This document shows positions 1-64,000 of a stretch of DNA of 64,000 nt, one piece after another. The position numbers and the translations under genes were made by a program. Each line of letters begins with the position of its first letter. Position 1 is the stretch's first letter. The notes beneath the pieces were generated by a model, which did not search any database, had not been told where the DNA came from, and saw only the letters and a list, made by a program, of their open reading frames with translations. The stretch is from the IMG/VR virus record IMGVR_UViG_3300023049_000005, positions 206,757 through 270,756 of that record; one strand, given 5' to 3'.

Positions 1-1
1 G

Positions 2-1525
2 GCAACACAGAGTATAGTTGATCCAGGTAGTCCTCTTACTAGTATTCAGTACAACAACAATGGTGATTTCGGTGGATCTGCATTATTGTTATGGGACAAT
101 ACATCAGGAACTATGACAGTAAACGCTTCGGAAGCATCGGCTGCAATTTCAGTTGCCGCTAATAACGGAGGTGGTGTTAATATAGAAGGTAATAACCAAG
201 ATGGTTTATTTCATATTACAAACGTGGCTGCGGATTTAGTTAAATTAACCAACAAGGAAGGAGATCTAGAAGATTATAGTTTTATATTAAACGGAAATGT
301 GTTTACTGCGTCTGAATATATGTTATCACTTAAATCTAATATACAAGGTGGTATTTTTGTTAATACGGATATAGAAGGTAGTGGTGCAGGTCAAAATGCT
401 ATGGTAGTTAAAAATGCGAATGCTACTTTTTTCGATATTACGGTAAATGATTTTGAAACATCAACGGTCACTATAAACGATGCTGCTTCTGAACACGCAC
501 TGAATGTTAAAGCAAACAACACAGGTGGGTTACACGTGGATTCAAATAACAGTTCAAGTGTATTATTAATAGAAAATATAGTAGGAGCAGATAAATATTT
601 CGAGATAGACGATAGTACTAAAGAAATGATATTCGACGATAAAAATGAATATAAATTTATATTTAGTGGTGCATCGACAGCTATAATAAATAAATTCACT
701 TTCAGAAATGGTGGAGCAGGCGATAAGGATATAACATTATTAGCTAACGCTGCGAATGAGGAATTTAATATTGCATATAATAATGCTAGTGGGGCAAGTA
801 ATTCAGTTATTTCATTTAGTCCTGATAATAATAATGGTTTATTCTTAGGGGTTAGCAATAGTTTAGAGAGTGCATTATTCCTAGGTGATTTTGATGGGTC
901 TAATAGAGGTAGTGTTGTTGTATACCCTAGCACAGAAAGTACACCACCTATCTTACAGAGAGCAACAAGTAAAAGTGTTGTTATTGGTAACAGCAGTAAG
1001 ACAACACAAACATTAGGAACGGTGGTTGGTACTGATGCAGATAAAAGAATGCTTGGTATTAATATAGTACCTCAGGTTGATGATCATTTAAATGGTGTAT
1101 ATGCAGTAAATCCTTCTAATTATATCAGTACTGGATTTACTTTGTATAGTGGGATGTATTATGCATTGAATGTATTTGATACTTCTTATCTTATGTTAGA
1201 CGGTGGTGGATATACAGGACAAACATTACATAGATTGGGAGCTTTAAGCGAGGGCGGCCCCGTAGCACCATATGGTACAACAGTAAGGATATGGAATAGA
1301 TCAGGTGGTAATATATCGGTTGATACTATCTACAACACTAATGAGGCTGCTAGACATAACATATTCGTACCTGCGATAAGTTCTCCTGTACAATTGACAT
1401 GGGCTACGGGAACAATGTTAGAATTTGTTTATTTAGCTATTGGTGGTGATATGTCAAGTACTTTAGCTGGTCTTGGTGTTGGGGGTTTATTAGGTGAAGG
1501 TGGTGTTTGGTATAACATAAATTAA
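2..1525 (+). CDS. Tail fibre / receptor-binding-like structural protein, C-terminal part (5'-truncated by window edge)
   Basis: Frame is open from base 2 (ATQSIVDPGSPLTSIQYNNNGDFGGS...), upstream of the TTG used by the ORF track. The PGxxxSIQYNxxGxFGG motif and G/N/S/T-rich beta-strand composition are typical of phage tail fibres. Confidence 0.6.
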   Translation, partial: ATQSIVDPGSPLTSIQYNNNGDFGGSALLLWDNTSGTMTVNASEASAAISVAANNGGGVNIEGNNQDGLFHITNVAADLVKLTNKEGDLEDYSFILNGNVFTASEYMLSLKSNIQGGIFVNTDIEGSGAGQNAMVVKNANATFFDITVNDFETSTVTINDAASEHALNVKANNTGGLHVDSNNSSSVLLIENIVGADKYFEIDDSTKEMIFDDKNEYKFIFSGASTAIINKFTFRNGGAGDKDITLLANAANEEFNIAYNNASGASNSVISFSPDNNNGLFLGVSNSLESALFLGDFDGSNRGSVVVYPSTESTPPILQRATSKSVVIGNSSKTTQTLGTVVGTDADKRMLGINIVPQVDDHLNGVYAVNPSNYISTGFTLYSGMYYALNVFDTSYLMLDGGGYTGQTLHRLGALSEGGPVAPYGTTVRIWNRSGGNISVDTIYNTNEAARHNIFVPAISSPVQLTWATGTMLEFVYLAIGGDMSSTLAGLGVGGLLGEGGVWYNIN

Positions 1526-1531
1526 TATATA
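1523..1531 (+). promoter_or_regulatory. Putative late promoter TAATATATA
   Basis: Motif 4 nt before the ATG at 1536; recurs before many structural and tagged genes. Confidence 0.6.
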
Positions 1532-1535
1532 GTAC

Positions 1536-2201
1536 ATGAAGTTAATATTAGAATTCACAGAATTTAATCACCAAAGAATGAATAGTGATTCTGTTCCACA
1601 ATCAACACATGTAGATGATCCACAATTATCTCTTGGTTCATTTAACAGATTTCAATCTAATCTTAAAAATGCAGTTAATAAATTAAACTCTATTTATAAG
1701 AAAATGAGTATTACTACATCAGGTGTTAATCTGACTAGTGGTAAACCTATTGAACAAAATGATATTAAGAACATCAAGATTCTTAGAATATTCCCTAGTG
1801 ATGATATTTACTATAATGTTTATTTCTCTTTCGAATTAGAAGAAAACGAATATTACGGAGTCATTAAAAAAATAAACCATGACCAACCTATATTATCATC
1901 TGAAATTTTTAAAGATGTGACAGTATTTGGATCTAAAGAATGGGTAATTAGAGTGAAGGGTAATTTGGTTAAGACTATAAAAAATTGGCTTAATGTAACT
2001 AAAGGAGAATATTTATCATTAAAAGAGATTGAGGTAATTGATAAATTAACAGGTGAGTTAATACTACTTCCTGAGAAAAGTAAAATAGAAGTTCTTGGTA
2101 CGTTTGACAGTGTGATTAATATTACACATGAAGATAGAGAATATGATCTTAAAAATGGTAATTATTATTACTTCAATTATTACTTCGAGAATTTAAACTA
2201 A
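1536..2201 (+). CDS. Hypothetical virion-associated protein (N-terminal tag MKLILEFTEFN)
   Basis: 221-aa ORF behind late-type promoter, with tag-like N-terminus. Confidence 0.6.
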   Translation: MKLILEFTEFNHQRMNSDSVPQSTHVDDPQLSLGSFNRFQSNLKNAVNKLNSIYKKMSITTSGVNLTSGKPIEQNDIKNIKILRIFPSDDIYYNVYFSFELEENEYYGVIKKINHDQPILSSEIFKDVTVFGSKEWVIRVKGNLVKTIKNWLNVTKGEYLSLKEIEVIDKLTGELILLPEKSKIEVLGTFDSVINITHEDREYDLKNGNYYYFNYYFENLN

Positions 2202-2399
2202 GGAATTTATAAGCTGATCTCTTTTTTCTATAAGAGTATGAAAGTGTTCTTTTTTGTAAACTTCGACTAAACCATTATCAGATACTATTAAGTACCCATT
2301 ATCCATATTAGATAATACATCATACTTCTTACCGATGGTCAAAAATGGATACTCATCATTAATACAGTATATAGGCTGTGTTCTTTCGTTCAAATACAT
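2193..2399 (-). CDS. Small hypothetical protein with C-terminal RDxxIxxL tag; paralog of 3823..4053
   Basis: LTIGKKYDVL..SDNG..Y..HF..EKRDQLINSLV aligns by eye with LTKLKEYDCL..DDYG..Y..RF..EIRDIKINQIL. Confidence 0.65.
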   Translation of the reverse strand: MYLNERTQPIYCINDEYPFLTIGKKYDVLSNMDNGYLIVSDNGLVEVYKKEHFHTLIEKRDQLINSLV

Positions 2400-2402
2400 C
2401 TA

Positions 2403-3308
2403 TTATATATTAAACTCAATTTCTCCATTATCTACTTTTTTCAAGAAATCAGAAACAAAATTGTTGTTAAAATAATCCCAAATATCTACATAATTATCAA
2501 CAGCGAATTCTCTAAAGTATCCCGAACATAGTGTTGTACATATCCGCATCATAGACCATCTTACTGCATCCTTAGGGCTGTAATATTTCTTACCATCAAA
2601 GATGGAAGGTAATACTAAACGTTCCAATGCTATAACATAGGATTCCTCTAAAATACATTTAGCCTTCTCTTCGAATGTAAACTTGTTCCATAGATCTTTT
2701 GAACACCAAACAGAATCTGTATCGGGTTGCATCTTTTCATATAAAGGATTATCATAATGAGCTACCATTCTATGGATATCATCATGTATAAAATAATACT
2801 TAACAAAGCCTTCACTTTGTCCAAAGAATTCTTCCTTAGATTTATTTAAACTAGGTGTCTTTAATTTACCTAATCTATCCTTTGTTTCTTCTTTGTTTAT
2901 CTTAGTGATCTTCTTTAATTTATCTATACCATTAAGTTCTTTATGTAAAAAACAATAGTCTTCTATATGCTTATTGAACTTAATAGGATAATAGATATGA
3001 GCCTTTTTAAGACTATATAAAATCTCTTTTGATCCAATTACTGTTTTACAGAAATGGTTGTCATATATATTATATAACAAAGTGAGAGCTTTCGAAGAAT
3101 CGGTTATTAAGAACTCAACCATACTTCTATCAAAATTATCATTCTTTTCGATATCGAAAAAAGTTATAAGATGACCCCTATCAACTATTTTAGAGGGGGT
3201 TAATATTTTTTTGAAATATTCTACTTCTTCTAAGTTAGCGATTAAGTCTATATCAAAATAACTTCTATCTCGATAATTAGAAAGTGCTTTAGATCCTACT
3301 AGTATCAT
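2403..3308 (-). CDS. Putative nucleotidyltransferase (Pol-beta superfamily-like)
   Basis: N-terminal hGS-x(10)-DxD signature (ILVGSKAL...FDIDL) and a downstream HDDIH motif. Confidence 0.55.
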   Translation of the reverse strand: MILVGSKALSNYRDRSYFDIDLIANLEEVEYFKKILTPSKIVDRGHLITFFDIEKNDNFDRSMVEFLITDSSKALTLLYNIYDNHFCKTVIGSKEILYSLKKAHIYYPIKFNKHIEDYCFLHKELNGIDKLKKITKINKEETKDRLGKLKTPSLNKSKEEFFGQSEGFVKYYFIHDDIHRMVAHYDNPLYEKMQPDTDSVWCSKDLWNKFTFEEKAKCILEESYVIALERLVLPSIFDGKKYYSPKDAVRWSMMRICTTLCSGYFREFAVDNYVDIWDYFNNNFVSDFLKKVDNGEIEFNI

Positions 3309-3320
3309 GGTTATAAAATA

Positions 3321-3491
3321 TTACTCATCCAAAAGAGCTTCTAATTCACGGATTATATGTTTATTAACAAGAACTTCTTCACTCCTTGTCATTTCAGCAT
3401 TTTTTGGTTGTAACCAAACTCTTTCTTCGTCAGTAGTGTGTGCTTGTCTCTTATATAATCCTTGTAATCTTCCTTTTATTTTATCTTCCAT
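3321..3491 (-). CDS. Small hypothetical protein (56 aa, not in ORF track)
   Basis: MEDKIKGRLQGLYKRQ...IIRELEALLDE*; co-oriented with flanking minus-strand genes and has an A-rich leader. Confidence 0.55.
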   Translation of the reverse strand: MEDKIKGRLQGLYKRQAHTTDEERVWLQPKNAEMTRSEEVLVNKHIIRELEALLDE

Positions 3492-3563
3492 ATTTGTTTA
3501 ATTATTATTTAATTTATCTTTTCAAGTTTACTTCTGTTTCAAAAACGGTTCTTACGCAAACCG

Positions 3564-3833
3564 TTAATAGGAAGAAGAAGTGTCTTCGTCATATGAAGAA
3601 TCTTCATAGTATTCATCAGTATAGCTAATCATCCCATCTTCGTTATATTCTTCTACAGTACCCGTAAGAATTTTTTCAGGATCTAAATCAATTATATCAA
3701 TTTTTTCACTTAATTCTTTTATATGTGTTGAAGCCCTTTCCTTACTGATTGGATCATCTTCTCTTATATAGCTTTCTACTATATCGTTTAGCTCTTCCCA
3801 AGCCTCGTTTATGTTTTCTATCTTATTGCTCAT
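3564..3833 (-). CDS. Acidic hypothetical protein
   Basis: 89-aa ORF overlapping the stop of the upstream gene; S/Y/E/D-rich tail. Confidence 0.6.
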   Translation of the reverse strand: MSNKIENINEAWEELNDIVESYIREDDPISKERASTHIKELSEKIDIIDLDPEKILTGTVEEYNEDGMISYTDEYYEDSSYDEDTSSSY

Positions 3834-4053
3834 CTTCTAAAATTTGATTGATTTTAATATCTCTTATTTCTGCTTTGTTTATGAACCTATTCACATTATA
3901 ATAATGTGGTTCACCATAATCATCTTCTACTTTAATTGTATTAGTAGATTCACCTACGTCTAGACAATCGTATTCCTTTAACTTAGTTAAGTATACGTTT
4001 GCCCATATCACACAAATAACTTTACTTCCTTTCTCTATTTTACTTCCTAGCAT
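3823..4053 (-). CDS. Small hypothetical protein with C-terminal RDxKIxxIL tag
   Basis: Ends KAEIRDIKINQILEDEQ. Confidence 0.7.
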   Translation of the reverse strand: MLGSKIEKGSKVICVIWANVYLTKLKEYDCLDVGESTNTIKVEDDYGEPHYYNVNRFINKAEIRDIKINQILEDEQ

Positions 4054-4069
4054 ATTTAATATATATTAC

Positions 4070-4450
4070 ATGAATTGGTTAGATTTCATTTTAGACAACA
4101 TATCCGAATTCGGTTTATATATTACAAAGTTAGAAAAAAAATTCCTAGATAACTATTATTCTAAGGAAATAAATAAAGAACTTACGGAAAGGTACGACTT
4201 TTATAAATCGATATATGAATCAGATGTGTCTTCTTCTTTCTTATTAGAAAACATTACTTTTACCAACGAAACAGATGTAACTGACCTAAAGTTGAATATA
4301 CTATGGGATAATATTAAGGAAGATGATGCTGATAATTTTCAGAACATTTATAATATACCTACAAGAAAATTAAACTTAGAGTGGGAAGACCTAGATGATA
4401 GATATAGAAGGGAGTTCCATTTATATTGGAAAAAATATTATAGGTTTTAA
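4070..4450 (+). CDS. Hypothetical protein
   Basis: 126 aa. N-terminus LDFILDNISEFG resembles IDNILDKISDKG in 60352..60777. TAATATATA at 4057-4065. Confidence 0.6.
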   Translation: MNWLDFILDNISEFGLYITKLEKKFLDNYYSKEINKELTERYDFYKSIYESDVSSSFLLENITFTNETDVTDLKLNILWDNIKEDDADNFQNIYNIPTRKLNLEWEDLDDRYRREFHLYWKKYYRF

Positions 4451-4460
4451 TATATAGACT

Positions 4461-5558
4461 ATGGCTCATATAAACAATTTTCAGAAATTTAACGAAAGCA
4501 AGTTTGTAGAAGAACTACCTGAATACTTCTATCTAATATTACGTGCGGGTGATAGAGATAATAGTAATACTAACACTAAACCTTAGGAAACATTAGCTAC
4601 TATGGAAGCTGAGGGATTAGTAGGGATTAGTTCGACTCCTAATATTATATCTAGTTGGATGGACGTAAGACCTATATTAGTTATGATGCCTGCTGAAGAA
4701 ACTATGAGAATAAATAAGATATTCCCTGTCGATTATTACAATCCTGATCAACTTGTGTCTAATGACCTATTTTTATTAAGAAGGTTAACAGATAATTATA
4801 ATAAAGGAAGTAAGGCTGATCTAAAAGACAAGGAAGACGTAGACAGATTTGAAAGATGGGAATATGATTCTACATTAACTAAGATATTCCAAGTTAGAAA
4901 ATTGAGCGTAGGTAAAAAGAAATCGTCTAGATTAGTAGGAACTTGGCACAGAGATAGAACACATTACCAACAAAAATTATTCGAAACATTTGGACACAGT
5001 GCCTTCTATTACAGAATAGGAGACCATATATCTAATGAAATACAACAAAAGAAATTTAAGATAAATAACGTAAACGATTTAGTCAAAGTGATGGGTGAAG
5101 CTATTGTAACTAACAGAGATGAGTTAGAACATATTACTTATGGTACACATAAACAATTCGAGTGGTTCTTTAACTACTTTGATAAATACGGAACAAAAGG
5201 ATTTAAACAAGTTCTTAATTGGATGATTATAGAACTTTCTAGGGTATGGGCAGAAAAAGAAAACGAATGGATTGTGAAGAAAGATAAGTTAAGTAGTAAA
5301 AGGGAATTTAAGATCCCTAACAATTCACACTTGATTATCAAAACTTTCCCTGGTTATGAGGACGAAGAAGCATATGCTGAGTGGAATCAGAAAAGACAAA
5401 AAGCAAATAAAGAAAATAATAGAAGAGATTTGACACAAGGACTTAGAGAAGATTATGCTAAAGAAGCAGTAAAAGATTACCATTTAGATAATATATATGA
5501 TATACACTATGTAGATAATTTACATGAGGGTAAGAAAAAAGTAAATGAAATAAAATGA
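4461..5558 (+). CDS. Putative ADP-ribosyltransferase-like protein with N-terminal tag, interrupted by in-frame TAG at 4584-4586 (readthrough candidate or pseudogene)
   Basis: TAATATATA at 4448-4456, then ATG 4461 MAHINNFQKFNES...YLILRAG...TKP*ETLATMEAE, in frame with ORF 4602..5558. ART-like R (LILRAG), S (GISST) and ExE (EKENEWIV). Confidence 0.55.
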
Positions 5559-6085
5559 AATACATAAGAGAATATAATAGCAATGTTTATAACTATATAA
5601 AATCAATCATTGATACTAAGTTCAATGAGTTAAAATATGATACTGAATTTTTAAAAGAAGTATATAATATCATAGATATATGGGTTTATATAAAATTTAA
5701 AAGCGATAATTCACTATTAGAGGATACTGAAATATCTATGGAAGGCTTCGATACGAGTTATGATTTCGCAGACCAAATAGCAGGCTTAGAGACTGCCGTT
5801 CTTGAAAGTGAAATGGAGATAGAAATCGATATAGAAACTACTTCACCTGATTATATACAACAGGATTTTAAATTTAAGCTAATAGATAAAGATAAGCTTA
5901 CTAAAATGTATAATTTTTATGACAAACATTCATATATTATGAAGAAGGCAAATGAATTATTTATTAAATATAAAGACGATATGGAAATTAATTATAGATC
6001 AGACGGAAACGAGTTGGGTATAACATACACCTTTACTGTAAATATATCTGAAATGACTAATATGATAAAAAAATTAAATAAATGA
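5555..6085 (+). CDS. Hypothetical tagged protein (MKYIREYNS...MIKKLNK family)
   Basis: Shares both termini with 6082..6633 and 49886..50380. Confidence 0.7.
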   Translation: MKYIREYNSNVYNYIKSIIDTKFNELKYDTEFLKEVYNIIDIWVYIKFKSDNSLLEDTEISMEGFDTSYDFADQIAGLETAVLESEMEIEIDIETTSPDYIQQDFKFKLIDKDKLTKMYNFYDKHSYIMKKANELFIKYKDDMEINYRSDGNELGITYTFTVNISEMTNMIKKLNK

Positions 6086-6633
6086 GATATATAAAAGAAT
6101 ATAACAGTTATATAGAAAATCAAAGTGAGTATTTTGGGGCATATATGGATTCATTTATTGAAAGTAATAAATGGGTATATTCTTATGTAAACGAAAGTAG
6201 AGTAAGTTTTCTGTTCTCATTTAAAGGTGATATAATTGTTTATGATGAAAATACAGGAGAAAGAAGCTCACATATCCTAAACACTCCTTTACAAAACAAT
6301 AAAGAAAGGGTACTTGATCATTTAAAAAATGATGCTTTAATATCCGCTACTATAAGAGCAGGATTAAATATTAAATTAGAAAACGTAGAATTAGTTTGTA
6401 TATTAAATGTAGGATATAATAAAAGATCTGATTGGTATGATATAGAAAATATCAAATCAATAGAAGACGAATTAGACAAGAAAAAGGGGCTAGTTGAAAA
6501 ATTAAAAAGATTAACTACATTTGATAAATCAGATGTTCAAATAAGCCCCAATCTAGATGCCTTTGTGCATAAAAGATATATTAATATTAACATTGATGAT
6601 ATGTATAACATAATGAAAAAGTTAAATAAGTAA
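6082..6633 (+). CDS. Hypothetical tagged protein (MRYIKEYNS...MKKLNK family)
   Basis: Overlaps the upstream gene by 4 nt; same terminal motifs. Confidence 0.7.
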   Translation: MRYIKEYNSYIENQSEYFGAYMDSFIESNKWVYSYVNESRVSFLFSFKGDIIVYDENTGERSSHILNTPLQNNKERVLDHLKNDALISATIRAGLNIKLENVELVCILNVGYNKRSDWYDIENIKSIEDELDKKKGLVEKLKRLTTFDKSDVQISPNLDAFVHKRYININIDDMYNIMKKLNK

Positions 6634-7304
6634 TGGAAAAAGTATTATATCATTTCATACCCGTATTTAATTTAATCTCTCTTTTAGAAGAATATAAGAG
6701 CTTGAGTAAAATATTTTTGAAATCTAATTCAGAACACATTAGCTTAACTAGGAATCCTTCTTTAACTAGTGTGGATCTTTCTTTCGATAAACATATGTGT
6801 AGGATCACATTGGATACTAAGAAGATTTATGATAGGTATAAGATAAAACCATACGCAGATTCAACTTATACACAAGGTAGTGATGAAGAACAAGAAGAAA
6901 GAGTATATGTAAAAAAGAGGTCTAATTGGCAAAGAAACTATGATAAGGCATTACAAATACCCACAGGCGCATATAAAATAGATATATCTGATTGTATATT
7001 ACGAATAGATATTTTAACAATGGTTCATAATAAAGTGAAAGACAGACAAGCAGGATATAACTCTTGGATGTTTTCATACGATCAATTTAATCCTAAGTAT
7101 TTAGATCCCAAAAATAAAAAGAATTTACCTACAATACAAAAAGACCACGAAGGTTTAGTTCATGGTCTTTTTAATATTTTAAAACAAGTTGATTTACCGT
7201 TTAAGGTAAAACTCGTCACAAAATTTGTCGGGTATAAATATCAGGATAAATATATCGATAAATGGAATAGAAGAAGTTTTTCTTTTAATTCTTTCGGTTC
7301 ATAA
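6633..7304 (+). CDS. Putative ADP-ribosyltransferase-fold protein
   Basis: LYHF / ISLTR / EEQEERV motifs in the order of the ART catalytic strands. Confidence 0.5.
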   Translation: MEKVLYHFIPVFNLISLLEEYKSLSKIFLKSNSEHISLTRNPSLTSVDLSFDKHMCRITLDTKKIYDRYKIKPYADSTYTQGSDEEQEERVYVKKRSNWQRNYDKALQIPTGAYKIDISDCILRIDILTMVHNKVKDRQAGYNSWMFSYDQFNPKYLDPKNKKNLPTIQKDHEGLVHGLFNILKQVDLPFKVKLVTKFVGYKYQDKYIDKWNRRSFSFNSFGS

Positions 7305-8412
7305 ATCCCATTCGGTTATTATTTTCTTCTTCCTCCAATTTATCATTATAGATTTGCGCTAAAGTCATATCTTCGGTAGTTTCTTCTTTCCCAAGTTTAT
7401 TTAATATTTTATTAGCTTTATCCGTTTTAAGTTTACCGAATTCGTATTTCTTTAATAGTCTTCCTTCTCGAAGGAGAGCTTTATCTAAGTTATGTACATC
7501 AGTGTTAAAAGTACATATTATTTGAAATCTTAAACAATCCCCTAATATACCATCAGATAAATTAAGTAGATCACTCACTGCAGCACCATTTCCTGAATTT
7601 CTCGATTCTACTAATTTCTCCGCATCCTCAATCATTAATACTGAGTTGGGATAGTCCATTAAGAAGTTTAACATAGAAGGCTCTGATAAAGAAGTCCCAA
7701 TATTAGGTGGTATGAATATAACACGTTTATTAACTGTTCTGATAAGGTGTCTTAAATAAGTAGTTTTTCCTGTGCCTGGATCACCGTGGAATAAGAAAAG
7801 ACCTACGCTTTCTCCTTTGATTTTTTCTATTACGTCATTATGCACATCGATAAAACCATCGTTGTAATTACTCTCTAAATCTAAATTTGCATATTTATCA
7901 TCGATCCTAAAATCAGATAAACTCATATCCTTACCTTGTGTAAGCATATGGACAGAAGTGTTAATTCTGTTTTTAGATCCGTCATTTATTATATTTTTAA
8001 GTTTATCTAAAACAATATGGTCTATTTCACCTTTACTAAGGAACTGCAGATTTTCGTAATTAGATATACTCAACACAATATTTCTTTTCTGATCAACAGA
8101 TATTCTATTTATTCTATCCTCTCTTTCGTTTACCAATTCCCCTGTATAATCATCTATTGTGTTCTCAGGAGTAAATGATTCCGAACAGTAATTTACATCA
8201 AATTCAAATTCTTTCTCTATTAGTTCTCTTACTTCCTTTCGAACCGATTTATGTATAGAATAGAAATTATAACTATAATTAGCTAGATCCTTGAAAAATT
8301 TTAAATAAATTAAACGAACCTCAGATGAATCTTGGTATTCTGAAATTTCTACATCAGTAATATTACCTATGGTTATATCGTTTCCTTTTATTTTGCTTGT
8401 CTTCATTTCCAT
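7285..8412 (-). CDS. AAA+ ATPase
   Basis: Walker A GDPGTGKT, Walker B LMIEDAE, SRH DKALLREGRL. Confidence 0.9.
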   Translation of the reverse strand: MEMKTSKIKGNDITIGNITDVEISEYQDSSEVRLIYLKFFKDLANYSYNFYSIHKSVRKEVRELIEKEFEFDVNYCSESFTPENTIDDYTGELVNEREDRINRISVDQKRNIVLSISNYENLQFLSKGEIDHIVLDKLKNIINDGSKNRINTSVHMLTQGKDMSLSDFRIDDKYANLDLESNYNDGFIDVHNDVIEKIKGESVGLFLFHGDPGTGKTTYLRHLIRTVNKRVIFIPPNIGTSLSEPSMLNFLMDYPNSVLMIEDAEKLVESRNSGNGAAVSDLLNLSDGILGDCLRFQIICTFNTDVHNLDKALLREGRLLKKYEFGKLKTDKANKILNKLGKEETTEDMTLAQIYNDKLEEEENNNRMGFMNRKN

Positions 8413-8446
8413 ATTTATATCAAACTTTTTATAATATATGATATTT

Positions 8447-8478
8447 TTTGGTATTTGTTTTAAATATTAGTACATTTG
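8447..8478 (+). promoter_or_regulatory. Bacteroidota-type housekeeping promoter (-33 TTTG / -7 TACATTTG)
   Basis: TTTG at 8447-8450, 20-nt spacer, TACATTTG at 8471-8478, ATG at 8493. Confidence 0.7.
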
Positions 8479-8492
8479 TAAAAAATAAAGAC

Positions 8493-9428
8493 ATGAATAC
8501 GAATTATAATGCTATATACGACTTTTGTAAAGTCAGAAATAACGGAGTTTCTACTAAGAATGGAACTGTTGATTATCCACCAAGAGTTAAGTTTATAATC
8601 GAACTATTAGAAAAATTAGGTATTGATTATGAAATGGATACTTACCAAGTAGGTAAATATAAGGATAACAACTTCCATAACATTTACCTAAGAGGAACTT
8701 CAACTCGTTGGTTTATGGCACACCACGATGTTTGTAATCATAATATTGATAATGCTAATGATAATTCTGCTAGTGTGATCAATGCTATTATGTTGAAAAA
8801 CATTAGACCTGATGTTAATATAGCATTAGTAGATGGAGAAGAACTACCTACAATGGGATTAGGTTCGGCACATTTTTCTGACCGTGTGAACAATGGTGAT
8901 TTCGGAACAGTAGAATGGGTATTGAATTTAGAACTTACGGGAATCGGAGGAAAGAATTTCTTTATCGCTGATATGAATAATCTATTGTGTGATAAGATAT
9001 TTGATAAATTCGGATGTCCACCTTTCAATCCACCATTCAGTGATGCTACTATTATGAATAGTCGTGGAATAATGACTACAGTAATTAACCCACTCCCTTT
9101 GGTAGAAAGGGGATTTAAAATAACCAAACTTGGTGCTTTAGAAGATGATGGGTTTAAGTTAGGGGAACTAATCTTTGCAGATGATATAAAAAAGATAAAT
9201 TTGCATTATCGTGATAATGATGAATTAGAAGATGATAACATAGATAAGTTTATGTTAGAACCTTTTGAGATATCTGAATCTGATTTCGATAAAATGCCCT
9301 CAATTGAATATATGGATACTAGTATTCTATGGAGATGTCATATGGCTGCAGATACAGTTGATAAGATCAAAACGGATGATATGAAGGAATTTGTTGAACA
9401 AGTACTTACTGTTATTGCTGATATTTAA
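8493..9428 (+). CDS. M28-family metallopeptidase
   Basis: MAHHD, NANDNSAS, DGEE, LNLE and terminal H-x4-D motifs. The ATG at 8493 is preferred over 8448 because the promoter lies between them. Confidence 0.8.
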   Translation: MNTNYNAIYDFCKVRNNGVSTKNGTVDYPPRVKFIIELLEKLGIDYEMDTYQVGKYKDNNFHNIYLRGTSTRWFMAHHDVCNHNIDNANDNSASVINAIMLKNIRPDVNIALVDGEELPTMGLGSAHFSDRVNNGDFGTVEWVLNLELTGIGGKNFFIADMNNLLCDKIFDKFGCPPFNPPFSDATIMNSRGIMTTVINPLPLVERGFKITKLGALEDDGFKLGELIFADDIKKINLHYRDNDELEDDNIDKFMLEPFEISESDFDKMPSIEYMDTSILWRCHMAADTVDKIKTDDMKEFVEQVLTVIADI

Positions 9429-9691
9429 TCTTCCACAGAAGAGAAATAATAGTCATCAGATCCATAGCAATACCAAACGTCTATACCATTTGCTGTATCT
9501 ACGTAGTCTAAATATGCTATACGCTGTTCTTGACATTCCATTGAGCCCCAATCCAACCCATTAGCTCTATCTATTGCGTCTTGCTGACCATTAGGAGCTT
9601 CATGACCTGATAAGATATCACCAAAGAAACATCTTTCTTTGTAATCATGGTTTTCGGTTATATATTGATCAAATTTTTTAATACGATTCAT
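9425..9691 (-). CDS. Small tagged protein (MNRIKKFDQYITEN)
   Basis: 88 aa with capsid-targeting-like N-terminus. Confidence 0.7.
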   Translation of the reverse strand: MNRIKKFDQYITENHDYKERCFFGDILSGHEAPNGQQDAIDRANGLDWGSMECQEQRIAYLDYVDTANGIDVWYCYGSDDYYFSSVED

Positions 9692-9711
9692 TTCGGTTTA
9701 TTATTATTTTT

Positions 9712-11517
9712 TTAACCCATAGGTTTATTAAATTCTTGTACTTTTTTAATTATATCACGATCTTGTTCACTACCTTCACCTGTTAAATATGCTTCTAAGC
9801 TTGTATCAATTGTATATTTTTCTTCTGTGTATACTTCTCTTGGTAGCATTGTATAATAAATAGAATCGCCTTCTTTTCTACTTAACATTAACATCGTTAG
9901 ATCTAAGTTAACAGGATTTAAATGATCTTCTATCATAATCATAGGAGTGTCTTGTTTAGGCATTAAGTATTCTTCCCCATCAACTTCTTTCTTATTCGCT
10001 AAGAAGAAAAAATAGAAATTATCTGATTCCTTTTTAAGTCTACTACTATCTTTTATTAATTGAGATAATAATAAAGATATAGTAATAGTATCCTCACTAT
10101 TTGCGGCTTCTATTAATCTATCCCACCTTTTCTTATCATCAATATACATTTGTCTTAATTTTTCTTTATCCGCTCTTGATGTTGCTATCTTAGTATGAGA
10201 AACTAAAATAGTAGGATCTAAATCAATTAGTTTATAAAGTTCTTCATCAGTCAATTCTACACCATCATATAAACTGTGTTTATTAGTGATCATTTCTAAT
10301 TTTTGAGTAGAAGTAAGTTTAAGTGTTGCTTCTTTATAATATTCCTCTATATTACTTTCTAGTAAATCAGGATAGTTTATGATAGCATATATCTTTTGAT
10401 CCATGTTTAATGATTTAGCAACGGACTCGTGTTTACATACACGAACATCTGTCTTAATTAAATCAGTGATTTCTTCTGCCGTTAGGAAGTCTATATTATC
10501 ATATAGTCTAACTAATCTTGGGTATTTCATTAAGTACTTTTTCTTATCACCATCAGATAGATCGCTAAATAAATCTCCTGCGTATTCACTCATACTTTCA
10601 TTATCGGCTAAATACTTTATCTTTTGATAATCTTCTATTTCATTCCATTTTTTTAGATATTTGAAGTATCCTTCTTTTTCAAGATTACTAGCACTACTAT
10701 CATCCTTATAATGTGCTATATATTTACCATCTTCGTACAAAGTAATACCAACTTGTGATTGTACGCCCTCTTTTGTTAGATCCCAAATAAAGTATTGTAC
10801 CCCTGCCTTTCCACCACGAGTAAGATAACTACTCCAATAGTTATACATACTATCAGATATACACCATTGTTTAGACCCTAAGTTACATGAGCCTTCTTTT
10901 GAGAAAATCATAGCAATTAAATAATCATCTTCATCAAAGTATACTATTTGTGCATCTTGATCTTTTTTAATTTTCTCGAATATATCCTTTATATCTGCGA
11001 AACTTTTTAAGTGACCTGATAAGTAATTGAAAAAATCTTCAACAGGTCTATCCTGATACTTAGCAATCTTTTTTAAGAATACATTATTATAATCTTCGTA
11101 ATCATAATCTATAATAGCATCTCTGAATCTGTTAAAGTGTTTTTTATTGGATTTCAATTTTTGTCTAAGCGGATTTGGTATCTTTTTTAAATATTTATTT
11201 GTCTTTTCGATTAGATCTACTTCTGCTAATATATCAATAACATCTTCAAACTTCTCTGCTTCTGTTACATCTATATTAAACTGTTTGAACGTGTTTTTAT
11301 GATCAGTCATTTTCTTATATAAATCCTTTAATTCATCGTGATTTATCCCTTCTTCAGAGTGTATATCAAAGAAAAGAGGAATGTATTTTTGTTCCTTTCT
11401 CAAATAATCAAACGCTTTGAGTATTTCTTGGTAAGGTATTTCCCTACCTTCCTTATCTTTATATTCTCTTTTACTTTCGAAAATAAATTGTTCTAATGTT
11501 ATTATCCACTTTGCCAT
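9712..11517 (-). CDS. Tagged protein with conserved CxLGSxxWCI module (paralog 1 of 3)
   Basis: SCNLGSKQWCIS...QYFIWD...SQVGIT...AHYKDD; minus-strand TAATATATA at 11552-11560. Confidence 0.75.
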   Translation of the reverse strand: MAKWIITLEQFIFESKREYKDKEGREIPYQEILKAFDYLRKEQKYIPLFFDIHSEEGINHDELKDLYKKMTDHKNTFKQFNIDVTEAEKFEDVIDILAEVDLIEKTNKYLKKIPNPLRQKLKSNKKHFNRFRDAIIDYDYEDYNNVFLKKIAKYQDRPVEDFFNYLSGHLKSFADIKDIFEKIKKDQDAQIVYFDEDDYLIAMIFSKEGSCNLGSKQWCISDSMYNYWSSYLTRGGKAGVQYFIWDLTKEGVQSQVGITLYEDGKYIAHYKDDSSASNLEKEGYFKYLKKWNEIEDYQKIKYLADNESMSEYAGDLFSDLSDGDKKKYLMKYPRLVRLYDNIDFLTAEEITDLIKTDVRVCKHESVAKSLNMDQKIYAIINYPDLLESNIEEYYKEATLKLTSTQKLEMITNKHSLYDGVELTDEELYKLIDLDPTILVSHTKIATSRADKEKLRQMYIDDKKRWDRLIEAANSEDTITISLLLSQLIKDSSRLKKESDNFYFFFLANKKEVDGEEYLMPKQDTPMIMIEDHLNPVNLDLTMLMLSRKEGDSIYYTMLPREVYTEEKYTIDTSLEAYLTGEGSEQDRDIIKKVQEFNKPMG

Positions 11518-11576
11518 AATTAAAAAAAATCTTATATTTGTTCTTTAATACTATATATTAAATAAAATAGACACAA

Positions 11577-12044
11577 ATGAAAAGTATGACACAGTTAAAA
11601 TTATTTTCTCCTACACATTTCAAATTTAAGTTTGATATTGCGTTATCTCTTATTGTCCTATATTATTTAGTACTTCTCATATTTATCGGAGAAAAAGAAG
11701 TAAGAGATTACCTAATGGAAGGGACAAATATATTCTCTAGTTTAATTGGTGTCGTTATCTTAGTAAATGCTAAAATTGTAGACTTTTTTTCTTTTTTAGA
11801 AAACTTAAAAAAGGATTTGAGATATGATCTATGGATCAAATATAAAGATAACAAGTTATATAAGTTTATTAAGAAATCTTTTTATGGACTTATTGTGTTT
11901 AATACAATATGTTTATTGGTTTATTTGTATTTAATTTTCATTACTGATGATATTATCGATAAAATTTTGTATTTTTGTATCTCTTTAGTTACGATAATCG
12001 TACCTGGGATTGTTATTTATAGCTCACATTTAAAAATAAAATAA
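11577..12044 (+). CDS. Membrane protein
   Basis: Four hydrophobic segments; TATATTTG at 11533-11540. Confidence 0.65.
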   Translation: MKSMTQLKLFSPTHFKFKFDIALSLIVLYYLVLLIFIGEKEVRDYLMEGTNIFSSLIGVVILVNAKIVDFFSFLENLKKDLRYDLWIKYKDNKLYKFIKKSFYGLIVFNTICLLVYLYLIFITDDIIDKILYFCISLVTIIVPGIVIYSSHLKIK

Positions 12045-12045
12045 G

Positions 12046-12324
12046 ATGAAAAAATTATTACTAATATTCTCAACTCTACTGTGTGTCAGTGCTTATTCAC
12101 AAGTAGATGGTAAATACGGATCGGAAGGACTTTCCTTTCACACTCCCCAAAAAGATACCTTGTTTTTACAGAAAGGTCATTTAATTACACCCGATATCAT
12201 TAGGATATGGGAAACCGATAGTACTATTGAAGAAACTAAGCCTGTTATCATTACCCATACTAACATCGCTTATATTAGAGAACAAAGATTAAAACAATAT
12301 GGAATTAGAAAAGAAATTCGATGA
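12046..12324 (+). CDS. Small protein with signal peptide; C-terminal IREQRLKQYGI
   Basis: MKKLLLIFSTLLCVSAYSQ Sec-type signal with Gln at +1, typical of Bacteroidota. Confidence 0.6.
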   Translation: MKKLLLIFSTLLCVSAYSQVDGKYGSEGLSFHTPQKDTLFLQKGHLITPDIIRIWETDSTIEETKPVIITHTNIAYIREQRLKQYGIRKEIR

Positions 12325-12829
12325 ATATTTAAAGATCTATGATATAGAGGACATTAATAAAAATGGTGTTCATATCAAAAGACAGATCGTTTCTAGAACA
12401 AATGATAACTTAGATATATCTGTTGCAGGTACTGTATATGATACAGAAGAAGAAGTCTTCTATCTAGTAAAACAGTATAGAGCAGGTGTAACTGACGAAG
12501 ATCGTTATATGGTCGAAGTAGTTGCAGGAACTGTTGAAAGCGGTGAAAATCCATTAGAATGCTTCAAGAGAGAAGTTATGGAGGAAGTAGGTGTTAAGGT
12601 GAATAGGGTCACTGAAGTTGGTTCGTTTTATGCCTCACCAGGCTTTTCGAAGGAACAAATGTACTTGTACCACGCAGAGGGTGTTAGAGTTGCCGAAGGT
12701 GGTGGACTAGAATCAGAAAACGAAGATATCGAAATCCTTAAAGTTTCTAAAGAAGTATTAAGAGATATGCTTTATAGAAACAGAATAAAGGATCTTAAAT
12801 CACTGACTTTATTGAAAGACGTTATATAG
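12299..12829 (+). CDS. NUDIX hydrolase, ADP-ribose/nucleotide-sugar pyrophosphatase type
   Basis: LVKQYR, Nudix box AGTVESGENPLECFKREVMEEVG, SPGFSKE, ENEDI. Confidence 0.88.
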   Translation: MELEKKFDEYLKIYDIEDINKNGVHIKRQIVSRTNDNLDISVAGTVYDTEEEVFYLVKQYRAGVTDEDRYMVEVVAGTVESGENPLECFKREVMEEVGVKVNRVTEVGSFYASPGFSKEQMYLYHAEGVRVAEGGGLESENEDIEILKVSKEVLRDMLYRNRIKDLKSLTLLKDVI

Positions 12830-12833
12830 TATT

Positions 12834-13109
12834 ATGGGAATAAATATTTTAGATAGTTTTATGGAAGAAGTTAAAGAACTTGAAAAAAGACCTGAACTTT
12901 TAGATAGTATATTAAACTATTATAATACAGAAACAAAGACATTTGATATTCCAAAAAATTGGAAGTCTAAAAATGTACGTAGGAATAAACTACCTGCAGA
13001 TAACCCAAGGGATTATGTTTTCAATAAGATAGAAGAGGTTTTATCATTTGAGGAAATGGATCAATTAATATCCGATTCTCATATGAGAATGGACAAGAAA
13101 CTTACTTAA
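12834..13109 (+). CDS. Hypothetical protein
   Basis: 91-aa ORF in the same operon. Confidence 0.55.
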   Translation: MGINILDSFMEEVKELEKRPELLDSILNYYNTETKTFDIPKNWKSKNVRRNKLPADNPRDYVFNKIEEVLSFEEMDQLISDSHMRMDKKLT

Positions 13110-13497
13110 CATAAATAACAGGGATGTTATCTAACTTAAGCCAATAGAAAGCTACTACTCTATGTCTGCCTTCTAATATGAATCTATCCCCATCTTCTAA
13201 TTCAACGAAGATAGGATAGATTCTATTTTTTCTCTCTGATATTAGATCGAGGATATATTCACTCCTTTCTTTTTCGTCTATAAATTCATCATAAGTAGAT
13301 TCCATTTCCTTTGCTTGGTCTTTGAACATTTCCATTGGTTCTGATTTATAATAGAACTTTATGTCGTTTATGTCTTTTCTTAACCACTCACCTATGGCTT
13401 CTATGTCCGATAGCTGAGACATATCAATAGCTTCTTTAAGGCTGATTTCTTTTAGCCCTGAAAATCCTGAATATTCGTATATGCGCTTATTTTTCAT
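13102..13497 (-). CDS. ParB/Srx-like nuclease-fold protein with N-terminal tag
   Basis: YPIFV...FILEGRHRVVA...IPV motif. Confidence 0.7.
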   Translation of the reverse strand: MKNKRIYEYSGFSGLKEISLKEAIDMSQLSDIEAIGEWLRKDINDIKFYYKSEPMEMFKDQAKEMESTYDEFIDEKERSEYILDLISERKNRIYPIFVELEDGDRFILEGRHRVVAFYWLKLDNIPVIYVK

Positions 13498-13649
13498 GAT
13501 TTGCGCTCATTTTTCTTGTAGGGACAATGTTTGCACCCATTTTTACAACAGTAGCCTCTCTTTAAATGGTATTGTTCAGTGAAAACTATATACCCTTCTT
13601 TCGTAGTATAATAATCACCCTTTTCATATTTGCTAAATTGGTCGTACAT
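13494..13649 (-). CDS. Small Cys-rich protein, DUF5522-like (51 aa, not in ORF track)
   Basis: MYDQ...GDYYTTKEGYIVFTEQYHLKRGYCCKNGCKHCPYKKNERKS*. ATGA overlap with the next gene; TAATATATA at 13661-13669. Confidence 0.75.
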   Translation of the reverse strand: MYDQFSKYEKGDYYTTKEGYIVFTEQYHLKRGYCCKNGCKHCPYKKNERKS

Positions 13650-13669
13650 AACTTTTTAAGTATATATTA

Positions 13670-13696
13670 AAACATATTTAAATATTATAATATAAT
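13670..13696 (+). promoter_or_regulatory. Putative middle-class promoter AAAC-N17-TATAAT
   Basis: Upstream of glutamine synthetase; the same spacing occurs upstream of five other genes. Confidence 0.5.
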
Positions 13697-13711
13697 AAAA
13701 AAAGTTTTACT

Positions 13712-14782
13712 ATGCTTAAAAATAATGAAAGAAAAATAAGAGTAGAATATATTTGGTTAGACGGTGGTACTCCACAGAAAATACGATCTAAGACCAAGGT
13801 TATGACAACTACTACTGACGATCTAATGACTATTGAATTATCTGATTGGAATTATGACGGATCTTCAACGAAACAAGCTGTAACCAATAATTCAGAAGTT
13901 GTAATTAAACCAAAAACAAGATTTAAAGATCCCTTCGGTGGTGACCTTTTAGTAATGTGTGATACATACAGCCCTGATGGTACACCACTTGGTGACAACA
14001 AGCGATACGAATTAGAGAAAATAATTGATATGGATCAAGAAACATGGTATGGTTTCGAACAAGAATATACTATGATGAACCCAACTTCGGGTAAGCCATT
14101 AGGTTTCCCTAATACAGAAGGATATTTCCCTGAGCCACAAGGAAATTATTACTGCGGAGTAGGCTATAATCATGTTAAAAATGGTAGAGAGATAGCTATG
14201 GAACATTTAGATAAATGTATAGAAGCGGGTATTAATATCAGTGGTGTCAATGCAGAAGTCATGCTAGGACAATGGGAGTATCAGGTCGGTCCTGTCCCTG
14301 CATTAGAGGGGGCAGATTCGATGTGGATGTCTAGATATATCCTTTATAGAATCGGAGAGAAATATAGTGTAGAAATGAATATCGAACCAAAACCCGTTAA
14401 AGGCGATAATTGGAACGGCTCAGGTATGCATGTTAATTTCTCTACAGGTGCTATGAGAGATAAGAAAAACATCGAAAGTGGTGAAAGTATCAAAATTATA
14501 GAAAGAGCCTGTGAGAAACTTTCTACGAAACATTCAGAACACATATCAGTGTACGGTGAGGGTAATGAAGAAAGACTTACAGGAATCAACGAGACTTCTT
14601 CTTATAAAGACTTTTCTTGGGCATATGGTAGTAGAGAAGTATCTATTAGAATACCAACTGCTGTTAAAGAAAGAAAGGTGGGATATTTAGAAGATAGAAG
14701 ACCATCATCTAACGGTGATCCTTATTTAATTTGTAGAAAGTTAATCCAAACTATCTGCAGCGAGAAAGAAGCGTATGCATAA
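13712..14782 (+). CDS. glnII: Glutamine synthetase type II
   Basis: EYIWLDG, WNYDGSST, GFEQEY, NAEVMLGQWEYQVGP, WNGSGMHVNFST, GYLEDRRPSSNGDPY; 356 aa is GSII size. Confidence 0.95.
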   Translation: MLKNNERKIRVEYIWLDGGTPQKIRSKTKVMTTTTDDLMTIELSDWNYDGSSTKQAVTNNSEVVIKPKTRFKDPFGGDLLVMCDTYSPDGTPLGDNKRYELEKIIDMDQETWYGFEQEYTMMNPTSGKPLGFPNTEGYFPEPQGNYYCGVGYNHVKNGREIAMEHLDKCIEAGINISGVNAEVMLGQWEYQVGPVPALEGADSMWMSRYILYRIGEKYSVEMNIEPKPVKGDNWNGSGMHVNFSTGAMRDKKNIESGESIKIIERACEKLSTKHSEHISVYGEGNEERLTGINETSSYKDFSWAYGSREVSIRIPTAVKERKVGYLEDRRPSSNGDPYLICRKLIQTICSEKEAYA

Positions 14783-14803
14783 TTAGTAAACTGTATTATT
14801 TTT

Positions 14804-14836
14804 AAAGAGGGAGTGATTATTCATTCCCTCTTTTTT
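14804..14836 (+). terminator. Intrinsic terminator after glutamine synthetase
   Basis: AAAGAGGGAGTGA-TTAT-TCATTCCCTCTTT hairpin followed by a T-tract. Confidence 0.85.
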
Positions 14837-14850
14837 GTTATATTTGTATT

Positions 14851-15234
14851 ATGGAAGTAGGATTCATAAAGCGAGAATTAAAATTAGCCTCTTTATCGGG
14901 AGAAAAATTAGATAAAGATCTACAGGACTTAATTGATAATTTTAAAAAAGCATTGAATTATAAGATAGTTGAACCTTTTGTTGAAATATGGTATAATCAT
15001 TTAGACCAAGAAGTTTTGAAAATAGACCAACAAAATAATAGAGTTCTTGTAACATCTTCCTACATAGGGTTGTCGATATATTTTAATTCTGAGGTATATA
15101 AAACTATAATTGAATATGTTTTAGAAATAGATTTGTCCTATAAAGATTTGTCTTTTATATTTGTGGTTGATGTGGTTGATGTTGAAATGGATTACCATAA
15201 GTTTATGGATTACCATAAGTTTAATAGTCTTTAA
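14851..15234 (+). CDS. Hypothetical protein
   Basis: TATATTTG at 14839-14846 just upstream; C-terminus built from tandem duplications. Confidence 0.6.
   Translation: MEVGFIKRELKLASLSGEKLDKDLQDLIDNFKKALNYKIVEPFVEIWYNHLDQEVLKIDQQNNRVLVTSSYIGLSIYFNSEVYKTIIEYVLEIDLSYKDLSFIFVVDVVDVEMDYHKFMDYHKFNSL
15162..15222 (+). repeat. Adjacent 9-bp and 18-bp perfect tandem duplications
   Basis: TGTGGTTGA x2 (15162-15179) and ATGGATTACCATAAGTTT x2 (15187-15222). Confidence 0.9.
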
Positions 15235-15622
15235 CTATTTGTGTGAAGGTAAATTTGCTTAAATTCTCTAAGGCTTCGTTTAAATGATGTTTATCTTTTT
15301 CAAATTCATCATAAAATACTAAGATATTAAAATTGTTTTCTCCTAATATTTTCTTTAAGTTGAGTAGTTTTTCAATCGAAAATTCATCATCAAAGTTGGG
15401 TATGAAATAGATATCTTTTTTCTTTTCCATAGCCTGTTGGATCTTATTATAGATAAGTATTTTCAAATACATCTTATCTTGATCCTTTTCGACCTCTTCA
15501 TCCATCAGTTTCCTGATATCTAATACGTACTTATTGCGTATCTTATTAGTCTTGAAATACTTATCGATTTTCTTCTTTGTCTTTGCGTATACCACAAAGA
15601 AGTTTATCATATGTTCTTGCAT
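15221..15622 (-). CDS. Hypothetical protein
   Basis: 133-aa ORF. Confidence 0.6.
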   Translation of the reverse strand: MQEHMINFFVVYAKTKKKIDKYFKTNKIRNKYVLDIRKLMDEEVEKDQDKMYLKILIYNKIQQAMEKKKDIYFIPNFDDEFSIEKLLNLKKILGENNFNILVFYDEFEKDKHHLNEALENLSKFTFTQIVKDY

Positions 15623-15672
15623 AAAAAGAGGTCATTTTATTTTTATAAACTATATATAAAAATACTTCCCCC

Positions 15673-16095
15673 TTAATCCAAAAACATATCAATTTTCATG
15701 TCTCGATAATCGACTTTATGTTTGTCTAATGTGTTTACTATTCTATAGTGTGCGTCTTCACTATTTGTTACAGTGAAGATATAGTGAAGATATTCAACAA
15801 ACCCCATTTTCTTTTGTAACGGAAATATCTCACCACCACCTAAATTATAGACTATGTCAGTATTCTCACCATCCATCAGGACTTTTATGGATGTCGTATA
15901 ACTCGTTATAATATCGTATTTGAGATCTTTGTCAAAACTCGTCCATATAGGGAAGTCATATTTAGCGAGTTTATTATACTGTTTTATTGTCTTTCTTTTC
16001 TCTTTTTCTAAAAAAGATTCATACCAACCCAAATTCCCAATCTTCTTTTTTTGTTGGTGTTTATAAGCTATATGTGTGTCTGATCCTTTTTTCAT
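15673..16095 (-). CDS. Hypothetical protein with C-terminal RDxKIxxFL tag
   Basis: Ends VDYRDMKIDMFLD; directly behind TATATTTG. Confidence 0.65.
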   Translation of the reverse strand: MKKGSDTHIAYKHQQKKKIGNLGWYESFLEKEKRKTIKQYNKLAKYDFPIWTSFDKDLKYDIITSYTTSIKVLMDGENTDIVYNLGGGEIFPLQKKMGFVEYLHYIFTVTNSEDAHYRIVNTLDKHKVDYRDMKIDMFLD

Positions 16096-16099
16096 ATCA

Positions 16100-16117
16100 C
16101 AAATATACGTATATTTG
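16100..16117. promoter_or_regulatory. Back-to-back divergent Bacteroidota -7 elements (18-bp palindrome)
   Basis: CAAATATACGTATATTTG between divergent starts at 16095(-) and 16135(+). Confidence 0.7.
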
Positions 16118-16134
16118 CTTAAAATATTTAATTT

Positions 16135-16572
16135 ATGACTAATTGGGATAAAAGATTTATAGATTTAGCTAATCATATAGCTACTTGGAGTAAAGATACT
16201 AACACAAAAACAGGTGCTGTTATTGTAGATAAAGACAATCGTGTAATTAGTATGGGATACAACGGCTTTCCATCGGGTGCAGTAGATACCAGGGAAGATA
16301 AGTATGAGAAACCACAAAAGTATTTTTATACCGAACACGCAGAACGTAATGCTATTTATAATGCTGCTAAATTGGGTATAAGCACAGATGGGTGTACTAT
16401 GTATATCATGTGGTTTCCTTGTGCTGATTGTGCAAGAGCTATCATCCAAAGTGGTATTAAGAAACTTGTGTGCCACGAACCCGATCTAAACTTACCTAAA
16501 TGGGGGGAACATTTCGAAAAATCCTTAGAGATGTTCAATGAAGTGAATATGAAAATCGTTTATATAGACTAA
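16135..16572 (+). CDS. dCMP deaminase
   Basis: GYNG, HAERNAI and PCADC zinc-binding motifs. Confidence 0.93.
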   Translation: MTNWDKRFIDLANHIATWSKDTNTKTGAVIVDKDNRVISMGYNGFPSGAVDTREDKYEKPQKYFYTEHAERNAIYNAAKLGISTDGCTMYIMWFPCADCARAIIQSGIKKLVCHEPDLNLPKWGEHFEKSLEMFNEVNMKIVYID

Positions 16573-16573
16573 T

Positions 16574-17155
16574 ATGGAAGATACTACTAATAATGAAGTT
16601 ATTGATATGGAGATTAGGTATATGCACGATGAATACCTATCTTCACGTGAAAAGCTTATAGAAAGAAGAAAAGAAGCAGTTCAAAAAGTTATTTCAAAAA
16701 AAGAATATACATATAGAATAGAGGGGATTAATTATTATTATATGTTAGAATCGGGTGTCACACTGATTGTTAGAGCAAATGATAGTGATATATCACATAG
16801 TCTCAATACGGATAGAATATTACTTAAAGAAGAGAAGAGAGATATGTTTATCTCCTCTCTTCTAGAAGATGTTGATTCATTCACCGATAGTTTGATGAAA
16901 GACCTAAAAGAAATTGAATGGATGTATAATGAATTTCGTATGCTTAAAAATAATCTATATGAGGCTATTATAACCGAATTAAGAGATTGGGTAGATAATA
17001 CCTTTGATATATCATACTTACTTCCATTGGTTATTTCTATCGGGGAAACAAAGTATATTATTACCGAAAACGAAGACCGTGGAGATGCTGCTTATAACCC
17101 TAGTGAAAATAAAACCAAAATTGATCTGAAACCATACATAGAGTATTCACTATGA
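16574..17155 (+). CDS. Hypothetical protein (internal EKRDMFISSLL); paralog of 17152..17676
   Basis: Shared C-terminal pattern PLVISIGETKYIITEN / PYVINLGSIKYLLTKE. Confidence 0.65.
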   Translation: MEDTTNNEVIDMEIRYMHDEYLSSREKLIERRKEAVQKVISKKEYTYRIEGINYYYMLESGVTLIVRANDSDISHSLNTDRILLKEEKRDMFISSLLEDVDSFTDSLMKDLKEIEWMYNEFRMLKNNLYEAIITELRDWVDNTFDISYLLPLVISIGETKYIITENEDRGDAAYNPSENKTKIDLKPYIEYSL

Positions 17156-17676
17156 TAGAATTAGCTGAGATTTTCGAAGAAAATAAAAAGAAAATAAAGG
17201 ATCTTAAAAAGTCCATAGTCGATATACTCCTATCTAATAAAGAGTTGTGTTATGAAGTGAGGTATGATCTATATACTATATTAGTAAAGGATAACCACTT
17301 AGAACACATAGAAATAATAGGGGAATCTTTATGCTCAAGATATAATACCTTTTATAATGCTTATTTAGACCATGTAGTTAGGGATATGAAATTAAGCCTA
17401 TTGACAGAAGAACATAAGGTAGAATTTGCTAATGAGGTAAATCAGATGCTAATAAATTTAGATCTATTGCTTATAGAAACACAAACTATTAATGAAGGGA
17501 TAATTAGTAAAATAGTTACCCATCTTAATAGTAAATATAATACTATTGAAACACCATATGTTATTAACTTAGGTAGTATTAAATACCTACTAACAAAAGA
17601 AGAAATACCTCTTAGTGTAGATTATGTAATTAACACTGATTACAATTTAATTGAACATAGAGAAGAAATTATCTAA
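17152..17676 (+). CDS. Hypothetical protein (internal VRDMKLSLL)
   Basis: Tandem paralog of the upstream gene; ATGA overlap. Confidence 0.65.
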   Translation: MIELAEIFEENKKKIKDLKKSIVDILLSNKELCYEVRYDLYTILVKDNHLEHIEIIGESLCSRYNTFYNAYLDHVVRDMKLSLLTEEHKVEFANEVNQMLINLDLLLIETQTINEGIISKIVTHLNSKYNTIETPYVINLGSIKYLLTKEEIPLSVDYVINTDYNLIEHREEII

Positions 17677-17718
17677 TAAGTCTCTAAACTTTTTCATAGT
17701 TCTAGACTATATCTAGTA

Positions 17719-19152
17719 ATGAAAAAGGAAGATAAGATACAAGAGTTAAAAAGGAAAATTTCTCAACTCGACCAAGAGATTGGATATTATGATGCACTTC
17801 AACAAGGATTGAAGCTCGTACTTAACGGATCATATGGTGCTTATGCATCAAGTTACTTTGTCTTATTCGACAACAATGTTGCAGGCTCTATTACCGCTGA
17901 AGGTAGAGAGTTAACTAAAACTATGTCAGATAAAAATGAAGACTATTGGTATAACCAATGGCACTTAGATGAAGAACTACATAAAACCCTTTATATAAAA
18001 TATGTAGAACAAATTCCTAATACTAAACCCGTAAGTGTATATGGTGATACAGATTCAATTTTTGTTGGATTTGAACCTGCTATCGATAGCTGTGAATGGA
18101 AAGACAGGATATTTAACGACACATGGTTGAACAAGTGTCCTTATCCTTATATAGTAATCAAGAAAGGAGATACATTTGACCATAATATAAAGAATGATAA
18201 TTACAAAGGTGTCATTTATTTCAGAGATGAAAAATTATATATGAACGGAGAAGAAATAGAATCTATACCTGAAATAAAACTATTAGCGATAGATGGTTCT
18301 TTAATTAAAGATTATAAGTTCATACCATATCTAAAAGAAGTTAAGAGTAAAACAATATACAATTGGGGAACTGAATTAGAATTCATGCACGGTTTAGATC
18401 ATTTTAAAATAGCTGCTTATTTTAAAGATGAGTTAGACAAACATGCCCATAGTTATGGCGTAGATAACCTAGAAGATTTTGAGTTAGAAAAGATTTCTGA
18501 ATCTATTATCAACTTAGAGAAAAAGAAATATATCCAACATATTACTTGGGAAGAAGGAATTAATTATGAAAGATTAAAATACTTCCAACCTAAGGGTGTT
18601 GAATTGATTAGATCATCTACTCCACAATTTGCGAGAGATGAAGATATGGGTATATACAAAGTAGTTAAATATTTATTTAACCATCCTAGGGATTTCAATA
18701 TACAAGAACTTACTGAAATAGTAAGAGGAATGAGAACAGAATTTGAACTTGCAGATATAAATGATATTAGTGGACAATCTTCTTGTAGTAATTATGAGAA
18801 AAAAGTACTTAATGATAAGGACGCATTAGAGTTTGTATCAGGTGCGCATTTTGGTGTTAAGGCTGCAGCATTCCATAACTACTTATTGAACCAAAGAAAA
18901 GAATTACAGACTAGATATGAATTCTTGAAATCAGGCGATAAGATCAAGTATTATTATACTAAAGATCCGATTAATCCTATTTTTGGTTTTAAGAGAGGGG
19001 AATACCCAATTGAGTTTGGTCCTGATGTGGATTATGACACACAATTTGATAAAGTAATTCTAAGTCCTATTAATAATATTATTAAGAAACTTGGTATGCC
19101 TGAAATTAATAAGAGGTTAAGTGTGTTAGTAGATATATTTGCTAATCTTTAG
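17719..19152 (+). CDS. polB: Family-B DNA polymerase, C-terminal subunit of a split enzyme
   Basis: Motif B KLVLNGSYG, motif C YGDTDS, KKKY, KGVELIRSSTP. No exonuclease domain or motif A; begins in the fingers. AAAC-N18-TATATC at 17686-17713. Confidence 0.9.
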   Translation: MKKEDKIQELKRKISQLDQEIGYYDALQQGLKLVLNGSYGAYASSYFVLFDNNVAGSITAEGRELTKTMSDKNEDYWYNQWHLDEELHKTLYIKYVEQIPNTKPVSVYGDTDSIFVGFEPAIDSCEWKDRIFNDTWLNKCPYPYIVIKKGDTFDHNIKNDNYKGVIYFRDEKLYMNGEEIESIPEIKLLAIDGSLIKDYKFIPYLKEVKSKTIYNWGTELEFMHGLDHFKIAAYFKDELDKHAHSYGVDNLEDFELEKISESIINLEKKKYIQHITWEEGINYERLKYFQPKGVELIRSSTPQFARDEDMGIYKVVKYLFNHPRDFNIQELTEIVRGMRTEFELADINDISGQSSCSNYEKKVLNDKDALEFVSGAHFGVKAAAFHNYLLNQRKELQTRYEFLKSGDKIKYYYTKDPINPIFGFKRGEYPIEFGPDVDYDTQFDKVILSPINNIIKKLGMPEINKRLSVLVDIFANL

Positions 19153-19188
19153 ATATATTTCCAAATATATAGTAAAATATCTACTCCA

Positions 19189-19992
19189 TTAGCGTTTAAC
19201 CATAAAGAAAAAATCCGAATTTGGCATACCTTTAACGGTTTCTTCTGCTTTTTCTTTCATGTTTCTTCCTTCATCTAGCATCATTTGAGAGTTATAGCTA
19301 CTGTTGCCAGGAAGTTTGAAGTCATATCTACCTACCATTTCACCGATCTTCATCTTACACATACCAATAACATATTCTATGAATAAAGGATCTGCGTACA
19401 AATGCTCAGGTTCTATATTGGAATAACATTCTGCAATTAAGTCATCTTTAACATTTGTTAAAATAGCTAAACGGTTCGCCATTTGGTTATAATCATATTT
19501 TACTGTGAAAAGGTTTAAGTGATCTAACATATCAGAGAAGTTATCAAGGACTGTCTTATATACCCCCAATTCCCCTATTGTCGTTACATATGACGAAAGA
19601 TATGGTTGGTTACTAACACCTAAGTTAATACTTAAATTTGGTGCGTTTAAACCTAATTGAAATAAAGAATCTCTGTTTATTTTAAATAACCACGTAACTG
19701 ATTGTATCTCAGCAGGTAAATAGATATACTTATCTCTAGTAAACTCTCTTGTTTCCATTAGGTTTCTATCGATATAATAATATCCTTGTTGTACTGCGTA
19801 TCTGTAATTTTGGTAAAACCACGGCTGAGCTTGTGTAACTATTACACGTTTAATAGTTCTGATAGGGAGTAATTGTGGTAAAGCACAATCAAATGTTAAT
19901 TCACTGTTTACTAGGTCTACTAATTCTTCAATAGTATACGCTTTGCTGAATCCTCCTTCTAGATTCCTTGGTGATTGATTATTATAACTCAT
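19189..19992 (-). CDS. Neck protein, T4 gp13-like
   Basis: EELVDLV N-terminus and C-terminal GRYDFKLPGNSSYNSQMMLDEG..KEKAEE pattern; late promoter at 19997-20005. Confidence 0.65.
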   Translation of the reverse strand: MSYNNQSPRNLEGGFSKAYTIEELVDLVNSELTFDCALPQLLPIRTIKRVIVTQAQPWFYQNYRYAVQQGYYYIDRNLMETREFTRDKYIYLPAEIQSVTWLFKINRDSLFQLGLNAPNLSINLGVSNQPYLSSYVTTIGELGVYKTVLDNFSDMLDHLNLFTVKYDYNQMANRLAILTNVKDDLIAECYSNIEPEHLYADPLFIEYVIGMCKMKIGEMVGRYDFKLPGNSSYNSQMMLDEGRNMKEKAEETVKGMPNSDFFFMVKR

Positions 19993-20022
19993 ATACTATA
20001 TATTAAAGTTATATTTTTATAT

Positions 20023-20850
20023 CTATCCCCAATAAGATCCACCCTCTGCCATGTGTGCTTTATCGTGCTTTTCTTCTGCTTTAGGATACACCCAATGTTC
20101 GTTATATAGTTTAGAAATTATACCATGTCCGTCCCATCTCTTTCCTTTTATACCAAAAAGAATTTGTACACCACCGCCTATATAAATGGCACTTTTATTC
20201 AGTTCTGTCTTAATAAAATTAACAAGTGGTAGCCCATATGCACCACACCCCACTAAAGCGATATCAAAGTCATATTTACTAATATCGTCCTTCATTATGT
20301 TGAGTGATTCGATCCAATCCGAGTGAGGTCCTTCACCACCGATGCTCTGTACGCTTTGGTAACACATTAGATCAAACTCAGGTAATATTTTTTTATTCTG
20401 AAACAGGTTTTCTCTTTTCTTATATTGTTCTTCGATACTTTTCTTAAAAGGGTGTATAATAAGAACTTTCTTTCCTTTTAATTCTTCTGACCAAGGATTA
20501 TCAAAATAAAATGGTTCGAGACTTCTATTATGTACCCTAATACTGTTAGGAGAATATTTATCAAATAAATGAGTCTGTGCTTTATTTATAAGCGGGTTAT
20601 TCCATTCTATTTGTATATCAGCACAAGCTATACCTTTGGTGTATTCTTTATGGAATTGTGGTACACAATCTCCATAGAACCCCGCAACTATTCTATTCAT
20701 GTGATCTACATTGGGTGTTATAGGTTGACCTATATCTGTTAAATATGCGGTTAATGTTTCACCGCCTATACCGACTCTAGATACAGCGAATGGATCGCCT
20801 TGTTCTATGAGTTCTTTTATTTTATCGTTTCCTTCTTGTTCATTTAGCAT
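20023..20850 (-). CDS. Putative glycosyltransferase-like (GT-D-fold-like) protein
   Basis: SRVGIGGE, KKVLIIHPF, FDIALVGCGAYGLPL, AIYIGGGVQILFGIKGKRW. AAAC-N17-TATAAT at 20858-20884. Confidence 0.5.
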   Translation of the reverse strand: MLNEQEGNDKIKELIEQGDPFAVSRVGIGGETLTAYLTDIGQPITPNVDHMNRIVAGFYGDCVPQFHKEYTKGIACADIQIEWNNPLINKAQTHLFDKYSPNSIRVHNRSLEPFYFDNPWSEELKGKKVLIIHPFKKSIEEQYKKRENLFQNKKILPEFDLMCYQSVQSIGGEGPHSDWIESLNIMKDDISKYDFDIALVGCGAYGLPLVNFIKTELNKSAIYIGGGVQILFGIKGKRWDGHGIISKLYNEHWVYPKAEEKHDKAHMAEGGSYWG

Positions 20851-20887
20851 AATAAAAATTATATCAAAAAAGTAAAAAAAGTTTATA

Positions 20888-21202
20888 TTATCCTCTAGGG
20901 AATTTATCTTTATATATCCAAGGAAACTCCTTTTTGAGTTCTTCCTTTTCCCTTTCTCTGTATTCGTTTAATTTCTTTTTCACTTCATCGCTATCAGTAG
21001 TATCTAATACTTCAACTACCTCAACATTTTTTACTGATATAGATCTCCAATATGACCCATCTGTTAAATATACCCTAGTATCATTTTTTAACCAATGTGT
21101 AGGAACTGCAAAATGATCATGTATAAATCCTGTTATCGGAATCTTTCTTCTGATGATAGATGTTGATCCACTGAAATTTTCTAATAGTTTAATGTATTTC
21201 AT
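20888..21202 (-). CDS. Small tagged protein (MKYIKLLENFS)
   Basis: Late promoter at 21207-21215. Confidence 0.7.
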   Translation of the reverse strand: MKYIKLLENFSGSTSIIRRKIPITGFIHDHFAVPTHWLKNDTRVYLTDGSYWRSISVKNVEVVEVLDTTDSDEVKKKLNEYREREKEELKKEFPWIYKDKFPRG

Positions 21203-21212
21203 AACTTATATA

Positions 21213-21491
21213 TTAGTGATTAGGGTGTAATTTATAGATTATCTTTTCTAATTCTTCTTGTGTTAAAGCTATAGCCTTAGCTCCTGTTTTTTGTTCAATT
21301 TCATCTACTGTATCATTTACACCATAAATAAAATCTTCTTCATCATCAAATTCATCTCTATGTACTTCTTCTACGCCTACTCTTTTGTCTACATCTGTAA
21401 TTTCTTTACCCAAGTTATATAATACGTAGAATACTTCATTTGATTCTTCATCTGTGTTTTCTGTTATAAATTTATCAAATTTCTTAACCAC
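21213..21491 (-). CDS. Small acidic tagged protein (MVKKFDKFITEN)
   Basis: Bidirectional TAATATATATTA at 21507-21518. Confidence 0.65.
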   Translation of the reverse strand: MVKKFDKFITENTDEESNEVFYVLYNLGKEITDVDKRVGVEEVHRDEFDDEEDFIYGVNDTVDEIEQKTGAKAIALTQEELEKIIYKLHPNH

Positions 21492-21536
21492 AATAGTTCT
21501 CTTTTTTAATATATATTAAAAACCAAATACTATTAA

Positions 21537-22376
21537 ATGATTACAGTAAAGGTATTAACTGCAGACGAATTCCGTGAGATAACTAAAGAGAAAGATAGAA
21601 TAAGATATTTCGATTATGCTGATCTATCTAGGAAAAAGAAAAAACACTTCATTACTCTTTTAGATAATAATAAAATAATAGGTGTTTGTCATATAGCAGA
21701 GTTTGAATATGATACTGATTCGGATATGTCTATTGTTTATTTTTCGATAGATCCTGAATATAGAGGAAAGGGATATACTACTTTAATGGCTGATAAGTTA
21801 ATGGAACTTTGCAAAAAAGAAAATATTGTATTGGGAACATCTTCTTGGACAGTGCCTGGTTTTAACAGACTGAGATCTACTATACAAAAATATGCAAATA
21901 AACATAGAGTTAAATTTGTAGATAATAATGAGTTGTTTGATAGACCTTGGATGTATAATTCTAAAATGAAACACACACGAGATATGACCGAAGAAGAAAA
22001 GAAAGAATATGAGAAGTTAAGGAAACTTAAATACGTAAAATCATTTAATATTTTTGATTATAATACAGGATTGTATAAGATATATGCTACACAAACAGAT
22101 TTCGATTTCAATAAAGTAGATTATTTCTATGATATAATAGATAAAGGAGAATATAGGTTCTTTTCTAATGAAGGGAAGATAGCGGGTTATTTTGTTAACA
22201 ACAAGTATTATATTTCAGAAGGACACCACAGAATGTTAGCTGCGTTAAAATATTGGAAGAAACATAATGATTATTCGGTTGTAGATAAACTGATCAAGAA
22301 TGGTCTTATCACACCAAAAGATAAAGTGCCTAATAACTTCTATAAAAAATTTCCTATTAAGAAGCTTTTTTCATAA
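21537..22376 (+). CDS. GNAT acetyltransferase fused to ParB-like domain
   Basis: IDPEYRGKGYTT acetyl-CoA motif, then internal KLKYVKSFNIF tag, then ISEGHHRMLA. Confidence 0.7.
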   Translation: MITVKVLTADEFREITKEKDRIRYFDYADLSRKKKKHFITLLDNNKIIGVCHIAEFEYDTDSDMSIVYFSIDPEYRGKGYTTLMADKLMELCKKENIVLGTSSWTVPGFNRLRSTIQKYANKHRVKFVDNNELFDRPWMYNSKMKHTRDMTEEEKKEYEKLRKLKYVKSFNIFDYNTGLYKIYATQTDFDFNKVDYFYDIIDKGEYRFFSNEGKIAGYFVNNKYYISEGHHRMLAALKYWKKHNDYSVVDKLIKNGLITPKDKVPNNFYKKFPIKKLFS

Positions 22377-22404
22377 TACAAATATAAGAAATAATATATA
22401 AGGT

Positions 22405-22662
22405 ATGAAGAATTTTAAAGAGCTTAAAAAAATAGAAGACCCAAAAAATACTTTATTTTTTATGAGGTCAAGACCATTAGGATATAATACAGATGGACAA
22501 AGTTATGATAACACTTTCGAAACTATTATGGCATTAGCCAATTATAATATTGAAACATACCCATTGGCTAAAGATGATGAAATTGTATCAGGTGATATAA
22601 AAGAAGCCTTCATGTTTATGGGGAAAGGTAGTTCAGGAAGATTTATATTAAAAAACATTTAA
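22405..22662 (+). CDS. Hypothetical protein
   Basis: TAATATATA at 22392-22400; begins MKNFKEL. Confidence 0.6.
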   Translation: MKNFKELKKIEDPKNTLFFMRSRPLGYNTDGQSYDNTFETIMALANYNIETYPLAKDDEIVSGDIKEAFMFMGKGSSGRFILKNI

Positions 22663-22665
22663 GAC

Positions 22666-22728
22666 ACGACCACAATTAGGACCGTTGTCGTTATAGAAAC
22701 CACTTATGTTCGCTACGTAAGTGGTTTC
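22666..22728. other. GC-rich double-hairpin intergenic element between convergent genes (terminator or structured RNA)
   Basis: ACGAC...GTCGT stem plus GAAACCACTTATGT-TCGCT-ACGTAAGTGGTTTC stem. Confidence 0.55.
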
Positions 22729-22732
22729 ACCT

Positions 22733-23038
22733 TTAATTCAATTTAGTTATTTCACCGTGGTTATCGTAAATGAATTTATACTTTTCTGCAATTGAATAAG
22801 AACAAGTATAATTAGTGTACACCTTATCTTCCTTTACTGCTTTTTGGATATCTTCTAAAGACGCTTGACCAAATTCATCAGAACTACCATAAAAAGTGAA
22901 TGTTTTATCTTCTAATTTAAACCAACCACCACCCTGTACTTTATCTTTCTCAGTAACTAATTCATTATGATAGATACATCTTGAAAGGATTAAATTTCCT
23001 TCTTCTATAATAAATTTGGGGTTTAATTCTTCTATCAT
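22733..23038 (-). CDS. Hypothetical protein
   Basis: 101 aa with YHNEL, GGGWF and YGSSDEFG motifs. Confidence 0.7.
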   Translation of the reverse strand: MIEELNPKFIIEEGNLILSRCIYHNELVTEKDKVQGGGWFKLEDKTFTFYGSSDEFGQASLEDIQKAVKEDKVYTNYTCSYSIAEKYKFIYDNHGEITKLN

Positions 23039-23313
23039 ACACCTAAATCTTCTATGAATTCATCACGACTCATCGCTTTTTTATAGGTATCGTATCCTGG
23101 AATTAAGGGAAAGTCTACATAGGTATAAACCTCTTTATACTTTGTTCCAAAGAAGTCATATATACGTATTCTACGCAAATCAACCTTTCCTTTTTTCATA
23201 GCAAAAAGAATTTTCAATACCTTATCATATGACTTCACATGATGTTTCTCTTGATGTTCTTTACCATCTTTGTCTTTGTAGATAAATACTGCGTCAAAAA
23301 ATTTAGTTTCCAT
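23035..23313 (-). CDS. Hypothetical protein with C-terminal RDxxIxxLG tag
   Basis: Ends AMSRDEFIEDLGV; minus-strand TATATTTG at 23333-23340. Confidence 0.65.
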   Translation of the reverse strand: METKFFDAVFIYKDKDGKEHQEKHHVKSYDKVLKILFAMKKGKVDLRRIRIYDFFGTKYKEVYTYVDFPLIPGYDTYKKAMSRDEFIEDLGV

Positions 23314-23358
23314 ATCGTTTTAGTTTGTTTTACAAATATAATAATAAATATATAGAGT

Positions 23359-25788
23359 ATGAAATTTATTTTACAGAAAGAAAATTTACAACAAGCAAGA
23401 AGTATATTAAAAAAATTAGATATCACAGAAGATGATGTTAGATTCAAAGACCTCAAAGAATATTACGAAGAAAGATTAGGTAATAATTGGGGGTATTTTG
23501 GTTTCTTAACTAATCTTATTTTTAAACAAGGTGAGCATTTAAGTTCAGTTAAAAAGTTAATAGATTTCATTGTTGATGATAAAGATATCATAAAGAGTTT
23601 ACCAAAAAACATAATTAAATATACTAGTATAGAAAAGATATCAGATGATATTACTATACAATTGGAATGGAGAAAATACAGACAAGAATTCGTCAATGAA
23701 CTTTCGGGTAAAATAAAAACACTAGCTAAAAAAGATGAAGATCTTAAAAACGAATACATTAATAGTGATGAAAATACTAAGAAAGATATTTTACAAAATT
23801 TCATTCCTAAAATAGCTAGATATACGGACTATAGAAAATTTAAATCAGATCTAAAATCATTTTTGAATAAAACAGATGATATCGAAACCATTATTAAAGA
23901 TATTAAGAATCAAGAACACGCATATTTAGTATACAACGAAAATAATGTTGTTATAGCGGAAATATATAAATATGAAGCATCTTGTAAATTAGGATCTAAA
24001 GCATGGTGTATATCTACGGAAAAATTCCATTGGAATGATTATGTCAGTGGTATGAATAAACAATATTTTATTTGGAATTTAAATGTTCCTAAATCAAGTA
24101 ATGAAAGTCAAGTAGGTGTTACAATAAAGGAAGATGGTACAGTAAGAACTGCTCATTATAAAAATGACAAAAGAGCATCTATTGAATTATATTTAACTAA
24201 ATATAATATACCCACCGAAGTACTTACTCCTATTGATATAAATAAAGATTTTAGTAAATTAGAAAAAGCAGACCGTTTAGATGAAGGCGTATTCACTAAT
24301 CTGATAAAAAGTGATAACAAAGAACTTATTAAAAAATATTACGATATTATACCAAATAGATTAAAGATTAAATATAATTTATATAATGAAGAAGAATTAA
24401 GTAAAATGAATTTATCTGATACTACTAAAGAAGTACTTAGTTCGGATAACAGTAAGATTAAAAGAATAGTTAATTATCTAAGTCTTGAAGAAATTCTTAA
24501 TTCTGAGGAAAGAAAATTCGTCGATAAGATGACATTCGTCGATAAAATATATTTTCTTAAAAAAGCGATGACACTTAATTTAGACTACGGTAGTGATTTC
24601 CATGAATCTAATATAACAGAAAAGTTGTTTCCTAATACTGATGTATATACCATAGACTTTGATGAAGAATTAATTTATGTTAAAGGGGAGGAGAAAGATC
24701 AATTTTTTGATGAATTTCTTGGTATGTATACTGAGACATACCATCATTTAAATTCTATCACTACACATAGTAGTATGTATAGTGATACAGAGGAAATTAA
24801 TTTTTGTTATAATGCTCTAACGTCTGACCAAGGGTTAGAATTTATGGAAGTTTTAGAGTTCTTAGAAAAGAATTCATACCACGAAAAACTAAAAGAATAT
24901 TTCACAAAATTTATTAAGACGTATACTGATAATAATGGGATTGAATATTATGACGTTGAATCATTTTTCTTAAAAGTAGGTTTAAAAGAAGTGTTCGAAG
25001 TATTAGAATTATGTTCTAGTGCAATAGAAGAAGGCGCAGATCAATATATCTCAGAAGATATGCAATTATTTTCTGACCTAGAAAATAAGTTTGATTTTGA
25101 TAGTTTTAATATCGGAATAGGTATTCCAATAGATTTAATTATTGATTCATTTGATGATAAGGAATTAACAGACGAAGGTTTTGATTATGATAATTGGGTT
25201 AATAACACTCCGTTATCTAATCAAGTTCCTGCATTTAATTCAGAAGAGGGAACTTATGAATATTATAGTATGGCTCAAGTATCAGAAGAATATAAAGAAA
25301 AAATTGATAATCAATTAGAAAAATTAACAAGTGATCTTGAATTTGAATTAGCTGAATTTTTAGAAATGAATAACGAAAAAGTACATAATGCTTTAATTGA
25401 CAATGGATATGTTGGTGATACAGAAAGTGGTTGGCAATATGAAGAATTCTTTTTTTATAGAAAAACCAAAGGTGATATAGTTAGTATCATACCAATAGAA
25501 AGTATCATAGAAAACGGTAATGCCGTAATGTACATAATGGAAACTAAAGTTTTTAAGGAAGAATTACGCATTCTTAAAAATATAAATATAGTTACTGATG
25601 GTAGTGAGGAAAAACCAAATAGATGGGGGAGTAGTGAAAAAGAGCTTAATAGTAAAAACATCAATGTTAAACAGATTAACATCTTTGATCGCTTTGAAGA
25701 AAGAACTAAAGACCCTAACCAACTTAGTCTATTTGAAGAAAAGTTAATAATTAATTTCAAAAAGTTTAAACAAAGGAAGAGTATTTAA
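23359..25788 (+). CDS. Large protein with CxLGSxxWCI module (paralog 2 of 3); C-terminal QLSLF
   Basis: ASCKLGSKAWCIS...QYFIWN...SQVGVT...AHYKND; AAATATATAG promoter-like motif upstream. Confidence 0.75.
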   Translation: MKFILQKENLQQARSILKKLDITEDDVRFKDLKEYYEERLGNNWGYFGFLTNLIFKQGEHLSSVKKLIDFIVDDKDIIKSLPKNIIKYTSIEKISDDITIQLEWRKYRQEFVNELSGKIKTLAKKDEDLKNEYINSDENTKKDILQNFIPKIARYTDYRKFKSDLKSFLNKTDDIETIIKDIKNQEHAYLVYNENNVVIAEIYKYEASCKLGSKAWCISTEKFHWNDYVSGMNKQYFIWNLNVPKSSNESQVGVTIKEDGTVRTAHYKNDKRASIELYLTKYNIPTEVLTPIDINKDFSKLEKADRLDEGVFTNLIKSDNKELIKKYYDIIPNRLKIKYNLYNEEELSKMNLSDTTKEVLSSDNSKIKRIVNYLSLEEILNSEERKFVDKMTFVDKIYFLKKAMTLNLDYGSDFHESNITEKLFPNTDVYTIDFDEELIYVKGEEKDQFFDEFLGMYTETYHHLNSITTHSSMYSDTEEINFCYNALTSDQGLEFMEVLEFLEKNSYHEKLKEYFTKFIKTYTDNNGIEYYDVESFFLKVGLKEVFEVLELCSSAIEEGADQYISEDMQLFSDLENKFDFDSFNIGIGIPIDLIIDSFDDKELTDEGFDYDNWVNNTPLSNQVPAFNSEEGTYEYYSMAQVSEEYKEKIDNQLEKLTSDLEFELAEFLEMNNEKVHNALIDNGYVGDTESGWQYEEFFFYRKTKGDIVSIIPIESIIENGNAVMYIMETKVFKEELRILKNINIVTDGSEEKPNRWGSSEKELNSKNINVKQINIFDRFEERTKDPNQLSLFEEKLIINFKKFKQRKSI

Positions 25789-25816
25789 ATATATTAACAA
25801 AAGATTTCTTCCCTTA

Positions 25817-27043
25817 ATGAAATTAGAGACCAAGGACAAAGACCTATTAAAAACATTCGAGAAATACAGTAAAAGAATTAAGAAAATCGATAAGCTTAAA
25901 TTATGTACTTATCAGACCATACTTGATATAATAGGCGATAAAAGTAAAATAAAATATGGAGATATCTTTCTTAAAAAAGATTACCTCATTGATCTAGTTA
26001 ATACTATTATTTATAAGACTTATGACAAAAAAGATAAAGTTGTTAGACTATCTTCTGTGTATTTAAGAAAAAAATATGGGAAACATTCGAGTAAATATAC
26101 TAAATATTTAAAAGAAAAAAAGATAATAAATCATCCTAGTAATTATTTAGTAGGTAAACAATGTAATGGATATCAATTACATTTCTCTATTATAGAGAGC
26201 AAATCGGTTTTATATACTAGTTATGATAAAACACTAATCGAAAAAACAAAGAAACGAAAGATCCAAGAGTTCATAGAATCAGTTAATTATAATTATATAT
26301 CAGATAAAGTAATAAGACACGTAATCGATAGTTTCGAACACGTTGAATTAGAATACAATGGTGCATTACATTATCTGAATGAAAATGTCAAAGGAAATAA
26401 ACTGACAAAAAACTTAGTACATCTTCATATGATAGATGAAAAATTAGGTTGGTTTTCAATAGACGAAAACCAAAGGTGTCACACTCCGTTTACTACATTA
26501 AAATCAGAAGTTAGGGATAGTTATTTAACAATAGAGGGGGAAGAAACCAAAGAGATAGATATTTCTAATAGTCAACCTTTCTTTTTAACTATATTAGTTA
26601 AGAAACATTTAAAGGAATTAAAATGGATAGATCGAGATGAGTATAGTATATTTAAAAATTTAGTTAAGTCGGGTAAATATTATCGATTTTTCGAAGAATA
26701 TGCACATGGGGGAAATGTTAAGACAAAAACATTTAAAGTGTTCTTCGGTAAAAATGAATATAAGACTAAGGTTGAGAATAAATTTGAACAGACTTTCCCT
26801 ACTATATACAAATTTATACTTTGGTATAAAGAAAAAGAAAAGAGATATCAAGCATTAGCTAAAGAACTACAAAGGAGTGAATCTAATTTCATATTTAACG
26901 ATGTCTTAGAAGAAGTAGTTAATTCTTTCCCAAACATAAGGTTTTTCACAGTACATGATTCGATAGTAGTCAGAGAATCGAAATATGATGAGGTAAAGGA
27001 AATATTTGATAAACATATTGATAGAATTCACCAAAAATTGTAG
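25817..27043 (+). CDS. Small PolA/T7-RNAP-superfamily polymerase (TV-Pol-like)
   Basis: RCHTPFTTL..R, motif A-like EIDISNSQP, motif B-like KTKTFKVFFG, LQRSES, motif C-like FTVHDS. Confidence 0.6.
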   Translation: MKLETKDKDLLKTFEKYSKRIKKIDKLKLCTYQTILDIIGDKSKIKYGDIFLKKDYLIDLVNTIIYKTYDKKDKVVRLSSVYLRKKYGKHSSKYTKYLKEKKIINHPSNYLVGKQCNGYQLHFSIIESKSVLYTSYDKTLIEKTKKRKIQEFIESVNYNYISDKVIRHVIDSFEHVELEYNGALHYLNENVKGNKLTKNLVHLHMIDEKLGWFSIDENQRCHTPFTTLKSEVRDSYLTIEGEETKEIDISNSQPFFLTILVKKHLKELKWIDRDEYSIFKNLVKSGKYYRFFEEYAHGGNVKTKTFKVFFGKNEYKTKVENKFEQTFPTIYKFILWYKEKEKRYQALAKELQRSESNFIFNDVLEEVVNSFPNIRFFTVHDSIVVRESKYDEVKEIFDKHIDRIHQKL

Positions 27044-27088
27044 TTGACATACTTACTTATTTAATATATAATTAAAATCGGATATTAA

Positions 27089-30000
27089 ATGAGTAACAGT
27101 ATTCAAGAAACATATAGTTCAGCACTAGTAAACTATTCAGAGCCTAGAACAATTAACGGTGTACATTACACGAGGTTTTACACAGAATTCAACACTGAAT
27201 TGTCTGTAGGTGATTTCGTGTATATCTTAAATGGTAATTATGATAATACTGATTTACTTAACATCAACGAATATCAACAAGGAACAACGGGCTATGAAGT
27301 ATTAGAGATCGATAGAAATTCGATAACTTTAGATATCTTATATAGAGATGAAGATCCGTGGAACGAAGACCCATTCGCTGATTATACTAAAGTATATTTA
27401 GTTGATAATATCCAAAAATTTAATTATGAAAATATAGATAACTCGTTTGGTTTCGAAGGTCAAAGTGGGGATAAATACAGTATATTTAATAACAATGTTT
27501 TCTTATCTCAAATAGAGGATATGGAATATACCCAAGAAACAGGAACTAACCAAAGATTTTTTAAGTCTTTCTTTGATCCCGAACGTACTTTAGGTATGGT
27601 CGATATGAGAGGACAATTATTTAATGATTCCACGGAATTAAAATTCGATCTAGAAGAACTAACCGAATATAGTTTAGTTGAGCCTAACGGGGCATCAGGT
27701 AGTACATATGCTAGGTTTTCTAGTGGGCAGAATAATATAAGAGATTTTGATATAGTAACACAAGTTGATTATAGTACAGATGAAATAATAGAGAGATTAA
27801 TATCACTTAACTCATCTAATTCAGCTACTAATACAGTCAATTTATGGACACTTAATAAAAACACATTAGATGGTATAGGTGATGTTACACTAAGAAATAG
27901 TTTAAATACAGAAGATGTGAGTGCTAATATAGTATCCCCTTTTATTAAAAAAGACGGATTGGGGGCATTTTCGGGTAGTCTTATTGATATTAGATTACCG
28001 AAATATTCAGGTAGTACATATAATTATATAAGTTCTCAATCAGGGGGTGCTATATTAGGTAATACTTCAAGAACTTATACACTTAGAGATATAAATCAAA
28101 CAGTAATAGTGGGATATGATGATCCTACTTTTGAAAACAATTATAGAGCATTTGGTTTTTATAATTCTTCGGATCTATTGTCTGATAAATTTATATCACC
28201 TGATTCACAGGATGATAGTTGGACAATTGCTAACGGTCAGGGATATATAGACGGTAATACACAGTCTACTCCATATTTTGCTTTGTCGTCAGGTTTAACA
28301 GGGTCTTATAATTATACAGGCGACTTTGTTTTCCCACAACGACAAATTGGAGGATTTAGGGTATATGGAAATATAGTACCACCATACGCAGAATATAGTG
28401 GTATAGGTAGAGCAGTTCAAATAGAAACAAATACGTGGAATAATTCAGTAGAGGATTCTACACACCATGAGTTAGTTTTTGCGGGAACAGGACTTACATC
28501 ATCAGTCGATCCATTACAAGGAGGTGCTTATTTTTATTCATATGGAGGCGTTTGGCGTGATTATGATAGTATCTATAATGGTAATAAAATGTTAGGTAAT
28601 GCGTTTGAGCTTTCTAAAACAACTTTTGATGAATATAAAACAGGGAGTTGGTCACAGTCTAGTTTTAACCCATTTGGTGATTTTGATGATTACCCGTTCG
28701 CAGATTTAAAAGATATTAAATTCTTAGGATACGAGAAGAAAGATTTTGGATTAAATATCTATTATGATAGTGCAGGTACACCTGTTAATACGTTTTCGGC
28801 TCTTACTTTTGCTTTACCTACTTTCGGTGGTATTGGTGGTGGTGAAACTTTTGCTTTACCATCGGAATTCGAATCTAATGGAGTATATTATTCTAGGTAC
28901 TTAGTAATTACTGAAAGTGGTACTTCTTATATAATAAATTTATTATTTAACAGTGTTCTTTTAGCGGTAAATACTGATTTCTTAACTGATATGCAGAATG
29001 GATTACCACAAGTACATGTAGTAATACAAGAAATAGACACTGATCTTAGCCAACCAACAGAAATCGGAGTGCAAAGGAATTTAAACGTTTTTGATTTCCC
29101 TGAATTAATAGGGGGGGATTATCCAATTGTGTCTATATACGGAACACATTCTTATTATGATCCTATAAGCGGAACATTTTCGGGGTTTGACTTTAGTGAT
29201 ATTAATATAAGTACTATTGATTTTAGTGACCAAAGATGGCTAATAGGTAGCTCTGAACTAAGCCCAAGGTTAAGTAATTCTTCTCTTTTATCAACAGATG
29301 CAAACCAAGGTGTTTATGTTTTTGATAGATCAATAAATGATACTACTTATGAGTTTAGTATAACAACAACTACTGAATTTGATACAGGTGATACTTTACC
29401 TTCAAACAAAATATATAAAATATTAGGAGAGGTTATAAATAATAAGAGAAGAGTTTGGGTAGCTACGAACACAGGTCTATTTATGTTTGATTATGATCTA
29501 GCATATACTTTTGATTATTATTTTAGAGTAAATTTTGATGATAATGAAATAGAACTAGATGAATCATTATATAAGAATGACAGACTTTATGTGATGGAAG
29601 AATTCACGTATGATGGAAGATTATTCGAAAAAGATAAAATATATCGTCATTTAAAAGACGAAAAAAGATGGGTAAGGGATACTACATACGAAAGATCGTA
29701 TTTAACTAAAGCTCACATGAAAGATGGTACTATATTAGAAGGTGTCTTCAATGATGGTATCTTCGGTAATAAAAACACTGTTGCAAATTGGGAAGGGGCT
29801 ACTTGGAGAAATGGGATAGTTTATAATGTGGATTGGGATAGTGGTACAATGAGTTCTAAATCTGATATTATATTAAGACAAAATTATTATGCTACGTTAG
29901 ATAATAGCAAAGTTAAGATAAGTACTGATTTTACTAACAATGAAGGATATGGTTATAATTTAGTTAATTTCTCTACACTTAAAACGGGTGATGTCTTAAA

Positions 30001-33000
30001 TGGAACAATATTAAATACAACAATTGGGTTAACTGTAAGTAGTAGATTATTGGATGATACGTATAATGGATTATCGTTTAGTTATAACGATTTAGAAATT
30101 GTTAGATCTAAGATAGAAAATTCTACTACGAATGCGATACAACTTGGTAATTCTATGGTTAGTAGATCAGATCTAAATTCTACTTTTGTTAATGATGCTC
30201 AATTGATTAATAATAATGTATATGATAGTATAATAAATGATGCAACAATAGAAAACCAAGGTAATATTAAGATATTAGGATACGAAAAATGGTTTAATAT
30301 CAGAACTAAAACGGAACAACAGGATATATTACAAATTCATAAATTCTTTATTAACGAAAAGGATTTTAGTAAGTTATCATATGAAGATTGGGTAGTTTTC
30401 AATAACGTGCAGTTAAGTAATAATAACCCGTCTAACATACTCGATAGACTGTTCTATGTCTTAGGTGGAGCTGATGGATATTACCAAGATGTATATGAAG
30501 ATTTAAATAGAATATTTAATAATAAGTATAGAGAGAATAATTTTAAGATATTTATTTCTAAACGATTAGAAACACAGAATAGACAAAGAACTAATATTAG
30601 ATATAATGGTGTTCAGTTAGTTGTAGATACTGCAGAGAACGAAAGTCCTATGTATTCTATTGATTTAAATATAGTAACTAATGAAATACCATATAATTCT
30701 GATTCGAGTATTTATTTAAATGCTTTAGAAAATGATGGTATACTTAAAGTAAATGCTACTAATATAAGTAAAGCGGTTTTACAGAATTACCATTTTAAAA
30801 ATAGTTGGATTAATGGTGGTACTTGGTTAAATGGTTCTATGATACAACCTGATCAGTTAAATAGTTTATATAATTATGGGTCAGTTTCTTCTACCACTAA
30901 TAGTGTTACAGTTGATTTATATGATAATAATTATGAGATAAAGTCTTCTGATATACTTGATAATGAAGTTGTACATATAAATAACATATGGGATAGTAAT
31001 TTCTTAACGTATAGTGGTGGTGATTTTATGATCGTATCAGGAACAACATCAAGAGTTTTAGAACCGTATGGTGATTTCGCAACAAACGCAACACTATCTG
31101 TTCCTATGAGTCAATATACTACACTTAATTTAAATAGAATTGACGGAGTAAATAATAATTTATCAATTGTAAGTGGTGTATTTAAGAACCAAAGTTTTTC
31201 TAATTTAAGTATACAAAACGAAGAATTAGATGTAAGAAATTTAAATTATCAGAATATTAGAAACTTAATGGTTATAAATTCTGAAATCACAAAGAGAGAT
31301 AATTTAGAGATACAAGATATATTCTTAGGATATGGACATGTCTCAAATGACTTTACTAGCAAAGAAGAATTTGGTTTAGATCTTATATCATATAAACAAA
31401 CATTAACAAACGTAAATGTTTTTGATGGTATAGTTACTAAGTCTGCTTTCATATCAGGTACATTCTCTGATGGTATATTTACTAATAATCGTTACAGAGA
31501 TATCAATGATTTGATTCCTATTAACAATAGAACCTATGCACCAACACAAAGTGCTGTGATATCTTCATGGCATTTCGGTAATTTCCTAAACGGGGAAGTT
31601 TCTGATTCAACTTGGTTGAATGGTACATTCTCTAATGGAATATTCTTAAATAGTGAATTCTTAGGTGGTATTTGGTCAAATGGTGAGTTTGGTGATATAT
31701 CAGGTAGACCAACTCTTAACTTATTTAGAAAGGGGTTGTGGTTAAATGGTGCTTTTAATAATGGAATATTTGGCGATGATGATAAAGAAGTTGGTACGAT
31801 AAATAGTATTTATACTAATAATAAGTATATTTTAGAAAGTAATATTTATACTAAAGAAGGAACAAATATATGGGAGAAAGGTAATTTCAACAATGGTGTT
31901 TTAACTTCTATTAATAATAATGTAACAATATGGAGAGACGGTAAATTTAACAATGGTAAAGTAAGTGGGTCTGTTATTTGGTATGATGGTATATTTAATA
32001 ACGGTAAATATAGTTCTAGATACGGTAGACAAGTAGCTAACGTAGCAGGTGAAGTGGATTTATTAAGTCTTGCGGATAGTTCATTAGCAGACGGATCGAG
32101 AACATTAAACTTAAATGGTATAACAGCTTCTTTCCCCTTCTTAGATCAATATAGTATTGCTTCTATTAGAGATATCAATGCTAATAATCCAAACCTATTT
32201 GATAACGCAGGAACGATTGTTCTTGATACTAGTGATAATCAATTAAAGTTCGGTTATGTTTCTTCTACTACAAGTAATACAGTGCTTGATCCATTTGATA
32301 CTAACTTATCTTCACATGGTTTCACTGAAAAGGCTGCTGATGATTTCTTTACGGGTACTATATCAAATTTATATATGCAGTTCAAACCATTAGATTACGA
32401 AGCAATTGGGACAAGTGTACACCCACTTAAAAATGCTAACATATTAGGTGCTAAGATATTCGTTCAAGATACTTCAAATGAATATATTTATGATGGATCA
32501 AGTTATGTTACTCAATCTAATTTCTTATCTGCTACAATAAGTGGCACATCGTTAACATTCAGTAGTTATTATTCTTGGAGAAATGGTGTATTCAATAACG
32601 GTGAATTTGGATTAGCGGATAATCCAAATAATATAAACCCATCATGGGAAAACGGTACTTTCAACGGTGGTGTTTTTAATGGTAAAGTTTGGAAAAATGG
32701 AACATTCGTAAAGGGTAAATTTAATGGTTCGGGTACAAATCAGTTACAAACTAGTAGTACAAATATATTTAAGGGTTATGACCCACAAGCAAGTATAGAA
32801 GAATATATCGATGATTATAGTCTATCTTTTATAGCAGCACAAAACCAAGGACAAGGATCATATAAAGTTATTTTAGATAAATATGATTGGTATGGTGTGT
32901 GGTTAAATGGTGAGGTTTCACCAAATATTAGTGGACTTAGTGTTGTTTTATCTAATTTAGAAAGCGCAGTATCTAACGTAACACCCAATTTAAGTTTTGG

Positions 33001-36000
33001 GTTAGAATCCGCATTTGCTCCTTCTGCTACTAACACATCTGTTTCCAATGCTCTTTCTAATAATTCAGGTTTATTGACAAACACATCAGTTCTTTCTAGT
33101 CCTGTTAGAGAAAATATACTTGTTGAATATTTCAACGAAGATAAATATAATAGAAGAATTAATAAAAGACCCATATTCGATAAAATGATATGGGTAAACG
33201 GTATATTTAATAACGCAGACGGAGAATTTAATGAAAGTGTTTGGCTTAGTGGTACTATGAAAAACGGTACATTTAGAAATTCTATGTTCAACCCATATGT
33301 ACAAAGATGGGATTTCGAAACAGGTGATTTAAATAATATAGAATTTAAATTTGACTTAGATACTGAGAACACTATATGGGAGAACGGAACATTTGATAGT
33401 GGTATATTCTTTTTCTCTGATTGGGAGAACGGAACATTCGAAAATGGTGTAATGATGGGTGGTAACTTTAAGGCAGGTAGAGCTAATTATATGTCTGCAT
33501 ATTCTTCTATTTGGGAAGGTGGTAGATTTAGAAATGGTAATTGGTTCGGGTCTAACTTTACGTTTGATAATATTTACAACGATCCATCTATACCCAATCC
33601 TTTTGAGTACTTACGTAATTATTTTGCTAATGTTCAATTTGCTCCTTTCGTAACAGATATTTTAGGTAATAATAGTAAGAGATTACAGGATGATAGATTA
33701 CATATATGGAATATAATAGAAGGTGATATTACTAATAGTGTTTATAATATAACAGGTCATAGTTTTGGTACTGATAGTGGATCACAAATAATCAATAACG
33801 GAACAGTAGATGTGAATAACACATACAGCTTTACTGATATATCAACTAGCCCCGCATCGGGTATATATAGATTGGAATTAAGTATATCACAAACACCAAT
33901 TGTTTTCTCTACATATGACTATATTGTGAATTTCACATTAGTTGACCAAAAGAGATATGATGAAGGGGTGTACGAAATTACTTTTTATACCGATGGTAAT
34001 ATTTGGAGTCCTATTCCAATAGTAAACAGCACGGTGTTTGAATTATATGCTGATATATACGAAAACGGTATATTAATCGAACCTGATGTATTACTAAAAC
34101 AAATCCCAATAGGTAGTTATAAGAATGTTAGGAAAACCTTTGAGGTATTAGAAAATCAAGAATATGTACTTAAAATAGAAGCCCGAATGAGTGTAGATAA
34201 TGGTACTTACACGGAGAGTTATTACTTAGCAATAGAAGAAGTAGTGGCTGAGGTTGTTTACTCAAATAAAAATAATGATCTAGAAGGGTCAATAGAATTA
34301 AATTGGGAAGGTTCATACTTAAATTCTACTGCTTCGACTGCTAGTGCTTCATTAACTTATACAAATACATTAAGTTTAGAAGATACTATTCGTTATACAG
34401 GTTTAGATGTATCTACTATAAGTATACCTACTGTATATAAAGATTATTCAAGTGCGTATTCTCAATTTGGAAACGGTACTTTCCAATCAGGTATATTTGA
34501 AAACGGAATATGGAACAACGGATATAGGGGAACAGAATACGGTCTTTATATAATAGAAGACGGTGATGTTTATCCTGGGGCGACATTAAGTTATGTTCAT
34601 TTGGGTGGTTCTTCGTCTATAGTAGAAACTAATCCATTATATAGCGATGTCCCTCAAGTTAAATATAGAACAGAACCAATTGTGTATTTTAACAGAGTAC
34701 AAAGAAGCTTTAAAGTAGGAAGAAGAAGATGGAGATTCGTTTTAGAAAGTGCTTTTGATATTGATGCTGCTAATAATACAGAAGAATATAATAGATTAAG
34801 AGTAAGTGATCAAGTGTCTATTTCTAATATAATAGCAATAGATATTAATGGTAATAGAAAATTAATTAAAGATGTATTTAGAATAATTAGAATACCAAGT
34901 AGAACTAGAATAGTAGTAGAGTATCAAGAAACTTTCCCTATCGATAGTATCCAAATAGATAGCGATAGACACTTAATTGCGGTTAGTAAAAACGTATGGT
35001 TTAATGGTGCTTTCTTAAATGGGTATTTTAAAGGTAATATGATAAACGGATTTGTTAGAGGAAATAGAAATATCACCAAGATAGAAGACTCTCAATTAAT
35101 AGACGTTGACTTCCAAGGTGGGCATTTTGTGAGTAAGAAATACACACTTAGTAGTATATTCGATACAAGAACATCCAATTCGTTAAGTTTATCTCCACAA
35201 TTCACAGAGAAATATAATAGCTTATATCATAGTGGATTAATACAAAATATGACATTCGATGATGATGTTACTTTAACCAATTATGGGTTATATTCCACAG
35301 AAGGAGTAAAAATAAACGGAAATGGGATTGGTGATCCTAAGAATGTAACTTTTGGTGCTACGGCAGTTTCGGAAGCACTTCAATATATCTATAATAGTGA
35401 CATGGATCTAGTGTATGAACCTGAATATTATAGTAGTGTATTTAACCAAAATATTATCAATACACATGCTATAAACGAATTGGAAATTGGTGAGTTCATC
35501 CCCACTAAACTATATAACATACCTGCGGGTTATATTACTTATGATGTATTAAATAGTGTATCTAATTTTAAATATTCGACTGAGCCAAATAACATTGAGG
35601 GGGTAATAGAATATAAATTAAGTTTAGGATCTAAATATAAAATATTTAATGATTTATTTAATGTTGATTTTTCACAAAGTCCAAATAATGATCCTGATAT
35701 AGATGCACCATCTACTTTTAATATAGTGGAATCAGCAACATATGGTATATTCAGACAAGGATCTATATCTAATGGTATCAATTTTAACCAACTAGAATCA
35801 CAATTTATACACGAAGACTTTATGTATATATTTGATACTAGTAGTAATGTTACAGAAAAAATAACAGGGAACAATACGTTTAAACTTAGAAATAGATATC
35901 ACTTAGTAGAAGTAGATGTAGAATTTACTAATAAAACAGTACCCAATCCTTATGTTATAACTAATACCGTTACTATAGGCACTACATATAGTTATGGTAC

Positions 36001-36661
36001 ATTCTCACTACCTAAATTAAGTATAGGGCAAGCCTATAACGAATATTTTGAAAATATTAATTTAGGTGGAACAAGTGGTTATATATCATCTTATGATAAT
36101 GATATGGTCGGATTTATTGATGGGACAAAATTAAGTGAGATAAATAATTTTGGAAATATTGGTGATACTAAACGATTAACCATGAAGTCATTTATGTATA
36201 ATAACTTTGGTGGGTATAGAGATTCAGTGAGAGTTATAGAAAAGGGCTTTAATGTTGATATAGGTTCAACCAGTAGCGAATATACAGTTAATTCTCCAAT
36301 TTATTATAAATTTAATCATTATGAGATAGATAAAATTCCTTTTTATGATTATAGAAGTTATATTGATCCATTAAGTGGTGAGGTAACAGATTGGAATATG
36401 TTAGCAAACCAAGATCAAACTAGAAAAATAGATGATAGGATTAAAACACCTTTCTATGCTTCTTCTGTTCCTATTAATTATCAAGACTCTAATTTTGTAT
36501 TAACTGATAATATAAATTTCTTAGGTGGTTCTAATATAACAGGTAATGTGATTATTGAAGAAGTAGATACATTATCAACAGCTACTATACAAGAATTATT
36601 AGATTTACTTGCTGCTAATAAACAATTTAATTTTGGTGGTGGTGGTCCTCAATCATTATAA
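27089..36661 (+). CDS. Giant (3190 aa) probable virion structural protein with WxNGxFxNG pentapeptide-like repeats
   Basis: Late promoter at 27062-27070; many WxxGxFxxG repeats; N/S/T/G-rich; no Cys seen in the translation. Confidence 0.65.
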   Translation: MSNSIQETYSSALVNYSEPRTINGVHYTRFYTEFNTELSVGDFVYILNGNYDNTDLLNINEYQQGTTGYEVLEIDRNSITLDILYRDEDPWNEDPFADYTKVYLVDNIQKFNYENIDNSFGFEGQSGDKYSIFNNNVFLSQIEDMEYTQETGTNQRFFKSFFDPERTLGMVDMRGQLFNDSTELKFDLEELTEYSLVEPNGASGSTYARFSSGQNNIRDFDIVTQVDYSTDEIIERLISLNSSNSATNTVNLWTLNKNTLDGIGDVTLRNSLNTEDVSANIVSPFIKKDGLGAFSGSLIDIRLPKYSGSTYNYISSQSGGAILGNTSRTYTLRDINQTVIVGYDDPTFENNYRAFGFYNSSDLLSDKFISPDSQDDSWTIANGQGYIDGNTQSTPYFALSSGLTGSYNYTGDFVFPQRQIGGFRVYGNIVPPYAEYSGIGRAVQIETNTWNNSVEDSTHHELVFAGTGLTSSVDPLQGGAYFYSYGGVWRDYDSIYNGNKMLGNAFELSKTTFDEYKTGSWSQSSFNPFGDFDDYPFADLKDIKFLGYEKKDFGLNIYYDSAGTPVNTFSALTFALPTFGGIGGGETFALPSEFESNGVYYSRYLVITESGTSYIINLLFNSVLLAVNTDFLTDMQNGLPQVHVVIQEIDTDLSQPTEIGVQRNLNVFDFPELIGGDYPIVSIYGTHSYYDPISGTFSGFDFSDINISTIDFSDQRWLIGSSELSPRLSNSSLLSTDANQGVYVFDRSINDTTYEFSITTTTEFDTGDTLPSNKIYKILGEVINNKRRVWVATNTGLFMFDYDLAYTFDYYFRVNFDDNEIELDESLYKNDRLYVMEEFTYDGRLFEKDKIYRHLKDEKRWVRDTTYERSYLTKAHMKDGTILEGVFNDGIFGNKNTVANWEGATWRNGIVYNVDWDSGTMSSKSDIILRQNYYATLDNSKVKISTDFTNNEGYGYNLVNFSTLKTGDVLNGTILNTTIGLTVSSRLLDDTYNGLSFSYNDLEIVRSKIENSTTNAIQLGNSMVSRSDLNSTFVNDAQLINNNVYDSIINDATIENQGNIKILGYEKWFNIRTKTEQQDILQIHKFFINEKDFSKLSYEDWVVFNNVQLSNNNPSNILDRLFYVLGGADGYYQDVYEDLNRIFNNKYRENNFKIFISKRLETQNRQRTNIRYNGVQLVVDTAENESPMYSIDLNIVTNEIPYNSDSSIYLNALENDGILKVNATNISKAVLQNYHFKNSWINGGTWLNGSMIQPDQLNSLYNYGSVSSTTNSVTVDLYDNNYEIKSSDILDNEVVHINNIWDSNFLTYSGGDFMIVSGTTSRVLEPYGDFATNATLSVPMSQYTTLNLNRIDGVNNNLSIVSGVFKNQSFSNLSIQNEELDVRNLNYQNIRNLMVINSEITKRDNLEIQDIFLGYGHVSNDFTSKEEFGLDLISYKQTLTNVNVFDGIVTKSAFISGTFSDGIFTNNRYRDINDLIPINNRTYAPTQSAVISSWHFGNFLNGEVSDSTWLNGTFSNGIFLNSEFLGGIWSNGEFGDISGRPTLNLFRKGLWLNGAFNNGIFGDDDKEVGTINSIYTNNKYILESNIYTKEGTNIWEKGNFNNGVLTSINNNVTIWRDGKFNNGKVSGSVIWYDGIFNNGKYSSRYGRQVANVAGEVDLLSLADSSLADGSRTLNLNGITASFPFLDQYSIASIRDINANNPNLFDNAGTIVLDTSDNQLKFGYVSSTTSNTVLDPFDTNLSSHGFTEKAADDFFTGTISNLYMQFKPLDYEAIGTSVHPLKNANILGAKIFVQDTSNEYIYDGSSYVTQSNFLSATISGTSLTFSSYYSWRNGVFNNGEFGLADNPNNINPSWENGTFNGGVFNGKVWKNGTFVKGKFNGSGTNQLQTSSTNIFKGYDPQASIEEYIDDYSLSFIAAQNQGQGSYKVILDKYDWYGVWLNGEVSPNISGLSVVLSNLESAVSNVTPNLSFGLESAFAPSATNTSVSNALSNNSGLLTNTSVLSSPVRENILVEYFNEDKYNRRINKRPIFDKMIWVNGIFNNADGEFNESVWLSGTMKNGTFRNSMFNPYVQRWDFETGDLNNIEFKFDLDTENTIWENGTFDSGIFFFSDWENGTFENGVMMGGNFKAGRANYMSAYSSIWEGGRFRNGNWFGSNFTFDNIYNDPSIPNPFEYLRNYFANVQFAPFVTDILGNNSKRLQDDRLHIWNIIEGDITNSVYNITGHSFGTDSGSQIINNGTVDVNNTYSFTDISTSPASGIYRLELSISQTPIVFSTYDYIVNFTLVDQKRYDEGVYEITFYTDGNIWSPIPIVNSTVFELYADIYENGILIEPDVLLKQIPIGSYKNVRKTFEVLENQEYVLKIEARMSVDNGTYTESYYLAIEEVVAEVVYSNKNNDLEGSIELNWEGSYLNSTASTASASLTYTNTLSLEDTIRYTGLDVSTISIPTVYKDYSSAYSQFGNGTFQSGIFENGIWNNGYRGTEYGLYIIEDGDVYPGATLSYVHLGGSSSIVETNPLYSDVPQVKYRTEPIVYFNRVQRSFKVGRRRWRFVLESAFDIDAANNTEEYNRLRVSDQVSISNIIAIDINGNRKLIKDVFRIIRIPSRTRIVVEYQETFPIDSIQIDSDRHLIAVSKNVWFNGAFLNGYFKGNMINGFVRGNRNITKIEDSQLIDVDFQGGHFVSKKYTLSSIFDTRTSNSLSLSPQFTEKYNSLYHSGLIQNMTFDDDVTLTNYGLYSTEGVKINGNGIGDPKNVTFGATAVSEALQYIYNSDMDLVYEPEYYSSVFNQNIINTHAINELEIGEFIPTKLYNIPAGYITYDVLNSVSNFKYSTEPNNIEGVIEYKLSLGSKYKIFNDLFNVDFSQSPNNDPDIDAPSTFNIVESATYGIFRQGSISNGINFNQLESQFIHEDFMYIFDTSSNVTEKITGNNTFKLRNRYHLVEVDVEFTNKTVPNPYVITNTVTIGTTYSYGTFSLPKLSIGQAYNEYFENINLGGTSGYISSYDNDMVGFIDGTKLSEINNFGNIGDTKRLTMKSFMYNNFGGYRDSVRVIEKGFNVDIGSTSSEYTVNSPIYYKFNHYEIDKIPFYDYRSYIDPLSGEVTDWNMLANQDQTRKIDDRIKTPFYASSVPINYQDSNFVLTDNINFLGGSNITGNVIIEEVDTLSTATIQELLDLLAANKQFNFGGGGPQSL

Positions 36662-36700
36662 AAAAAAAGGGGGGATAGTTAAAAACATATCCCCCCTTTC
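36661..36700. terminator. Bidirectional intrinsic terminator
   Basis: A8-GGGGGGATA...TATCCCCCC-TTT between convergent genes. Confidence 0.85.
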
Positions 36701-36719
36701 AGACAAACTAAAAACTAAT

Positions 36720-37454
36720 CTATTGTTTGATAAACTGTTTCGTCAATGTCTTTCCATCTTTGTTCAACATTAATATATAATTACCTCTAGTTAAAGAAGT
36801 AACATCGATTCTGTTGTTATTTAAATTACCTTGTTTAACCATACTACCATTGATATTAAATACACTAAAGGTAGCGTTAGAAACATCATTACTAACATTC
36901 AAATAGTCAGTAGTTGGATTAGGATAAATTGTAAAAGAAAGTGATTCTTTCTCAAAGCTATTATCATTAATACCTGTAGTAATACTACTTACAAAAATAG
37001 TATCTACTGTGTGTATAATATCAACATCAACTTGATATCTACCTGCAAAAACAGTATTACTAATATTAAAATCTAATACATCACCTGATTTTAATATTAA
37101 ACTATCTTTAACTACATTAAATAGAGACATATTATTACCACTAGTGATGGTCGTAGAATTTGTATCAATAGTGAAATTATAACCGCCTCTTATATGGGTT
37201 AAGGAAAAACTCACTTTATATGAGTTATAAGTAGTAGGTATAGTTTCACTATACAGTGTAACTGCAGCCCTCATGTTCTGAACTCCACTATTATAAGCAT
37301 ATAGTGTATCAACTTTAGAGCTATCTTGTGTATAGTTATTGATGTTTGTATCATTAACTACCATTTGATTTGATACATCGAAAAACACAGTATCCTGAGC
37401 GTTCAATGTCGTTGCAAATAATGCAACTATTAAGATTGAGATTAACTTTTTCAT
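36720..37454 (-). CDS. Secreted protein with T9SS type-A C-terminal sorting domain
   Basis: Signal peptide MKKLISILIVALFATTLNAQ; CTD IYPNPTTDYLNV...GNYIL...KQFIKQ; minus-strand TATATTTG at 37490-37497. Confidence 0.9.
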   Translation of the reverse strand: MKKLISILIVALFATTLNAQDTVFFDVSNQMVVNDTNINNYTQDSSKVDTLYAYNSGVQNMRAAVTLYSETIPTTYNSYKVSFSLTHIRGGYNFTIDTNSTTITSGNNMSLFNVVKDSLILKSGDVLDFNISNTVFAGRYQVDVDIIHTVDTIFVSSITTGINDNSFEKESLSFTIYPNPTTDYLNVSNDVSNATFSVFNINGSMVKQGNLNNNRIDVTSLTRGNYILMLNKDGKTLTKQFIKQ

Positions 37455-37614
37455 TGTTTTTAGTTTTAGTTATTATTGTTTTGTTGGTACAAATATACGA
37501 ATACTTTTTAAATAAACAAGCTTTTCTGTAAAAAAAATTATTCTTATATTAAATCCTTGTTTTAGTTCAGCACAAATATAAGAAAACTTTTATATACAAT
37601 CAACTATAATTAAT

Positions 37615-38001
37615 ATGATATTATTTAATGAAGAATACGACTTAGAAAAAAAGAAGTCATTAATAAAAGAACATAACCAAAGGTATTATAATGCAGTTTA
37701 TATAGACATACCTGATTATGTTATAAGTAAAATATTCTTTTTAACTAATACTATAAATATCAATAATAAGGGTGTAGATAACGTAACTATGTATTCTATA
37801 TCAGAATTAACAGAGGAATTTTTAAAAGATAAGATCATTTTTTTCAATAAATTAACACTTGAGCCATTTAATTATCATATAAATAATGATCCTGTTGTAT
37901 TACATGGTAATATTTATAATAGAAGTCAATATATGGATTTACCCATTTATCAAAAATATTTAGTAGAGAAGAGAGAACTTTATATTAAAGATTGTCTTTA
38001 A
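37615..38001 (+). CDS. Hypothetical protein with C-terminal EKRExxIxxxL tag
   Basis: Ends LVEKRELYIKDCL; AAAC-N17-TATAAT at 37584-37610. Confidence 0.6.
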   Translation: MILFNEEYDLEKKKSLIKEHNQRYYNAVYIDIPDYVISKIFFLTNTININNKGVDNVTMYSISELTEEFLKDKIIFFNKLTLEPFNYHINNDPVVLHGNIYNRSQYMDLPIYQKYLVEKRELYIKDCL

Positions 38002-38524
38002 TATAAAGTTCTATTATAGCTTCTTTTTCTTTATCTGTATTAGAAATATTCCATTGCCAAGCATAGCTACATTCGATGAAATCTATACTAGCTTTTATTT
38101 TATTGATTTTTTCTTTAATTAAATTAGTATCATCTTCTTTGAACTCAAAGTCAATCTTCAAATCATTACATATTAGATATAATGATAGTATATCATTGTT
38201 TTTATAGTGTTCACTTGCTCTAAGATAATATTCAGAAAGATCTTCTGTTACATCAGGGTGTGTTTTCTTAGCTATTTTACGAAATACATCTTTTGCTTTT
38301 TGGTCAATATTCTTCTTTAGTTTAAGTTTGCCTAGATCTATTCTTTTATTAGTAGAACTATCATCCGCTATCCTAATATCTTCTCTTTGTTCGATTGTTT
38401 TCCCTATCTGTTGAATGAATTTTTGATTCGCTTCATCCATACACTCTTGTTTATATTCTAAATCAGCATTCAAATAGTCTAATTCTTTAAACAGTTTGTT
38501 TACTTCTAGGGTTTTCTTGTCCAT
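37985..38524 (-). CDS. J-domain (DnaJ-like) protein
   Basis: VFRKIAKKTHPD: helix II followed by HPD. Confidence 0.7.
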   Translation of the reverse strand: MDKKTLEVNKLFKELDYLNADLEYKQECMDEANQKFIQQIGKTIEQREDIRIADDSSTNKRIDLGKLKLKKNIDQKAKDVFRKIAKKTHPDVTEDLSEYYLRASEHYKNNDILSLYLICNDLKIDFEFKEDDTNLIKEKINKIKASIDFIECSYAWQWNISNTDKEKEAIIELYIKDNL

Positions 38525-38559
38525 TAAAATGAGATATATTTATTAATATATATAATAAT

Positions 38560-39003
38560 ATGAAACGTACTATAAATAATTTCGAAAATTGGGTAACAAT
38601 AAATGAAGAAGGCGGTGCTGCAGGTGGTGGCGCAGGCGCAGGAGCAGCAGGTGGTGGAACAGGTGCAGGAGTAGCATCAGGTTCAGGATCAGGTGATGCT
38701 TCGGCAGGAACGACTCCTGTATCAACAGGTGGGGTAGCTTACTTCAACCAAGGATCTGTTGATGGAATGGGTGCTGTTAAAAATTCAACAGTTTCTCCCG
38801 TACCAGGCTCACCAAAAGAGAGTGAAGCAGGATCAGGTGATGTATCATTACCCGCATTTACTTTTACTAAAGACACAGGTATAACAGGAAATAAGTTCCA
38901 CAAAATGGGTAAAGTAAAAGTTGATATGGGTACAATCAAAAAGATAAAAGATAAAGTAGGTCTAGGTAAAGTTAAATCTTTCGAAGACTTCTTAAATAAA
39001 TAA
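38560..39003 (+). CDS. Gly/Ala-rich protein with tag-like motifs at both ends
   Basis: MKRTINNFENWVTINEE ... KVKSFEDFLNK; late promoter at 38544-38552. Confidence 0.7.
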   Translation: MKRTINNFENWVTINEEGGAAGGGAGAGAAGGGTGAGVASGSGSGDASAGTTPVSTGGVAYFNQGSVDGMGAVKNSTVSPVPGSPKESEAGSGDVSLPAFTFTKDTGITGNKFHKMGKVKVDMGTIKKIKDKVGLGKVKSFEDFLNK

Positions 39004-39013
39004 TTAAAGTAAT

Positions 39014-39778
39014 ATGAGATTTGTAAAAAAATATGATAAATTCTTAGAAAGTTATTCAGAAGATATCGATGAAGTAATGGATGATAAAGATAACGAATAC
39101 GTTCTAATAGAAAATGGTGAAGTAAACTCAGCGTTTGAAACAGTAGAAACAGCATTCGAATACTTAGCTGATATGTTAGAAGACAAAAAGCAATTAGATA
39201 TTGATCAAAAAGAAGAATTTTTAGAAATCACTAAAGAAGAATTGGGTAAACTAGATTCTGAAATCATATTACAAGAAGAGATAGATTTCGTATTAAACTT
39301 CATATTAGATCGTTTTAATATAGTAGAACCTTTTGAAATCAAAGCTAGAATAGAAATAGAAGATACTCCAATAGATGATACTATCGATACAGAACTAGAA
39401 GAACTATTAGGAGAAAGTAAAGAATATTTAATATTCTCATCTGATGGGAAAGAATTAGATGGTTTTGATAGTAAAGAAGAAGCAGATGATTTTAAAGAAG
39501 AATATGATAAAGTCTATAACAGTTGTAAAGTAGTTCATAAAGATGATATGATTAAAGAATCTGTTTTATCCGAGAGAGGTTGTGATTGTGAAGATTGTGA
39601 ATGCCATAAAACAGGATTGTGTTCATGTGGATCAGATTGTAGTTGTACTAAATGTAAGTTAATTAAAGTACATATGCGTCATTGTAACCAAGGAGATTTT
39701 GAAGATTCTTGTAAGTATGGTGATCCTAATTGCCCTATGTTAAACCAAGAGCAAGAAGAAGATACTTTTTCAAAGTAA
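39014..39778 (+). CDS. Acidic tagged protein with metallothionein-like Cys-rich tail
   Basis: MRFVKKYDKFLES; CDCEDCECHKTGLCSCGSDCSCTKC...HC...C...CP. Confidence 0.7.
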   Translation: MRFVKKYDKFLESYSEDIDEVMDDKDNEYVLIENGEVNSAFETVETAFEYLADMLEDKKQLDIDQKEEFLEITKEELGKLDSEIILQEEIDFVLNFILDRFNIVEPFEIKARIEIEDTPIDDTIDTELEELLGESKEYLIFSSDGKELDGFDSKEEADDFKEEYDKVYNSCKVVHKDDMIKESVLSERGCDCEDCECHKTGLCSCGSDCSCTKCKLIKVHMRHCNQGDFEDSCKYGDPNCPMLNQEQEEDTFSK

Positions 39779-40708
39779 TTCGTAACTATTATTCTTACCG
39801 TCAATTAAATAAGAGACACATTCTTTATTCTCTGCATATTTATACCCCGCTTCCCACCATTTTTCGGATAACTCTTTATCAAATATTAAAGCATTATTAG
39901 TAAGTCTTTTATTTAAGTAATGAAAGTTTATTTGTATTTTCTTAGTAGCATGATGTGCTAAATACCCTATGTCAATTTGATGATCTTTAATTTTATTCAT
40001 CATTAGTAATAGTAATTTTATCTGATAATGTAATATATTTCTAATATGCTCAATAGCCCAATCTGTTTTTTCTTTATCTAGTACGATTACATCTATTATA
40101 TCATTCTTATCCAAGATAGCTTGTTTAATTGGAACTTGTGTTGAAACACCACCATCAGTATAATGACATCCGTTTATTTCAGGTAAACTCATAAAAGGAG
40201 GCGCACAAGTAGATGCCCACATCCAATCACAAAATTCTTCATAGGTATAATCCTTTAAATCCTTTTCTTCAGGCATACCTGTTGACATATTAGTAACTAC
40301 GATCAATATTTTTTTACCACTGTTGATCAGATCAATATAATTATCTTTTGTGAAAAATTTAGGAATTGTGTGTGTCCTTAACTTTGTAGTATCCCCCAAA
40401 GCAATCTGTTTATTGATAATAATATTCTTAAATATATTCCAATAGTTTACACCATAGATATAAATACCATTACTTTGTTTTTCGATTTTAAACGGATTAA
40501 TTGAGAATATATCATCCATTGTAATAGATGAAAACGCTGTCTTTAATTTGTTGTAATTATTAGTAGCCGCAAAAGGAATTAAAAGAGATCCTATAGATGA
40601 ACCATATAAATTATCATAAGTTATTCCGTTTCTAATATAATATTCTATAATCCCACCTGCGTAAGCTCCCTTAGACCCACCGACACTTATAACTAGACCT
40701 CTCTTCAT
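39770..40708 (-). CDS. Patatin-like phospholipase
   Basis: SVGGSKG oxyanion loop, GSSIG nucleophile elbow, DGG motif. Confidence 0.85.
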   Translation of the reverse strand: MKRGLVISVGGSKGAYAGGIIEYYIRNGITYDNLYGSSIGSLLIPFAATNNYNKLKTAFSSITMDDIFSINPFKIEKQSNGIYIYGVNYWNIFKNIIINKQIALGDTTKLRTHTIPKFFTKDNYIDLINSGKKILIVVTNMSTGMPEEKDLKDYTYEEFCDWMWASTCAPPFMSLPEINGCHYTDGGVSTQVPIKQAILDKNDIIDVIVLDKEKTDWAIEHIRNILHYQIKLLLLMMNKIKDHQIDIGYLAHHATKKIQINFHYLNKRLTNNALIFDKELSEKWWEAGYKYAENKECVSYLIDGKNNSYELL

Positions 40709-40749
40709 TAATTTATATATAAATTAATGTTTAGTTTGTCTGATAAACA

Positions 40750-41532
40750 TTAAATAAAAACCATATTCCCGTTCTTATAATGAACAAATTCTTTACCTAA
40801 CATCTCAGCCCATTCTTCCTTAGTGGCAGTCTGTTTTCCAAAGACTGTTGTGTTATCTGCACACCACTCACATAGGTCTTCTAAATTATCAAACACAGGG
40901 GATTTAGGAGAACCCTCACTTGTTGTTTCCCATAATTGAAATCCTTCACCCTTTGGTGGATCAGTTGATTCCCATTCTTCGTATAAGTTTTTAGATTCTT
41001 CACTATCCCATACTACACCTTCACCATCACAAATTTCACATAGTCCATATACTCCAATGTCCTTAGCTCTCGCCTTCACACAAATATGCATATTAATACC
41101 ATCATGTCCCATTCCTTCTCTGTTCCATTTATTTACTTCATCAGGCGTAGGTATATATCCATTGTTATAAGGAAGCCAACTGTTACCACCGTTTTTTACC
41201 TTTTCTTCTACCTCTTTCTTTTGTTCCTCATTTAAAGGAACTCTTGTGAAGTCCATTAACCTACCTGATTCTAATAGAGCATTAATTTCAACTTCCGTGA
41301 TATTATTAGAATGTGCTAATTTATTATACCTTCTACCATTACCAAGATATTCCCAATCTTGTTCATCGAATGAATACCATTCTTCTGATATCTTTTTAGT
41401 TTCTTTATTATATCCCGATTGGTCACAAGATATACAATCCACGGCTGTATATAGTGGATTTAAATATCCTTTCCATTTTTTACCTAATTCCCAATCGAAA
41501 TCCATTGGTACTCTTTTTAATTCTCTACCCAT
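40750..41532 (-). CDS. Conserved hypothetical protein with split CxxC zinc motifs
   Basis: Likely start MGRELKRVPMDF at 41532, just after the smpB stop. CISCDQSG, CEICDGEG, WETTSEGSPKSPVF. Confidence 0.7.
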   Translation of the reverse strand: MGRELKRVPMDFDWELGKKWKGYLNPLYTAVDCISCDQSGYNKETKKISEEWYSFDEQDWEYLGNGRRYNKLAHSNNITEVEINALLESGRLMDFTRVPLNEEQKKEVEEKVKNGGNSWLPYNNGYIPTPDEVNKWNREGMGHDGINMHICVKARAKDIGVYGLCEICDGEGVVWDSEESKNLYEEWESTDPPKGEGFQLWETTSEGSPKSPVFDNLEDLCEWCADNTTVFGKQTATKEEWAEMLGKEFVHYKNGNMVFI

Positions 41533-41533
41533 T

Positions 41534-41983
41534 TTAGTTGTGTTTAATATCTCTTTCTGCTTGTCGATCAATGTCTTTACTTTTAATAGAATCTTTCTTA
41601 TCATATAATTTCTTACCCTTACCAACCCCAATTTCTAATTTAGCCCAATTGTTAACGATCAGTAATTTAATAGGAATTAATGAATATCCTTTTTCTTCTA
41701 TTTTTTTAGTTATCTTCTTAATCTCTTGTTTAGTAAGTAATAGTTTCCTCTCTCTTGTTTCATCGTGTTTTTCACCAAACTTATACTCTTTGATATACAT
41801 ATTCTTAACATATATTTCCCCGTCATTAATTATACAGAAAGACTCTTTGATAGAGCATGATCCTTCCCTAACACTTTTTATTTCAGTACCTAATATTCTA
41901 AGACCTGCAACAAAAGTTTCCCCTATCTCATAATTGAAATAAGCTTTCTTATTGTTTACTATTGTTTCTATTTTCTTTGACAT
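41534..41983 (-). CDS. smpB: SsrA-binding protein SmpB
   Basis: NKKAYFNY, AGLRILGTEIKSVR, RERKLLL, GKGKKLYDKK. Start at MSKK (41983); AAAC-N18-TATATT at 41987-42014. Confidence 0.95.
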   Translation of the reverse strand: MSKKIETIVNNKKAYFNYEIGETFVAGLRILGTEIKSVREGSCSIKESFCIINDGEIYVKNMYIKEYKFGEKHDETRERKLLLTKQEIKKITKKIEEKGYSLIPIKLLIVNNWAKLEIGVGKGKKLYDKKDSIKSKDIDRQAERDIKHN

Positions 41984-41993
41984 ATTAATATAG

Positions 41994-42314
41994 TTAAATG
42001 CTATCAATAAGTTTATCTCTGAGTTCAGCTTTAATTAAGTTTACTATTTTTTCTTTATTTCTTCTATATAAGTAAACAGTAATAGTTTCTAATTTGAAAT
42101 CATTCAGATCTAATTTTTCTAAATCTAATATGATATAACGCAAAAATCCATCAGGTGATACTCTCCTTTCATGATAAGCATTACCCTTTAATAAAGATCT
42201 ATCTTGATATAATAATTTCTTCATTAGTTTTTCATTACCAATAGAATTACCTTCCTTGTCTTTTAATATACTAGGATTATTTAGTAAATCTCTTATTACT
42301 ATAAAGTCGCTCAT
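41994..42314 (-). CDS. Hypothetical protein with C-terminal ELRDxxIDxI tag
   Basis: Ends IKAELRDKLIDSI; paralog of 42311..42628. Confidence 0.7.
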   Translation of the reverse strand: MSDFIVIRDLLNNPSILKDKEGNSIGNEKLMKKLLYQDRSLLKGNAYHERRVSPDGFLRYIILDLEKLDLNDFKLETITVYLYRRNKEKIVNLIKAELRDKLIDSI

Positions 42315-42628
42315 AAGCTATCAATAAAAGAATCCCTCAATTCAATAGTAACCATCTTCTTTATTTCTTCATTGTCTATAAAGATATAATCAATTATATC
42401 AATATCAGACATCATAATAAATTTTTGATTTAAATCGATAACTAAGTATTTATTTATATAATATTCAATAATTTGACCATGTTTTATAACATCATCAATA
42501 CCGAAATGAGTTCCGCTATCATATTGAATTAATCTCTTTATAAAATCAATATTACCCCTATTCTCATTGTTTTTATACTTAACAATAGTTGGGTTATTAT
42601 ATATATCCTTAATCAGAATAAAATTCAT
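42311..42628 (-). CDS. Hypothetical protein with C-terminal ELRDxxIDxL tag
   Basis: Ends TIELRDSFIDSL; minus-strand TATCTTTG at 42633-42640. Confidence 0.7.
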   Translation of the reverse strand: MNFILIKDIYNNPTIVKYKNNENRGNIDFIKRLIQYDSGTHFGIDDVIKHGQIIEYYINKYLVIDLNQKFIMMSDIDIIDYIFIDNEEIKKMVTIELRDSFIDSL

Positions 42629-42646
42629 AATACAAAGATAAGAAAA

Positions 42647-43372
42647 TTATATCATATTATCAGCTTTTAACTCTCTGTATAATTCTTCTTCTGTTTTACA
42701 ATTAGAATAATTTAACTTATAATGTTTTTTCATTTTTCGAATAACTCCTTTGATTCCCTTATGGTCTTTTAATAAAGCTTTAAATTCTTCATCACTTTCC
42801 CAAGTATCATCTTTCCCAATAGTAGTAGTGATTTCTTGGTCGAATTCAAATTGGTATAATTCGTCTATTTTAGTTATCCAATTTATTTTAGTATAATAAA
42901 TATGGTCATCTATATTTAAAGCTATATTACCTTCCTTATCTATAGATAGGGGGGTATATGCTTTATTTTTATCGTGTTCGGGATAATCATGGATATATTC
43001 TACATATATCTTCTTTCCGTCCATTATAAGCTCTGCTATTTCTTCCTCTGCTACTGATTCTAATTTCATTAGGTTAGGAATTAAATCGACATGATATCTC
43101 GATCCTAATTTAATTATAGTTGGGATAATAACAATTGAAGCGGGTAATACTAATAATGTGCTTATACCTAATAATTTTAAGATATCAAGAACTTGATCTC
43201 TAAAATAGTTTACTTCTTCTTGTGATATTGGTATTCTGTTCAGAAACTTCATTATTATATTTCTCAAATCTCCTTTATCTTTTATCTCTTTTTTAAGAGT
43301 AACAAGGAATTTTTGGATATATTTTTTTCGATTTTCTTTAGAAAATTTATTTAAATTGGAAAGATATTTCAT
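42647..43372 (-). CDS. Tagged protein with a LETM1-like hydrophobic hairpin
   Basis: DILKLLGISTLLVLPASIVIIPTIIKLG...LIP; late promoter at 43377-43385. Confidence 0.55.
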   Translation of the reverse strand: MKYLSNLNKFSKENRKKYIQKFLVTLKKEIKDKGDLRNIIMKFLNRIPISQEEVNYFRDQVLDILKLLGISTLLVLPASIVIIPTIIKLGSRYHVDLIPNLMKLESVAEEEIAELIMDGKKIYVEYIHDYPEHDKNKAYTPLSIDKEGNIALNIDDHIYYTKINWITKIDELYQFEFDQEITTTIGKDDTWESDEEFKALLKDHKGIKGVIRKMKKHYKLNYSNCKTEEELYRELKADNMI

Positions 43373-43434
43373 AGAGTATATATTAAATCATATATTTGTC
43401 AAAAATAAATATAAATTTAAATTATTATATTATA

Positions 43435-43899
43435 ATGTTGAACCTTTTTACTCTCCTAAAAGATAATGACTACAAATTATCCGTAGCAGAAAGTTGTACA
43501 GGTGGAAACCTACAAGCGTTTATTACATCTAGAAGTGGAGCAAGTGAAGTCTTTAGGGGTGGAATTACTTGTTACACAATTGATCAGAAGGTGAAACATT
43601 TAGGTGTGGATTGGGATTTAGCAGAAGAAGTTGATTGTGTATCATTGGAAGTAGCGGATCAAATGGCACTAGGTTGTGTTAAAATGTTTGGCACTGAGGT
43701 AGCGGCATCGACTACAGGGTATATTGAGAAGTATCTTTATTACTCTATTGTGATTAATGGTGTGGTTGAAGTTAATGGGGAAATTGATCTAAGTAATTAT
43801 AAAAATAGAAGGGAAGCACAACAAGTAGCTTCGATTGATATTATTAATGTCTTAGAAAAAACATTAGAAAGTATATACAGTCCGAATAATATTATATAA
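43435..43899 (+). CDS. cinA: CinA C-terminal domain / NMN deamidase (PncC-like)
   Basis: SVAESCTGG, SGASEVFRGG, VSxEVAxQMAxG, STTG. TATATTTG at 43391-43398 favours the ATG at 43435. Confidence 0.85.
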   Translation: MLNLFTLLKDNDYKLSVAESCTGGNLQAFITSRSGASEVFRGGITCYTIDQKVKHLGVDWDLAEEVDCVSLEVADQMALGCVKMFGTEVAASTTGYIEKYLYYSIVINGVVEVNGEIDLSNYKNRREAQQVASIDIINVLEKTLESIYSPNNII

Positions 43900-43915
43900 T
43901 TTTTATATATAATAG

Positions 43916-44182
43916 ATGAAACAAAACATTAAACTATTTGAACAATTTAATATGGAAAATGTTATAAGCCCGATGTTCTTAGAAACATTAAATGATAATG
44001 AGATAAAAGAATATTTCGATGCTGAGAATATAGATGATTTATCTGATTATGGGAGCTTGGGTGTTATAAAAAATTTCCTAAATAAGAAAAGAGGACTAGG
44101 TTCGTTAGGATCATACATAAATGGTATTGAAAATCATTTAATGTCGATTGTATACGATAGATGGTCAAAAAACATAAAATAA
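43916..44182 (+). CDS. Small tagged protein (MKQNIKLFEQFNME)
   Basis: TTATATATA upstream. Confidence 0.7.
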   Translation: MKQNIKLFEQFNMENVISPMFLETLNDNEIKEYFDAENIDDLSDYGSLGVIKNFLNKKRGLGSLGSYINGIENHLMSIVYDRWSKNIK

Positions 44183-44183
44183 G

Positions 44184-45350
44184 ATGAAATTTATTAAACC
44201 TAGAAGTGTTAACGAAAGTAACTCTATGGAATCTATTATACCTGATTCTATATGGGAACTAAATTCTATTTTCCAAAAAGAAGGACATAAGTTATATGTC
44301 GTTGGTGGAGCAGTAAGAGACTTTCTTAATAATGAAAAACCAAAGGATTTTGATCTAGCTACAGACGCAGAACCACAGAAGGTAATTGATATGTTGAAAC
44401 CTCATTTTAAAGTTAAGGATGAGGTACAAGGTGTTGACTTTGCTGTTGTGGTAGTTTACACAGAAGACGAACCCGATGGAATGGAGATTGCTACTTTCCG
44501 TGAAGACGTATACGGAGATAAACTTGGTAAGACAAGAAATCCTGTTATTAAATTTACGACTATTGAAAAGGACGTGGAAAGACGTGACTTAACCTTCAAT
44601 GGTCTGTTCTTCGATCTAGAAAAGAAAGAAATAATTGACTTAGTAGGTGGACAGAAAGATCTAGAAAATAAGATTACTAGATTTGTAGGTAAACCCGCAG
44701 ATAGAATAATTGAAGATCCACTTCGTATATTAAGACTATTAAGGTTTACTACTAGGTACAACTTTACTATTGAAGAAAAAACTGCTAATGCTATTAAAGA
44801 AAATGGTCACACACTTTCTATTATCACTAAGGAGAGAATTTGGGATAGTAAAAATGGTGAAGTTGTTAAAGCCTTCAAGCAAGCGAAAGACTTTCAGGAT
44901 TACGTAAACTACGTAACGGCTTTTGCGTTATGGGATAATATACTTCCTAATCTTGAAATTAATTCTGAATTAAAGAGCCAAATCAACTTACCTATTGTTG
45001 TTGTTCAATTAGTAAAAGGTAATAGTATTAAGAGTGTTCAGAAGAACCTCACTAAAAGTAAACTATCTACTGATTTAATTAATCAAGTAGTTTTTATGTT
45101 GAAACTATTAGATTTCAATAAAGAAGATATACTTAAATTCCATAGCGATAAAGTAAGGTCTAAGACGGCTGATGATACTATTGAAGAATGGATCAAGATC
45201 AATGGTCTAAAAGGTGATGTTTTAAAGTTCACTAAATTCGTTCCTACTGTTAGTGGAGAAGAAGTGATGAAAAAATTTGATATGAAACCTAGTAGAGAAT
45301 TAGGCGATAAGATCAAGGAGTTGGAAGTTATTAATTTCGAAGCTCTTTAA
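44184..45350 (+). CDS. cca: CCA-adding tRNA nucleotidyltransferase (class II)
   Basis: VGGAVRD, KDFDLAT, EIATFR, RRDLTFN, EDPLRILRLLRF, ERIW; N-terminal extension MKFIKPRSVNES. Confidence 0.9.
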   Translation: MKFIKPRSVNESNSMESIIPDSIWELNSIFQKEGHKLYVVGGAVRDFLNNEKPKDFDLATDAEPQKVIDMLKPHFKVKDEVQGVDFAVVVVYTEDEPDGMEIATFREDVYGDKLGKTRNPVIKFTTIEKDVERRDLTFNGLFFDLEKKEIIDLVGGQKDLENKITRFVGKPADRIIEDPLRILRLLRFTTRYNFTIEEKTANAIKENGHTLSIITKERIWDSKNGEVVKAFKQAKDFQDYVNYVTAFALWDNILPNLEINSELKSQINLPIVVVQLVKGNSIKSVQKNLTKSKLSTDLINQVVFMLKLLDFNKEDILKFHSDKVRSKTADDTIEEWIKINGLKGDVLKFTKFVPTVSGEEVMKKFDMKPSRELGDKIKELEVINFEAL

Positions 45351-45351
45351 T

Positions 45352-45753
45352 ATGTATGTAATACTTACTATAAACCTTCAAGATGATACATTAGTATATT
45401 ACTTTGATAATACACAGGGTAGTATTCTTGTAAACGAAACTTATGTGAAGTCTTTCATAGGTGATATAGAATCTACAAAAGCTGTGATAGAATCTGCGGA
45501 TGCCGTAACTGATGACGGTTTATTAATAAGAACAACCCCTGCTATTATATTTACTGATGATTCTATATCTTGTATAGCTATCAATAAAGAAGGTACGAGA
45601 GCAACACACCTTATCGTAGAAATAAAAGAAGGATACGAAAACCGATTTGATTTAATTCATAAATATGTATCATTATCTGATGAAAGTCTTAAGAATATTG
45701 TATCTAAAATAAGAACTGAATTAAGGGATTGTTTAATAGATAAACTGATCTAA
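45352..45753 (+). CDS. Hypothetical protein with C-terminal ELRDxxIDxL tag
   Basis: Ends IRTELRDCLIDKLI. Confidence 0.7.
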   Translation: MYVILTINLQDDTLVYYFDNTQGSILVNETYVKSFIGDIESTKAVIESADAVTDDGLLIRTTPAIIFTDDSISCIAINKEGTRATHLIVEIKEGYENRFDLIHKYVSLSDESLKNIVSKIRTELRDCLIDKLI

Positions 45754-45754
45754 T

Positions 45755-45828
45755 ATGTATATTTTATAACAAATAGAATTAAAGTAGAGTTAAGAGATAG
45801 AGCTTTAAATTCTGTTACCCCAAATTGA
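45755..45828 (+). pseudogene. Collapsed remnant of a C-terminally tagged gene
   Basis: ATG TAT ATT TTA TAA (MYIL*, like MYVIL at 45352) out of frame with ITNRIKVELRDRALNSV. Confidence 0.45.
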
Positions 45829-48800
45829 ATCGGCTTTAGGTGTTCCTCTGTAAGCACCAACCTCAAATTTAAATGGTTCGCCTTTCAGATTAACTTCTAA
45901 TTCGTGTGGTAATTGTTTAAAGGTCTCAATAGATTTATTAGTATCTATTTGGTTAGGTTTTAAATACCCCTTAATTATATAAGGTAATTCCCCTTCTGTC
46001 TCTTCTAACGAATCATAGAAGTTGGATAATTGATCAAATTCTAAACACCAATGCTCACCTAGTTCTTTATCATCCAAATCAGATATATTATCTAAGAATA
46101 CTAATCGATATACTTCACCACCTTTTTTATTTAAGGTTTTAATCATATTGTTATAGTATTCCCATTCTTCTTCGGCTCTATCACCATCTTCGAATTCACT
46201 TATAAACCTTTGGTCTAATTCTTCTTTAATGAAGTCTGAATATTTTAATACAACAGATTCATTAGCTTCTCTAGGTATAAATTCATATAACCTATCGTTT
46301 AATCTTTCATTATAGTCTTCATAATCATTATCATCAAAAGAAACATAATTATTGTCACCTGAATCGGGGCTAAATTTTCCTTCCGCTTCTGTATAAGCAT
46401 TAAACATATTAGATACTTCAAATTCTTCTAATCCACTATAATCTCTTAGATTACTTAAGAAGTATTCGTTATCACACATTTCCCATATATCGGGAATCAC
46501 TTCAATGCCACCGTTAGTATATTTTATTAAACTATTATTTTTGAAATATTTTAATATTTTGTCTAATTCATTAATAGTATTATCAAACCATTTTGATCCT
46601 TGTGCATCTGCCTCAGTTTGACTATATGCTCCATTAATTGCGTCTATTATCTGATCTGCTTCGAAATCATCATAAAAATCTTCATCCTCTGTTTCATAAT
46701 CTTCCTTTAAAACTGATTCTATATCATTTCTTAATTGTCTTAATTCTGCGTCCTCGCTGTATAACTCTTGTGATTTTTTATAACTATAACTTGATTCTGT
46801 GTATTTATCAATAGCTGAGGTATTTATGTCTAATCCATCACTTTTTATTATAGATATTATATCTCTTAAATTATGAACTGTAATCTCATCAAATATACCA
46901 CTTTCTTCAAAATAATTAAAATCATTATGCCACGCATCAAACATATCATAATAATTCTCTAAAGAAAAGTTCATACCACTACTATCATATAGATCCTCTA
47001 AATCAGATAATGTTGTTTCGTATACCCACGCTTCTTCTTCCTTATCATAACTCATACCAATATTTTCATAAAAGACTTTGTTGTATTTAGTATCATGGTA
47101 TGCTAAAGATAGTAGAGCAAAACTATTACCTTCTTCTAAATATTTCTCTAATAATTCTTCATTATTTGCTATACTATATCCTATTAGTTTAACTACGTCT
47201 AAGTCCTCTGTATGGTCTTCATAATATAGTTTGTCACATAAAGTATCCATACTAGTTTCATTTAAATATTTTACAATTTGTGTATCTAATCCTATATTAT
47301 TTTTATTATACTTACTAAGGATAACTTCGTCTTTTTCGCCTGCCCAAGTAGTTAATACTCTATGTAGATTATCTGAGATATAATCTAACTGATCTTCTTC
47401 ATCATCATTTACCATTAAATATTCCCTTTTAATTAATCTATCATATTTATTGAAAAAAGAATAATAATCACCAAATGTTTCAAATGTTTTAACTTCATCA
47501 AATAATAACTCTAATAATTCACCTAAGAACATCTCTATTTCTTTTTCGAAATCATTTACAGTAGGTTTAGAAGGCATCTTGTTATAGATGTCAGATTGGT
47601 TAAAATATTTTTTCATTCCGTTAAGACCAACTTCTTTGTTATTAATCATATCATCTATCTGTTCTTGTATTTTAGGAAAATCATTAATGTCTTTTATGTT
47701 AACAATATTATCTTCTACTACTAATTTTCTTAACTGTCTAGCACTAGCATTAGACTTTACCATTTTAAGAATCACTATAATAGTAAATAGTTCTTTAATA
47801 TTATATTCTTCTTTTTTGTGTGCTTGTAATACCATACTTAGATCCAATACTAACCAAGAGAATATATACTCATTAGAGATTACATAATTTAATAATTCTT
47901 CTGTTTCTGATATAGCTTTAAGATCGGTTATAACTTTTGTTATAACTTTCCTATCTATCTTAAATTCATTAGATACGTCTCTGATATATGGATAAACTTC
48001 TTTATCTAACTTATTTATCTGTTTAATAATTCTATTTATCTCAGTTAAATCTTCTTTGTTTGATAGATACTCAGCTAATGGTTTTGTTAATTCCTTTGAG
48101 GCTATTAAGTAAAACATATCCTTATCGAATAATTTAACCGCTTCTTCTGTTTTAATTAACATAGATAAGAATTTAGGTAACTCTCTACTATTGGCTACTT
48201 GTTCAATGTTTAACATTTTCTCATATTGTTCAGATGTCAATAATTTCATATCTTCTCTGAACTCTAAGGACACAACAGACTTTTCATAAACTTCATAAAG
48301 TTTACTGTTTCCTTTTTCTAAAATATCATAAAACGCTTCGAAGTTTCTTTTACTTAACATATTATATGATGATACATATATCTCTTGTCTAGGTGAATCA
48401 ACTACTCCCGACTTTGTAACAAAGTCTATTAGTATTAAGTAACCACCATTATTCCCTGTTAAATATTCTAATATCCTTTGTTCTAAATTAGAGCTAAAAT
48501 AAAAATATGATAATACTAGTTCTAAGAATTCAACACCTATCTCTTCTGTAACTTTATGTGCGCTTATTATTTCGTATGTGTTGAATATACTTTTTAAACT
48601 TTTACCCTTAGATTCAAATCCTAAGGCATTAAAAAACAATGCTGCGTCTGTTGCGTTTTCTAATTCCTTTAAACCTTTCAATAATCCAATTAAATCATTA
48701 TAATAGAATAAAGAATTGAATAATACTTTACTGTCTTGATTATCCTCTTGGAAATATTTAAGGCTTTCTTTTGGTATGTTCACTTCTATGTCACCTATTT

Positions 48801-49842
48801 TCATTGGTTCATTTAGCTTTTCAATAGTCTTAGCTATACCATTATTCTTAGCAAACTCTATCATATCTAAAGTACCACTATTGATTTTATTATAAATTTC
48901 TTCATATTTGGATTTTAATGATCCTTTTGGTATGTCTGTCATATCATATATCCTATTTAAATCAACGGCATTATTATTTTTGTTCTGTGATCCACCATGT
49001 AAGGTTTTACCTTTAGGGTCAATAGTAATCCCAAATTCTGAGTTAGGGTTAGATGCGGGTAAGTTAAAGTTGAATATGAAATATTGTGTATTATATTTAC
49101 TTTTATCTAAATAACTATCATAATAATTATCGCTATATACTATACACCATTTTTCTGAACCTAAGTTACACACGTGTTCCTTATCACTTGTTTCTATGGC
49201 TAATATGTTATTCTGATTATATACGATATTAATATCATGTTTCTTTACGTATTCTAATACTTCTTTCTTTCTCTCATTAACATCGGATTTATTAATAAAT
49301 TTATCTAATGTATCTAGAAACTCACTGATCGAAATATCATTCTTTTCGAAATATTTCAAAGGTGTGAATAGTTTTTTGTAATCTTCTTTTAGATCCATAA
49401 AAGACAATGCAAGTTGGTTGAACTTTTCCATTCCTTCTTCTCCTAATCTATCTACTTCACTTCTCATACTACTGTATAAAGATTTGTAGAATTTTTTAAT
49501 CTTAATTTGATCTTCAAGTTGTACTATATCATCTGATATTTTTTCTAAACTATCATATTGAATTAGGTTCTTAGGAAGTTGTTTGGATATGTTTTTGTTT
49601 TCTTTATACCACTCTATTATTTCTCTAGCTTTTTCTAAGGCTCTCTCTTTGTTTTCTTCTTGGAAAATTAGTTTTGTAAAAACATAAACTAAGTTCGGGA
49701 ACTTTTTAAGTAGTTCTCTAATAGCCTCAAATATTACACTGTTGTCTTGATCGACATCAATATTATATTCCTTCTTTAAAAAAGATTTTGCTTGTTTTAT
49801 ATTCTCTTTAAGTAAATATGTGTTTTTATCTAAGATAAACAT
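45805..49842 (-). CDS. 1345-aa multidomain protein: CxLGSxxWCI module (paralog 3 of 3) plus C-terminal ART-like domain
   Basis: VCNLGSEKWCIV...QYFIFN...SEFGIT; internal NESVVLKYSDFIKEE, then VYR...LGEHWC...HELEVNL. Confidence 0.7.
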   Translation of the reverse strand: MFILDKNTYLLKENIKQAKSFLKKEYNIDVDQDNSVIFEAIRELLKKFPNLVYVFTKLIFQEENKERALEKAREIIEWYKENKNISKQLPKNLIQYDSLEKISDDIVQLEDQIKIKKFYKSLYSSMRSEVDRLGEEGMEKFNQLALSFMDLKEDYKKLFTPLKYFEKNDISISEFLDTLDKFINKSDVNERKKEVLEYVKKHDINIVYNQNNILAIETSDKEHVCNLGSEKWCIVYSDNYYDSYLDKSKYNTQYFIFNFNLPASNPNSEFGITIDPKGKTLHGGSQNKNNNAVDLNRIYDMTDIPKGSLKSKYEEIYNKINSGTLDMIEFAKNNGIAKTIEKLNEPMKIGDIEVNIPKESLKYFQEDNQDSKVLFNSLFYYNDLIGLLKGLKELENATDAALFFNALGFESKGKSLKSIFNTYEIISAHKVTEEIGVEFLELVLSYFYFSSNLEQRILEYLTGNNGGYLILIDFVTKSGVVDSPRQEIYVSSYNMLSKRNFEAFYDILEKGNSKLYEVYEKSVVSLEFREDMKLLTSEQYEKMLNIEQVANSRELPKFLSMLIKTEEAVKLFDKDMFYLIASKELTKPLAEYLSNKEDLTEINRIIKQINKLDKEVYPYIRDVSNEFKIDRKVITKVITDLKAISETEELLNYVISNEYIFSWLVLDLSMVLQAHKKEEYNIKELFTIIVILKMVKSNASARQLRKLVVEDNIVNIKDINDFPKIQEQIDDMINNKEVGLNGMKKYFNQSDIYNKMPSKPTVNDFEKEIEMFLGELLELLFDEVKTFETFGDYYSFFNKYDRLIKREYLMVNDDEEDQLDYISDNLHRVLTTWAGEKDEVILSKYNKNNIGLDTQIVKYLNETSMDTLCDKLYYEDHTEDLDVVKLIGYSIANNEELLEKYLEEGNSFALLSLAYHDTKYNKVFYENIGMSYDKEEEAWVYETTLSDLEDLYDSSGMNFSLENYYDMFDAWHNDFNYFEESGIFDEITVHNLRDIISIIKSDGLDINTSAIDKYTESSYSYKKSQELYSEDAELRQLRNDIESVLKEDYETEDEDFYDDFEADQIIDAINGAYSQTEADAQGSKWFDNTINELDKILKYFKNNSLIKYTNGGIEVIPDIWEMCDNEYFLSNLRDYSGLEEFEVSNMFNAYTEAEGKFSPDSGDNNYVSFDDNDYEDYNERLNDRLYEFIPREANESVVLKYSDFIKEELDQRFISEFEDGDRAEEEWEYYNNMIKTLNKKGGEVYRLVFLDNISDLDDKELGEHWCLEFDQLSNFYDSLEETEGELPYIIKGYLKPNQIDTNKSIETFKQLPHELEVNLKGEPFKFEVGAYRGTPKADSIWGNRI

Positions 49843-49885
49843 TTAAGGTATATATATTTTGTTTTATATATTAAATATATAAGCT

Positions 49886-50380
49886 ATGAAACACATCTTA
49901 GAATACAATTCTTTTAGTGATAACCAAGTAATATTAGACTTTATTAAACATAGTTTACAAGAAGGAGAAGAAACCTTTAAGGCAATGAAAGAAGCCTTAG
50001 AAGACGATTCAATATCATTTAACGTCAAGTTTTCTCTATTTGATATAGACTATATTGATCCTAAGAATTATAAAGGTGAAGATTTTGATGAAGAAGAAAA
50101 AGAAATATTTAAAAAAGAATTTAAAGGAGTGAAGTATATTTCATATTTTAGGTTCAGAGAATATGGAATGGGGACACAGGAAGAGATTGATAATTTTTAT
50201 TATTATGAGAATGGAGCATTTAAAGATATCGTTGGTGATGCTCACTCTTACTTACGTTATTTACTAGATGATTTAGATTACACTTTCCAAGAAGGTCTTG
50301 AAATAAAAATGGTTACTTATGACAATTGGTTAGAGTATACTGCTAAGACCGCAGATATGATCAAAACGCTTAACCAATAA
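49886..50380 (+). CDS. Tagged protein (MKHILEYNSF...MIKTLNQ family)
   Basis: Same termini as the 5555 and 6082 proteins. Confidence 0.7.
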   Translation: MKHILEYNSFSDNQVILDFIKHSLQEGEETFKAMKEALEDDSISFNVKFSLFDIDYIDPKNYKGEDFDEEEKEIFKKEFKGVKYISYFRFREYGMGTQEEIDNFYYYENGAFKDIVGDAHSYLRYLLDDLDYTFQEGLEIKMVTYDNWLEYTAKTADMIKTLNQ

Positions 50381-50407
50381 TAAGAATTTAATATATAAGA
50401 TATAAAA

Positions 50408-51466
50408 ATGTTTACTATTATGAAGATAAGAAAATTCAATGAAAAAGTGGTTGTACCCAATGCTGATAAGTTCAATATTATATCAGAAGTTAAGGATAAA
50501 TTTAAAAAAGGAGAGATCAAAGATCTACAAGAATTGAATGAGTTAACTGTTCCTCAGGGGTTTAAATTTATAAAACACTCAGAGTTCTCTGAACTAATGA
50601 AAGATGTTAAAGACGTAGCAGAAACAATGCCGAAGAAAGGCGATAGACAAATGATACCTCATGTTCTTTGGTTTATGATAATGAATAAGAAAACAAATTT
50701 GATTAATATTGTACTTGATGATAATTTCGACAATAACTTTAAATTGCACATGAATAAGTTATTAGATTTTCCTGTTTTAGTATCTATATTAAAACACGAG
50801 GATATTCATAGACAACAGATTGAAAGAATGGGTGATAGTAAATATTACATAGTAAGAGATCCTAATGACAGGAAAAAATATTTTTCTGATCCAAATGAGA
50901 TAATGGCTTTTGCTTATTCAATAATTGAGGACTTAAAAAACGATGGGTTTTCAAGAGATGAAATCTTAAATAAACTTAAAGATGGTGATTTATCTTTCTC
51001 TATGGGCAGAATGATGACAGGTGGAAGATCGTCTTTTCACCCAATATATTTTGATTATGTAGAAAATTTAGAAAAAAACAGTAAAGAATTTAAAAAATTA
51101 CAAAAATATATGTACCTTTACACCATTGAATTGTTTGACAAAGACAAGACGGAAAAAAACGTACACGATAAAATTAATTTAAACGACGAAATGAGTAAAA
51201 TTAAGAAATTTGAAGCTTTTGTAGAAAGTGTAACAGTGGCTAACCAACCACAAACAGCACCTACAAAACCAGGTGTGAAGCCTGCTGACCCTGGGACGAA
51301 GCCACAAAAGCCTAACCCAAGAAGAAGAATTAAACCAAGTGTTGACCCAAGACCAAAAGCAGAAGCAGAAGATCTTATCAATAACCTTATTGATAAATTT
51401 GATGACGAAGCTACAACTAGTGTTAAAAAAGAAATAATAGAATATTATGGCAAAAAGAATAGATAG
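50408..51466 (+). CDS. Zincin-like metallopeptidase fused to a second tagged Pro-rich peptide
   Basis: LKHEDIHRQQ...YFSDPNEIMAFA; internal MSKIKKFEAFVES at 51191, then PTKPGVKPADPGTKP; late promoter at 50389-50397. Confidence 0.65.
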   Translation: MFTIMKIRKFNEKVVVPNADKFNIISEVKDKFKKGEIKDLQELNELTVPQGFKFIKHSEFSELMKDVKDVAETMPKKGDRQMIPHVLWFMIMNKKTNLINIVLDDNFDNNFKLHMNKLLDFPVLVSILKHEDIHRQQIERMGDSKYYIVRDPNDRKKYFSDPNEIMAFAYSIIEDLKNDGFSRDEILNKLKDGDLSFSMGRMMTGGRSSFHPIYFDYVENLEKNSKEFKKLQKYMYLYTIELFDKDKTEKNVHDKINLNDEMSKIKKFEAFVESVTVANQPQTAPTKPGVKPADPGTKPQKPNPRRRIKPSVDPRPKAEAEDLINNLIDKFDDEATTSVKKEIIEYYGKKNR

Positions 51467-53084
51467 TTTTAAAGTATTTGAAGCAAGTTTAAATGATGAC
51501 ACTAAATTAGGGTCATGGTATTTAGATGACGTAAAAAGAAGAGGTGAGGAAGAATCACAAGAGAAAATGAGACAAGGATATAATCCTATGCAAATTCCTG
51601 ATCTTTTACCAAGGCTGATGCAAATCCAAGGTGCTGACTTTAACCCAAGAACAAGAGAACTTACTTGGATCAACGAAGAAAGAAAAGAAGAATTAGAACA
51701 ACTTACTGAAAGGATCATAAGAACAGAATTCGGTTCTGTTATTAATACTTTAGGTGTGGAACTAGACTTAAAATTAGTTGGCAATAAAGAAGAATTAGAA
51801 GACGCTGCTAAGGAAATGGAAAGCGAAGCTGAGGAACTACCTGAGGAAGAAGAGGAAGAAAAAGAAGATCAGGAAGAAAAAGAAGAAGAAGAAGAAGAGG
51901 AAGAAAAAGAAGAACCTAGTGAAAGACTTCTTAATGAAGTAGAGAAAAGAAAGTTGATCAACAACATTACACAAGGTTCAGCTAAAAACACACATAGATT
52001 GATCGCATTATATAAAAATGATATAGATGACATCGATCCACGTTTATATGATATTATGGAGCGTCTTATTAAGTCGCAAGAAACCATGGAATGGGACCCG
52101 AATAATCCGTTGAACAATATGTCTGATAGAGAAAAGGGAGATATTATTAAAAATAATATGAACGGATTTGCTGATATCGATTTTGGTGATGATGAAACAG
52201 ATGATGGTAGAGATTACGATGCCTCTGCAGGTGCTTTATCGGATATGAATGACGAAGAAGATGGTGGGGGTTCAGAAGGAGAAGAACAAACACAAGCTGA
52301 AGAATATGCAGCAAGAAACCCTAAGTTAATCGCTAGGGCTTTTGATATCGTAGTATTATTACACGAATCTGTTAAGGCTATATATGAAATGATCGCTACA
52401 TCAGGTATTGTAGAAGATGAAGAAATGGCAAGAGCCGTTATGAATTACACAGATACTGTATCAGATGAATTCGAAGATCTTAAATATGGTGTTTATATCA
52501 GACAAGATTTAATTGCATTCATATCACAAAATGATAAAATCGATGATATCGAAAATGGTTTTGAGTATGTTTGGATGAAGATGGTGGATATACCTGCGAA
52601 ACAATTTGTTAAACTATTCAAATACATCTTAATTGATACTTATCATGAAGATAGATTAGAAGTTGATGTATATCATTCTTATGACCAAGCTGACATCACT
52701 CTTACAGGAACACCAATGGAAATTATTGATGGTATTGTTAATCTTATTGAAGAAGAAAACAAAACATACCAAGAAGAACTAGCTCGTTGGGAAGAACAAA
52801 ACAGAGAAGCACAAGAATGGGAAAAGGATAAAGGTCGTTACGAAGAATGGAAGGATAAAGCAGAAGACGAAGGAGAACTCGAAGGTGATAAAGAAGACGA
52901 TGAAATTGAGAAATTAATTAAACAAAGTCAAGAAAGGAATCAAGAACCTGAAAAAGATTCTGATGATTTTTCTTCTATGTCTAAGAAAGAAGTACAAGCA
53001 GAGATCGATAGAATCTTCGATGAAGAGGATATCAGTAAACCTGAGGTAAGAAGTCGTTTAGATAAACTTACTAGCCTTGTATAA
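51447..53084 (+). CDS. Highly acidic tagged protein, possibly head core/scaffold-associated
   Basis: MAKRIDSFKVFEAS; poly-Glu tracts; conserved-looking KRKLINNITQG and VLLHESVKAIYE. Confidence 0.55.
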   Translation: MAKRIDSFKVFEASLNDDTKLGSWYLDDVKRRGEEESQEKMRQGYNPMQIPDLLPRLMQIQGADFNPRTRELTWINEERKEELEQLTERIIRTEFGSVINTLGVELDLKLVGNKEELEDAAKEMESEAEELPEEEEEEKEDQEEKEEEEEEEEKEEPSERLLNEVEKRKLINNITQGSAKNTHRLIALYKNDIDDIDPRLYDIMERLIKSQETMEWDPNNPLNNMSDREKGDIIKNNMNGFADIDFGDDETDDGRDYDASAGALSDMNDEEDGGGSEGEEQTQAEEYAARNPKLIARAFDIVVLLHESVKAIYEMIATSGIVEDEEMARAVMNYTDTVSDEFEDLKYGVYIRQDLIAFISQNDKIDDIENGFEYVWMKMVDIPAKQFVKLFKYILIDTYHEDRLEVDVYHSYDQADITLTGTPMEIIDGIVNLIEEENKTYQEELARWEEQNREAQEWEKDKGRYEEWKDKAEDEGELEGDKEDDEIEKLIKQSQERNQEPEKDSDDFSSMSKKEVQAEIDRIFDEEDISKPEVRSRLDKLTSLV

Positions 53085-53601
53085 GATTTTCAACAAGCTT
53101 GATTTTTTTATAATACCTCAAAAACACAAAGGAGGAATATGGATATTACTTATCCCATTCCTCTTTTTGATTATTGATAGTATTCTTAAATTAGCGTTTT
53201 CTATAAATATGGGTATCATTGGAACATTGGTGTACCTATTAGTCCTTTTTTATTGTAACTTAATATGGTATTATAGAACTAGTAAATGGTATCTTAGAAA
53301 AACAAAGAAGATATACTATCGTGTGGTGAGTCATCATATCTATTATTTACCAATACCAAAAAAATATTTTAAAAAGGATAGGGATGTTTTTTATATGAAT
53401 CCTAAAGAAGTTGTTTCTGATTTACAAAAATCATATGAAATGATATTAGACATAGATGACATAGAAGTTATTAAGTTATTATTAACTGATAATAATACTT
53501 GCTTTCTTCATCATCCTGATATTAAAATAGAATACGTATTAGAGCCTATTGTTAAAGTAAATAAAAGAAATGAAACCATTGATGATGTTTTGAATAACTA
53601 A
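53077..53601 (+). CDS. Membrane protein with C-terminal KRNxxIDxVL tag
   Basis: Two TM segments; ends NKRNETIDDVLNN. Confidence 0.6.
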   Translation: MYKIFNKLDFFIIPQKHKGGIWILLIPFLFLIIDSILKLAFSINMGIIGTLVYLLVLFYCNLIWYYRTSKWYLRKTKKIYYRVVSHHIYYLPIPKKYFKKDRDVFYMNPKEVVSDLQKSYEMILDIDDIEVIKLLLTDNNTCFLHHPDIKIEYVLEPIVKVNKRNETIDDVLNN

Positions 53602-53641
53602 TTTTTTAATATATAGTTATAGAAAATAGATTAGATAATTA

Positions 53642-54394
53642 ATGGGATTCGACAGCATCAATGAAATATATAACACTTTACCAAATTACTTACAAATATT
53701 AGGGGCTGTTCTTGGGTTCATATTTACGGCATTTATTGTGGGTCTATTAAGTTCTGATTTCGTTAAAGATACGGTAAAAAATTTCATAAACAAAAAGTGG
53801 GAAATATTTAAGAAAAAGAAAACAGAATCAGAAGATATTAACGCCATAGATATAGATAACCACAATTTATTCAACTATATTGACTTTTGGATATATAATC
53901 AAATACCTTCTATGACACTGAGAACAAGGTACAGAACAATAGTTTTTAGAAAATATTTACATTTTTTCTTCTATACACATAAAGAAAAAATAATAGCTTT
54001 TATAAAGGATGGTGGTTATAAAGAGATAAGCAGCCAAGAACTTAAAACAAAGTTGTTAAGACTAATGACTACTATAACTATCGAAATGGAAAATAAAATG
54101 AGGAAGGGGGGAATCCCTGAGGTAATCATACTAAAGATGAAAAATGAATTAAATGATAAAAATGAATTAACTAGAGATCTTATAGAATCTATATCGGATA
54201 GTTCTTTTTATGATAGTGATGATAATCTACTGAAAATTTACTCATTTTTAAATATCATACATTCAATATTAGATAACACTATTTCTAACATTGAGCCTGT
54301 GTGTAATAATATAAATGGAGAGTTAAGTGGTTTGATAATAGAAGGTGTAACAGAACCTATATCTAAGGGGGGACATGATGGTGATGATGAATAA
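53642..54394 (+). CDS. Single-TM membrane protein (holin-like topology possible)
   Basis: N-terminal TM followed by a soluble domain; late promoter at 53607-53615. Confidence 0.45.
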   Translation: MGFDSINEIYNTLPNYLQILGAVLGFIFTAFIVGLLSSDFVKDTVKNFINKKWEIFKKKKTESEDINAIDIDNHNLFNYIDFWIYNQIPSMTLRTRYRTIVFRKYLHFFFYTHKEKIIAFIKDGGYKEISSQELKTKLLRLMTTITIEMENKMRKGGIPEVIILKMKNELNDKNELTRDLIESISDSSFYDSDDNLLKIYSFLNIIHSILDNTISNIEPVCNNINGELSGLIIEGVTEPISKGGHDGDDE

Positions 54395-54408
54395 GTAATA
54401 TATAAACT

Positions 54409-54771
54409 ATGGAAAAACAAGTAGAAAAAGATTTAAAAAGTACATATGATTTAAATGTAACATCCCTTAGGATATTTAAAACACCGTTCAAAGAATATCT
54501 GAAAGATTCTTTCGGTATTAGTGTAAAAGAGATGAAGATAGAATACAGACACTTAAATAGTGGTAGGTTATCTAATCATGGTAGAATAGGAGATCAGTCT
54601 GAATTACATATTAAATGTACTACTAATATTATAAACAATGATGTTATACTAATGGTAAAAAGAGAATTAGGTGAACTACCTAGAGCTTTTGATATAAGCG
54701 TAAGAATGGATAGTATTTTAGTTACTTTCGATTCTAAGATATTAGTCAGAGCAATAGATAAAAATAATTAA
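54409..54771 (+). CDS. Hypothetical protein
   Basis: Late promoter at 54396-54404. Confidence 0.6.
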   Translation: MEKQVEKDLKSTYDLNVTSLRIFKTPFKEYLKDSFGISVKEMKIEYRHLNSGRLSNHGRIGDQSELHIKCTTNIINNDVILMVKRELGELPRAFDISVRMDSILVTFDSKILVRAIDKNN

Positions 54772-54776
54772 TATGA

Positions 54777-56522
54777 ATGAAATTTAAGTTAACTGAAATA
54801 ACATATGAGAATCTAAAGACAGAGATCAATTTCTATTTAGAGGGTGTATACAATAAAGCTTCACAACTTTTTTCTAAGGCTTCACCTTTTGGTCAGATAT
54901 TAGATGTAGTTCAAAACCTTTTCCAATTATCAATATTATATCTTAAAAATTCGATTAATCAATTCGATTTATCTAATTCTAATAGTAATAATTATAATAT
55001 TATACGGAGTGCTGCTATTGTAGCAGGACACAACCCACAAAGAGCAGTGTCTGCTTCGGGTACAATAAGATTACAAGTACAAGTGAGTACTAATATTCAG
55101 GAAGATATTCCTGGCGCACAGATACGAATAAAAAACAAAACCACTATTAAGAATTCCACTAATAATCTATTATATCATTTAGATTTAGGTGGTGCAGATG
55201 AACAAGTTTATAACATCCAAGGAGGTGGATCTATTTACATAAACGTAGCACAAGGTGAGTGGAAGTCAGCAGATTTCACAGGTAATGGACAAATCAATCA
55301 AAGTTTTGAGATCAACCCTGAGAACAAAGATGTAGAAAATAACAAAGTAGAAGTTAGAGTAAACGGAGAACTTTGGGAAAATAAAAACCACTTATATGAA
55401 ATGTTGCCCGATGAACAAGGTGTGGTTATTAGAACAAGTTTTGATGGTGGGTTAACCGTTCTTTTTGGTAATGGTAATTATGGAGCTATACCTATTCTTG
55501 GTTCTGCTATATCAGTTTCTTATGTAGAAACCGATGGGGTAAATGGTAATATATTTAGAAGAACCGCAAACGATTGGAGATTCGTAGATGAAGTACTAAC
55601 AGGTGATGGATCTACGGTTGAGATCGAGCGTTATTTCAATATCTTTATTAATACTGACATAAACTTTGGTGTTGATAATGAGAGTTTAGAAAATATGAAA
55701 AACCTATTACCTTTAAATACTAACAACTTTGTATTAGCGTTACCTCAGCAATATGCTTATGCGATCAGAAGGATCGGAGTGTTCTCTTATGTTAATGCGT
55801 ATTTAGAGCAGAATACAATACGTATAATGGCTACCCCGAATATAAGAATATTTAAGAACCAAAACGCTGATTACTTTACAGTAAATATAGATGCGTTTTC
55901 TTTAGATGATTATGAAAGACAAAAATTAGATCAGTATTTAAGAACGGGTGGTTATATACAGCTTACACAAAAGTATAGTATTGATACACCTGCGCTTACT
56001 TATTATGTATTGTATATAAACCTACAACTATTTGATGATGCTGTTGAGGAAAATATAAACAATGAAATTATAGAAGCAGTTAGTGAGTATTTCTTAAATC
56101 TTAATAGATTAGACCGTATTCCTAGAAAAGATATCATTAACTTGATATCTGATATCAATGGGGTCGATTCAGTAACTGTTAAATTTTTATCTAAAAATAA
56201 CGAAGACTACCATAGACGGTTTGTTCTTGCTCAAAGAAATTCAGAACAAGCTAGAAATCAAAACAGAATAGATAGTGGAGTAGAAACATTAACAGAAGCT
56301 TTACCACAAGGTATACCTAACGGATATCAGAAAAATAGAGTAGTTGGTTTAGATCCCGTATTAGGTGATATAATTTTTAATCCAAATGAGTATCCTATAA
56401 TCAGAGGTGGTTGGACAGATAGAAATGGTATATTTTATAGCGAAGAACCATTAGACGGGTTTTCTAGTGTGAATATAAACGTTACGGGGTTCACTCCGAG
56501 AACAAGTGTTAATGATAGATAA
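54777..56522 (+). CDS. Baseplate wedge subunit, T4 gp6-like
   Basis: TEITYENLK, SPFGQILD, AGHNPQRAVSA, LFGNGNYGAIP, YxxTDGxxGN and GxDxESLE motifs. Confidence 0.8.
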   Translation: MKFKLTEITYENLKTEINFYLEGVYNKASQLFSKASPFGQILDVVQNLFQLSILYLKNSINQFDLSNSNSNNYNIIRSAAIVAGHNPQRAVSASGTIRLQVQVSTNIQEDIPGAQIRIKNKTTIKNSTNNLLYHLDLGGADEQVYNIQGGGSIYINVAQGEWKSADFTGNGQINQSFEINPENKDVENNKVEVRVNGELWENKNHLYEMLPDEQGVVIRTSFDGGLTVLFGNGNYGAIPILGSAISVSYVETDGVNGNIFRRTANDWRFVDEVLTGDGSTVEIERYFNIFINTDINFGVDNESLENMKNLLPLNTNNFVLALPQQYAYAIRRIGVFSYVNAYLEQNTIRIMATPNIRIFKNQNADYFTVNIDAFSLDDYERQKLDQYLRTGGYIQLTQKYSIDTPALTYYVLYINLQLFDDAVEENINNEIIEAVSEYFLNLNRLDRIPRKDIINLISDINGVDSVTVKFLSKNNEDYHRRFVLAQRNSEQARNQNRIDSGVETLTEALPQGIPNGYQKNRVVGLDPVLGDIIFNPNEYPIIRGGWTDRNGIFYSEEPLDGFSSVNINVTGFTPRTSVNDR

Positions 56523-56776
56523 TGTTAGTAAAGAAGAAAGAAATAAAAGAATTATATGATCTAAAACATCATAATGATAGTTACCCTAAGGGGTTTAACT
56601 ATTTCGATAGTATCTTAAAGAAAACAGTATCTCCTTATGTGTTCCAAAACGATAACACAAATGGATTCTTATTAAGATTAGAACCTATTATGGCTCTTTT
56701 CTTCGATAAAGTTAATGTTATGAGAAATTGGAAGAATTGGTATGTGGATAAATATAAAAATGACCATATTAAATAA
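56522..56776 (+). CDS. Small protein coupled to baseplate gene
   Basis: TAATG overlap with the gp6-like gene. Confidence 0.55.
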   Translation: MLVKKKEIKELYDLKHHNDSYPKGFNYFDSILKKTVSPYVFQNDNTNGFLLRLEPIMALFFDKVNVMRNWKNWYVDKYKNDHIK

Positions 56777-56787
56777 AATATGAAATA

Positions 56788-57117
56788 ATGACTGAACAAG
56801 AGTTAAAATATTTAGAAGTAGGTATGAGCGTAAATTATACCGAACCATTAGATGAATCATATAGAGAAAAAGCAAAGAGTATGATCGAAGACACTGAATT
56901 TTTTGATGTTGTTTTTGATAATAGTGTTATTTGGAATTATGGTAAGGTAGATAAAATTGATTATGAGAATAACAAAGCTCTTATAAAAAGAAATACTTTT
57001 TCGGGAGACGCAGAAGAATGGAGATCTATATATGAATTAAAATTCAATGACGAGGATCAAGAAAGAATTAAAAAAATCATAAACAGAGAGACTACTATTA
57101 ATAATATATTAGACTAA
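56788..57117 (+). CDS. Hypothetical protein with C-terminal RExxIxxIL tag
   Basis: Ends IINRETTINNILD. Confidence 0.65.
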   Translation: MTEQELKYLEVGMSVNYTEPLDESYREKAKSMIEDTEFFDVVFDNSVIWNYGKVDKIDYENNKALIKRNTFSGDAEEWRSIYELKFNDEDQERIKKIINRETTINNILD

Positions 57118-57182
57118 TTATTAAAACAAACTAAAAATAGGGAATATATATTTAATATATAATATAAATCACTTTTATAAAG

Positions 57183-57878
57183 ATGGGAATTAAAAAATGG
57201 AGTAACTTTAATAACGAAGAAACAACAAACGAAAAAATGAAAACATTCACAGGAAAAAATAACGACAAGAGTAAGATGGAAGATCCTAAAAGATCACATG
57301 TATCTGCTTCTTCAGAATATGCTGATGAGATCAATCAGAATATTGTTAAACAAAAAAAGGATGTTAGTTCGAAGCAACCTGATAGGAAATATGCTACTAA
57401 GAAATTAGAGGATACTATCAAAGATGATTCCCTTTATCCACCTAAAACGGAAGACAGAGGCGTAGCTAACCTACAAGAAAACCAAAAAGTGAAATTTTAT
57501 GGTAAACTAGCTAAATTCCCTGACAATGTAAAAGCAGCAAATGCATACAATTGGATGCATAACCTAAAAGATCCTAAATTAGCTAAGAAAGACATTTGGT
57601 ATCTAATGGTAGAGAAGCAGGACAATGAGCTTCAAATGATTAAATATCAACAAAAGCAAGGTGTAAACTTAACTAAGTTCATCTTCGATCTCAAAAAATA
57701 TTACGTAGAAAAATATAAAGACAATAAAACCCTTGTTGAAAATATCTCAAACATTGAATTAGGTGGAGATAAAGAAGGTAACGTATCAACTATTAGAAAC
57801 ATACCTAATGTTACAGTAGAAAATGATACAAAATTAATCCAAAAAATAACAGAAGATTTAGTTAAATTATTGGGTTAA
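57183..57878 (+). CDS. Tagged protein (MGIKKWSNFNNEE)
   Basis: Late promoter at 57153-57161. Confidence 0.7.
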   Translation: MGIKKWSNFNNEETTNEKMKTFTGKNNDKSKMEDPKRSHVSASSEYADEINQNIVKQKKDVSSKQPDRKYATKKLEDTIKDDSLYPPKTEDRGVANLQENQKVKFYGKLAKFPDNVKAANAYNWMHNLKDPKLAKKDIWYLMVEKQDNELQMIKYQQKQGVNLTKFIFDLKKYYVEKYKDNKTLVENISNIELGGDKEGNVSTIRNIPNVTVENDTKLIQKITEDLVKLLG

Positions 57879-57896
57879 AATATTTATATATAAGAT

Positions 57897-58286
57897 ATGG
57901 AAAAACGTATTAAAAATTTTAATAACTTTGTGAACGAATCATTTTCGTCTTTGTCTGATGAAGAAAAGTCACATCTACAAATTGTTGTAGATAAATTAAA
58001 AGGCGAAACTGAGGAAAAGATACCTTATAACAGTGAGGTTGCTAATCCAAGAGGGAAAGCTAAAAATCCTTTTTATGATAGAGGATCTAGAAAATTAGAC
58101 GGTCTCGGTAAGCCATTTGCCTCTATTGTGCCTGGTTCAGTTAATAAAAAAGGTGATACAATCACTGCAGAAGTTTCTCACGGGGTTGAGTTTGAAAGTG
58201 GATTAAAAACTGAAAACAAAACACTTGTTGAAATGGACAAGAAAACTTTTGAATACACAACAAAGAAAATAGAAACTAACTTATAA
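57897..58286 (+). CDS. Tagged protein (MEKRIKNFNNFVNES)
   Basis: TTATATATA upstream. Confidence 0.7.
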   Translation: MEKRIKNFNNFVNESFSSLSDEEKSHLQIVVDKLKGETEEKIPYNSEVANPRGKAKNPFYDRGSRKLDGLGKPFASIVPGSVNKKGDTITAEVSHGVEFESGLKTENKTLVEMDKKTFEYTTKKIETNL

Positions 58287-58298
58287 AACTCTTTTAAA

Positions 58299-58577
58299 AT
58301 GTCAAATACTAACCACTTCGTTTATATTCTAGAAGATGGTAAAGATATTGCTTACAATGAAATACATTATGTTTACGATGTAAATGATGATAATGACCAT
58401 TCTATAATGTCAGTTAAATTGGTATCTGAAATATATCAATCAGCAACAGCTTATATTTGTGAAATCCCTAGTAACTTAATGGGCGAGTTTAATATCGAAG
58501 ATGGAAATTATTTCATCGATGCTCTTGAGCAAAATTTACTTAATTATATACGTTCTAACGGAAAACCGATTTTTTAA
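58299..58577 (+). CDS. Hypothetical protein
   Basis: 92-aa ORF. Confidence 0.6.
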   Translation: MSNTNHFVYILEDGKDIAYNEIHYVYDVNDDNDHSIMSVKLVSEIYQSATAYICEIPSNLMGEFNIEDGNYFIDALEQNLLNYIRSNGKPIF

Positions 58578-58593
58578 TTTAATAATTTTTTAT

Positions 58594-58601
58594 TACCTTT
58601 G
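58594..58601 (+). promoter_or_regulatory. Bacteroidota-type -7 element TACCTTTG
   Basis: 18 nt upstream of the ATG at 58620. Confidence 0.65.
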
Positions 58602-58619
58602 TACTTTAAACACAACTAA

Positions 58620-59045
58620 ATGGAATTATTTATTATTTACATTATCTCTCATTTAATAGGAGATTTTATATTACAGCCCCGTTGGATGGGTGAAAATAAA
58701 TCGAAAGATTTAATGACATTAGTATCACACGTATCTATATACACGTCAACTATGATCATACTTCCCTCAGCAATAAACTTAACGTTATATAAATTAGGTT
58801 GGACAGAATTACTACTTGATTGGTCATCTTATTTGGTATTATTATCCTTATTCTTAGGACACTTTTTTACTGACATATGGACAAGTAAATTGAGTAGTTA
58901 TTTTAAATTGAGTAGTTATTTCTATTTAAAATATACTGAAACAAACGATAAGAAACATCTAAATTATTTTTGGTGGGTAATAGGAACGGATCAGACGATT
59001 CATTTCATTCACATATATTTAACATTTATTTATTTAGTATTATGA
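58620..59045 (+). CDS. DUF3307-family membrane protein
   Basis: SHLIGDFILQ, SHxxIY, HFFTD, IGTDQTIH; 18-bp tandem duplication (KLSSYF x2) at 58886-58921. Confidence 0.8.
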   Translation: MELFIIYIISHLIGDFILQPRWMGENKSKDLMTLVSHVSIYTSTMIILPSAINLTLYKLGWTELLLDWSSYLVLLSLFLGHFFTDIWTSKLSSYFKLSSYFYLKYTETNDKKHLNYFWWVIGTDQTIHFIHIYLTFIYLVL

Positions 59046-59341
59046 AGAACCCCAAAGTTGATTTAGACAGTAGGATCGTGTGTATTTATCTTAAAACATT
59101 AGGGATGTATTGTTTTGAGAAAATAAACAAAAAGGGAAAAATTGCTAAAACATATAGACCACCTTCTGTTTGTGGTGATAGTTTTTCAGAAGCTGTTGAT
59201 AAAGCAAACCAAGAAGAAGGTATTAAAATAAAGAAAACAAGATTTAAAACCATTGTAATAGATCAGACTAAGTATAAAAATTGGAACGATTACGTAACAG
59301 CAACATTTAAAAAAGCACAAGATGAAAATAGAATTAACTAA
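59042..59341 (+). CDS. Hypothetical protein
   Basis: ATG at 59042 overlaps the upstream stop (ATGA). Confidence 0.55.
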   Translation: MKNPKVDLDSRIVCIYLKTLGMYCFEKINKKGKIAKTYRPPSVCGDSFSEAVDKANQEEGIKIKKTRFKTIVIDQTKYKNWNDYVTATFKKAQDENRIN

Positions 59342-59966
59342 ATTTGGAGAAAGACATTTTAACAGAAGTTTTAATGGAACTAAAATTTTCTCACACAACA
59401 CGAAAGAGTTTGAAAGAGAAGTAAATGATCTAATGAATGCCCTCCCGCTTAACCAAGATGTTATGGACAGAGGTATTACTTTAGAGACAAATGGCGTTAA
59501 GCTTATTAAGGGGTACGCACCTTTTTGTAAGTTATTAGTAGTACCCAACTTCACAGATGCGAAGACAGGTACTATGCCTATTACAATGGAAAACTTCCAA
59601 TACCTTAGATCTGATTACTTTGCTAGAAGTGAGAATGAATTACCTGTTCTTTCTAGATGGTTAGAGATCCCAAGAAGGTTTGTACCTAAGGCTAATTTCT
59701 TAGTAATCATTTTATATAGCTACGATCAACTTTTAGAAGAACATCGTTCGAAACACGGTGATCAGCCATTTAAATTAGAAGATGATACTGATTGGGGAGT
59801 AGTGGCTATATTGGCTCAGATGACAGATGAAGAAGAGCCAATGAAGCCTATTACTATGATCCGTAATGCCATGGATAAAAAGTATGGTGGATCGGGTGTT
59901 GAAATCAATGAAGATTTGTATCAAAAGAGTGTAGATTTTTGGAAAAATAATGCAACTATAAAATAA
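59322..59966 (+). CDS. DUF3228-family protein
   Basis: GYAPFCK, ARSENELPVLSRW, ILYS, EEPMKPITMIRNA, GGSGV. Confidence 0.8.
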   Translation: MKIELTKFGERHFNRSFNGTKIFSHNTKEFEREVNDLMNALPLNQDVMDRGITLETNGVKLIKGYAPFCKLLVVPNFTDAKTGTMPITMENFQYLRSDYFARSENELPVLSRWLEIPRRFVPKANFLVIILYSYDQLLEEHRSKHGDQPFKLEDDTDWGVVAILAQMTDEEEPMKPITMIRNAMDKKYGGSGVEINEDLYQKSVDFWKNNATIK

Positions 59967-60184
59967 TGAAAGTAGAGATATTATCAAGTAGTGGTGTATT
60001 TCAATTACAGCGTGACATAAATGATGAATTAGAGAGAATATCACAAAAGGGGGATGTCGTATTAGATCTGAAATTTACTGATGTTGAAGACGATAGAGCG
60101 TCTAAGAAGATTTCTGTTATGATCATCTATTGTGATAAAGCAGAAATGAGAGATATAAAACTTAACAATATACTAGGTGAATAA
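59966..60184 (+). CDS. Small protein with C-terminal RDxKLxxIL tag
   Basis: Ends KAEMRDIKLNNILGE. Confidence 0.7.
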   Translation: MKVEILSSSGVFQLQRDINDELERISQKGDVVLDLKFTDVEDDRASKKISVMIIYCDKAEMRDIKLNNILGE

Positions 60185-60320
60185 ATACTTAAAATATTCA
60201 ACAGTGGTGATTATTATTCTAATAGTAATCACCCTTTTTTTATACCAATTATCAGAAGTCATTGATATGATACCAACTGATTATGACATCGATAACCCTG
60301 ATGGACATTTTCAAGATTAA
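60177..60320 (+). CDS. Putative 47-aa single-TM protein (GTG start, not in ORF track)
   Basis: VNKYLKYSTVVIIILIVITLFLYQLSEVIDMIPTDYDIDNPDGHFQD*; fills the gap exactly. Confidence 0.5.
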   Translation: MNKYLKYSTVVIIILIVITLFLYQLSEVIDMIPTDYDIDNPDGHFQD

Positions 60321-60351
60321 TATTTAACAAAAAAAGTTTAATATATAATTT

Positions 60352-60777
60352 ATGAAACATATTAAACTTTTCGAAAACCATAATATCGATAATATTTTAG
60401 ATAAGATATCCGATAAAGGAATCGATTCATTATCTAAAAATGAAATCGACTATTTAGACAGCACTAATAGCCCTAATAAACTATTAAGAGAAAGATTAAA
60501 TAACGTTCGTTTTATACAAGAAAGTGTAATGAAAAACGAAGGGTCACTAGGTATGGGCGAGTTACAGGCAGAAGCTTCTCCTGTTGTTACAGAAGAAAGT
60601 AATGAAATACATCTTGTTGAGATGCTATTTGAAGAAACGTGTGATGTGGTAGTATACGGTGGACACAATCTAGAAACCGTAATGAATGAATACCAATTGA
60701 CATATTCTGAGTTAAGTGATGAAACAATTTCTGAAATTTGTAATATAATCAGAAACAGTTATTACTTCGAGGATTAA
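60352..60777 (+). CDS. Tagged protein (MKHIKLFEN)
   Basis: Late promoter at 60339-60347. Confidence 0.7.
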   Translation: MKHIKLFENHNIDNILDKISDKGIDSLSKNEIDYLDSTNSPNKLLRERLNNVRFIQESVMKNEGSLGMGELQAEASPVVTEESNEIHLVEMLFEETCDVVVYGGHNLETVMNEYQLTYSELSDETISEICNIIRNSYYFED

Positions 60778-60779
60778 AT

Positions 60780-61835
60780 ATGCAAGGAATACCAAATGAG
60801 ATAGACGATTGGATCGAGTTACTTTATTTTAGAGTAAGGGATTTTATCTATTACCTAAACGAAGTGGGCAAAATAGATCCATTGATAATTGACTACGGAT
60901 CAGAAGAAGTTGAAAGCTATGGTCTAGTATTCACCAACGAAGATTCAATTGGAGCAGATGATATTGATTCTATCTTTAATGGAAAGATAAAGGATCTATA
61001 TCTAGAAATTATAATCAACACATTACCGAATGAGTACAAAGAGAACATCCGTAAAAATTGGAGTGGTTCTTATGATTATACAAATAGTGTGATCAAAGAC
61101 GATGTTATGTTAGGGTCATCTCTTTGTTTCGAATTCTTCTTTCCTGAAGAAATAATAGAAACAAATGATATTGTTACTTATTTAGAAGATAATTATAAAC
61201 ATAAGATCAAGTCTTATATAGCACATGAACTTACCCATATATATGAATTCTATTTAAAGAAGACAAAGGGTTTTGGTGATAACAAAGAAATGATAATGAA
61301 TTACCATAGTATATTAATGGATCAATATCTAACCGAATTGAATATGAGGTCTATGTGTCCTTCTTGGAATACTTTTCTGTATCTAATATACTTATCATCA
61401 GATTTTGAAATCAATGCAAGAGTAGTTCAATTCTTTTATAGTATAGATAAAAAGGGTAAGACATTCAAAGAATATATGGAACTATTTAAAAAGAGTTATA
61501 TATTTGAGGAATTCACTATGTTAAATGATTTTGATACTAAGGGTTGGTATAGAAACTTAGAATATGATAGAGAATTAGTAGATGATTATATCTTAGATCA
61601 AGAGTGGGTAAATGTTGAAATAACAGATGATAATAGGAAAGAGTTATTAATGTTATCATTAGTTAAAGATTGGGATTATATAGCAGAGAAACTAAGTGAT
61701 AAAAAATTAGAGCGATTACCTGATCAATATATCGAAGATCCGTTATTGTTTGTAGAATCTCAAGTTAAGATATTCAATAGATACGGAAAAAAATTAGAGA
61801 AAAAAATAAAGAGATTATACAACAATTACGTATAA
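60780..61835 (+). CDS. Zincin-like metallopeptidase
   Basis: YIAHELTHIYE...YLSSDFEINAR. Confidence 0.65.
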   Translation: MQGIPNEIDDWIELLYFRVRDFIYYLNEVGKIDPLIIDYGSEEVESYGLVFTNEDSIGADDIDSIFNGKIKDLYLEIIINTLPNEYKENIRKNWSGSYDYTNSVIKDDVMLGSSLCFEFFFPEEIIETNDIVTYLEDNYKHKIKSYIAHELTHIYEFYLKKTKGFGDNKEMIMNYHSILMDQYLTELNMRSMCPSWNTFLYLIYLSSDFEINARVVQFFYSIDKKGKTFKEYMELFKKSYIFEEFTMLNDFDTKGWYRNLEYDRELVDDYILDQEWVNVEITDDNRKELLMLSLVKDWDYIAEKLSDKKLERLPDQYIEDPLLFVESQVKIFNRYGKKLEKKIKRLYNNYV

Positions 61836-61851
61836 AATTATATATAGTATA

Positions 61852-62175
61852 ATGAAGAGTGATAAAGACATACCTATTATAGAACTTAATGATGATGAAA
61901 CATATAATAGTTTTATAAAGAATAATAAAACGCATATATACCGACATACTGTAAACGCTTTAGGTAAACTAGTTGATAGTGGCGAAGAAACACAATTAGT
62001 ATTCGTTTTATCGGGTAAATTAATCGATAAAACGAAGGATTTTGTGATCAGTAGGGACAAGATAGATGAGTACTTAGAAAGGTCTTTAAAACACTTAGAA
62101 AAGGTCGAGGAATATGAATACTGCTCTAGAATAGTAGAAATAAGAAAAAAATGGGAAAATAATGAAAAAAATTAA
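61852..62175 (+). CDS. Hypothetical protein with UVR-like C-terminal helix
   Basis: EKVEEYEYCSRIVEI. Confidence 0.55.
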   Translation: MKSDKDIPIIELNDDETYNSFIKNNKTHIYRHTVNALGKLVDSGEETQLVFVLSGKLIDKTKDFVISRDKIDEYLERSLKHLEKVEEYEYCSRIVEIRKKWENNEKN

Positions 62176-62449
62176 GCTATATTACACATATTTGTATCAA
62201 AATATGATAAATGATGAAGAGTGGGGTGATGTTACGTGGATAGGTAAAATTGCTATATTTTTCCCTTGGTTGATAAGATCTATATTAATATTAGTATTAT
62301 CTCCTATCGGATTCCCTATTTATTTACTATGTAATTCTAAACTATATTTTATATTAGAGGAAAAAGCTATATTATTTTATTTAGATATTATGAAAGATTA
62401 TCAGGAGTTCGTACATGAAATGGAGCAACAAGGAAAAAAGAATGTTTAA
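62162..62449 (+). CDS. Small membrane protein
   Basis: Central hydrophobic stretch. Confidence 0.55.
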   Translation: MKKIKLYYTYLYQNMINDEEWGDVTWIGKIAIFFPWLIRSILILVLSPIGFPIYLLCNSKLYFILEEKAILFYLDIMKDYQEFVHEMEQQGKKNV

Positions 62450-63249
62450 GTTAAAACACCATTGTATATATCTCCAAGAACTTCGTTTGGTATAGTAAAT
62501 TGTTTTTTACCATCTTCGCTATAAAGGATTAATAAATCATTATAATAGACTTTCAAATCATATGATCTACCTGTACTTCTATTGAATCTAATGATAGTTA
62601 TTTCTCCGTTTTCGTCATATCGTAACTTAGACGTACTTAAATTTAATACATCAGCATCAATTTTCTCCCCATTCACATAGATATCAAAATCATTTCTTTT
62701 AGAAGTTAAGAACTTATTTAATTTAATTGATTTTTCTTTTTGGTCTTCTAGTTTATTTACATACTCTTTAGATAAATCTTCTAGATCACTACCATGTTCT
62801 TTAATGAACTTTTGCTTTAATTCTCTTTTCTTTTCTTGGTTTTCATCTGATTTTATAAAAGGATAAGATAGTATAATCTTATATCTTTTTTCATTTAGAT
62901 CATAAACTCCTATACTCCACATATCCTCATTTAATTTAGGATCTTCGGTAATAGTTTGGCAATGTTTTCTTCTACCTTTCTTATCTGTGAAATCCCAATG
63001 GTCTGATAACCTTTCTGGTTGATTTGGCTTATATGTCCAACCAACTTTGTGTGAATAATAACTATGGCTATAAGGAGATTTGTGATAATACAATGACCAA
63101 TTTTCTAAAATATGCTCTAGTAACCTATAATCAATTGTATCAGGAATAGTTTCAAATATAGTATTCATCGGTACTCTAGTATCGCCTTTTTTGAAAGACT
63201 TACCTATTGATTTTTTATACTGATTTAAATTTAATATTTTATTCTCCAT
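62446..63249 (-). CDS. Hypothetical protein (KSPYSHSYY / RLSDHW motifs)
   Basis: 267-aa ORF with tag-like start MENKILNLNQY. Confidence 0.6.
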   Translation of the reverse strand: MENKILNLNQYKKSIGKSFKKGDTRVPMNTIFETIPDTIDYRLLEHILENWSLYYHKSPYSHSYYSHKVGWTYKPNQPERLSDHWDFTDKKGRRKHCQTITEDPKLNEDMWSIGVYDLNEKRYKIILSYPFIKSDENQEKKRELKQKFIKEHGSDLEDLSKEYVNKLEDQKEKSIKLNKFLTSKRNDFDIYVNGEKIDADVLNLSTSKLRYDENGEITIIRFNRSTGRSYDLKVYYNDLLILYSEDGKKQFTIPNEVLGDIYNGVLT

Positions 63250-63562
63250 TTACCTCTTTTATCTCGTTAGTTCCTTTTTCTATACTACGGTTCACATTTG
63301 TTAAGATAGTATTGATTCTCCCCATCTCTTTATATATTTTTCTTAGGTTCACAATAAATATTTCATATTCTTTACGGTCTTCAAATTCACCGAACTCTAT
63401 TTTATCCAAAGCTAGATCCATATTATCTTTGTGGTTATCTAATTCACCTAGAATATCATCAATGTTATTACCTAAATTTTCGATATTATCAATAAATGAT
63501 GTATGTAGATCAACTACATTTTTAAAGTCTTTATGTCCTATATTAAATCTTAGTCCTTTCAT
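63239..63562 (-). CDS. Hypothetical coiled-coil protein
   Basis: 107 aa, co-oriented and overlapping its neighbours. Confidence 0.55.
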   Translation of the reverse strand: MKGLRFNIGHKDFKNVVDLHTSFIDNIENLGNNIDDILGELDNHKDNMDLALDKIEFGEFEDRKEYEIFIVNLRKIYKEMGRINTILTNVNRSIEKGTNEIKEVNGE

Positions 63563-63812
63563 GTTTAGTTAGTTTGATCTTTAGTTCTCCTGTTCCTTTT
63601 ATTACCCTATGGTAAACATCGTGGGGGATAAAGTTACGATTTATTTTCTCAGGTAAGCAATTATCTAATTGTAATTCCCAATCTGTTTCTCCGATGACCT
63701 CTATTGTTCTGTCTTCCTTATCTCTGTGCCAAGAAAATTCTTCTGAATATTGATCAGAAAAGGTACGGATAAATACATTGTCATCCATTTCTTCTTCTTT
63801 AAAAGGGAGCAT
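63543..63812 (-). CDS. Small cupin-like protein
   Basis: WHRDKEDR..IEV..DWELQLDN..IP..YHRVIKG. Confidence 0.65.
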   Translation of the reverse strand: MLPFKEEEMDDNVFIRTFSDQYSEEFSWHRDKEDRTIEVIGETDWELQLDNCLPEKINRNFIPHDVYHRVIKGTGELKIKLTKHERTKI

Positions 63813-64000
63813 TATTTAAAATTAATTTTTATGTCATACTTTTCTGATAGGCGACTCATGAAACCATTTAAATCTATATCGAAATTATATCTGATGTATT
63901 GTTCTTCATCACCGTCACAATCTCCACAACAATAACCATCAGCAAGACCCGTGAATTCCATTCCCTCTGTCTTAATATCTATGAAAGGCATATATTTAAA
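63812..64000 (-). CDS. Hypothetical protein, 3' end (truncated by window edge)
   Basis: Open frame FKYMPFIDIK...CCGDCDG...KINFK*; TAATG overlap with the next gene. Confidence 0.5.
   Translation of the reverse strand, partial: FKYMPFIDIKTEGMEFTGLADGYCCGDCDGDEEQYIRYNFDIDLNGFMSRLSEKYDIKINFK

What the first reader, a model, noticed from the sequence alone, without database searches (positions are those of the whole stretch)
1536..63249. Window-wide N-terminal capsid-targeting-like tag on about 20 unrelated late proteins: a candidate packaged-effector delivery system
SEEN: many otherwise unrelated ORFs start with M-x(0-3)-[IV]-[KR]-x-[FY]-x-x-[FY]-x(1-2)-E or close variants. Examples: 1536 MKLILEFTEF; 4461 MAHINNFQKFNES; 5555; 6082; 9691(-) MNRIKKFDQYITEN; 11517(-) IITLEQFIFES; 13497(-); 21202(-) MKYIKLLENF; 21491(-) MVKKFDKFITEN; 38560; 39014 MRFVKKYDKFLES; 43372(-); 43916 MKQNIKLFEQFNME; 44184; 49886; 50408; 51447; 57183; 57897 MEKRIKNFNNFVNES; 60352 MKHIKLFEN. 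Most sit directly behind (T/A)AATATATA or in its operon. KNOWN: T4 internal proteins use a roughly 10-aa N-terminal capsid-targeting sequence (IPIII MKTYQEFIAE) that the gp21 prohead protease removes after Glu, and T4 packages the ADP-ribosyltransferase Alt for injection. INFERENCE: this phage has expanded that signal into a modular address label loading a large cargo into the head for injection at infection. The cargo includes ART-like, ParB-like, zincin, CCA-adding and Cys-rich proteins.
Basis: partly seen in the sequence, partly recalled or inferred. Interest (0 to 1): 0.88.

Follow-up and report, generated by a model that had tools for sequence, protein, structure and literature searches.

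The report
Expanded T4-like capsid-targeting tag
About a quarter of the genes in this piece of a huge uncultivated phage begin with the same ~11-residue peptide, which closely matches the tag phage T4 uses to load proteins into its head; these giant phages may therefore pre-pack a very large set of proteins for injection, but packaging has not been tested.

Summary
The window is the last 64 kb of a 270-kb IMG/VR contig. Its nearest relatives are the 635-735 kb 'Mahaphage' genomes predicted to infect Bacteroidetes. About 19-22 of its 80 genes start with M-x(0-3)-[IVL]-K-x-[FYW]-x-x-[FY]-[ILV]-x-E-[SN] or a shorter dialect, MK[YH][IL]Kx[FY]..E; about 0.3 would be expected by chance.

A complete relative, LR745206.1, carries the tag on about 150 of 933 ORFs (1.5 expected). 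These fall into 137 BLAST-unrelated clusters.

- Selection acts on the peptide: synonymous codon use in the tag equals the genome-wide use.
- The signal ends after about 11 residues.
- The tag is gained or lost as a clean 9-10-residue unit between orthologs.
- AlphaFold2 models it as a disordered appendage.
- It is followed by hydrophobic-x-Glu but not hydrophobic-x-Asp.
- Tagged genes are enriched behind the promoter box used by structural genes.

The conserved columns coincide with the mapped determinants of the T4 IPIII capsid-targeting sequence: residues 4 and 7 for targeting, 8 and 10 for cleavage. The clade has a Gp23-type capsid protein and a gp21-type protease.

Packaging, cleavage and injection are untested, and most of the claimed cargo identities are not reproducible.

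The parts
4461..4499 (+). Tag MAHINNFQKFNES, 4 nt after a TAATATATA box (4448-4456). The ORF is interrupted by an in-frame TAG at 4584-4586.
   Evidence: leave-one-out score 8.7 bits
5555..5593 (+). Tag MKYIREYNS.. (dialect A), at an operon-internal gene.
   Evidence: 18.9 bits with the matrix trained on LR745206.1
6082..6120 (+). Tag MRYIKEYNSYIEN.
   Evidence: (15.5 bits leave-one-out)
9650..9691 (-). Tag MNRIKKFDQYITEN on an 88-aa protein.
   Evidence: (16.4 bits leave-one-out)
11473..11517 (-). Tag MAKWIITLEQFIFES on a 601-aa protein. Residues ~80-280 are paralogous to ORFs 23359 and 49842(-).
21164..21202 (-). Tag MKYIKLLENFSGS; the promoter box ends 4 nt before the ATG.
21456..21491 (-). 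Tag (GTG start) MVKKFDKFITEN, the closest match to the T4 IPIII capsid-targeting sequence (KxFxxFIxE).
   Evidence: (18.6 bits leave-one-out)
38560..38610 (+). Tag MKRTINNFENWVTINEE, followed by a Gly/Ala-rich linker.
39014..39052 (+). Tag MRFVKKYDKFLES.
43331..43372 (-). Tag MKYLSNLNKFSKEN (dialect A); the box ends 4 nt before the ATG.
   Evidence: (14.9 bits)
43916..43957 (+). Tag MKQNIKLFEQFNME on an 88-aa protein.
   Evidence: (17.3 bits leave-one-out)
44184..44219 (+). Degenerate tag MKFIKPRSVNES on the CCA-adding enzyme (the PolyA_pol domain starts at residue 37). The LR745206.1 orthologue starts MILKKYKMFLES.
49886..49924 (+). Tag MKHILEYNSFSDN; the box ends 4 nt before the ATG.
50420..50446 (+). 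Short tag MKIRKFNEK, starting at Met5 of ORF 50408-51466 (a protein with an HEDIH motif).
51191..51229 (+). Tag MSKIKKFEAFVES at an in-frame internal Met of ORF 50408-51466. It corresponds to a separate 84-aa tagged gene in LR745206.1.
   Evidence: (18.1 bits)
51447..51488 (+). Weak tag MAKRIDSFKVFEAS on a 545-aa protein; the LR745206.1 orthologue starts MKNFKDFMNEE.
57183..57221 (+). Tag MGIKKWSNFNNEE on a 231-aa protein next to the baseplate-wedge (gp6-like) gene.
57897..57941 (+). Tag MEKRIKNFNNFVNES; the box ends 4 nt before the ATG.
   Evidence: (14.3 bits leave-one-out)
60352..60378 (+). Short tag MKHIKLFEN (dialect A), followed by a DUF6576-like helix.
   Evidence: (23.1 bits)
1536..1565 (+). 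Weak, tag-like N-terminus MKLILEFTEF. It is conserved in the LR745206.1 orthologue behind 5 extra residues. Membership is uncertain.
   Evidence: 6.7 bits
13459..13497 (-). Weak, tag-like N-terminus MKNKRIYEYSGFS. Membership is uncertain.
   Evidence: 5.1 bits
60339..60347 (+). Example of the late-promoter-like box TAATATATA. Others: + strand 1523, 4057, 4448, 21507, 22392, 27062, 38544, 50389, 53607, 54396, 57153; - strand 2404, 4060, 19997, 21207, 21510, 43377, 49865.

Best explanation
The shared N-terminus is a homologue or close analogue of the phage T4 capsid-targeting sequence (CTS). It is a detachable address peptide of about 11 residues.

Inferred mechanism: the [IVL]-K and the two aromatic residues spaced three apart dock the newly made late protein onto the scaffolding core of the assembling prohead. 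The hydrophobic-x-Glu at the end of the tag is then cut by a gp21-type (Peptidase S77) prohead protease. This frees the mature protein inside the head, to be ejected with the DNA at the next infection.

In this clade of huge Bacteroidetes phages the label has spread to roughly 15-25% of all genes. Most of these are small, acidic, fast-evolving proteins without known relatives. A few are recognisable RNA or nucleotide enzymes: a CCA-adding enzyme, a 2H-phosphoesterase/Acb1-like domain fused to RNase T, a Nudix hydrolase, and an NFACT-R domain protein.

Shown here: the reality of the motif, its N-terminal position, its modularity, selection at the peptide level, its Glu-specific end, its link to late-type promoters, its match to the T4 determinants, and T4-type head genes in relatives. 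Inferred: docking to the core, cleavage, packaging and injection.
For: 1. Enrichment. Window: 14 of 81 N-termini above 8 bits in leave-one-out scoring against about 0.3 expected. LR745206.1 with the window-derived matrix: 32 of 933 against 2.6 expected. After retraining: 150 against 1.5. In 80 capsid-gene loci of the clade: 130 of 1729 against 2.5. Controls: other T4-like loci 4 of 1254; T4 3 of 260; no hits in a 50-kb sample of Lak-C1 at 25% GC.

2. Match to T4. The window matrix ranks ipIII (12.2 bits) and ipII (8.5 bits) first and second among 260 T4 ORFs. In that alignment T4 Y4, F7, I8 and E10 fall on the conserved aromatic, aromatic, Ile and Glu columns. PMC9026906 reports residues 4 and 7 as targeting determinants and 8 and 10 as processing determinants, and that Asp at position 10 blocks processing.

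3. Glu-specific end. When tags are defined only by their first 7 columns, hydrophobic-x-E follows in 120 of 156 tagged proteins against 143 of 626 controls (p = 7e-36). Hydrophobic-x-D is not enriched (30/156 against 117/626).

4. Discrete module.
- Information content drops to background after about 11 residues.
- In the orthologues of an NFACT-R family that were read, the tag varies in length and dialect but the tagged members end ...E just before the conserved [SG]KKDKFP; a few members have other N-termini.
- In another family, members with MKHLRKFEEL ahead of DYSTY... sit beside orthologues that start M[NK]YSTY....
- In an AlphaFold2 model, residues 1-12 have pLDDT below 50 while the domain is above 90.
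- The 151 tagged LR745206.1 proteins form 137 BLAST clusters.

5. Peptide-level selection. Synonymous codon use at conserved tag positions equals the genome-wide use.

6. Late expression. The AATATATA box lies within 40 nt upstream of 57 of 138 tagged genes against 94 of 743 untagged genes (p = 8e-14). It also precedes the capsid, portal, protease, tube, sheath and terminase genes. In the window, p = 0.003.

7. T4-type head machinery in the clade.
- Gp23-family capsid protein (Pfam 1.8e-26) whose N-terminal propeptide aligns with that of T4.
- T4-like portal, terminase, sheath and tube.
- A ~707-aa protein directly upstream of the capsid gene whose N-terminal profile hits only gp21 in the T4 proteome (E = 2.5e-4). 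It keeps GE[LF][ND]HP and VSSR[GA] at the same 55-residue spacing as in T4 gp21.

8. Distribution. None of the conserved T4-core replication or structural homologues is tagged. One of two Nudix paralogues is.
Against: - There is no proteomic or experimental evidence of packaging or cleavage for any member, and the clade is uncultivated.
- The protease, scaffold and capsid genes were found in relatives (LR745206.1 and 80 IMG/VR loci), not in the window or the reachable part of its own contig.
- The protease assignment rests on weak sequence scores (Pfam S77 E = 0.005, below the curated cut-off), two motifs and gene order. The AlphaFold2 model was unusable and a profile search of the PDB did not reach gp21.
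- About 150 different cargo proteins is well beyond any known phage: T4 has about 6 CTS proteins, and SPN3US has about 50 head proteins.
- Tagged proteins are acidic (median net charge -0.044 per residue against -0.018), whereas to my knowledge (not checked here) T4 IPII and IPIII are basic.
- Some tagged genes lie in tail or baseplate neighbourhoods (57183).
- The tag is most frequent on genes whose promoter box almost touches the ATG (44% against 11%), so some link to leaderless expression cannot be excluded.
- The match to T4 is about 10 residues long, so convergence cannot be told from homology.
Confidence: 0.6

Rival explanations
1. The tag is a recognition peptide for a different late process, not head loading. 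Examples: docking to a phage chaperone or assembly factory, timed activation or destruction by a Glu-specific protease in the cytoplasm, or sorting to another virion part such as the tail or baseplate.
For: Some tagged genes sit in baseplate neighbourhoods (57183 next to the gp6-like gene). The number and acidity of tagged proteins are unlike the T4 internal proteins. Nothing here shows location in the head.
Against: The conserved columns coincide with those that T4 genetics ties to head targeting and gp21 processing. The clade has T4-type head assembly genes. No alternative receptor is known.
Confidence: 0.2
2. The tagged proteins are mainly expendable prohead-core 'filler' or scaffold material, like the acidic T4 gp22, gp67 and gp68. 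They would be targeted by the same tag but then degraded and expelled, rather than delivered as effectors.
For: Tagged proteins are markedly acidic and most have no recognisable domain. A very large capsid needs a very large core. In T4 the core proteins are also cut at (L/I)xE sites (PMC5694885).
Against: Several tagged proteins are folded enzymes with intact domains: PolyA_pol 1e-29; 2H phosphoesterase plus RNase T; NFACT-R modelled at pLDDT 90. The tagged proteins fall into 137 unrelated clusters and turn over rapidly, which is unlike structural scaffolds.
Confidence: 0.1
3. The shared N-terminus is a by-product of translation initiation. Many late mRNAs appear leaderless, so the first ~30 nt of coding sequence, or the first residues of the nascent chain, would be selected for efficient initiation in a host without Shine-Dalgarno pairing.
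For: The promoter box ends 4 nt before the ATG at many tagged genes. In LR745206.1, 44% of such genes are tagged against 11% of genes without a box.
Against: Synonymous codon use at tag positions equals genome-wide use. 77 of 151 tagged genes have no box within 60 nt, and 60 of 108 leaderless-type genes are untagged. The most abundant structural proteins (capsid, sheath, tube, portal) lack the tag. The preference for Glu over Asp and the W/F/Y interchange are features of the protein, not the DNA. The AT-rich Lak-C1 sample has none.
Confidence: 0.04
4. All tagged proteins belong to one large, rapidly diverging paralogous family, and the 'tag' is simply its best-conserved first helix.
For: Tagged genes often lie in tandem arrays. 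Small BLAST clusters exist.
Against: There are 137 clusters, 128 of them singletons, with lengths from 54 to 1284 aa. The tag sits on unrelated Pfam families. It is present or absent as a clean unit between orthologues and lies outside the folded domain. Information content is at background beyond residue ~11.
Confidence: 0.03

Closest known systems
Capsid-targeting sequence (CTS) of phage T4 internal proteins IPI, IPII and IPIII (and the N-terminal propeptides of Alt, gp67 and gp68), removed by the gp21 prohead protease
   Same: An N-terminal peptide of about 10 residues on otherwise unrelated proteins. Lys at position 2, aromatic residues three apart, then Ile-x-Glu. The window-derived matrix picks ipIII and ipII as the top T4 hits. 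The phage lineage has Gp23-type capsid and gp21-type protease genes. The cargo genes are variable and accessory, as at the T-even internal-protein loci (PMC3012670; PMC9026906).
   Different: Scale: about 20 genes in 64 kb and about 150 per 635-kb genome, against a handful in T4. The tag usually has 1-4 extra residues before the T4-equivalent position 1. It comes in at least two interchangeable dialects of 8-13 residues. The cargo is mostly acidic, not basic. Hosts are predicted Bacteroidetes. Function is untested.
N-terminal propeptides of head and ejection proteins in phiKZ-like giant phages (phiKZ, 201phi2-1, SPN3US), cut by a gp21-related protease at S/A/G-x-E
   Same: A giant phage with many internal head proteins processed after Glu by a T4-related prohead protease. 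The propeptides are thought to target proteins into the prohead (PMC5694885; PMC9026906).
   Different: Those propeptides are mostly over 100 residues, differ from protein to protein, and have small residues at P3. Here there is one short shared label with a hydrophobic P3. About 8-20 proteins are processed there, against about 150 candidates here.
Packaged anti-defence proteins of other phages (for example the P1 Dar system, or T4 IPI* acting against GmrSD)
   Same: The idea of pre-loading counter-defence proteins into the head for co-injection (PMC3012670). One tagged protein in LR745206.1 carries a 2H/Acb1-like phosphoesterase domain.
   Different: No shared short address tag is known for P1 Dar proteins. 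No anti-defence activity has been shown for any protein here.

Membership tests
T4-type capsid-targeting sequence (CTS) | Located at the extreme N-terminus and about 10-20 residues long | tested here: met
   15 of 21 six-frame hits lie at ORF starts, plus one at an internal Met. Information content reaches background after about 11 residues.
T4-type capsid-targeting sequence (CTS) | Targeting determinants equivalent to IPIII residues 4 and 7 (two aromatic residues three apart) | tested here: met
   Columns 3 and 6 of the window matrix are F/Y/W and F/Y. T4 Y4 and F7 align to them. The determinants are taken from PMC9026906.
T4-type capsid-targeting sequence (CTS) | Processing site (I/L)-x-E at the C-terminal end of the tag, with Glu required and Asp not accepted | tested here: met
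   Hydrophobic-x-E follows in 120/156 tagged proteins against 143/626 controls (p = 7e-36); hydrophobic-x-D is not enriched. The tagged NFACT-R orthologues keep E just before [SG]KK. This tests sequence only, not cleavage.
T4-type capsid-targeting sequence (CTS) | Carried by otherwise unrelated proteins (a modular label) | tested here: met
   137 BLAST clusters among 151 tagged proteins. Presence or absence differs between orthologues. The tag is disordered and outside the fold.
T4-type capsid-targeting sequence (CTS) | The same phage encodes a gp21-type (Peptidase S77) prohead protease and a scaffolding core | tested here: inconclusive
   Found in relatives: Pfam S77 E = 0.005 (below cut-off); reciprocal profile hit to T4 gp21, E = 2.5e-4; GE[LF][ND]HP and VSSR[GA] motifs at equal spacing; position directly upstream of the Gp23-type capsid gene in 80 of 80 loci. 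Not found in the window. The structure model failed, and there was no PDB sequence hit.
T4-type capsid-targeting sequence (CTS) | Late expression together with head genes | tested here: met
   Promoter-box association: p = 8e-14 in LR745206.1 and p = 0.003 in the window. The same box precedes the structural genes. This is inferred from sequence, not from transcripts.
T4-type capsid-targeting sequence (CTS) | Tagged proteins are physically inside the head, lack the tag there, and are ejected into the host | not testable with these tools
   The clade is uncultivated and no proteomic data were available.
Mahaphage clade of huge phages (Al-Shayeb et al. 2020) | Closest relatives by conserved genes are the 634-735 kb genomes predicted to infect Bacteroidetes | tested here: met
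   DNA polymerase fragment 56% and 53% identical to LR745206.1 and LR756502.1. Baseplate gp6-like protein 51% identical. Clade description in PMC7162821. No tree was built.

The most novel reading that the evidence does not exclude
The largest known phages use a T4-derived address tag to load on the order of a hundred or more different proteins, a sixth to a quarter of their coding repertoire, into the capsid. Each infection would then begin with a pre-made, rapidly evolving 'starter proteome' of counter-defence and RNA/tRNA-repair enzymes. The tag alone would let one read the injected effector set of any such genome directly from metagenomic sequence.
Probability: 0.4. Interest if true: 0.9.

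Novelty: new variant of a known kind. Interest (0 to 1): 0.75.

Why it matters
If the tag works as in T4, it gives a sequence-only way to list the packaged and injected proteins of uncultivated huge phages. That list would hold hundreds of candidate anti-defence and host-takeover proteins of unknown function.

It would also help explain what huge phages do with their extra genes and capsid volume. And it would extend a classic T4 mechanism, already used to package foreign proteins, to a far larger scale and to Bacteroidetes phages.

The prediction can be tested directly by N-terminal proteomics of viral fractions, or by swapping the tag into T4.

Tried and rejected
- Megablast of 23 kb of the window against 50,697 phage records found nothing. 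Relatives were reached only at the protein level.
- Pfam and PHROGs on all tagged window proteins gave almost nothing: CCA-adding enzyme, DUF6576, and one PHROG of unknown function.
- Pfam on the 20 longest tagged LR745206.1 proteins gave only a 2H/Acb1-like plus RNase T protein and a GH108 lysozyme.
- AlphaFold2 of the putative protease domain gave pLDDT 48.6 and was not used for a fold search.
- A profile of that domain against PDB sequences gave no gp21 hit at E <= 1.
- A homologue search for the protein encoded at 60352 gave only 3 hits.
- I tested whether the basic, aromatic 'N-terminal extensions' reported for huge-phage S21 proteins (PMC7162821) are this tag. The S21-like ORF of LR745206.1 is untagged and unextended.
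- I could not retrieve the head module of the window's own contig. The capsid-gene scan returned 80 other contigs.
- Stop-codon reassignment as the cause of the in-frame TAG at 4584 is unlikely, because TAG ends 6 of the 80 genes.

Full report
**Where the window comes from.** The window is the last 64 kb of IMG/VR contig IMGVR_UViG_3300023049_000005, which is 270,756 bp long; window position 1 is contig position 206,757. It is 29% G+C and uses the standard genetic code, with stops TAA 65, TGA 9 and TAG 6. It has no tRNA genes and no close DNA relative among 50,697 phage records. At the protein level its DNA-polymerase fragment is 56% and 53% identical to the 634,780-bp and 642,428-bp uncultured genomes LR745206.1 and LR756502.1. 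More distant matches are the 636-kb and 735-kb genomes and the Lak phages. These are the 'Mahaphage' clade, whose largest members are predicted to infect Bacteroidetes (PMC7162821). I called 80 non-overlapping ORFs in the window.

The core [ILV][KRILN]x[FYLW]xx[FYW] begins within the first 7 residues of 17 of 80 proteins, where the internal rate predicts 0.8.
- A leave-one-out position matrix gives 14 of 81 N-termini above 8 bits. Internal blocks predict 0.27. N-termini whose own residues were shuffled average 0.36, with a maximum of 4.
- In a six-frame scan, 15 of 21 hits lie directly after an ORF's start Met. A sixteenth follows an in-frame internal Met at 51191.
- By BLAST the tagged proteins are unrelated, apart from one three-member domain family and one weak pair.
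- With matrices for both dialects, 19 of 80 genes exceed 10 bits.
One heads an ORF broken by a TAG (4461). One starts at Met5 (50408).

**The tag is a property of the clade, at very large scale.** I fetched all of LR745206.1 in 13 pieces.
- The matrix built from the window alone marks 32 of its 933 ORFs, against 2.6 expected.
- After retraining, about 150 ORFs score above 8 bits against 1.5 expected.
- Two dialects appear: MK[YH][LI]Kx[FY](N or KIF)ES, and M(I)IKK[FWY]xxF[IL]xE[SN].
- In 80 IMG/VR loci centred on the clade's capsid gene, 130 of 1729 ORFs are tagged against 2.5 expected.
- Samples of LR756504 and LR756501 also carry tags.
- Controls: 77 loci of other T4-like phages give 4 of 1254; T4 gives 3 of 260; 50 kb of Lak-C1 (25% G+C) gives none; 50 kb of Flavobacterium phage MaF61 gives one doubtful hit. 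AT-rich composition therefore does not explain the motif.

**What kind of element is it?** It is a peptide, not a DNA signal. At the conserved positions the synonymous codon ratios equal the genome-wide ratios, for example Lys AAA 72-74% against 74%. It is also short and discrete:
- Information content falls to background after about 11 residues.
- After the tag is removed, 151 tagged proteins form 137 BLAST clusters, 128 of them singletons. Lengths run from 54 to 1284 aa.
- The tag sits on unrelated Pfam families, ahead of the first domain residue. In the window this is the CCA-adding enzyme (PolyA_pol 1.1e-29, domain starting at residue 37). In LR745206.1 it is a 2H/Acb1-like phosphoesterase fused to RNase T, an NFACT-R protein, a GH108 lysozyme, and one of two Nudix paralogues.
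- Orthologues keep the tag while changing dialect (window 44184 and LR 516201; 51447 and 251044).
- In the NFACT-R family encoded next to the capsid gene, the tag varies from 8 to 13 residues, but in the tagged members read it ends in Glu just before the conserved [SG]KKDKFP; a few members have other N-termini.
- In another family, members with MKHLRKFEEL ahead of DYSTY... sit beside orthologues that start M[NK]YSTY.... This is a clean presence or absence of the unit.
- An AlphaFold2 model of the NFACT-R protein (mean pLDDT 89.7) leaves residues 1-12 unstructured, at pLDDT below 50.

**Comparison with T4.** I fetched the T4 genome record.
- The window-derived matrix ranks ipIII (12.2 bits) and ipII (8.5 bits) first and second among 260 T4 ORFs. 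The alignment places T4 M1, K2, Y4, F7, I8 and E10 on the tag's [IV], K, aromatic, aromatic, Ile and Glu columns.
- Published T4 genetics assigns capsid targeting mainly to residues 4 and 7 and processing to residues 8 and 10. Asp at position 10 blocks cleavage (PMC9026906).
- As a non-circular test, I defined tags only by their first 7 columns. The next residues then contain hydrophobic-x-Glu in 120 of 156 tagged proteins against 143 of 626 controls (p = 7e-36). Hydrophobic-x-Asp is not enriched.
- T4 reviews already describe the internal proteins as diverse defence proteins that share only the CTS (PMC3012670).

**Head machinery and timing.**
- LR745206.1 has T4-like portal, large terminase, sheath and tube genes. 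It has a Gp23-family capsid protein (1.8e-26) whose N-terminal propeptide aligns with that of T4 gp23 and contains a conserved ...HSINE-N... site.
- Directly upstream of the capsid gene, in all 80 loci, lies a ~707-aa protein. It has a weak Pfam Peptidase_S77 match (E = 0.005). A profile of its N-terminal domain hits only gp21 in the T4 proteome (E = 2.5e-4). It shares GE[LF][ND]HP and VSSR[GA] with T4 gp21 at the same 55-residue spacing. From my own knowledge, not checked in a paper here, these are the gp21 His85 and Ser140 motifs.
- The AATATATA box precedes the capsid, portal, protease, tube, sheath and terminase genes. It is absent from most replication genes.
- The box lies within 40 nt upstream of 57 of 138 tagged genes against 94 of 743 untagged genes (p = 8e-14). 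In the window the figures are 13 of 19 against 18 of 61 (p = 0.003).
- None of the conserved T4-core homologues carries the tag.

**Most likely mechanism.** The tag is a T4-type capsid-targeting sequence. Late-made cargo docks through the Lys and aromatic face onto the prohead core. The gp21-type protease then cuts after the Glu. The mature protein stays in the head and enters the next host with the DNA. I put this at about 0.6. The sequence-level steps are shown; docking, cleavage, packaging and injection are inferred.

**Points against.**
- There is no direct evidence of packaging or cleavage.
- The head genes were seen only in relatives.
- The protease assignment is weak. The AlphaFold2 model had pLDDT 48.6, and there was no PDB hit.
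- The number of cargo proteins would be unprecedented.
- Tagged proteins are acidic.
- One tagged gene lies in a baseplate neighbourhood.
- The tag is most frequent on genes whose promoter box nearly touches the ATG (44% against 11%).

**Rivals.**
- A recognition peptide for another late process (0.2).
- Expendable acidic core filler, targeted by the same tag but degraded (0.1).
- A by-product of leaderless translation (0.04). Codon use, the many tagged genes without a box, the untagged abundant structural proteins, and the Glu-over-Asp preference all argue against it.
- One diverged paralogous family (0.03). Clustering, the clean gain and loss of the tag, and the structure model argue against it.

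**Novelty.** The CTS principle is known, as are its variable cargo in T-even phages and the long propeptides of phiKZ-like phages. In the searched library, none of the top-ranked huge-phage or megaphage papers mentions a capsid-targeting sequence. I rate this a new variant of a known kind: the same label, carried by about 20 genes in this window and about 150 in a complete relative.

CCA-adding is confirmed, 'zincin' rests on an HEDIH motif, and the ART-like and ParB-like labels have no support.

Noticed in passing
window 4461-5558 (+), TAG at 4584-4586: A tag-bearing ORF behind a late box is interrupted by one in-frame TAG and continues in the same frame for 318 more codons. TAG is an ordinary stop elsewhere (6 of 80 genes), and the window has no tRNA gene. 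It could be a pseudogene, an assembly error or readthrough.
   Followed up: partly
window 50408-51466 (+), internal Met at 51191: An ORF with an HEDIH motif runs in frame into a second complete tag (MSKIKKFEAFVES). In LR745206.1 the downstream part is a separate 84-aa tagged gene (252558-252812). This is either a gene fusion or a nested start. If the tag is a cleavage site, a fusion would be cut into two proteins.
   Followed up: partly
window, e.g. 21207-21215(-), 43377-43385(-), 49873-49881, 60339-60347: The late-promoter-like box TAATATATA ends only 4 nt before the ATG at many genes, which implies leaderless or near-leaderless late mRNAs. Structural genes in LR745206.1 have the box about 20-45 nt upstream. 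In LR745206.1, 44% of genes with a box within 7 nt of the ATG are tagged.
   Followed up: partly
T4 record NC_000866 18966-19130 (-), gene 61.1 (locus L096): The 54-aa T4 hypothetical protein gp61.1 begins MKTFKEFIKED, very like the IPI-III capsid-targeting sequences. I did not check whether this has been noted before.
   Followed up: no
window 9712-11517(-), 23359-25788(+), 45805-49842(-): Three large proteins (601, 809 and 1345 aa) share a domain of about 200 residues near the N-terminus, with no Pfam or PHROG match. Only the smallest has a clear tag. All three have a late-type box upstream: 4-6 nt from the ATG for 23359 and 49842(-), and 34 nt for 11517(-).
   Followed up: partly
window 27089-36661 (+): A single 3190-aa ORF behind a late box. 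Its C-terminal part resembles a 987-aa protein of LR745206.1. It is probably a giant virion or fibre protein.
   Followed up: no
window 17719-19152 (+): The DNA-polymerase gene covers only the C-terminal half of a family-B polymerase (PHROG 262 positions 488-840). The same holds in LR745206.1, so the polymerase appears to be split.
   Followed up: no
window 15623-16134, between divergent genes 15673(-) and 16135(+): A near-perfect palindrome CAAATATACGTATATTTG lies in the shared upstream region. It could be an operator or a bidirectional promoter element, and it differs from the late box.
   Followed up: no
LR745206.1 195382-196860 (locus L085 48382-49860, -): An RNB plus S1 (RNase II/R-like) gene sits between the portal and capsid genes (Pfam 2.9e-112). 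A ~626-aa gene at the equivalent position is conserved in about 59 of the 80 related loci; it was not checked for these domains. This is an unusual occupant of a head module.
   Followed up: no
LR745206.1 448257-449573 (locus L091 7257-8573, -): A tagged 438-aa protein combines a 2H phosphoesterase / Acb1-like domain with an RNase T exonuclease. It is a candidate packaged degrader of cyclic-nucleotide signals or an RNA-repair enzyme.
   Followed up: no

Follow-up and report, generated by a model that had tools for sequence, protein, structure and literature searches.

C-terminal tags in the window

The window, a 64,000-nt stretch of IMG/VR virus record IMGVR_UViG_3300023049_000005 (positions 206,757 to 270,756 of that record), derives from an uncultured giant phage and was reduced to 81 greedy ORFs (20,260 aa); ORF calling was a crude longest-ORF heuristic. 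A first-pass annotation of the sequence had listed twelve ORFs with a shared C-terminal segment and two ORFs with internal copies, and all 14 of these peptides are present at those ORFs. Ten of the twelve C-termini carry K-x-E-h-R-[DEN]-x-[K/x]-[IL]-[DN]-x-[ILV]-[LIFG] followed by 0-7 polar residues (Table 1). To determine whether this recurrence could arise by chance, the regex R[DEN]..[IL]..[ILMFCV][ILVG] was scanned against all 81 ORFs. It hits 12 times, and 9 of the hits lie within the last 16 residues. In 1000 within-protein shuffles, the means are 2.4 total and 0.06 C-terminal hits, with a maximum of 2. The observation made in the first pass is therefore real.

Table 1 Positions of the tag and of related segments in the window. 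Scores are from the tag PSSM; coordinates are those of the window.
Position	Strand	Sequence	ORF	PSSM (bits)	Description
2196..2234	-	LIEKRDQLINSLV	2193-2399 (68 aa)		C-terminal tag; weak DUF6501-like body
3826..3876	-	KAEIRDIKINQILEDEQ	3823-4053 (76 aa)	32	C-terminal tag
15676..15717	-	KVDYRDMKIDMFLD	15673-16095 (140 aa)	24	C-terminal tag
23038..23079	-	KAMSRDEFIEDLGV	23035-23313 (92 aa)	21.6	C-terminal tag, LG-type variant
41997..42032	-	KAELRDKLIDSI	41994-42314 (106 aa)		C-terminal tag; tandem paralog of 42311
42314..42349	-	TIELRDSFIDSL	42311-42628 (105 aa)		C-terminal tag; tandem paralog of 41994
45712..45750	+	RTELRDCLIDKLI	45352-45753 (133 aa)	25.7	C-terminal tag
53554..53598	+	KVNKRNETIDDVLNN	53077-53601 (174 aa)		C-terminal tag, predicted cytoplasmic; two predicted TM segments
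57073..57114	+	KIINRETTINNILD	56788-57117 (109 aa)	20.5	C-terminal tag
60137..60181	+	KAEMRDIKLNNILGE	59966-60184 (72 aa)		C-terminal tag
37960..37998	+	LVEKRELYIKDCL	37615-38001 (128 aa)	19.4	Ambiguous member
12274..12321	+	IREQRLKQYGIRKEIR	12046-12324 (92 aa)	below 6	Doubtful member; Sec-type signal peptide
16826..16870	+	KEEKRDMFISSLLED	16574-17155 (193 aa)	21.5	Internal copy, residues 85-99

The remaining two C-termini are less certain. In 37615, the ELYIKD portion of the terminal ELYIKDCL is encoded by one arm (37974-37991) of a perfect 18-nt inverted repeat (other arm 37995-38012) that is shared with the convergent gene 37985-38524, which ends with the mirror peptide ELYIKDNL. ORF 12046 resembles the R-E-x-K-L-x-x-L-G-I variant, with five residues after an LGI-like ending, but it would be the only exported member and is probably not a true one. 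Of the two internal copies, that in 16574 is strong, whereas that in 17152 falls below threshold. Similar internal copies in the related megaphage sit in proteins that look like fusions of a tagged unit to a further unit.

Comparison with relatives and other databases

To test whether the tag generalizes, a PSSM trained only on the 11 tags of the window was applied, at a threshold of 10 bits, to 443 ORFs of the related 634-642 kb megaphages LR745206/LR756502. This search returned 32 C-terminal and 14 internal hits, compared with 1 and 10, respectively, in 1,094 control ORFs. In the reverse direction, a PSSM trained only on 9 megaphage tags recovers 5 window tags at C-termini and 1 internal hit. 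In total, the tag marks about 12% of ORFs in these megaphages, occurs on many large AT-rich IMG/VR contigs and, apart from the single C-terminal control hit, is absent from about 1,100-1,400 ORFs of other phages. About one in eight proteins of this phage and its relatives, otherwise unrelated to one another, end in this short segment (R-D-x-K-I-D-x-I-L). Most IMG/VR loci were found through the tag itself, which biases frequencies there; the unbiased figures come from the window, loci L081/L082 and four arbitrary 50-kb slices of LR756502.1. The LGI/LGV variant is abundant in LR756502.1 and in a further locus, L137.

In IMG/VR, 81 of 119 exact matches to R-D-x-K-I-D-x-I-[LF] end within 16 residues of the stop codon. 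In contrast, 82 of 120 matches in GTDB genomes are deep inside proteins such as FeoB, MtnA, Fe-ADH, kinases and recombinases, and the few terminal matches lie in tiny non-coding frames. No description of the tag was found in full-text literature searches, one comparative jumbo-phage paper, Pfam, PHROGs or a PDB profile search.

The tag is conserved as protein on unrelated bodies

Selection acts on the protein rather than on the DNA. Synonymous codons vary freely and follow genome usage (Arg: AGA 7, AGG 2, CGA 1, CGT 1), the distance to the stop codon varies and the downstream DNA is unrelated. A nucleic-acid-level element (promoter, terminator or recombination site) that merely happens to be translated is thus very unlikely, although 37615 really is shaped by a DNA hairpin. 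The first-pass annotation had also placed several tagged genes behind host-type TAnnTTTG promoters, and a link to early genes of this kind is not supported. This motif occurs 63 and 44 times per strand against 50.5 in shuffles, and it precedes 4 of 11 tagged genes and a similar share of untagged genes.

The earlier statement that the bodies differ is confirmed. Within the window, only 41994 and 42311 are BLAST-detectable paralogs. More broadly, 178 tagged ORFs fall into 122 BLAST families and, after addition of the LR756502.1 sample, 200 distinct tag-trimmed bodies form 135 clusters after three profile rounds, 112 of which are singletons. Only 3 of 121 family representatives hit Pfam. Body sizes range from about 45 to 250 aa, and some bodies contain TM segments. 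Several bodies belong to independent families that lack the tag elsewhere. The Pfam DUF6501 match in 2193 ends at residue 55, before the tag. The phrog_4927 match in 3823 covers residues 4-64 and profile positions 3-72 of 73, and so runs only three residues into the KAEIRD... tag. A complete Tad2-like domain occupies residues 1-68 of an 89-residue protein, with the tag appended after an 11-residue linker. In two cases, the tag is lost on a conserved body. These results make it improbable that the tagged ORFs are one huge, fast-diverging tandem paralog family in which only the last helix, as an intrinsic folding or oligomerization element, is still recognizable. Tandem arrays of small tagged genes do exist (six in a row in locus L169, six in L182 and about 20 of 43 ORFs in L137) and, because many bodies are ORFans, hidden structural relatedness among some tandem-array members cannot be excluded. 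Nevertheless, the few bodies for which structures were predicted are given different folds by AF2.

Within orthologous families, the tag is the best conserved segment; pairwise identity is 0.77-0.97 for the tag and 0.33-0.53 for the body, a difference that is partly biased by how the families were found. In the syntenic close relative L322, the motif positions are kept while the variable positions change: the ortholog of 2193 retains R0, D1, h4, h7 and h8 (numbered from the conserved Arg). The tag of 3823 is identical in its 89%-identical ortholog (P0001/L322). For 59966, all 8 further homologs listed in a 1.84-billion-protein library, and two in L137, keep the tag, with R62 and L70 invariant.

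Predicted structure and location of the tag

To visualize the tag in a structural context, AF2 models of two bodies were examined. One body is alpha/beta and the other is all-alpha. In both models, which rest on shallow alignments (3 and 11 sequences), the tag is a terminal helix that protrudes from the body and whose pLDDT drops to 48-73, although it is the most conserved segment. In 59966, a beta-alpha-beta-beta body (pLDDT about 90) is followed by the tag in helix 58-70, in which the pLDDT falls to 65 and then 48. A low-pLDDT terminal helix would also fit an oligomerization element. No i/i+4 salt-bridge pattern inside the helix explains the conserved charges seen in the sequence logo.

Membrane-anchored carriers are predicted to place the tag in the cytoplasm, as they have K/R-rich segments after the TM; in 53077, the N-terminus is K/R-rich as well. 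The helix had been described in the first pass as amphipathic, but in the membrane-binding sense this is not supported: the mean hydrophobic moment is 0.21, the mean hydrophobicity is -0.25 and the net charge is <=0 in 73% of tags. In addition, strict conservation of R0 and D1 is not needed for lipid binding. A membrane-targeting helix of the MinD/FtsA type, which would likewise be C-terminal and helical, is therefore disfavored.

The tag does not co-occur with a second, N-terminal MKxIKxFExF tag, as the first-pass annotation had stated for the window. In the pooled set, 0 proteins have both tags, 66 have only the N-terminal tag, 203 have only the C-terminal tag and 1,530 have neither (Fisher p = 5e-4). 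This exclusivity fits alternative addresses, and it also fits complementary partners. Tags could bind each other, or the N-terminal tag, and so bundle many small proteins into hetero-oligomers or a condensate. The basic N-terminal half (K-4, R0, K3) and the acidic C-terminal half and tail (D5, D/E/N after +8) would suit antiparallel pairing, and natural proteins with two tags exist (locus L163). However, a helix of two and a half turns with a three-residue hydrophobic patch is too short for a stable coiled coil, D1 sits in the basic half and there is no direct evidence, which leaves self-association doubtful.

A proposed docking helix

The tag is best read as a portable short linear docking motif, a reading to which a probability of roughly 0.5 is assigned. 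It would be an 11-13-residue helix at the extreme C-terminus, with the consensus K(-4)-x-E-h-R0-D1-x-K3-[IL]4-[DN]5-x-[ILV]7-[LIFG]8 followed by 0-7 polar or acidic residues, that has been attached to, and kept on, well over a hundred unrelated small cytoplasmic proteins of one lineage of AT-rich T4-like jumbo and mega phages. The analysis itself establishes that the tag is selected at the protein level, biased to C-termini, specific to this lineage, independent of the body fold, more conserved than the bodies, modeled as a helix that sticks out rather than packing on the body, predicted to face the cytoplasm in membrane-anchored carriers and mutually exclusive with the N-terminal tag. That it binds anything is inferred, as are any effects on degradation or localization. 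In this view, the helix folds into a groove of one common receptor, with the small hydrophobic patch I4/I7/L8 as the anchor and the near-invariant R0, together with D1, K3 and D5, giving polar specificity. The receptor is more likely phage-encoded than host-encoded, as the tag tracks the phage lineage and C-terminal use was not seen in cellular genomes. The consequence is proposed to be recruitment of many accessory proteins, including at least one anti-defense sponge homolog, to one place or machine in the infected cell. The first-pass interpretation, a portable amphipathic docking, degron or localization helix that brings early accessory proteins to one partner, is thus supported only in part: the portable, helical and C-terminal character holds far beyond the window, whereas the amphipathic and early-promoter elements do not find support.

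A special case of docking, in which the receptor is an AAA+ unfoldase/ClpP-type protease of phage or host that removes or remodels the carriers on schedule, is possible but unlikely on present evidence. The related megaphages encode bona fide ClpP (PF00574, E = 1e-68), with two copies in the LR756502.1 sample, and in both megaphages the gene directly downstream of ClpP is tagged, although the two bodies are not homologous. This adjacency rests on two cases only (chance about 0.01-0.02). The window also encodes a classic-clade AAA ATPase (AFG2/BCS1/Rpt5-like) with a unique 200-aa N-domain, and the predicted cytoplasmic location of the tag would be compatible with such a receptor. However, the AAA domain is common in many tagless jumbo phages, and its N-domain is unique to the window lineage. 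In addition, the tag is followed by 0-9 variable residues and is therefore not a free-carboxylate ssrA-type signal, and conserved stoichiometric sponges such as Tad2 gain nothing obvious from being degraded.

A PIP-like tail that tethers many small proteins to a gp45/PCNA-like sliding clamp on DNA is less likely still. The lineage is T4-like (gp20 portal, gp23 capsid, family B polymerase), and the spacing h4-x-x-h7-h8 close to the C-terminus equals that of the PIP box and that of T4-like polymerase tails in the control loci, which end K-x-x-x-[IL]-E-D-F-F. The polymerase of the lineage itself ends R-L-S-V-[VL]-x-D-I-F, and a conserved 76-aa all-helical protein next to the polymerase ends R-D-K-K-I-D-D-I-F-D-D. 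Furthermore, the only two address labels known in T4 are an N-terminal capsid-targeting sequence and a C-terminal clamp tail, which parallels the two exclusive tags seen here. In contrast, the polymerase tails score -12 to +8 bits with the tag PSSM and lack the conserved D1, K3 and D5, so they do not look like ligands of the same site. R0, the most conserved tag residue, has no PIP counterpart, and aromatic residues at positions 7 and 8 are rare (F is 3% at +8). No clamp gene was seen in the sequence examined, and clamp binding by about 12% of all ORFs, including membrane proteins and a Tad2-like sponge, has no known precedent.

Comparison with known systems

The C-terminal clamp-interaction tails of T4-family proteins (gp43, gp33 and gp55) and PIP boxes are, like the tag, short motifs within a few residues of the C-terminus that are shared by otherwise unrelated proteins of a T4-like phage, with hydrophobic residues spaced h-x-x-h-h and often an acidic tail. 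They differ in that the tag has a near-invariant Arg, conserved D1, K3 and D5 and aliphatic rather than aromatic anchors, and it sits on about 12% of ORFs rather than on three or four replication and transcription proteins.

The N-terminal capsid targeting sequence (CTS) of T4 internal proteins and the encapsulin cargo-loading peptides, the latter also C-terminal, are portable terminal peptides that address unrelated proteins to one destination in a virus or virus-like system with an HK97-type shell. In this lineage, for which no virion proteome exists, a CTS-like role is better filled by the separate N-terminal MKxIKxFExF..[IL]xE tag. The sequence, the predicted helicity and the lack of a protease site also differ.

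Unfoldase and adaptor docking helices and degrons (ssrA with ClpX, the SspB XB tail with ClpX, the ESCRT-III MIM with Vps4 MIT, and Pup with Mpa) are, like the tag, short C-terminal segments conserved on diverse carriers, and they fold on binding to one AAA+ machine; the megaphages carry ClpP and AAA genes. The tag has no sequence resemblance to them, does not occupy the very last residues as ssrA-type signals do and has no identified receptor domain. Finally, the SSB C-terminal tip (D-D-D-I-P-F) follows a one-peptide, many-partners logic at a C-terminus in DNA metabolism. For the tag this logic is reversed, as many proteins carry the peptide and one partner is presumed, and the tag is predicted to be helical rather than an acidic and aromatic tip.

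The C-terminal tag recurs in related megaphages

The 270,756-bp viral contig IMGVR_UViG_3300023049_000005, of which the window forms the last 64 kb, has a GC content of about 30%. The window encodes the C-terminal half of a family B DNA polymerase, a baseplate wedge protein, a CCA-adding enzyme, dCMP deaminase, NUDIX, a classic-clade AAA ATPase, and a T9SS sorting domain, the last of which points to a Bacteroidota host. Three large window proteins of 809, 1345, and 601 aa share an N-terminal domain of about 200–290 aa (29–36% identity; E = 1e-26, 2e-22, and 2e-11) that has no PHROG hit. The polymerase gene covers only the C-terminal (polymerase) half of the enzyme, about 475 aa, so the enzyme is split in this lineage. 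By polymerase similarity (52–56% identity), the closest records in the annotated phage collection are the uncultured 634–642 kb megaphages LR745206.1 and LR756502.1, whose polymerase loci are here termed L081 and L082. A 241-kb sample of LR756502.1 contains a T4-type portal, a gp23-type capsid protein, two ClpP genes, and two AAA genes. No nucleotide-level relative was found among deposited phages.

To determine whether the C-terminal motif exceeds chance expectation, a deliberately simple regular expression, R[DEN]..[IL]..[ILMFCV][ILVG], was applied to 81 greedily called window ORFs. It hits 12 times, and nine of these hits fall within the last 16 residues, against 0.06 expected from 1000 within-protein shuffles. 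All of the peptides listed in the first-pass annotation are present, and its observation of a shared C-terminal segment therefore held. Ten members, designated by ORF start, are robust: 2193, 3823, 15673, 23035, 41994, 42311, 45352, 53077, 56788, and 59966. Two others are not. ORF 37615 is ambiguous, as its ELYIKD is encoded by one arm of a perfect 18-nt inverted repeat with a 3-nt loop that spans the overlapping 3' ends of two convergent genes. This repeat looks like a bidirectional terminator hairpin, and the second gene, 37985, ends in the mirror peptide, such that both proteins terminate in ELYIKD[CN]L. ORF 12046, the only member with a signal peptide, scores below 6 bits in the position-specific scoring matrix (PSSM) and is doubtful. 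Of the two internal copies, that in 16574 is strong, whereas that in 17152 is not. Strong internal copies, including that in 16574, sit in proteins of about twice the usual size, one of which (locus L163) has a second tag at its end. This arrangement is consistent with fusion of a tagged unit to a downstream unit.

The same tag appears at C-termini in 41-kb stretches around the polymerase of LR745206.1 and LR756502.1. In four arbitrary 50-kb slices of LR756502.1, 39 of 337 ORFs carry it, and adding the polymerase region gives about 12% of ORFs, which extrapolates to about 120 tagged proteins in this genome. The ...IL and ...LGI endings occur side by side in the same genome. An exact DNA pattern for R-D-x-K-I-D-x-I-[LF] finds 119 matches in IMG/VR, 81 of which end within 16 residues of a stop codon, on contigs of 4 to 476 kb that mostly measure tens to hundreds of kb. 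The neighbors of these seeds carry further tags: loci L169 and L182 each have six tagged genes in a row, and in locus L137 about 20 of 43 ORFs end in R-[DE]-x-K-L-N-x-L-G-I or close variants. Most IMG/VR loci were found through the tag itself, and all gene calls rest on a longest-ORF heuristic.

The tag is restricted to this lineage among the sequences examined

In 79 loci of other phages around their polymerase genes (1,425 ORFs before removal of duplicates, 1,094 distinct), no C-terminal hit is observed at 10 bits or more. PSSMs trained on the window only, or on the megaphages only, recover each other's tags and not the controls. Overall, about 1,100–1,400 ORFs of T4-like and other phages show 0–1 C-terminal hits, and the tag is therefore not a generic phage feature. 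AT-rich control loci (GC 26–31%) have no C-terminal hits, which rules out a compositional artifact of AT-rich coding. Two cultured Bacteroidota jumbo phages, MaF61 and PTm1, show no tag in 50 kb each. In the Flavobacterium phage MaF61 (locus L316), the polymerase and a 93-aa protein instead both end in [AE]-F-K-P-L-F-COOH, which is probably that phage's own clamp-binding tail, shared by two proteins. A related phage, IMGVR_UViG_3300024262_000020 (locus L003; polymerase 40% identical, GC 26%), has no R-D-x-K-I tag in the 21 kb examined. Six of its proteins, with no BLAST-detectable similarity, end exactly in K-Y-N-[LMI]-COOH, and several also start with an MKxLKxFE-like N-terminus by eye, although the strict N-tag expression flags only one. 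This ending may be a different C-terminal tag in a sister lineage.

The same DNA pattern in 185,579 species genomes from GTDB gives mostly deep internal matches, in FeoB, MtnA, iron alcohol dehydrogenases, kinases, and recombinases, and the few terminal matches lie in tiny frames. Mimicry of a cellular C-terminal motif of the host thus finds no support.

Coordinates of the features described in the text
Sequence	Coordinates	Feature
Window	ORFs starting at 1536, 4461, 5555, 6082, 9691(-), 20888(-), 21491(-), 38560, 39014, 43916, 49886, 50408, 51447, 57183, 57897, 60352	N-terminal tag
Window	16574-17155	Strong internal copy of the C-terminal tag
Window; L081; L082	17719-19152; 19989-21413; 20001-21425	Family B polymerase gene, C-terminal half
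Window	23359-25788, 45805-49842(-), 9712-11517(-)	Three large proteins with a shared N-terminal domain
Window	37974-38012	Inverted repeat over the 3' ends of 37615(+) and 37985(-)
L081 (LR745206.1); L082 (LR756502.1)	27760-29063; 29091-30257	ClpP gene followed directly by a tagged gene
L003 (IMGVR_UViG_3300024262_000020)	ORFs 11-460, 460-1011, 1011-1772, 2702-3343, 17141-17470, 17470-17967	Proteins ending in K-Y-N-[LMI]-COOH
L139	2866-3132(-)	Tad2-like protein with the C-terminal tag
L163; L084; L319	3656-4330; around 7337-7368; 16984-17580	Strong internal copies of the C-terminal tag
L316 (MaF61)	32154-32435 and 40409-43393	Polymerase and 93-aa protein with a shared ending

Selection acts on the peptide

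Arg, Asp, Ile, and Leu codons inside the tags follow genome-wide usage, and the DNA downstream is unrelated. Selection therefore acts on the peptide, and a DNA- or RNA-level element is rejected, with the exception of 37615, in which a hairpin shapes the peptide. Within orthologous families, the tag is 0.77–0.97 identical while the bodies are 0.33–0.53 identical, although part of this contrast is ascertainment, as the families were found through the tag. In a syntenic relative (65–94% protein identity), the 3823 tag is unchanged, and the 2193 tag changes only at the variable positions. A homology search with 3823 returned one close homolog only. All 8 further homologs of 59966 that phmmer lists in a library of 1.84 billion proteins keep the tag, as do two more in L137.

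The tag is appended to unrelated bodies

Homology over the whole length, which the first-pass annotation had named as grounds for rejecting its proposal, was examined at several levels. Among 11 window bodies, BLAST relates only the adjacent pair 41994/42311. Across all loci, 178 tagged ORFs form 122 BLAST families. After addition of the LR756502.1 sample, 200 distinct tag-trimmed bodies still form 135 clusters after three rounds of profile merging, and 112 of these are singletons. Only 3 of 121 family representatives hit Pfam. One of the three is a complete Tad2-like (anti-Thoeris sponge) domain, the only Pfam hit among them that points to a biological role, which occupies residues 1–68 of 89 with the tag after an 11-residue linker. 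For 2193, the DUF6501-like match stops before the tag, and for 3823, the phrog_4927 match stops three residues into it.

AF2 predicts a beta-alpha-beta-beta body for 59966 and a four-helix body for the 76-aa family that lies next to the polymerase in the megaphages. In both models, which rest on shallow alignments (one used without two sequences from the GenBank megaphages), the tag is a terminal helix whose confidence falls to 48–73 while the body is above 90. Foldseek searches with the two models gave no significant hit. Two homolog pairs show a conserved body with and without the tag. The simple-paralog reading is therefore rejected, although tandem duplication clearly contributes locally.

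Anatomy and topology of the tag

From 161 non-redundant tags, the consensus is K(-4) 41%, E(-2) 30%, I/L(-1) 41%, R0 99%, D1 67% (E/N 28%), K3 75%, I/L4 100%, D/N5 73%, I/L/V7 98%, and L8 68% (G 12%, I 10%). In most cases, the protein ends after one to five further residues, mostly D, N, E, or K. On a helix, K-4, R0, I4, I7, and L8 share one face. The conserved charges are not placed to form i/i+4 pairs with each other, which argues for intermolecular contacts. Sixteen of 201 tagged proteins have TM segments. Where there is one N-terminal TM, it is followed by a K/R-rich stretch, and the two-TM window protein 53077 is K/R-rich on both cytoplasmic sides. The tag is therefore predicted to be cytoplasmic.

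The C-terminal tag does not co-occur with an N-terminal tag

About 18 window proteins by eye, and 9 by a strict regular expression, start with M-K-x-I-K-x-F-[EDN]-x-F, often followed by [IL]-x-E. This N-terminal tag is also specific to the lineage, with 66 hits of the expression across the tag-bearing loci (1,799 ORFs) against 3 in 961 control ORFs. With that expression, no protein carries both tags (0 both, 66 N-only, 203 C-only, 1,530 neither; p = 5e-4). The N-tag resembles the T4 capsid targeting sequence together with the gp21 prohead-protease cleavage site, a resemblance that is a lead only. If it holds, the C-tag would be the address for a different destination.

Proposed role of the tag

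The evidence fits a short linear docking motif that folds onto one common receptor in the cytoplasm of the infected cell. The sequence analysis itself establishes that the tag is portable, restricted to C-termini, specific to the lineage, under purifying selection at the protein level, modeled as a protruding helix, and predicted to be exposed to the cytoplasm. That it binds a single receptor, and that this receptor is phage-encoded, is inferred, the latter from the tag tracking the phage lineage and from cellular genomes making no C-terminal use of it. Any effect on protein stability, clamp binding, or packaging into the shell would likewise be inference. The interpretation in the first-pass annotation is thus supported in part. 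Its proposed link between tagged genes and host-type promoters is not supported, as TAnnTTTG is neither enriched in the window nor associated with tagged genes.

Three candidate destinations are compatible with these data. The first is an unfoldase or protease station. The megaphages encode bona fide ClpP (PF00574, E about 1e-68), and in both, the gene directly downstream of ClpP is tagged although the two bodies are not homologous. The window also has an AFG2/BCS1/Rpt-like AAA ATPase with a unique N-domain. As a lineage-specific receptor, however, this ATPase is uninformative, since only its AAA domain has relatives and those are spread over many tagless jumbo phages. The second is the sliding clamp. 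The h-x-x-h-h spacing near the C-terminus matches the polymerase tails of T4-like phages, and the 76-aa protein next to the polymerase ends in I-D-D-I-F-D-D. In contrast, the lineage's own polymerase tail does not fit the tag profile and lacks the conserved polar residues, and no clamp gene was seen within the sequence examined. The third is tag–tag or N-tag/C-tag pairing.

A more far-reaching possibility, which remains tentative and is considered less likely than not (roughly one in three), is that a lineage of T4-like jumbo and mega phages of Bacteroidota sorts a large part of its proteome with two mutually exclusive terminal address labels, one an N-terminal CTS-like tag and the other the C-terminal R-D-x-K-I-D-x-I-L helix. 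In this view, the helix would define a phage-built hub in the infected cell, such as an organizing center, an unfoldase or protease station, or a DNA-tracking platform, into which more than 100 unrelated accessory proteins per genome, including anti-defense proteins, would plug. That would be a viral short-linear-motif network comparable in scale to eukaryotic ones.

Huge phages carry hundreds of ORFans for which nothing can be said, and a shared, strongly selected tag gives a single experimental handle on about 12% of them at once. Identification of the receptor would name the cellular destination of over a hundred proteins per genome. It would also show that phages, like eukaryotes and their viruses, organize protein networks with short linear motifs. 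The tag could also be used to recognize members of this uncultured lineage and could serve as a ready-made recruitment tag for engineering. Its exclusivity with an N-terminal CTS-like tag suggests a two-address sorting logic.

Comparison with known terminal signals

Pfam, PHROGs, and a PDB profile search give nothing that covers the tag, and full-text literature searches and papers on jumbo or huge phage genomics contain no description of it. Like a PIP box or T4-type clamp-binding tail, the tag has a hydrophobic core close to the C-terminus, with I/L at +4, I/L/V at +7, and L/I/F/G at +8, followed by 0–7 residues. It lacks the aromatic pair and conserved Gln of these motifs, as F is 1% at +7 and 3% at +8 and the conserved residues are instead R0, D1, K3, and D/N5. 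The polymerase tails of the window and of the polymerase loci L081, L082, L002, and L003 (R-L-S-V-x-x-D-I-F, conserved from the window to L003) score 0.3, -12.2, -9.0, -9.6, and 8.0 bits, respectively, against a threshold of 10. An ssrA-type or ClpX C-motif degron has non-polar residues at the very C-terminus with a free carboxylate, whereas the tag is followed by -1 to 9 residues, mostly D, N, E, or K. The high hydrophobic moment and net positive charge of a membrane-targeting amphipathic helix of the MinD/FtsA type are absent as well, with a mean hydrophobic moment of 0.21, a mean hydrophobicity of -0.25, and a net charge of ≤0 in 73% of tags. With respect to capsid-targeting and cargo-loading peptides (T4 CTS, encapsulin CLP), the carriers of such peptides are found inside the shell, and in T4 the peptide is adjacent to a prohead-protease site; here the [IL]-x-E site is seen after the N-tag, not at the C-tag. 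The Bacteroidota T9SS C-terminal sorting domain is a beta-sandwich of 70–100 aa on Sec-exported proteins, whereas the tag is about 13 aa, is predicted to be helical, and sits on proteins without signal peptides; a genuine Por_Secre_tail domain exists elsewhere in the window. Portable terminal address or docking peptides are known, while this motif, its scale of about 12% of ORFs, and its pairing with an exclusive N-terminal tag appear to be new.

Follow-up and report, generated by a model that had tools for sequence, protein, structure and literature searches.

Phages that have recoded TAG, such as some crAss-like and Lak phages, carry many in-frame TAG codons, mostly in their late genes, together with a phage-encoded suppressor tRNA. 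A second theme, also relevant to the locus described here, is the packaging of enzymes into the phage head, of which head-packaged ADP-ribosyltransferases (ARTs) are an established case (PMC5512222, PMC9503650). Likewise, polyvalent proteins are held to be packaged into virions and injected, and ARTs and GNATs often occur as partners in them (PMC5512222, PMC9503650). In T4, the capsid-targeting sequence (CTS) has the form MKTYQEFIAE (PMC8442874), in which residues 4 and 7 act in targeting while residues 8 and 10 direct cleavage by the prohead protease (PMC9026906). Here we describe a phage locus at which a single in-frame TAG interrupts a gene with features of both themes, and argue that it is very probably a recent loss-of-function (nonsense) allele of a single-copy gene for a probably head-packaged ART-fold enzyme that is dispensable or counter-selected.

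The DNA analyzed (hereinafter the window) is a stretch of 64,000 nucleotides that forms the last 64 kb (206757-270756) of a 270,756-bp IMG/VR virus record, which is ~89% complete, has a G+C content of ~29% and comes from a jumbo phage. Along with genes for a DNA polymerase and the baseplate wedge, the genome carries one for a T4 gp21-type prohead protease (genome 97757-98101; PF03420 Peptidase_S77, 30.8 bits against a cut-off of 27). Two very large ORFs lie in the window, namely one of 3,190 aa at 27089-36661 (+ strand) and one of 1,345 aa at 45805-49842 (- strand), the latter without a PHROG match. Outside the window, aragorn called a tmRNA with an atypical tag peptide at genome 105540-105913 (- strand), which is probably a false positive.

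The ORF listing presents the locus as two frames, 4461..4586 and 4602..5558, the second running from ATG 4602 to a TGA stop at 5556-5558. The original prediction held these to be one gene with an amber codon between its catalytic motifs, and the layout it described is right: the ATG at 4461-4463 is followed by 41 sense codons, by TAG at 4584-4586 and by 324 further open codons in the same frame, up to 5558. Its motifs also lie where it placed them, YLILRAG (4530-4550) upstream of the stop and GISST (4623-4637) and EKENEW (5253-5270) downstream. The features of the locus are as follows:

4448..4456, + strand: start-proximal motif TAATATATA, which ends 4 nt before ATG 4461, the modal spacing of the genome
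4461..4496, + strand: N-terminal tag MAHINNFQKFNE, which resembles a capsid-targeting sequence; the pattern recurs in the genome and on homologs
4461..4583, + strand: 41-codon N-terminal stub, comprising the tag, the first strand of the beta core (YFYLIL, followed by R) and the beginning of helix 1
4584..4586, + strand: in-frame TAG, the nonsense allele, known only from the window and its probable source run
4587..5558, + strand: rest of the gene (ORF 4602..5558), with the remaining ART-fold core and the helical insert
4612..4631, + strand: tandem repeat of AGGGATTAGT in two perfect copies (TRF: period 10, 2.0 copies, 100% match), which encodes G-L-V-G-I-S
4623..4637, + strand: GISST, with G and S nearly invariant in the family, at the position of the 'STS'-like motif of strand 2
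5259..5267, + strand: E-N-E, the invariant ExE, which opens a core strand (267-270 in the model)
5530, + strand: private change, GGT (Gly) against GCT (Ala) in all relatives; the second change found in the window allele alone

On sequence evidence, the two ORFs are one gene rather than two, beyond chance, because an intact 363-aa homolog (P0002, 84% identical, found by word search) spans the break and because the conserved N-terminal domain of 131 relatives recovered by an exhaustive search straddles it. The best-conserved part of these relatives corresponds to query residues ~10-118, on either side of the break. Within the genome the gene is single-copy.

P0002 is encoded on a 124-kb contig (L007) with the same gene neighborhood as the window. 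All seven related sequences, namely the intact homolog and six near-identical environmental contigs, have TGG (Trp) at 4584-4586. This codon stands in L007, in the near-identical contigs L002-L006 (five, recovered from other samples, with 99.4-99.8% identity to the window) and in three lake-water runs (X2, X3 and X4), while TAG is confined to the window and run X1; across the family, the column at this site is hydrophobic (L/F/W/V/I). The run alleles were read from contigs of four public lake-water runs placed on window 4000-6000:

X1 (probable source run): TAG, two repeat copies; 45.7-kb contig, word depth 15.6, 0 differences from the window
X2: TGG, extra repeat copy; one contig, depth 5.6
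X3: TGG, extra repeat copy; one contig, depth 4.7
X4: TGG, two repeat copies (intact); 151-nt contig, depth 2.3

Since the relatives carry TGG and intact alleles exist, the intact gene is the ancestral state, and one G-to-A transition converted the Trp codon TGG at codon 42 to TAG. The same change makes AAACCTTAGG more like the AAACATTAGC that follows it (TRF row, window 4578-4596), and ATTAG is also present in the 10-bp repeat just downstream of the stop; the nonsense change could have been templated by a neighboring repeat. The original prediction also raised a sequencing error as an option; that TAG arose in sequencing or assembly from a true TGG we regard as very improbable. The codon is admittedly seen in one sample only, and X1 may share reads with the record of the window and so not be independent of it. 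However, X1 is a Logan assembly made separately, probably from the same sample, and its 45.7-kb contig (word depth 15.6) shows the same base and matches the window without a difference over 2 kb; the allele also carries the further private change at 5530, as a real lineage would be expected to do.

A different lesion is found in the sister genomes. L002-L006 have three copies of AGGGATTAGT as against two in the window, a +10-bp frameshift that leaves a 59-aa stub and a 299-aa ORF (P0001). L007, the intact relative, has an imperfect version of the repeat, which is perfect only in the window lineage; a slippage duplication at it, 26 bp downstream of the nonsense site, gave rise to the sister allele. 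As read from these contigs, the gene has been knocked out twice, independently: the frameshift is present in at least five samples, the nonsense allele in one and the intact allele in one. Over the 6,282 nt that they share, the window and L002 differ by five SNPs and one indel; two of these six differences disrupt the broken gene, in different lineages, and three of the six lie inside it, an enrichment over the flanks that is not significant (p = 0.07). Comparison of the window gene with the intact relative L007 gives a dN/dS of 0.085 (362 codons, dS ~1.0), the broken frame being read by reference; an X filled the break in the alignment, and dN/dS was computed with the stop codon excluded. Such a value reflects past constraint; hence, the coding sequence indicates that the gene was under purifying selection for most of its history and that the breaks are recent.

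Independent knockouts of the gene in the sister genomes lead us to propose that the enzyme would be dispensable or counter-selected in the lake population. As to which of the two, it is conceivable, though we would not bet on it, that loss was selected, with the enzyme or its activity being sensed by a host defence or otherwise costly, so that null alleles sweep repeatedly and the intact, nonsense and frameshift forms make up an ON/OFF polymorphism, for which the 10-bp repeat could even serve as a reversible slippage switch. Two independent null mutations 26 bp apart in genomes otherwise ~0.1% different would fit such a history, as would the spread of the three alleles over the samples, the strength of the constraint until recently and the perfection of the repeat only in the window lineage. 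Nevertheless, there are only two events, the concentration of differences in the gene falls short of significance, a 10-mer present two to three times would be a weak switch, and neutral decay of an accessory gene fits the data equally well. Recent loss of function, whether neutral or selected, is the reading that we prefer.

The original prediction had also offered programmed or suppressor-tRNA readthrough of TAG as a means of keeping the dose of a toxic enzyme low, which we consider highly unlikely. The frame does stay open for 324 codons past the stop, the genome has many tRNAs, and a suppressor tRNA could sit in the ~11% of the genome that is missing or in the host. Against this, aragorn finds no tRNA with a CUA anticodon among the 19 tRNAs of the whole 270,756-bp record (~89% complete); at a relaxed threshold (80%) it returns 119 scattered calls, with three 'cta' among obvious noise. 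Moreover, TAG is an ordinary terminator in this genome. It ends the genes at 12829, 19152 and 27043, from which global recoding had already been discounted, and serves as the stop of 31 of the 277 non-overlapping ORFs of at least 90 aa genome-wide, beside 208 with TAA and 38 with TGA. A genome-wide screen for TAG-joined frames found no other gene with an internal TAG in the 270 kb, and folding of the RNA after the stop revealed no unusual, potentially stimulatory structure (z = -1.49). Every relative has TGG, the near-identical ones included, and suppression cannot explain the sister alleles because a suppressor could not rescue their +10-bp frameshift. The alternative of a recent nonsense mutation, which the same prediction had listed, is therefore the one borne out by TGG in 7/7 relatives, the lack of a CUA tRNA and of any further in-frame TAG in these searches, and the dN/dS of 0.085. 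The amber codon is ordinary in itself, and the gene should be annotated as disrupted and not cited as evidence of recoding. Among the candidates returned by the screen, those at genome 125676-126635 and 201247-202113 proved on inspection to be adjacent genes, and that at 185861-186559 was a low-complexity frame with no evident coding value.

The tRNA complement has a peculiarity of its own. In two arrays outside the window, normal tRNAs of ~75 nt have a partner of 85-89 nt nearby in the same array. The aragorn calls of these long-variable-arm tRNAs are:

genome 73357-73445: long-variable-arm tRNA
genome 162434-162521: long-variable-arm tRNA
genome 162784-162869: long-variable-arm tRNA
genome 163140-163224: long-variable-arm tRNA
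genome 163465-163551: long-variable-arm tRNA

They are assigned to Lys(ttt), Asn(gtt), Thr(tgt), Val(tac) and Cys(gca), and those for Lys, Asn, Thr and Val share their anticodon with a normal tRNA. Because long arms are normally confined to the tRNAs for Leu, Ser and Tyr, these partners look like unusual, possibly mis-charging or decoy tRNAs.

The 131 relatives delimit a protein family for which there is no Pfam, PHROG or NCBIfam model. Its domain occurs alone in ~300-aa proteins of phage-like contigs, fused behind GNAT acetyltransferases, and in polyvalent proteins beside ART-PolyVal, NUDIX, ParB_N, DarA_C or Tpt1-like domains. We aligned 82 relatives and modeled the intact homolog P0002 with AlphaFold (pLDDT 90.6, pTM 0.87). 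The model has a beta core from residues ~20-90 and ~265-350, split by a helical insert, and places a strand at 22-27 and a helix at 38-45, in the region of the N-terminal stub. The nature of this core surfaced only in an exhaustive VIA-align structure search. The best match is the Tpt1 structure 7yw4 (Z 6.9, 113/120 chain residues, 3.3 A), followed by the DarT entries 8baq, 7omv, 7yk3 and 7omu (Z 5.2-5.7), by DUF952 (Z 4.2) and then, lower down, by SpvB, CopC, TreTu, TreX, Scabin, HopU1 and pertussis S1. A second model (pLDDT 90.4), built for a member with only 24% identity, yields the same top list, with Tpt1 at Z 7.7 (106/120 residues), DarT at 6.0, 5.7 and 5.4, and DUF952 at 5.3; DUF952 was also returned by an ESM Atlas search. 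The helical insert itself matches tyrosine-recombinase core-binding domains at Z ~4, which is too weak for a helical bundle.

Given that the two models agree and that the top ranks are purely ART-fold proteins, an ART fold is likely for the modeled family, though the Z-scores are middling (5-8); the 'ART-like' call of the original prediction thus holds at the level of fold, in two independent models. Other approaches give little. Foldseek against PDB and BFVD returns nothing at E <= 0.001; Pfam, PHROGs and NCBIfam have no family match for the window protein or the 82 relatives, with a weak DUF4291 match (E 0.022) in the curated-family searches; a PDB sequence search retrieves only designed helical proteins at E above 0.06; the ESM Atlas feature search gives no usable match; and near and protein-level searches of the phage collection, as well as an IMG/VR scan, give none. 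The comparison by hhalign of the family with an ART-PolyVal alignment of three sequences, a weak test, detects no similarity (probability 0.1).

In P0002 numbering, G53 (78/81) and S55 (76/81) mark the G-I-S motif (G55 and S57 in the window protein), while E265 (63/64) and E267 (64/65) form the ExE (E267 and E269 in the window protein); R68, N83, Y90 and R106 are further invariant residues of the family. YLILRAG, which had been put forward as the first catalytic strand, does form the first strand of the core, upstream of the stop; its Arg, however, is kept in 26/79 relatives only and hence is unlikely to serve as the catalytic Arg in an R-S-E triad.

Upstream of the gene, the motif reported at 4448-4456 (TAATATATA), a putative late promoter in the original prediction, is real and recurrent, and is a genome-wide signal marking gene starts. 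AATATATA, which has 157 copies in the 270 kb, is enriched 20-30x within 35 nt before starts genome-wide. Examples from the genome-wide count that fall in the window are:

1524, 4058, 4449, 22393, 23347, 49874, 54397 and 60340, + strand: copies of AATATATA
2411, 20004, 21214 and 43384, - strand: copies of AATATATA

In 44 of 92 motif-ORF pairs AATATATA lies exactly 12 nt before the ATG, leaving a 4-nt spacer, and the broken gene has the same spacing. Rigidity of this kind points to more than a promoter alone, either to transcripts with little or no leader or to a translation signal. There is no Shine-Dalgarno sequence in front of ATG 4461. In the intact relative L007, TAATATATA is missing from the corresponding segment (5980-6003, against window 4440-4463) and the gene abuts the upstream ORF; the window lineage, unlike L007, has its own start signal before the broken gene.

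The start-proximal motif bears on a further scenario, in which the broken gene still works by reinitiation at ATG 4602 (4659 in the frameshift alleles), giving an untagged and unpackaged enzyme that is retained in the cell. ATG 4602 is in frame and 15 nt past the stop, and both null alleles drop the same N-terminal part and keep a long ORF. Even so, we give this scenario little credence: the motif is absent both before ATG 4602 and before the ATG of the 299-aa frameshift ORF, the truncation costs the conserved domain its first core beta-strand and helix, and the 299-aa ORF also lacks the invariant G-I-S motif. The loss-of-function reading is again to be preferred. With TAG at codon 42, translation from 4461 stops once the tag and the first strand of the core have been made, whereas the intact product would be a protein of ~363 aa with a T4-CTS-like tag and an ART-fold core split by a helical insert of ~170 residues.

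The N-terminal tag of the gene, MAHINNFQKFNE, fits a recurrent pattern. In the form M-x-x-[ILV]-x-x-[FYW]-x-x-[FLI]-x-E, this is found on 8 of 320 ORFs in addition to the broken gene, against 1.6 expected, and many homologs in other phages are tagged too, one of them starting MKTYNDF. A related form, M-[KR]-x-[ILV]-[KR]-x-[FY]-x-x-[FLI]-x-E, tags many otherwise unrelated ORFs genome-wide. The pattern search places tags in the window at the following positions, among others:

6082-6120: N-terminal tag
9652-9691, - strand: N-terminal tag
39014-39052: N-terminal tag
49886-49924: N-terminal tag
60352-60390: N-terminal tag

By analogy with T4, the recurring tag and the prohead protease gene suggest that the phage has a large set of head-packaged proteins. 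On account of the T4-CTS-like tag, the Peptidase_S77 gene and the polyvalent-protein context of the family, we posit that the intact protein would be an accessory enzyme that is packaged in the head, injected and directed at a host macromolecule, and, if its fold is a guide, one that uses NAD+.

Going further, one may speculate, and we do so only tentatively, that this is an undescribed head-targeted ART-fold family, nearest to Tpt1 and DarT, that the phage would inject to modify host nucleic acid and that has now become a liability in the lake population, with independent null alleles dominant in different samples while the intact allele persists. If true, the locus would represent natural escape or an ON/OFF polymorphism at a phage effector, for example with the enzyme as a trigger of host defence. 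Short of that, two independent mutations have abolished the gene in environmental genomes that are near-identical, with the intact allele still circulating, and this amounts to a natural experiment, if a small one, on whether such effectors are dispensable or selected against. The family, as modeled, also contributes to the phage repertoire a candidate effector that would be injected and use NAD+, one that had gone unannotated.

In comparison with known systems, the locus shares an in-frame TAG in a phage gene with the stop-codon-recoded phages, but differs from them in that the TAG is single, no suppressor was found and TAG is a normal terminator. Structurally, the best match of both models is Tpt1/KptA, the RNA 2'-phosphotransferase (Z 6.9 and 7.7), followed by four entries of the DNA ADP-ribosyltransferase DarT (Z 5.2-6.0), although there is no detectable sequence similarity of the family to either. 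Tpt1 has an R-H-R-R tetrad, in place of which the family has invariant S, R, N, Y, R and ExE. Nor does it conserve the beta-1 Arg or His seen in classical ART triads. With ART-PolyVal (PF18760; Iyer et al. 2017) the family shares a setting, the N-terminal half of its domain sitting in polyvalent proteins and also being fused to GNAT domains (PMC5512222); nevertheless, the two are separate modules that occupy other residues of the same polyvalent proteins and have no profile similarity, and ART-PolyVal has H-Y-D where the family has S and ExE. The gene also has parallels in T4 Alt, the ADP-ribosyltransferase that T4 packages in its head and injects, and in the T4 internal proteins that bear a CTS, since its product is an accessory enzyme of a phage and combines the ART fold with an ExE (PMC5512222). 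The short N-terminal peptide has hydrophobic or aromatic residues at 4 and 7 and an [LIF]-x-E site as in the T4 CTS, a likeness only (PMC9026906), and a gp21-type prohead protease is encoded in the genome, as in T4. On the other hand, the family has no sequence similarity to the Alt/VIP2 clade and no conserved Arg on beta-1; in fold it comes closest to Tpt1 and DarT, not to ARTs of the Alt or cholera type; and the core, unlike that of T4 Alt, is split by the ~170-residue helical insert.
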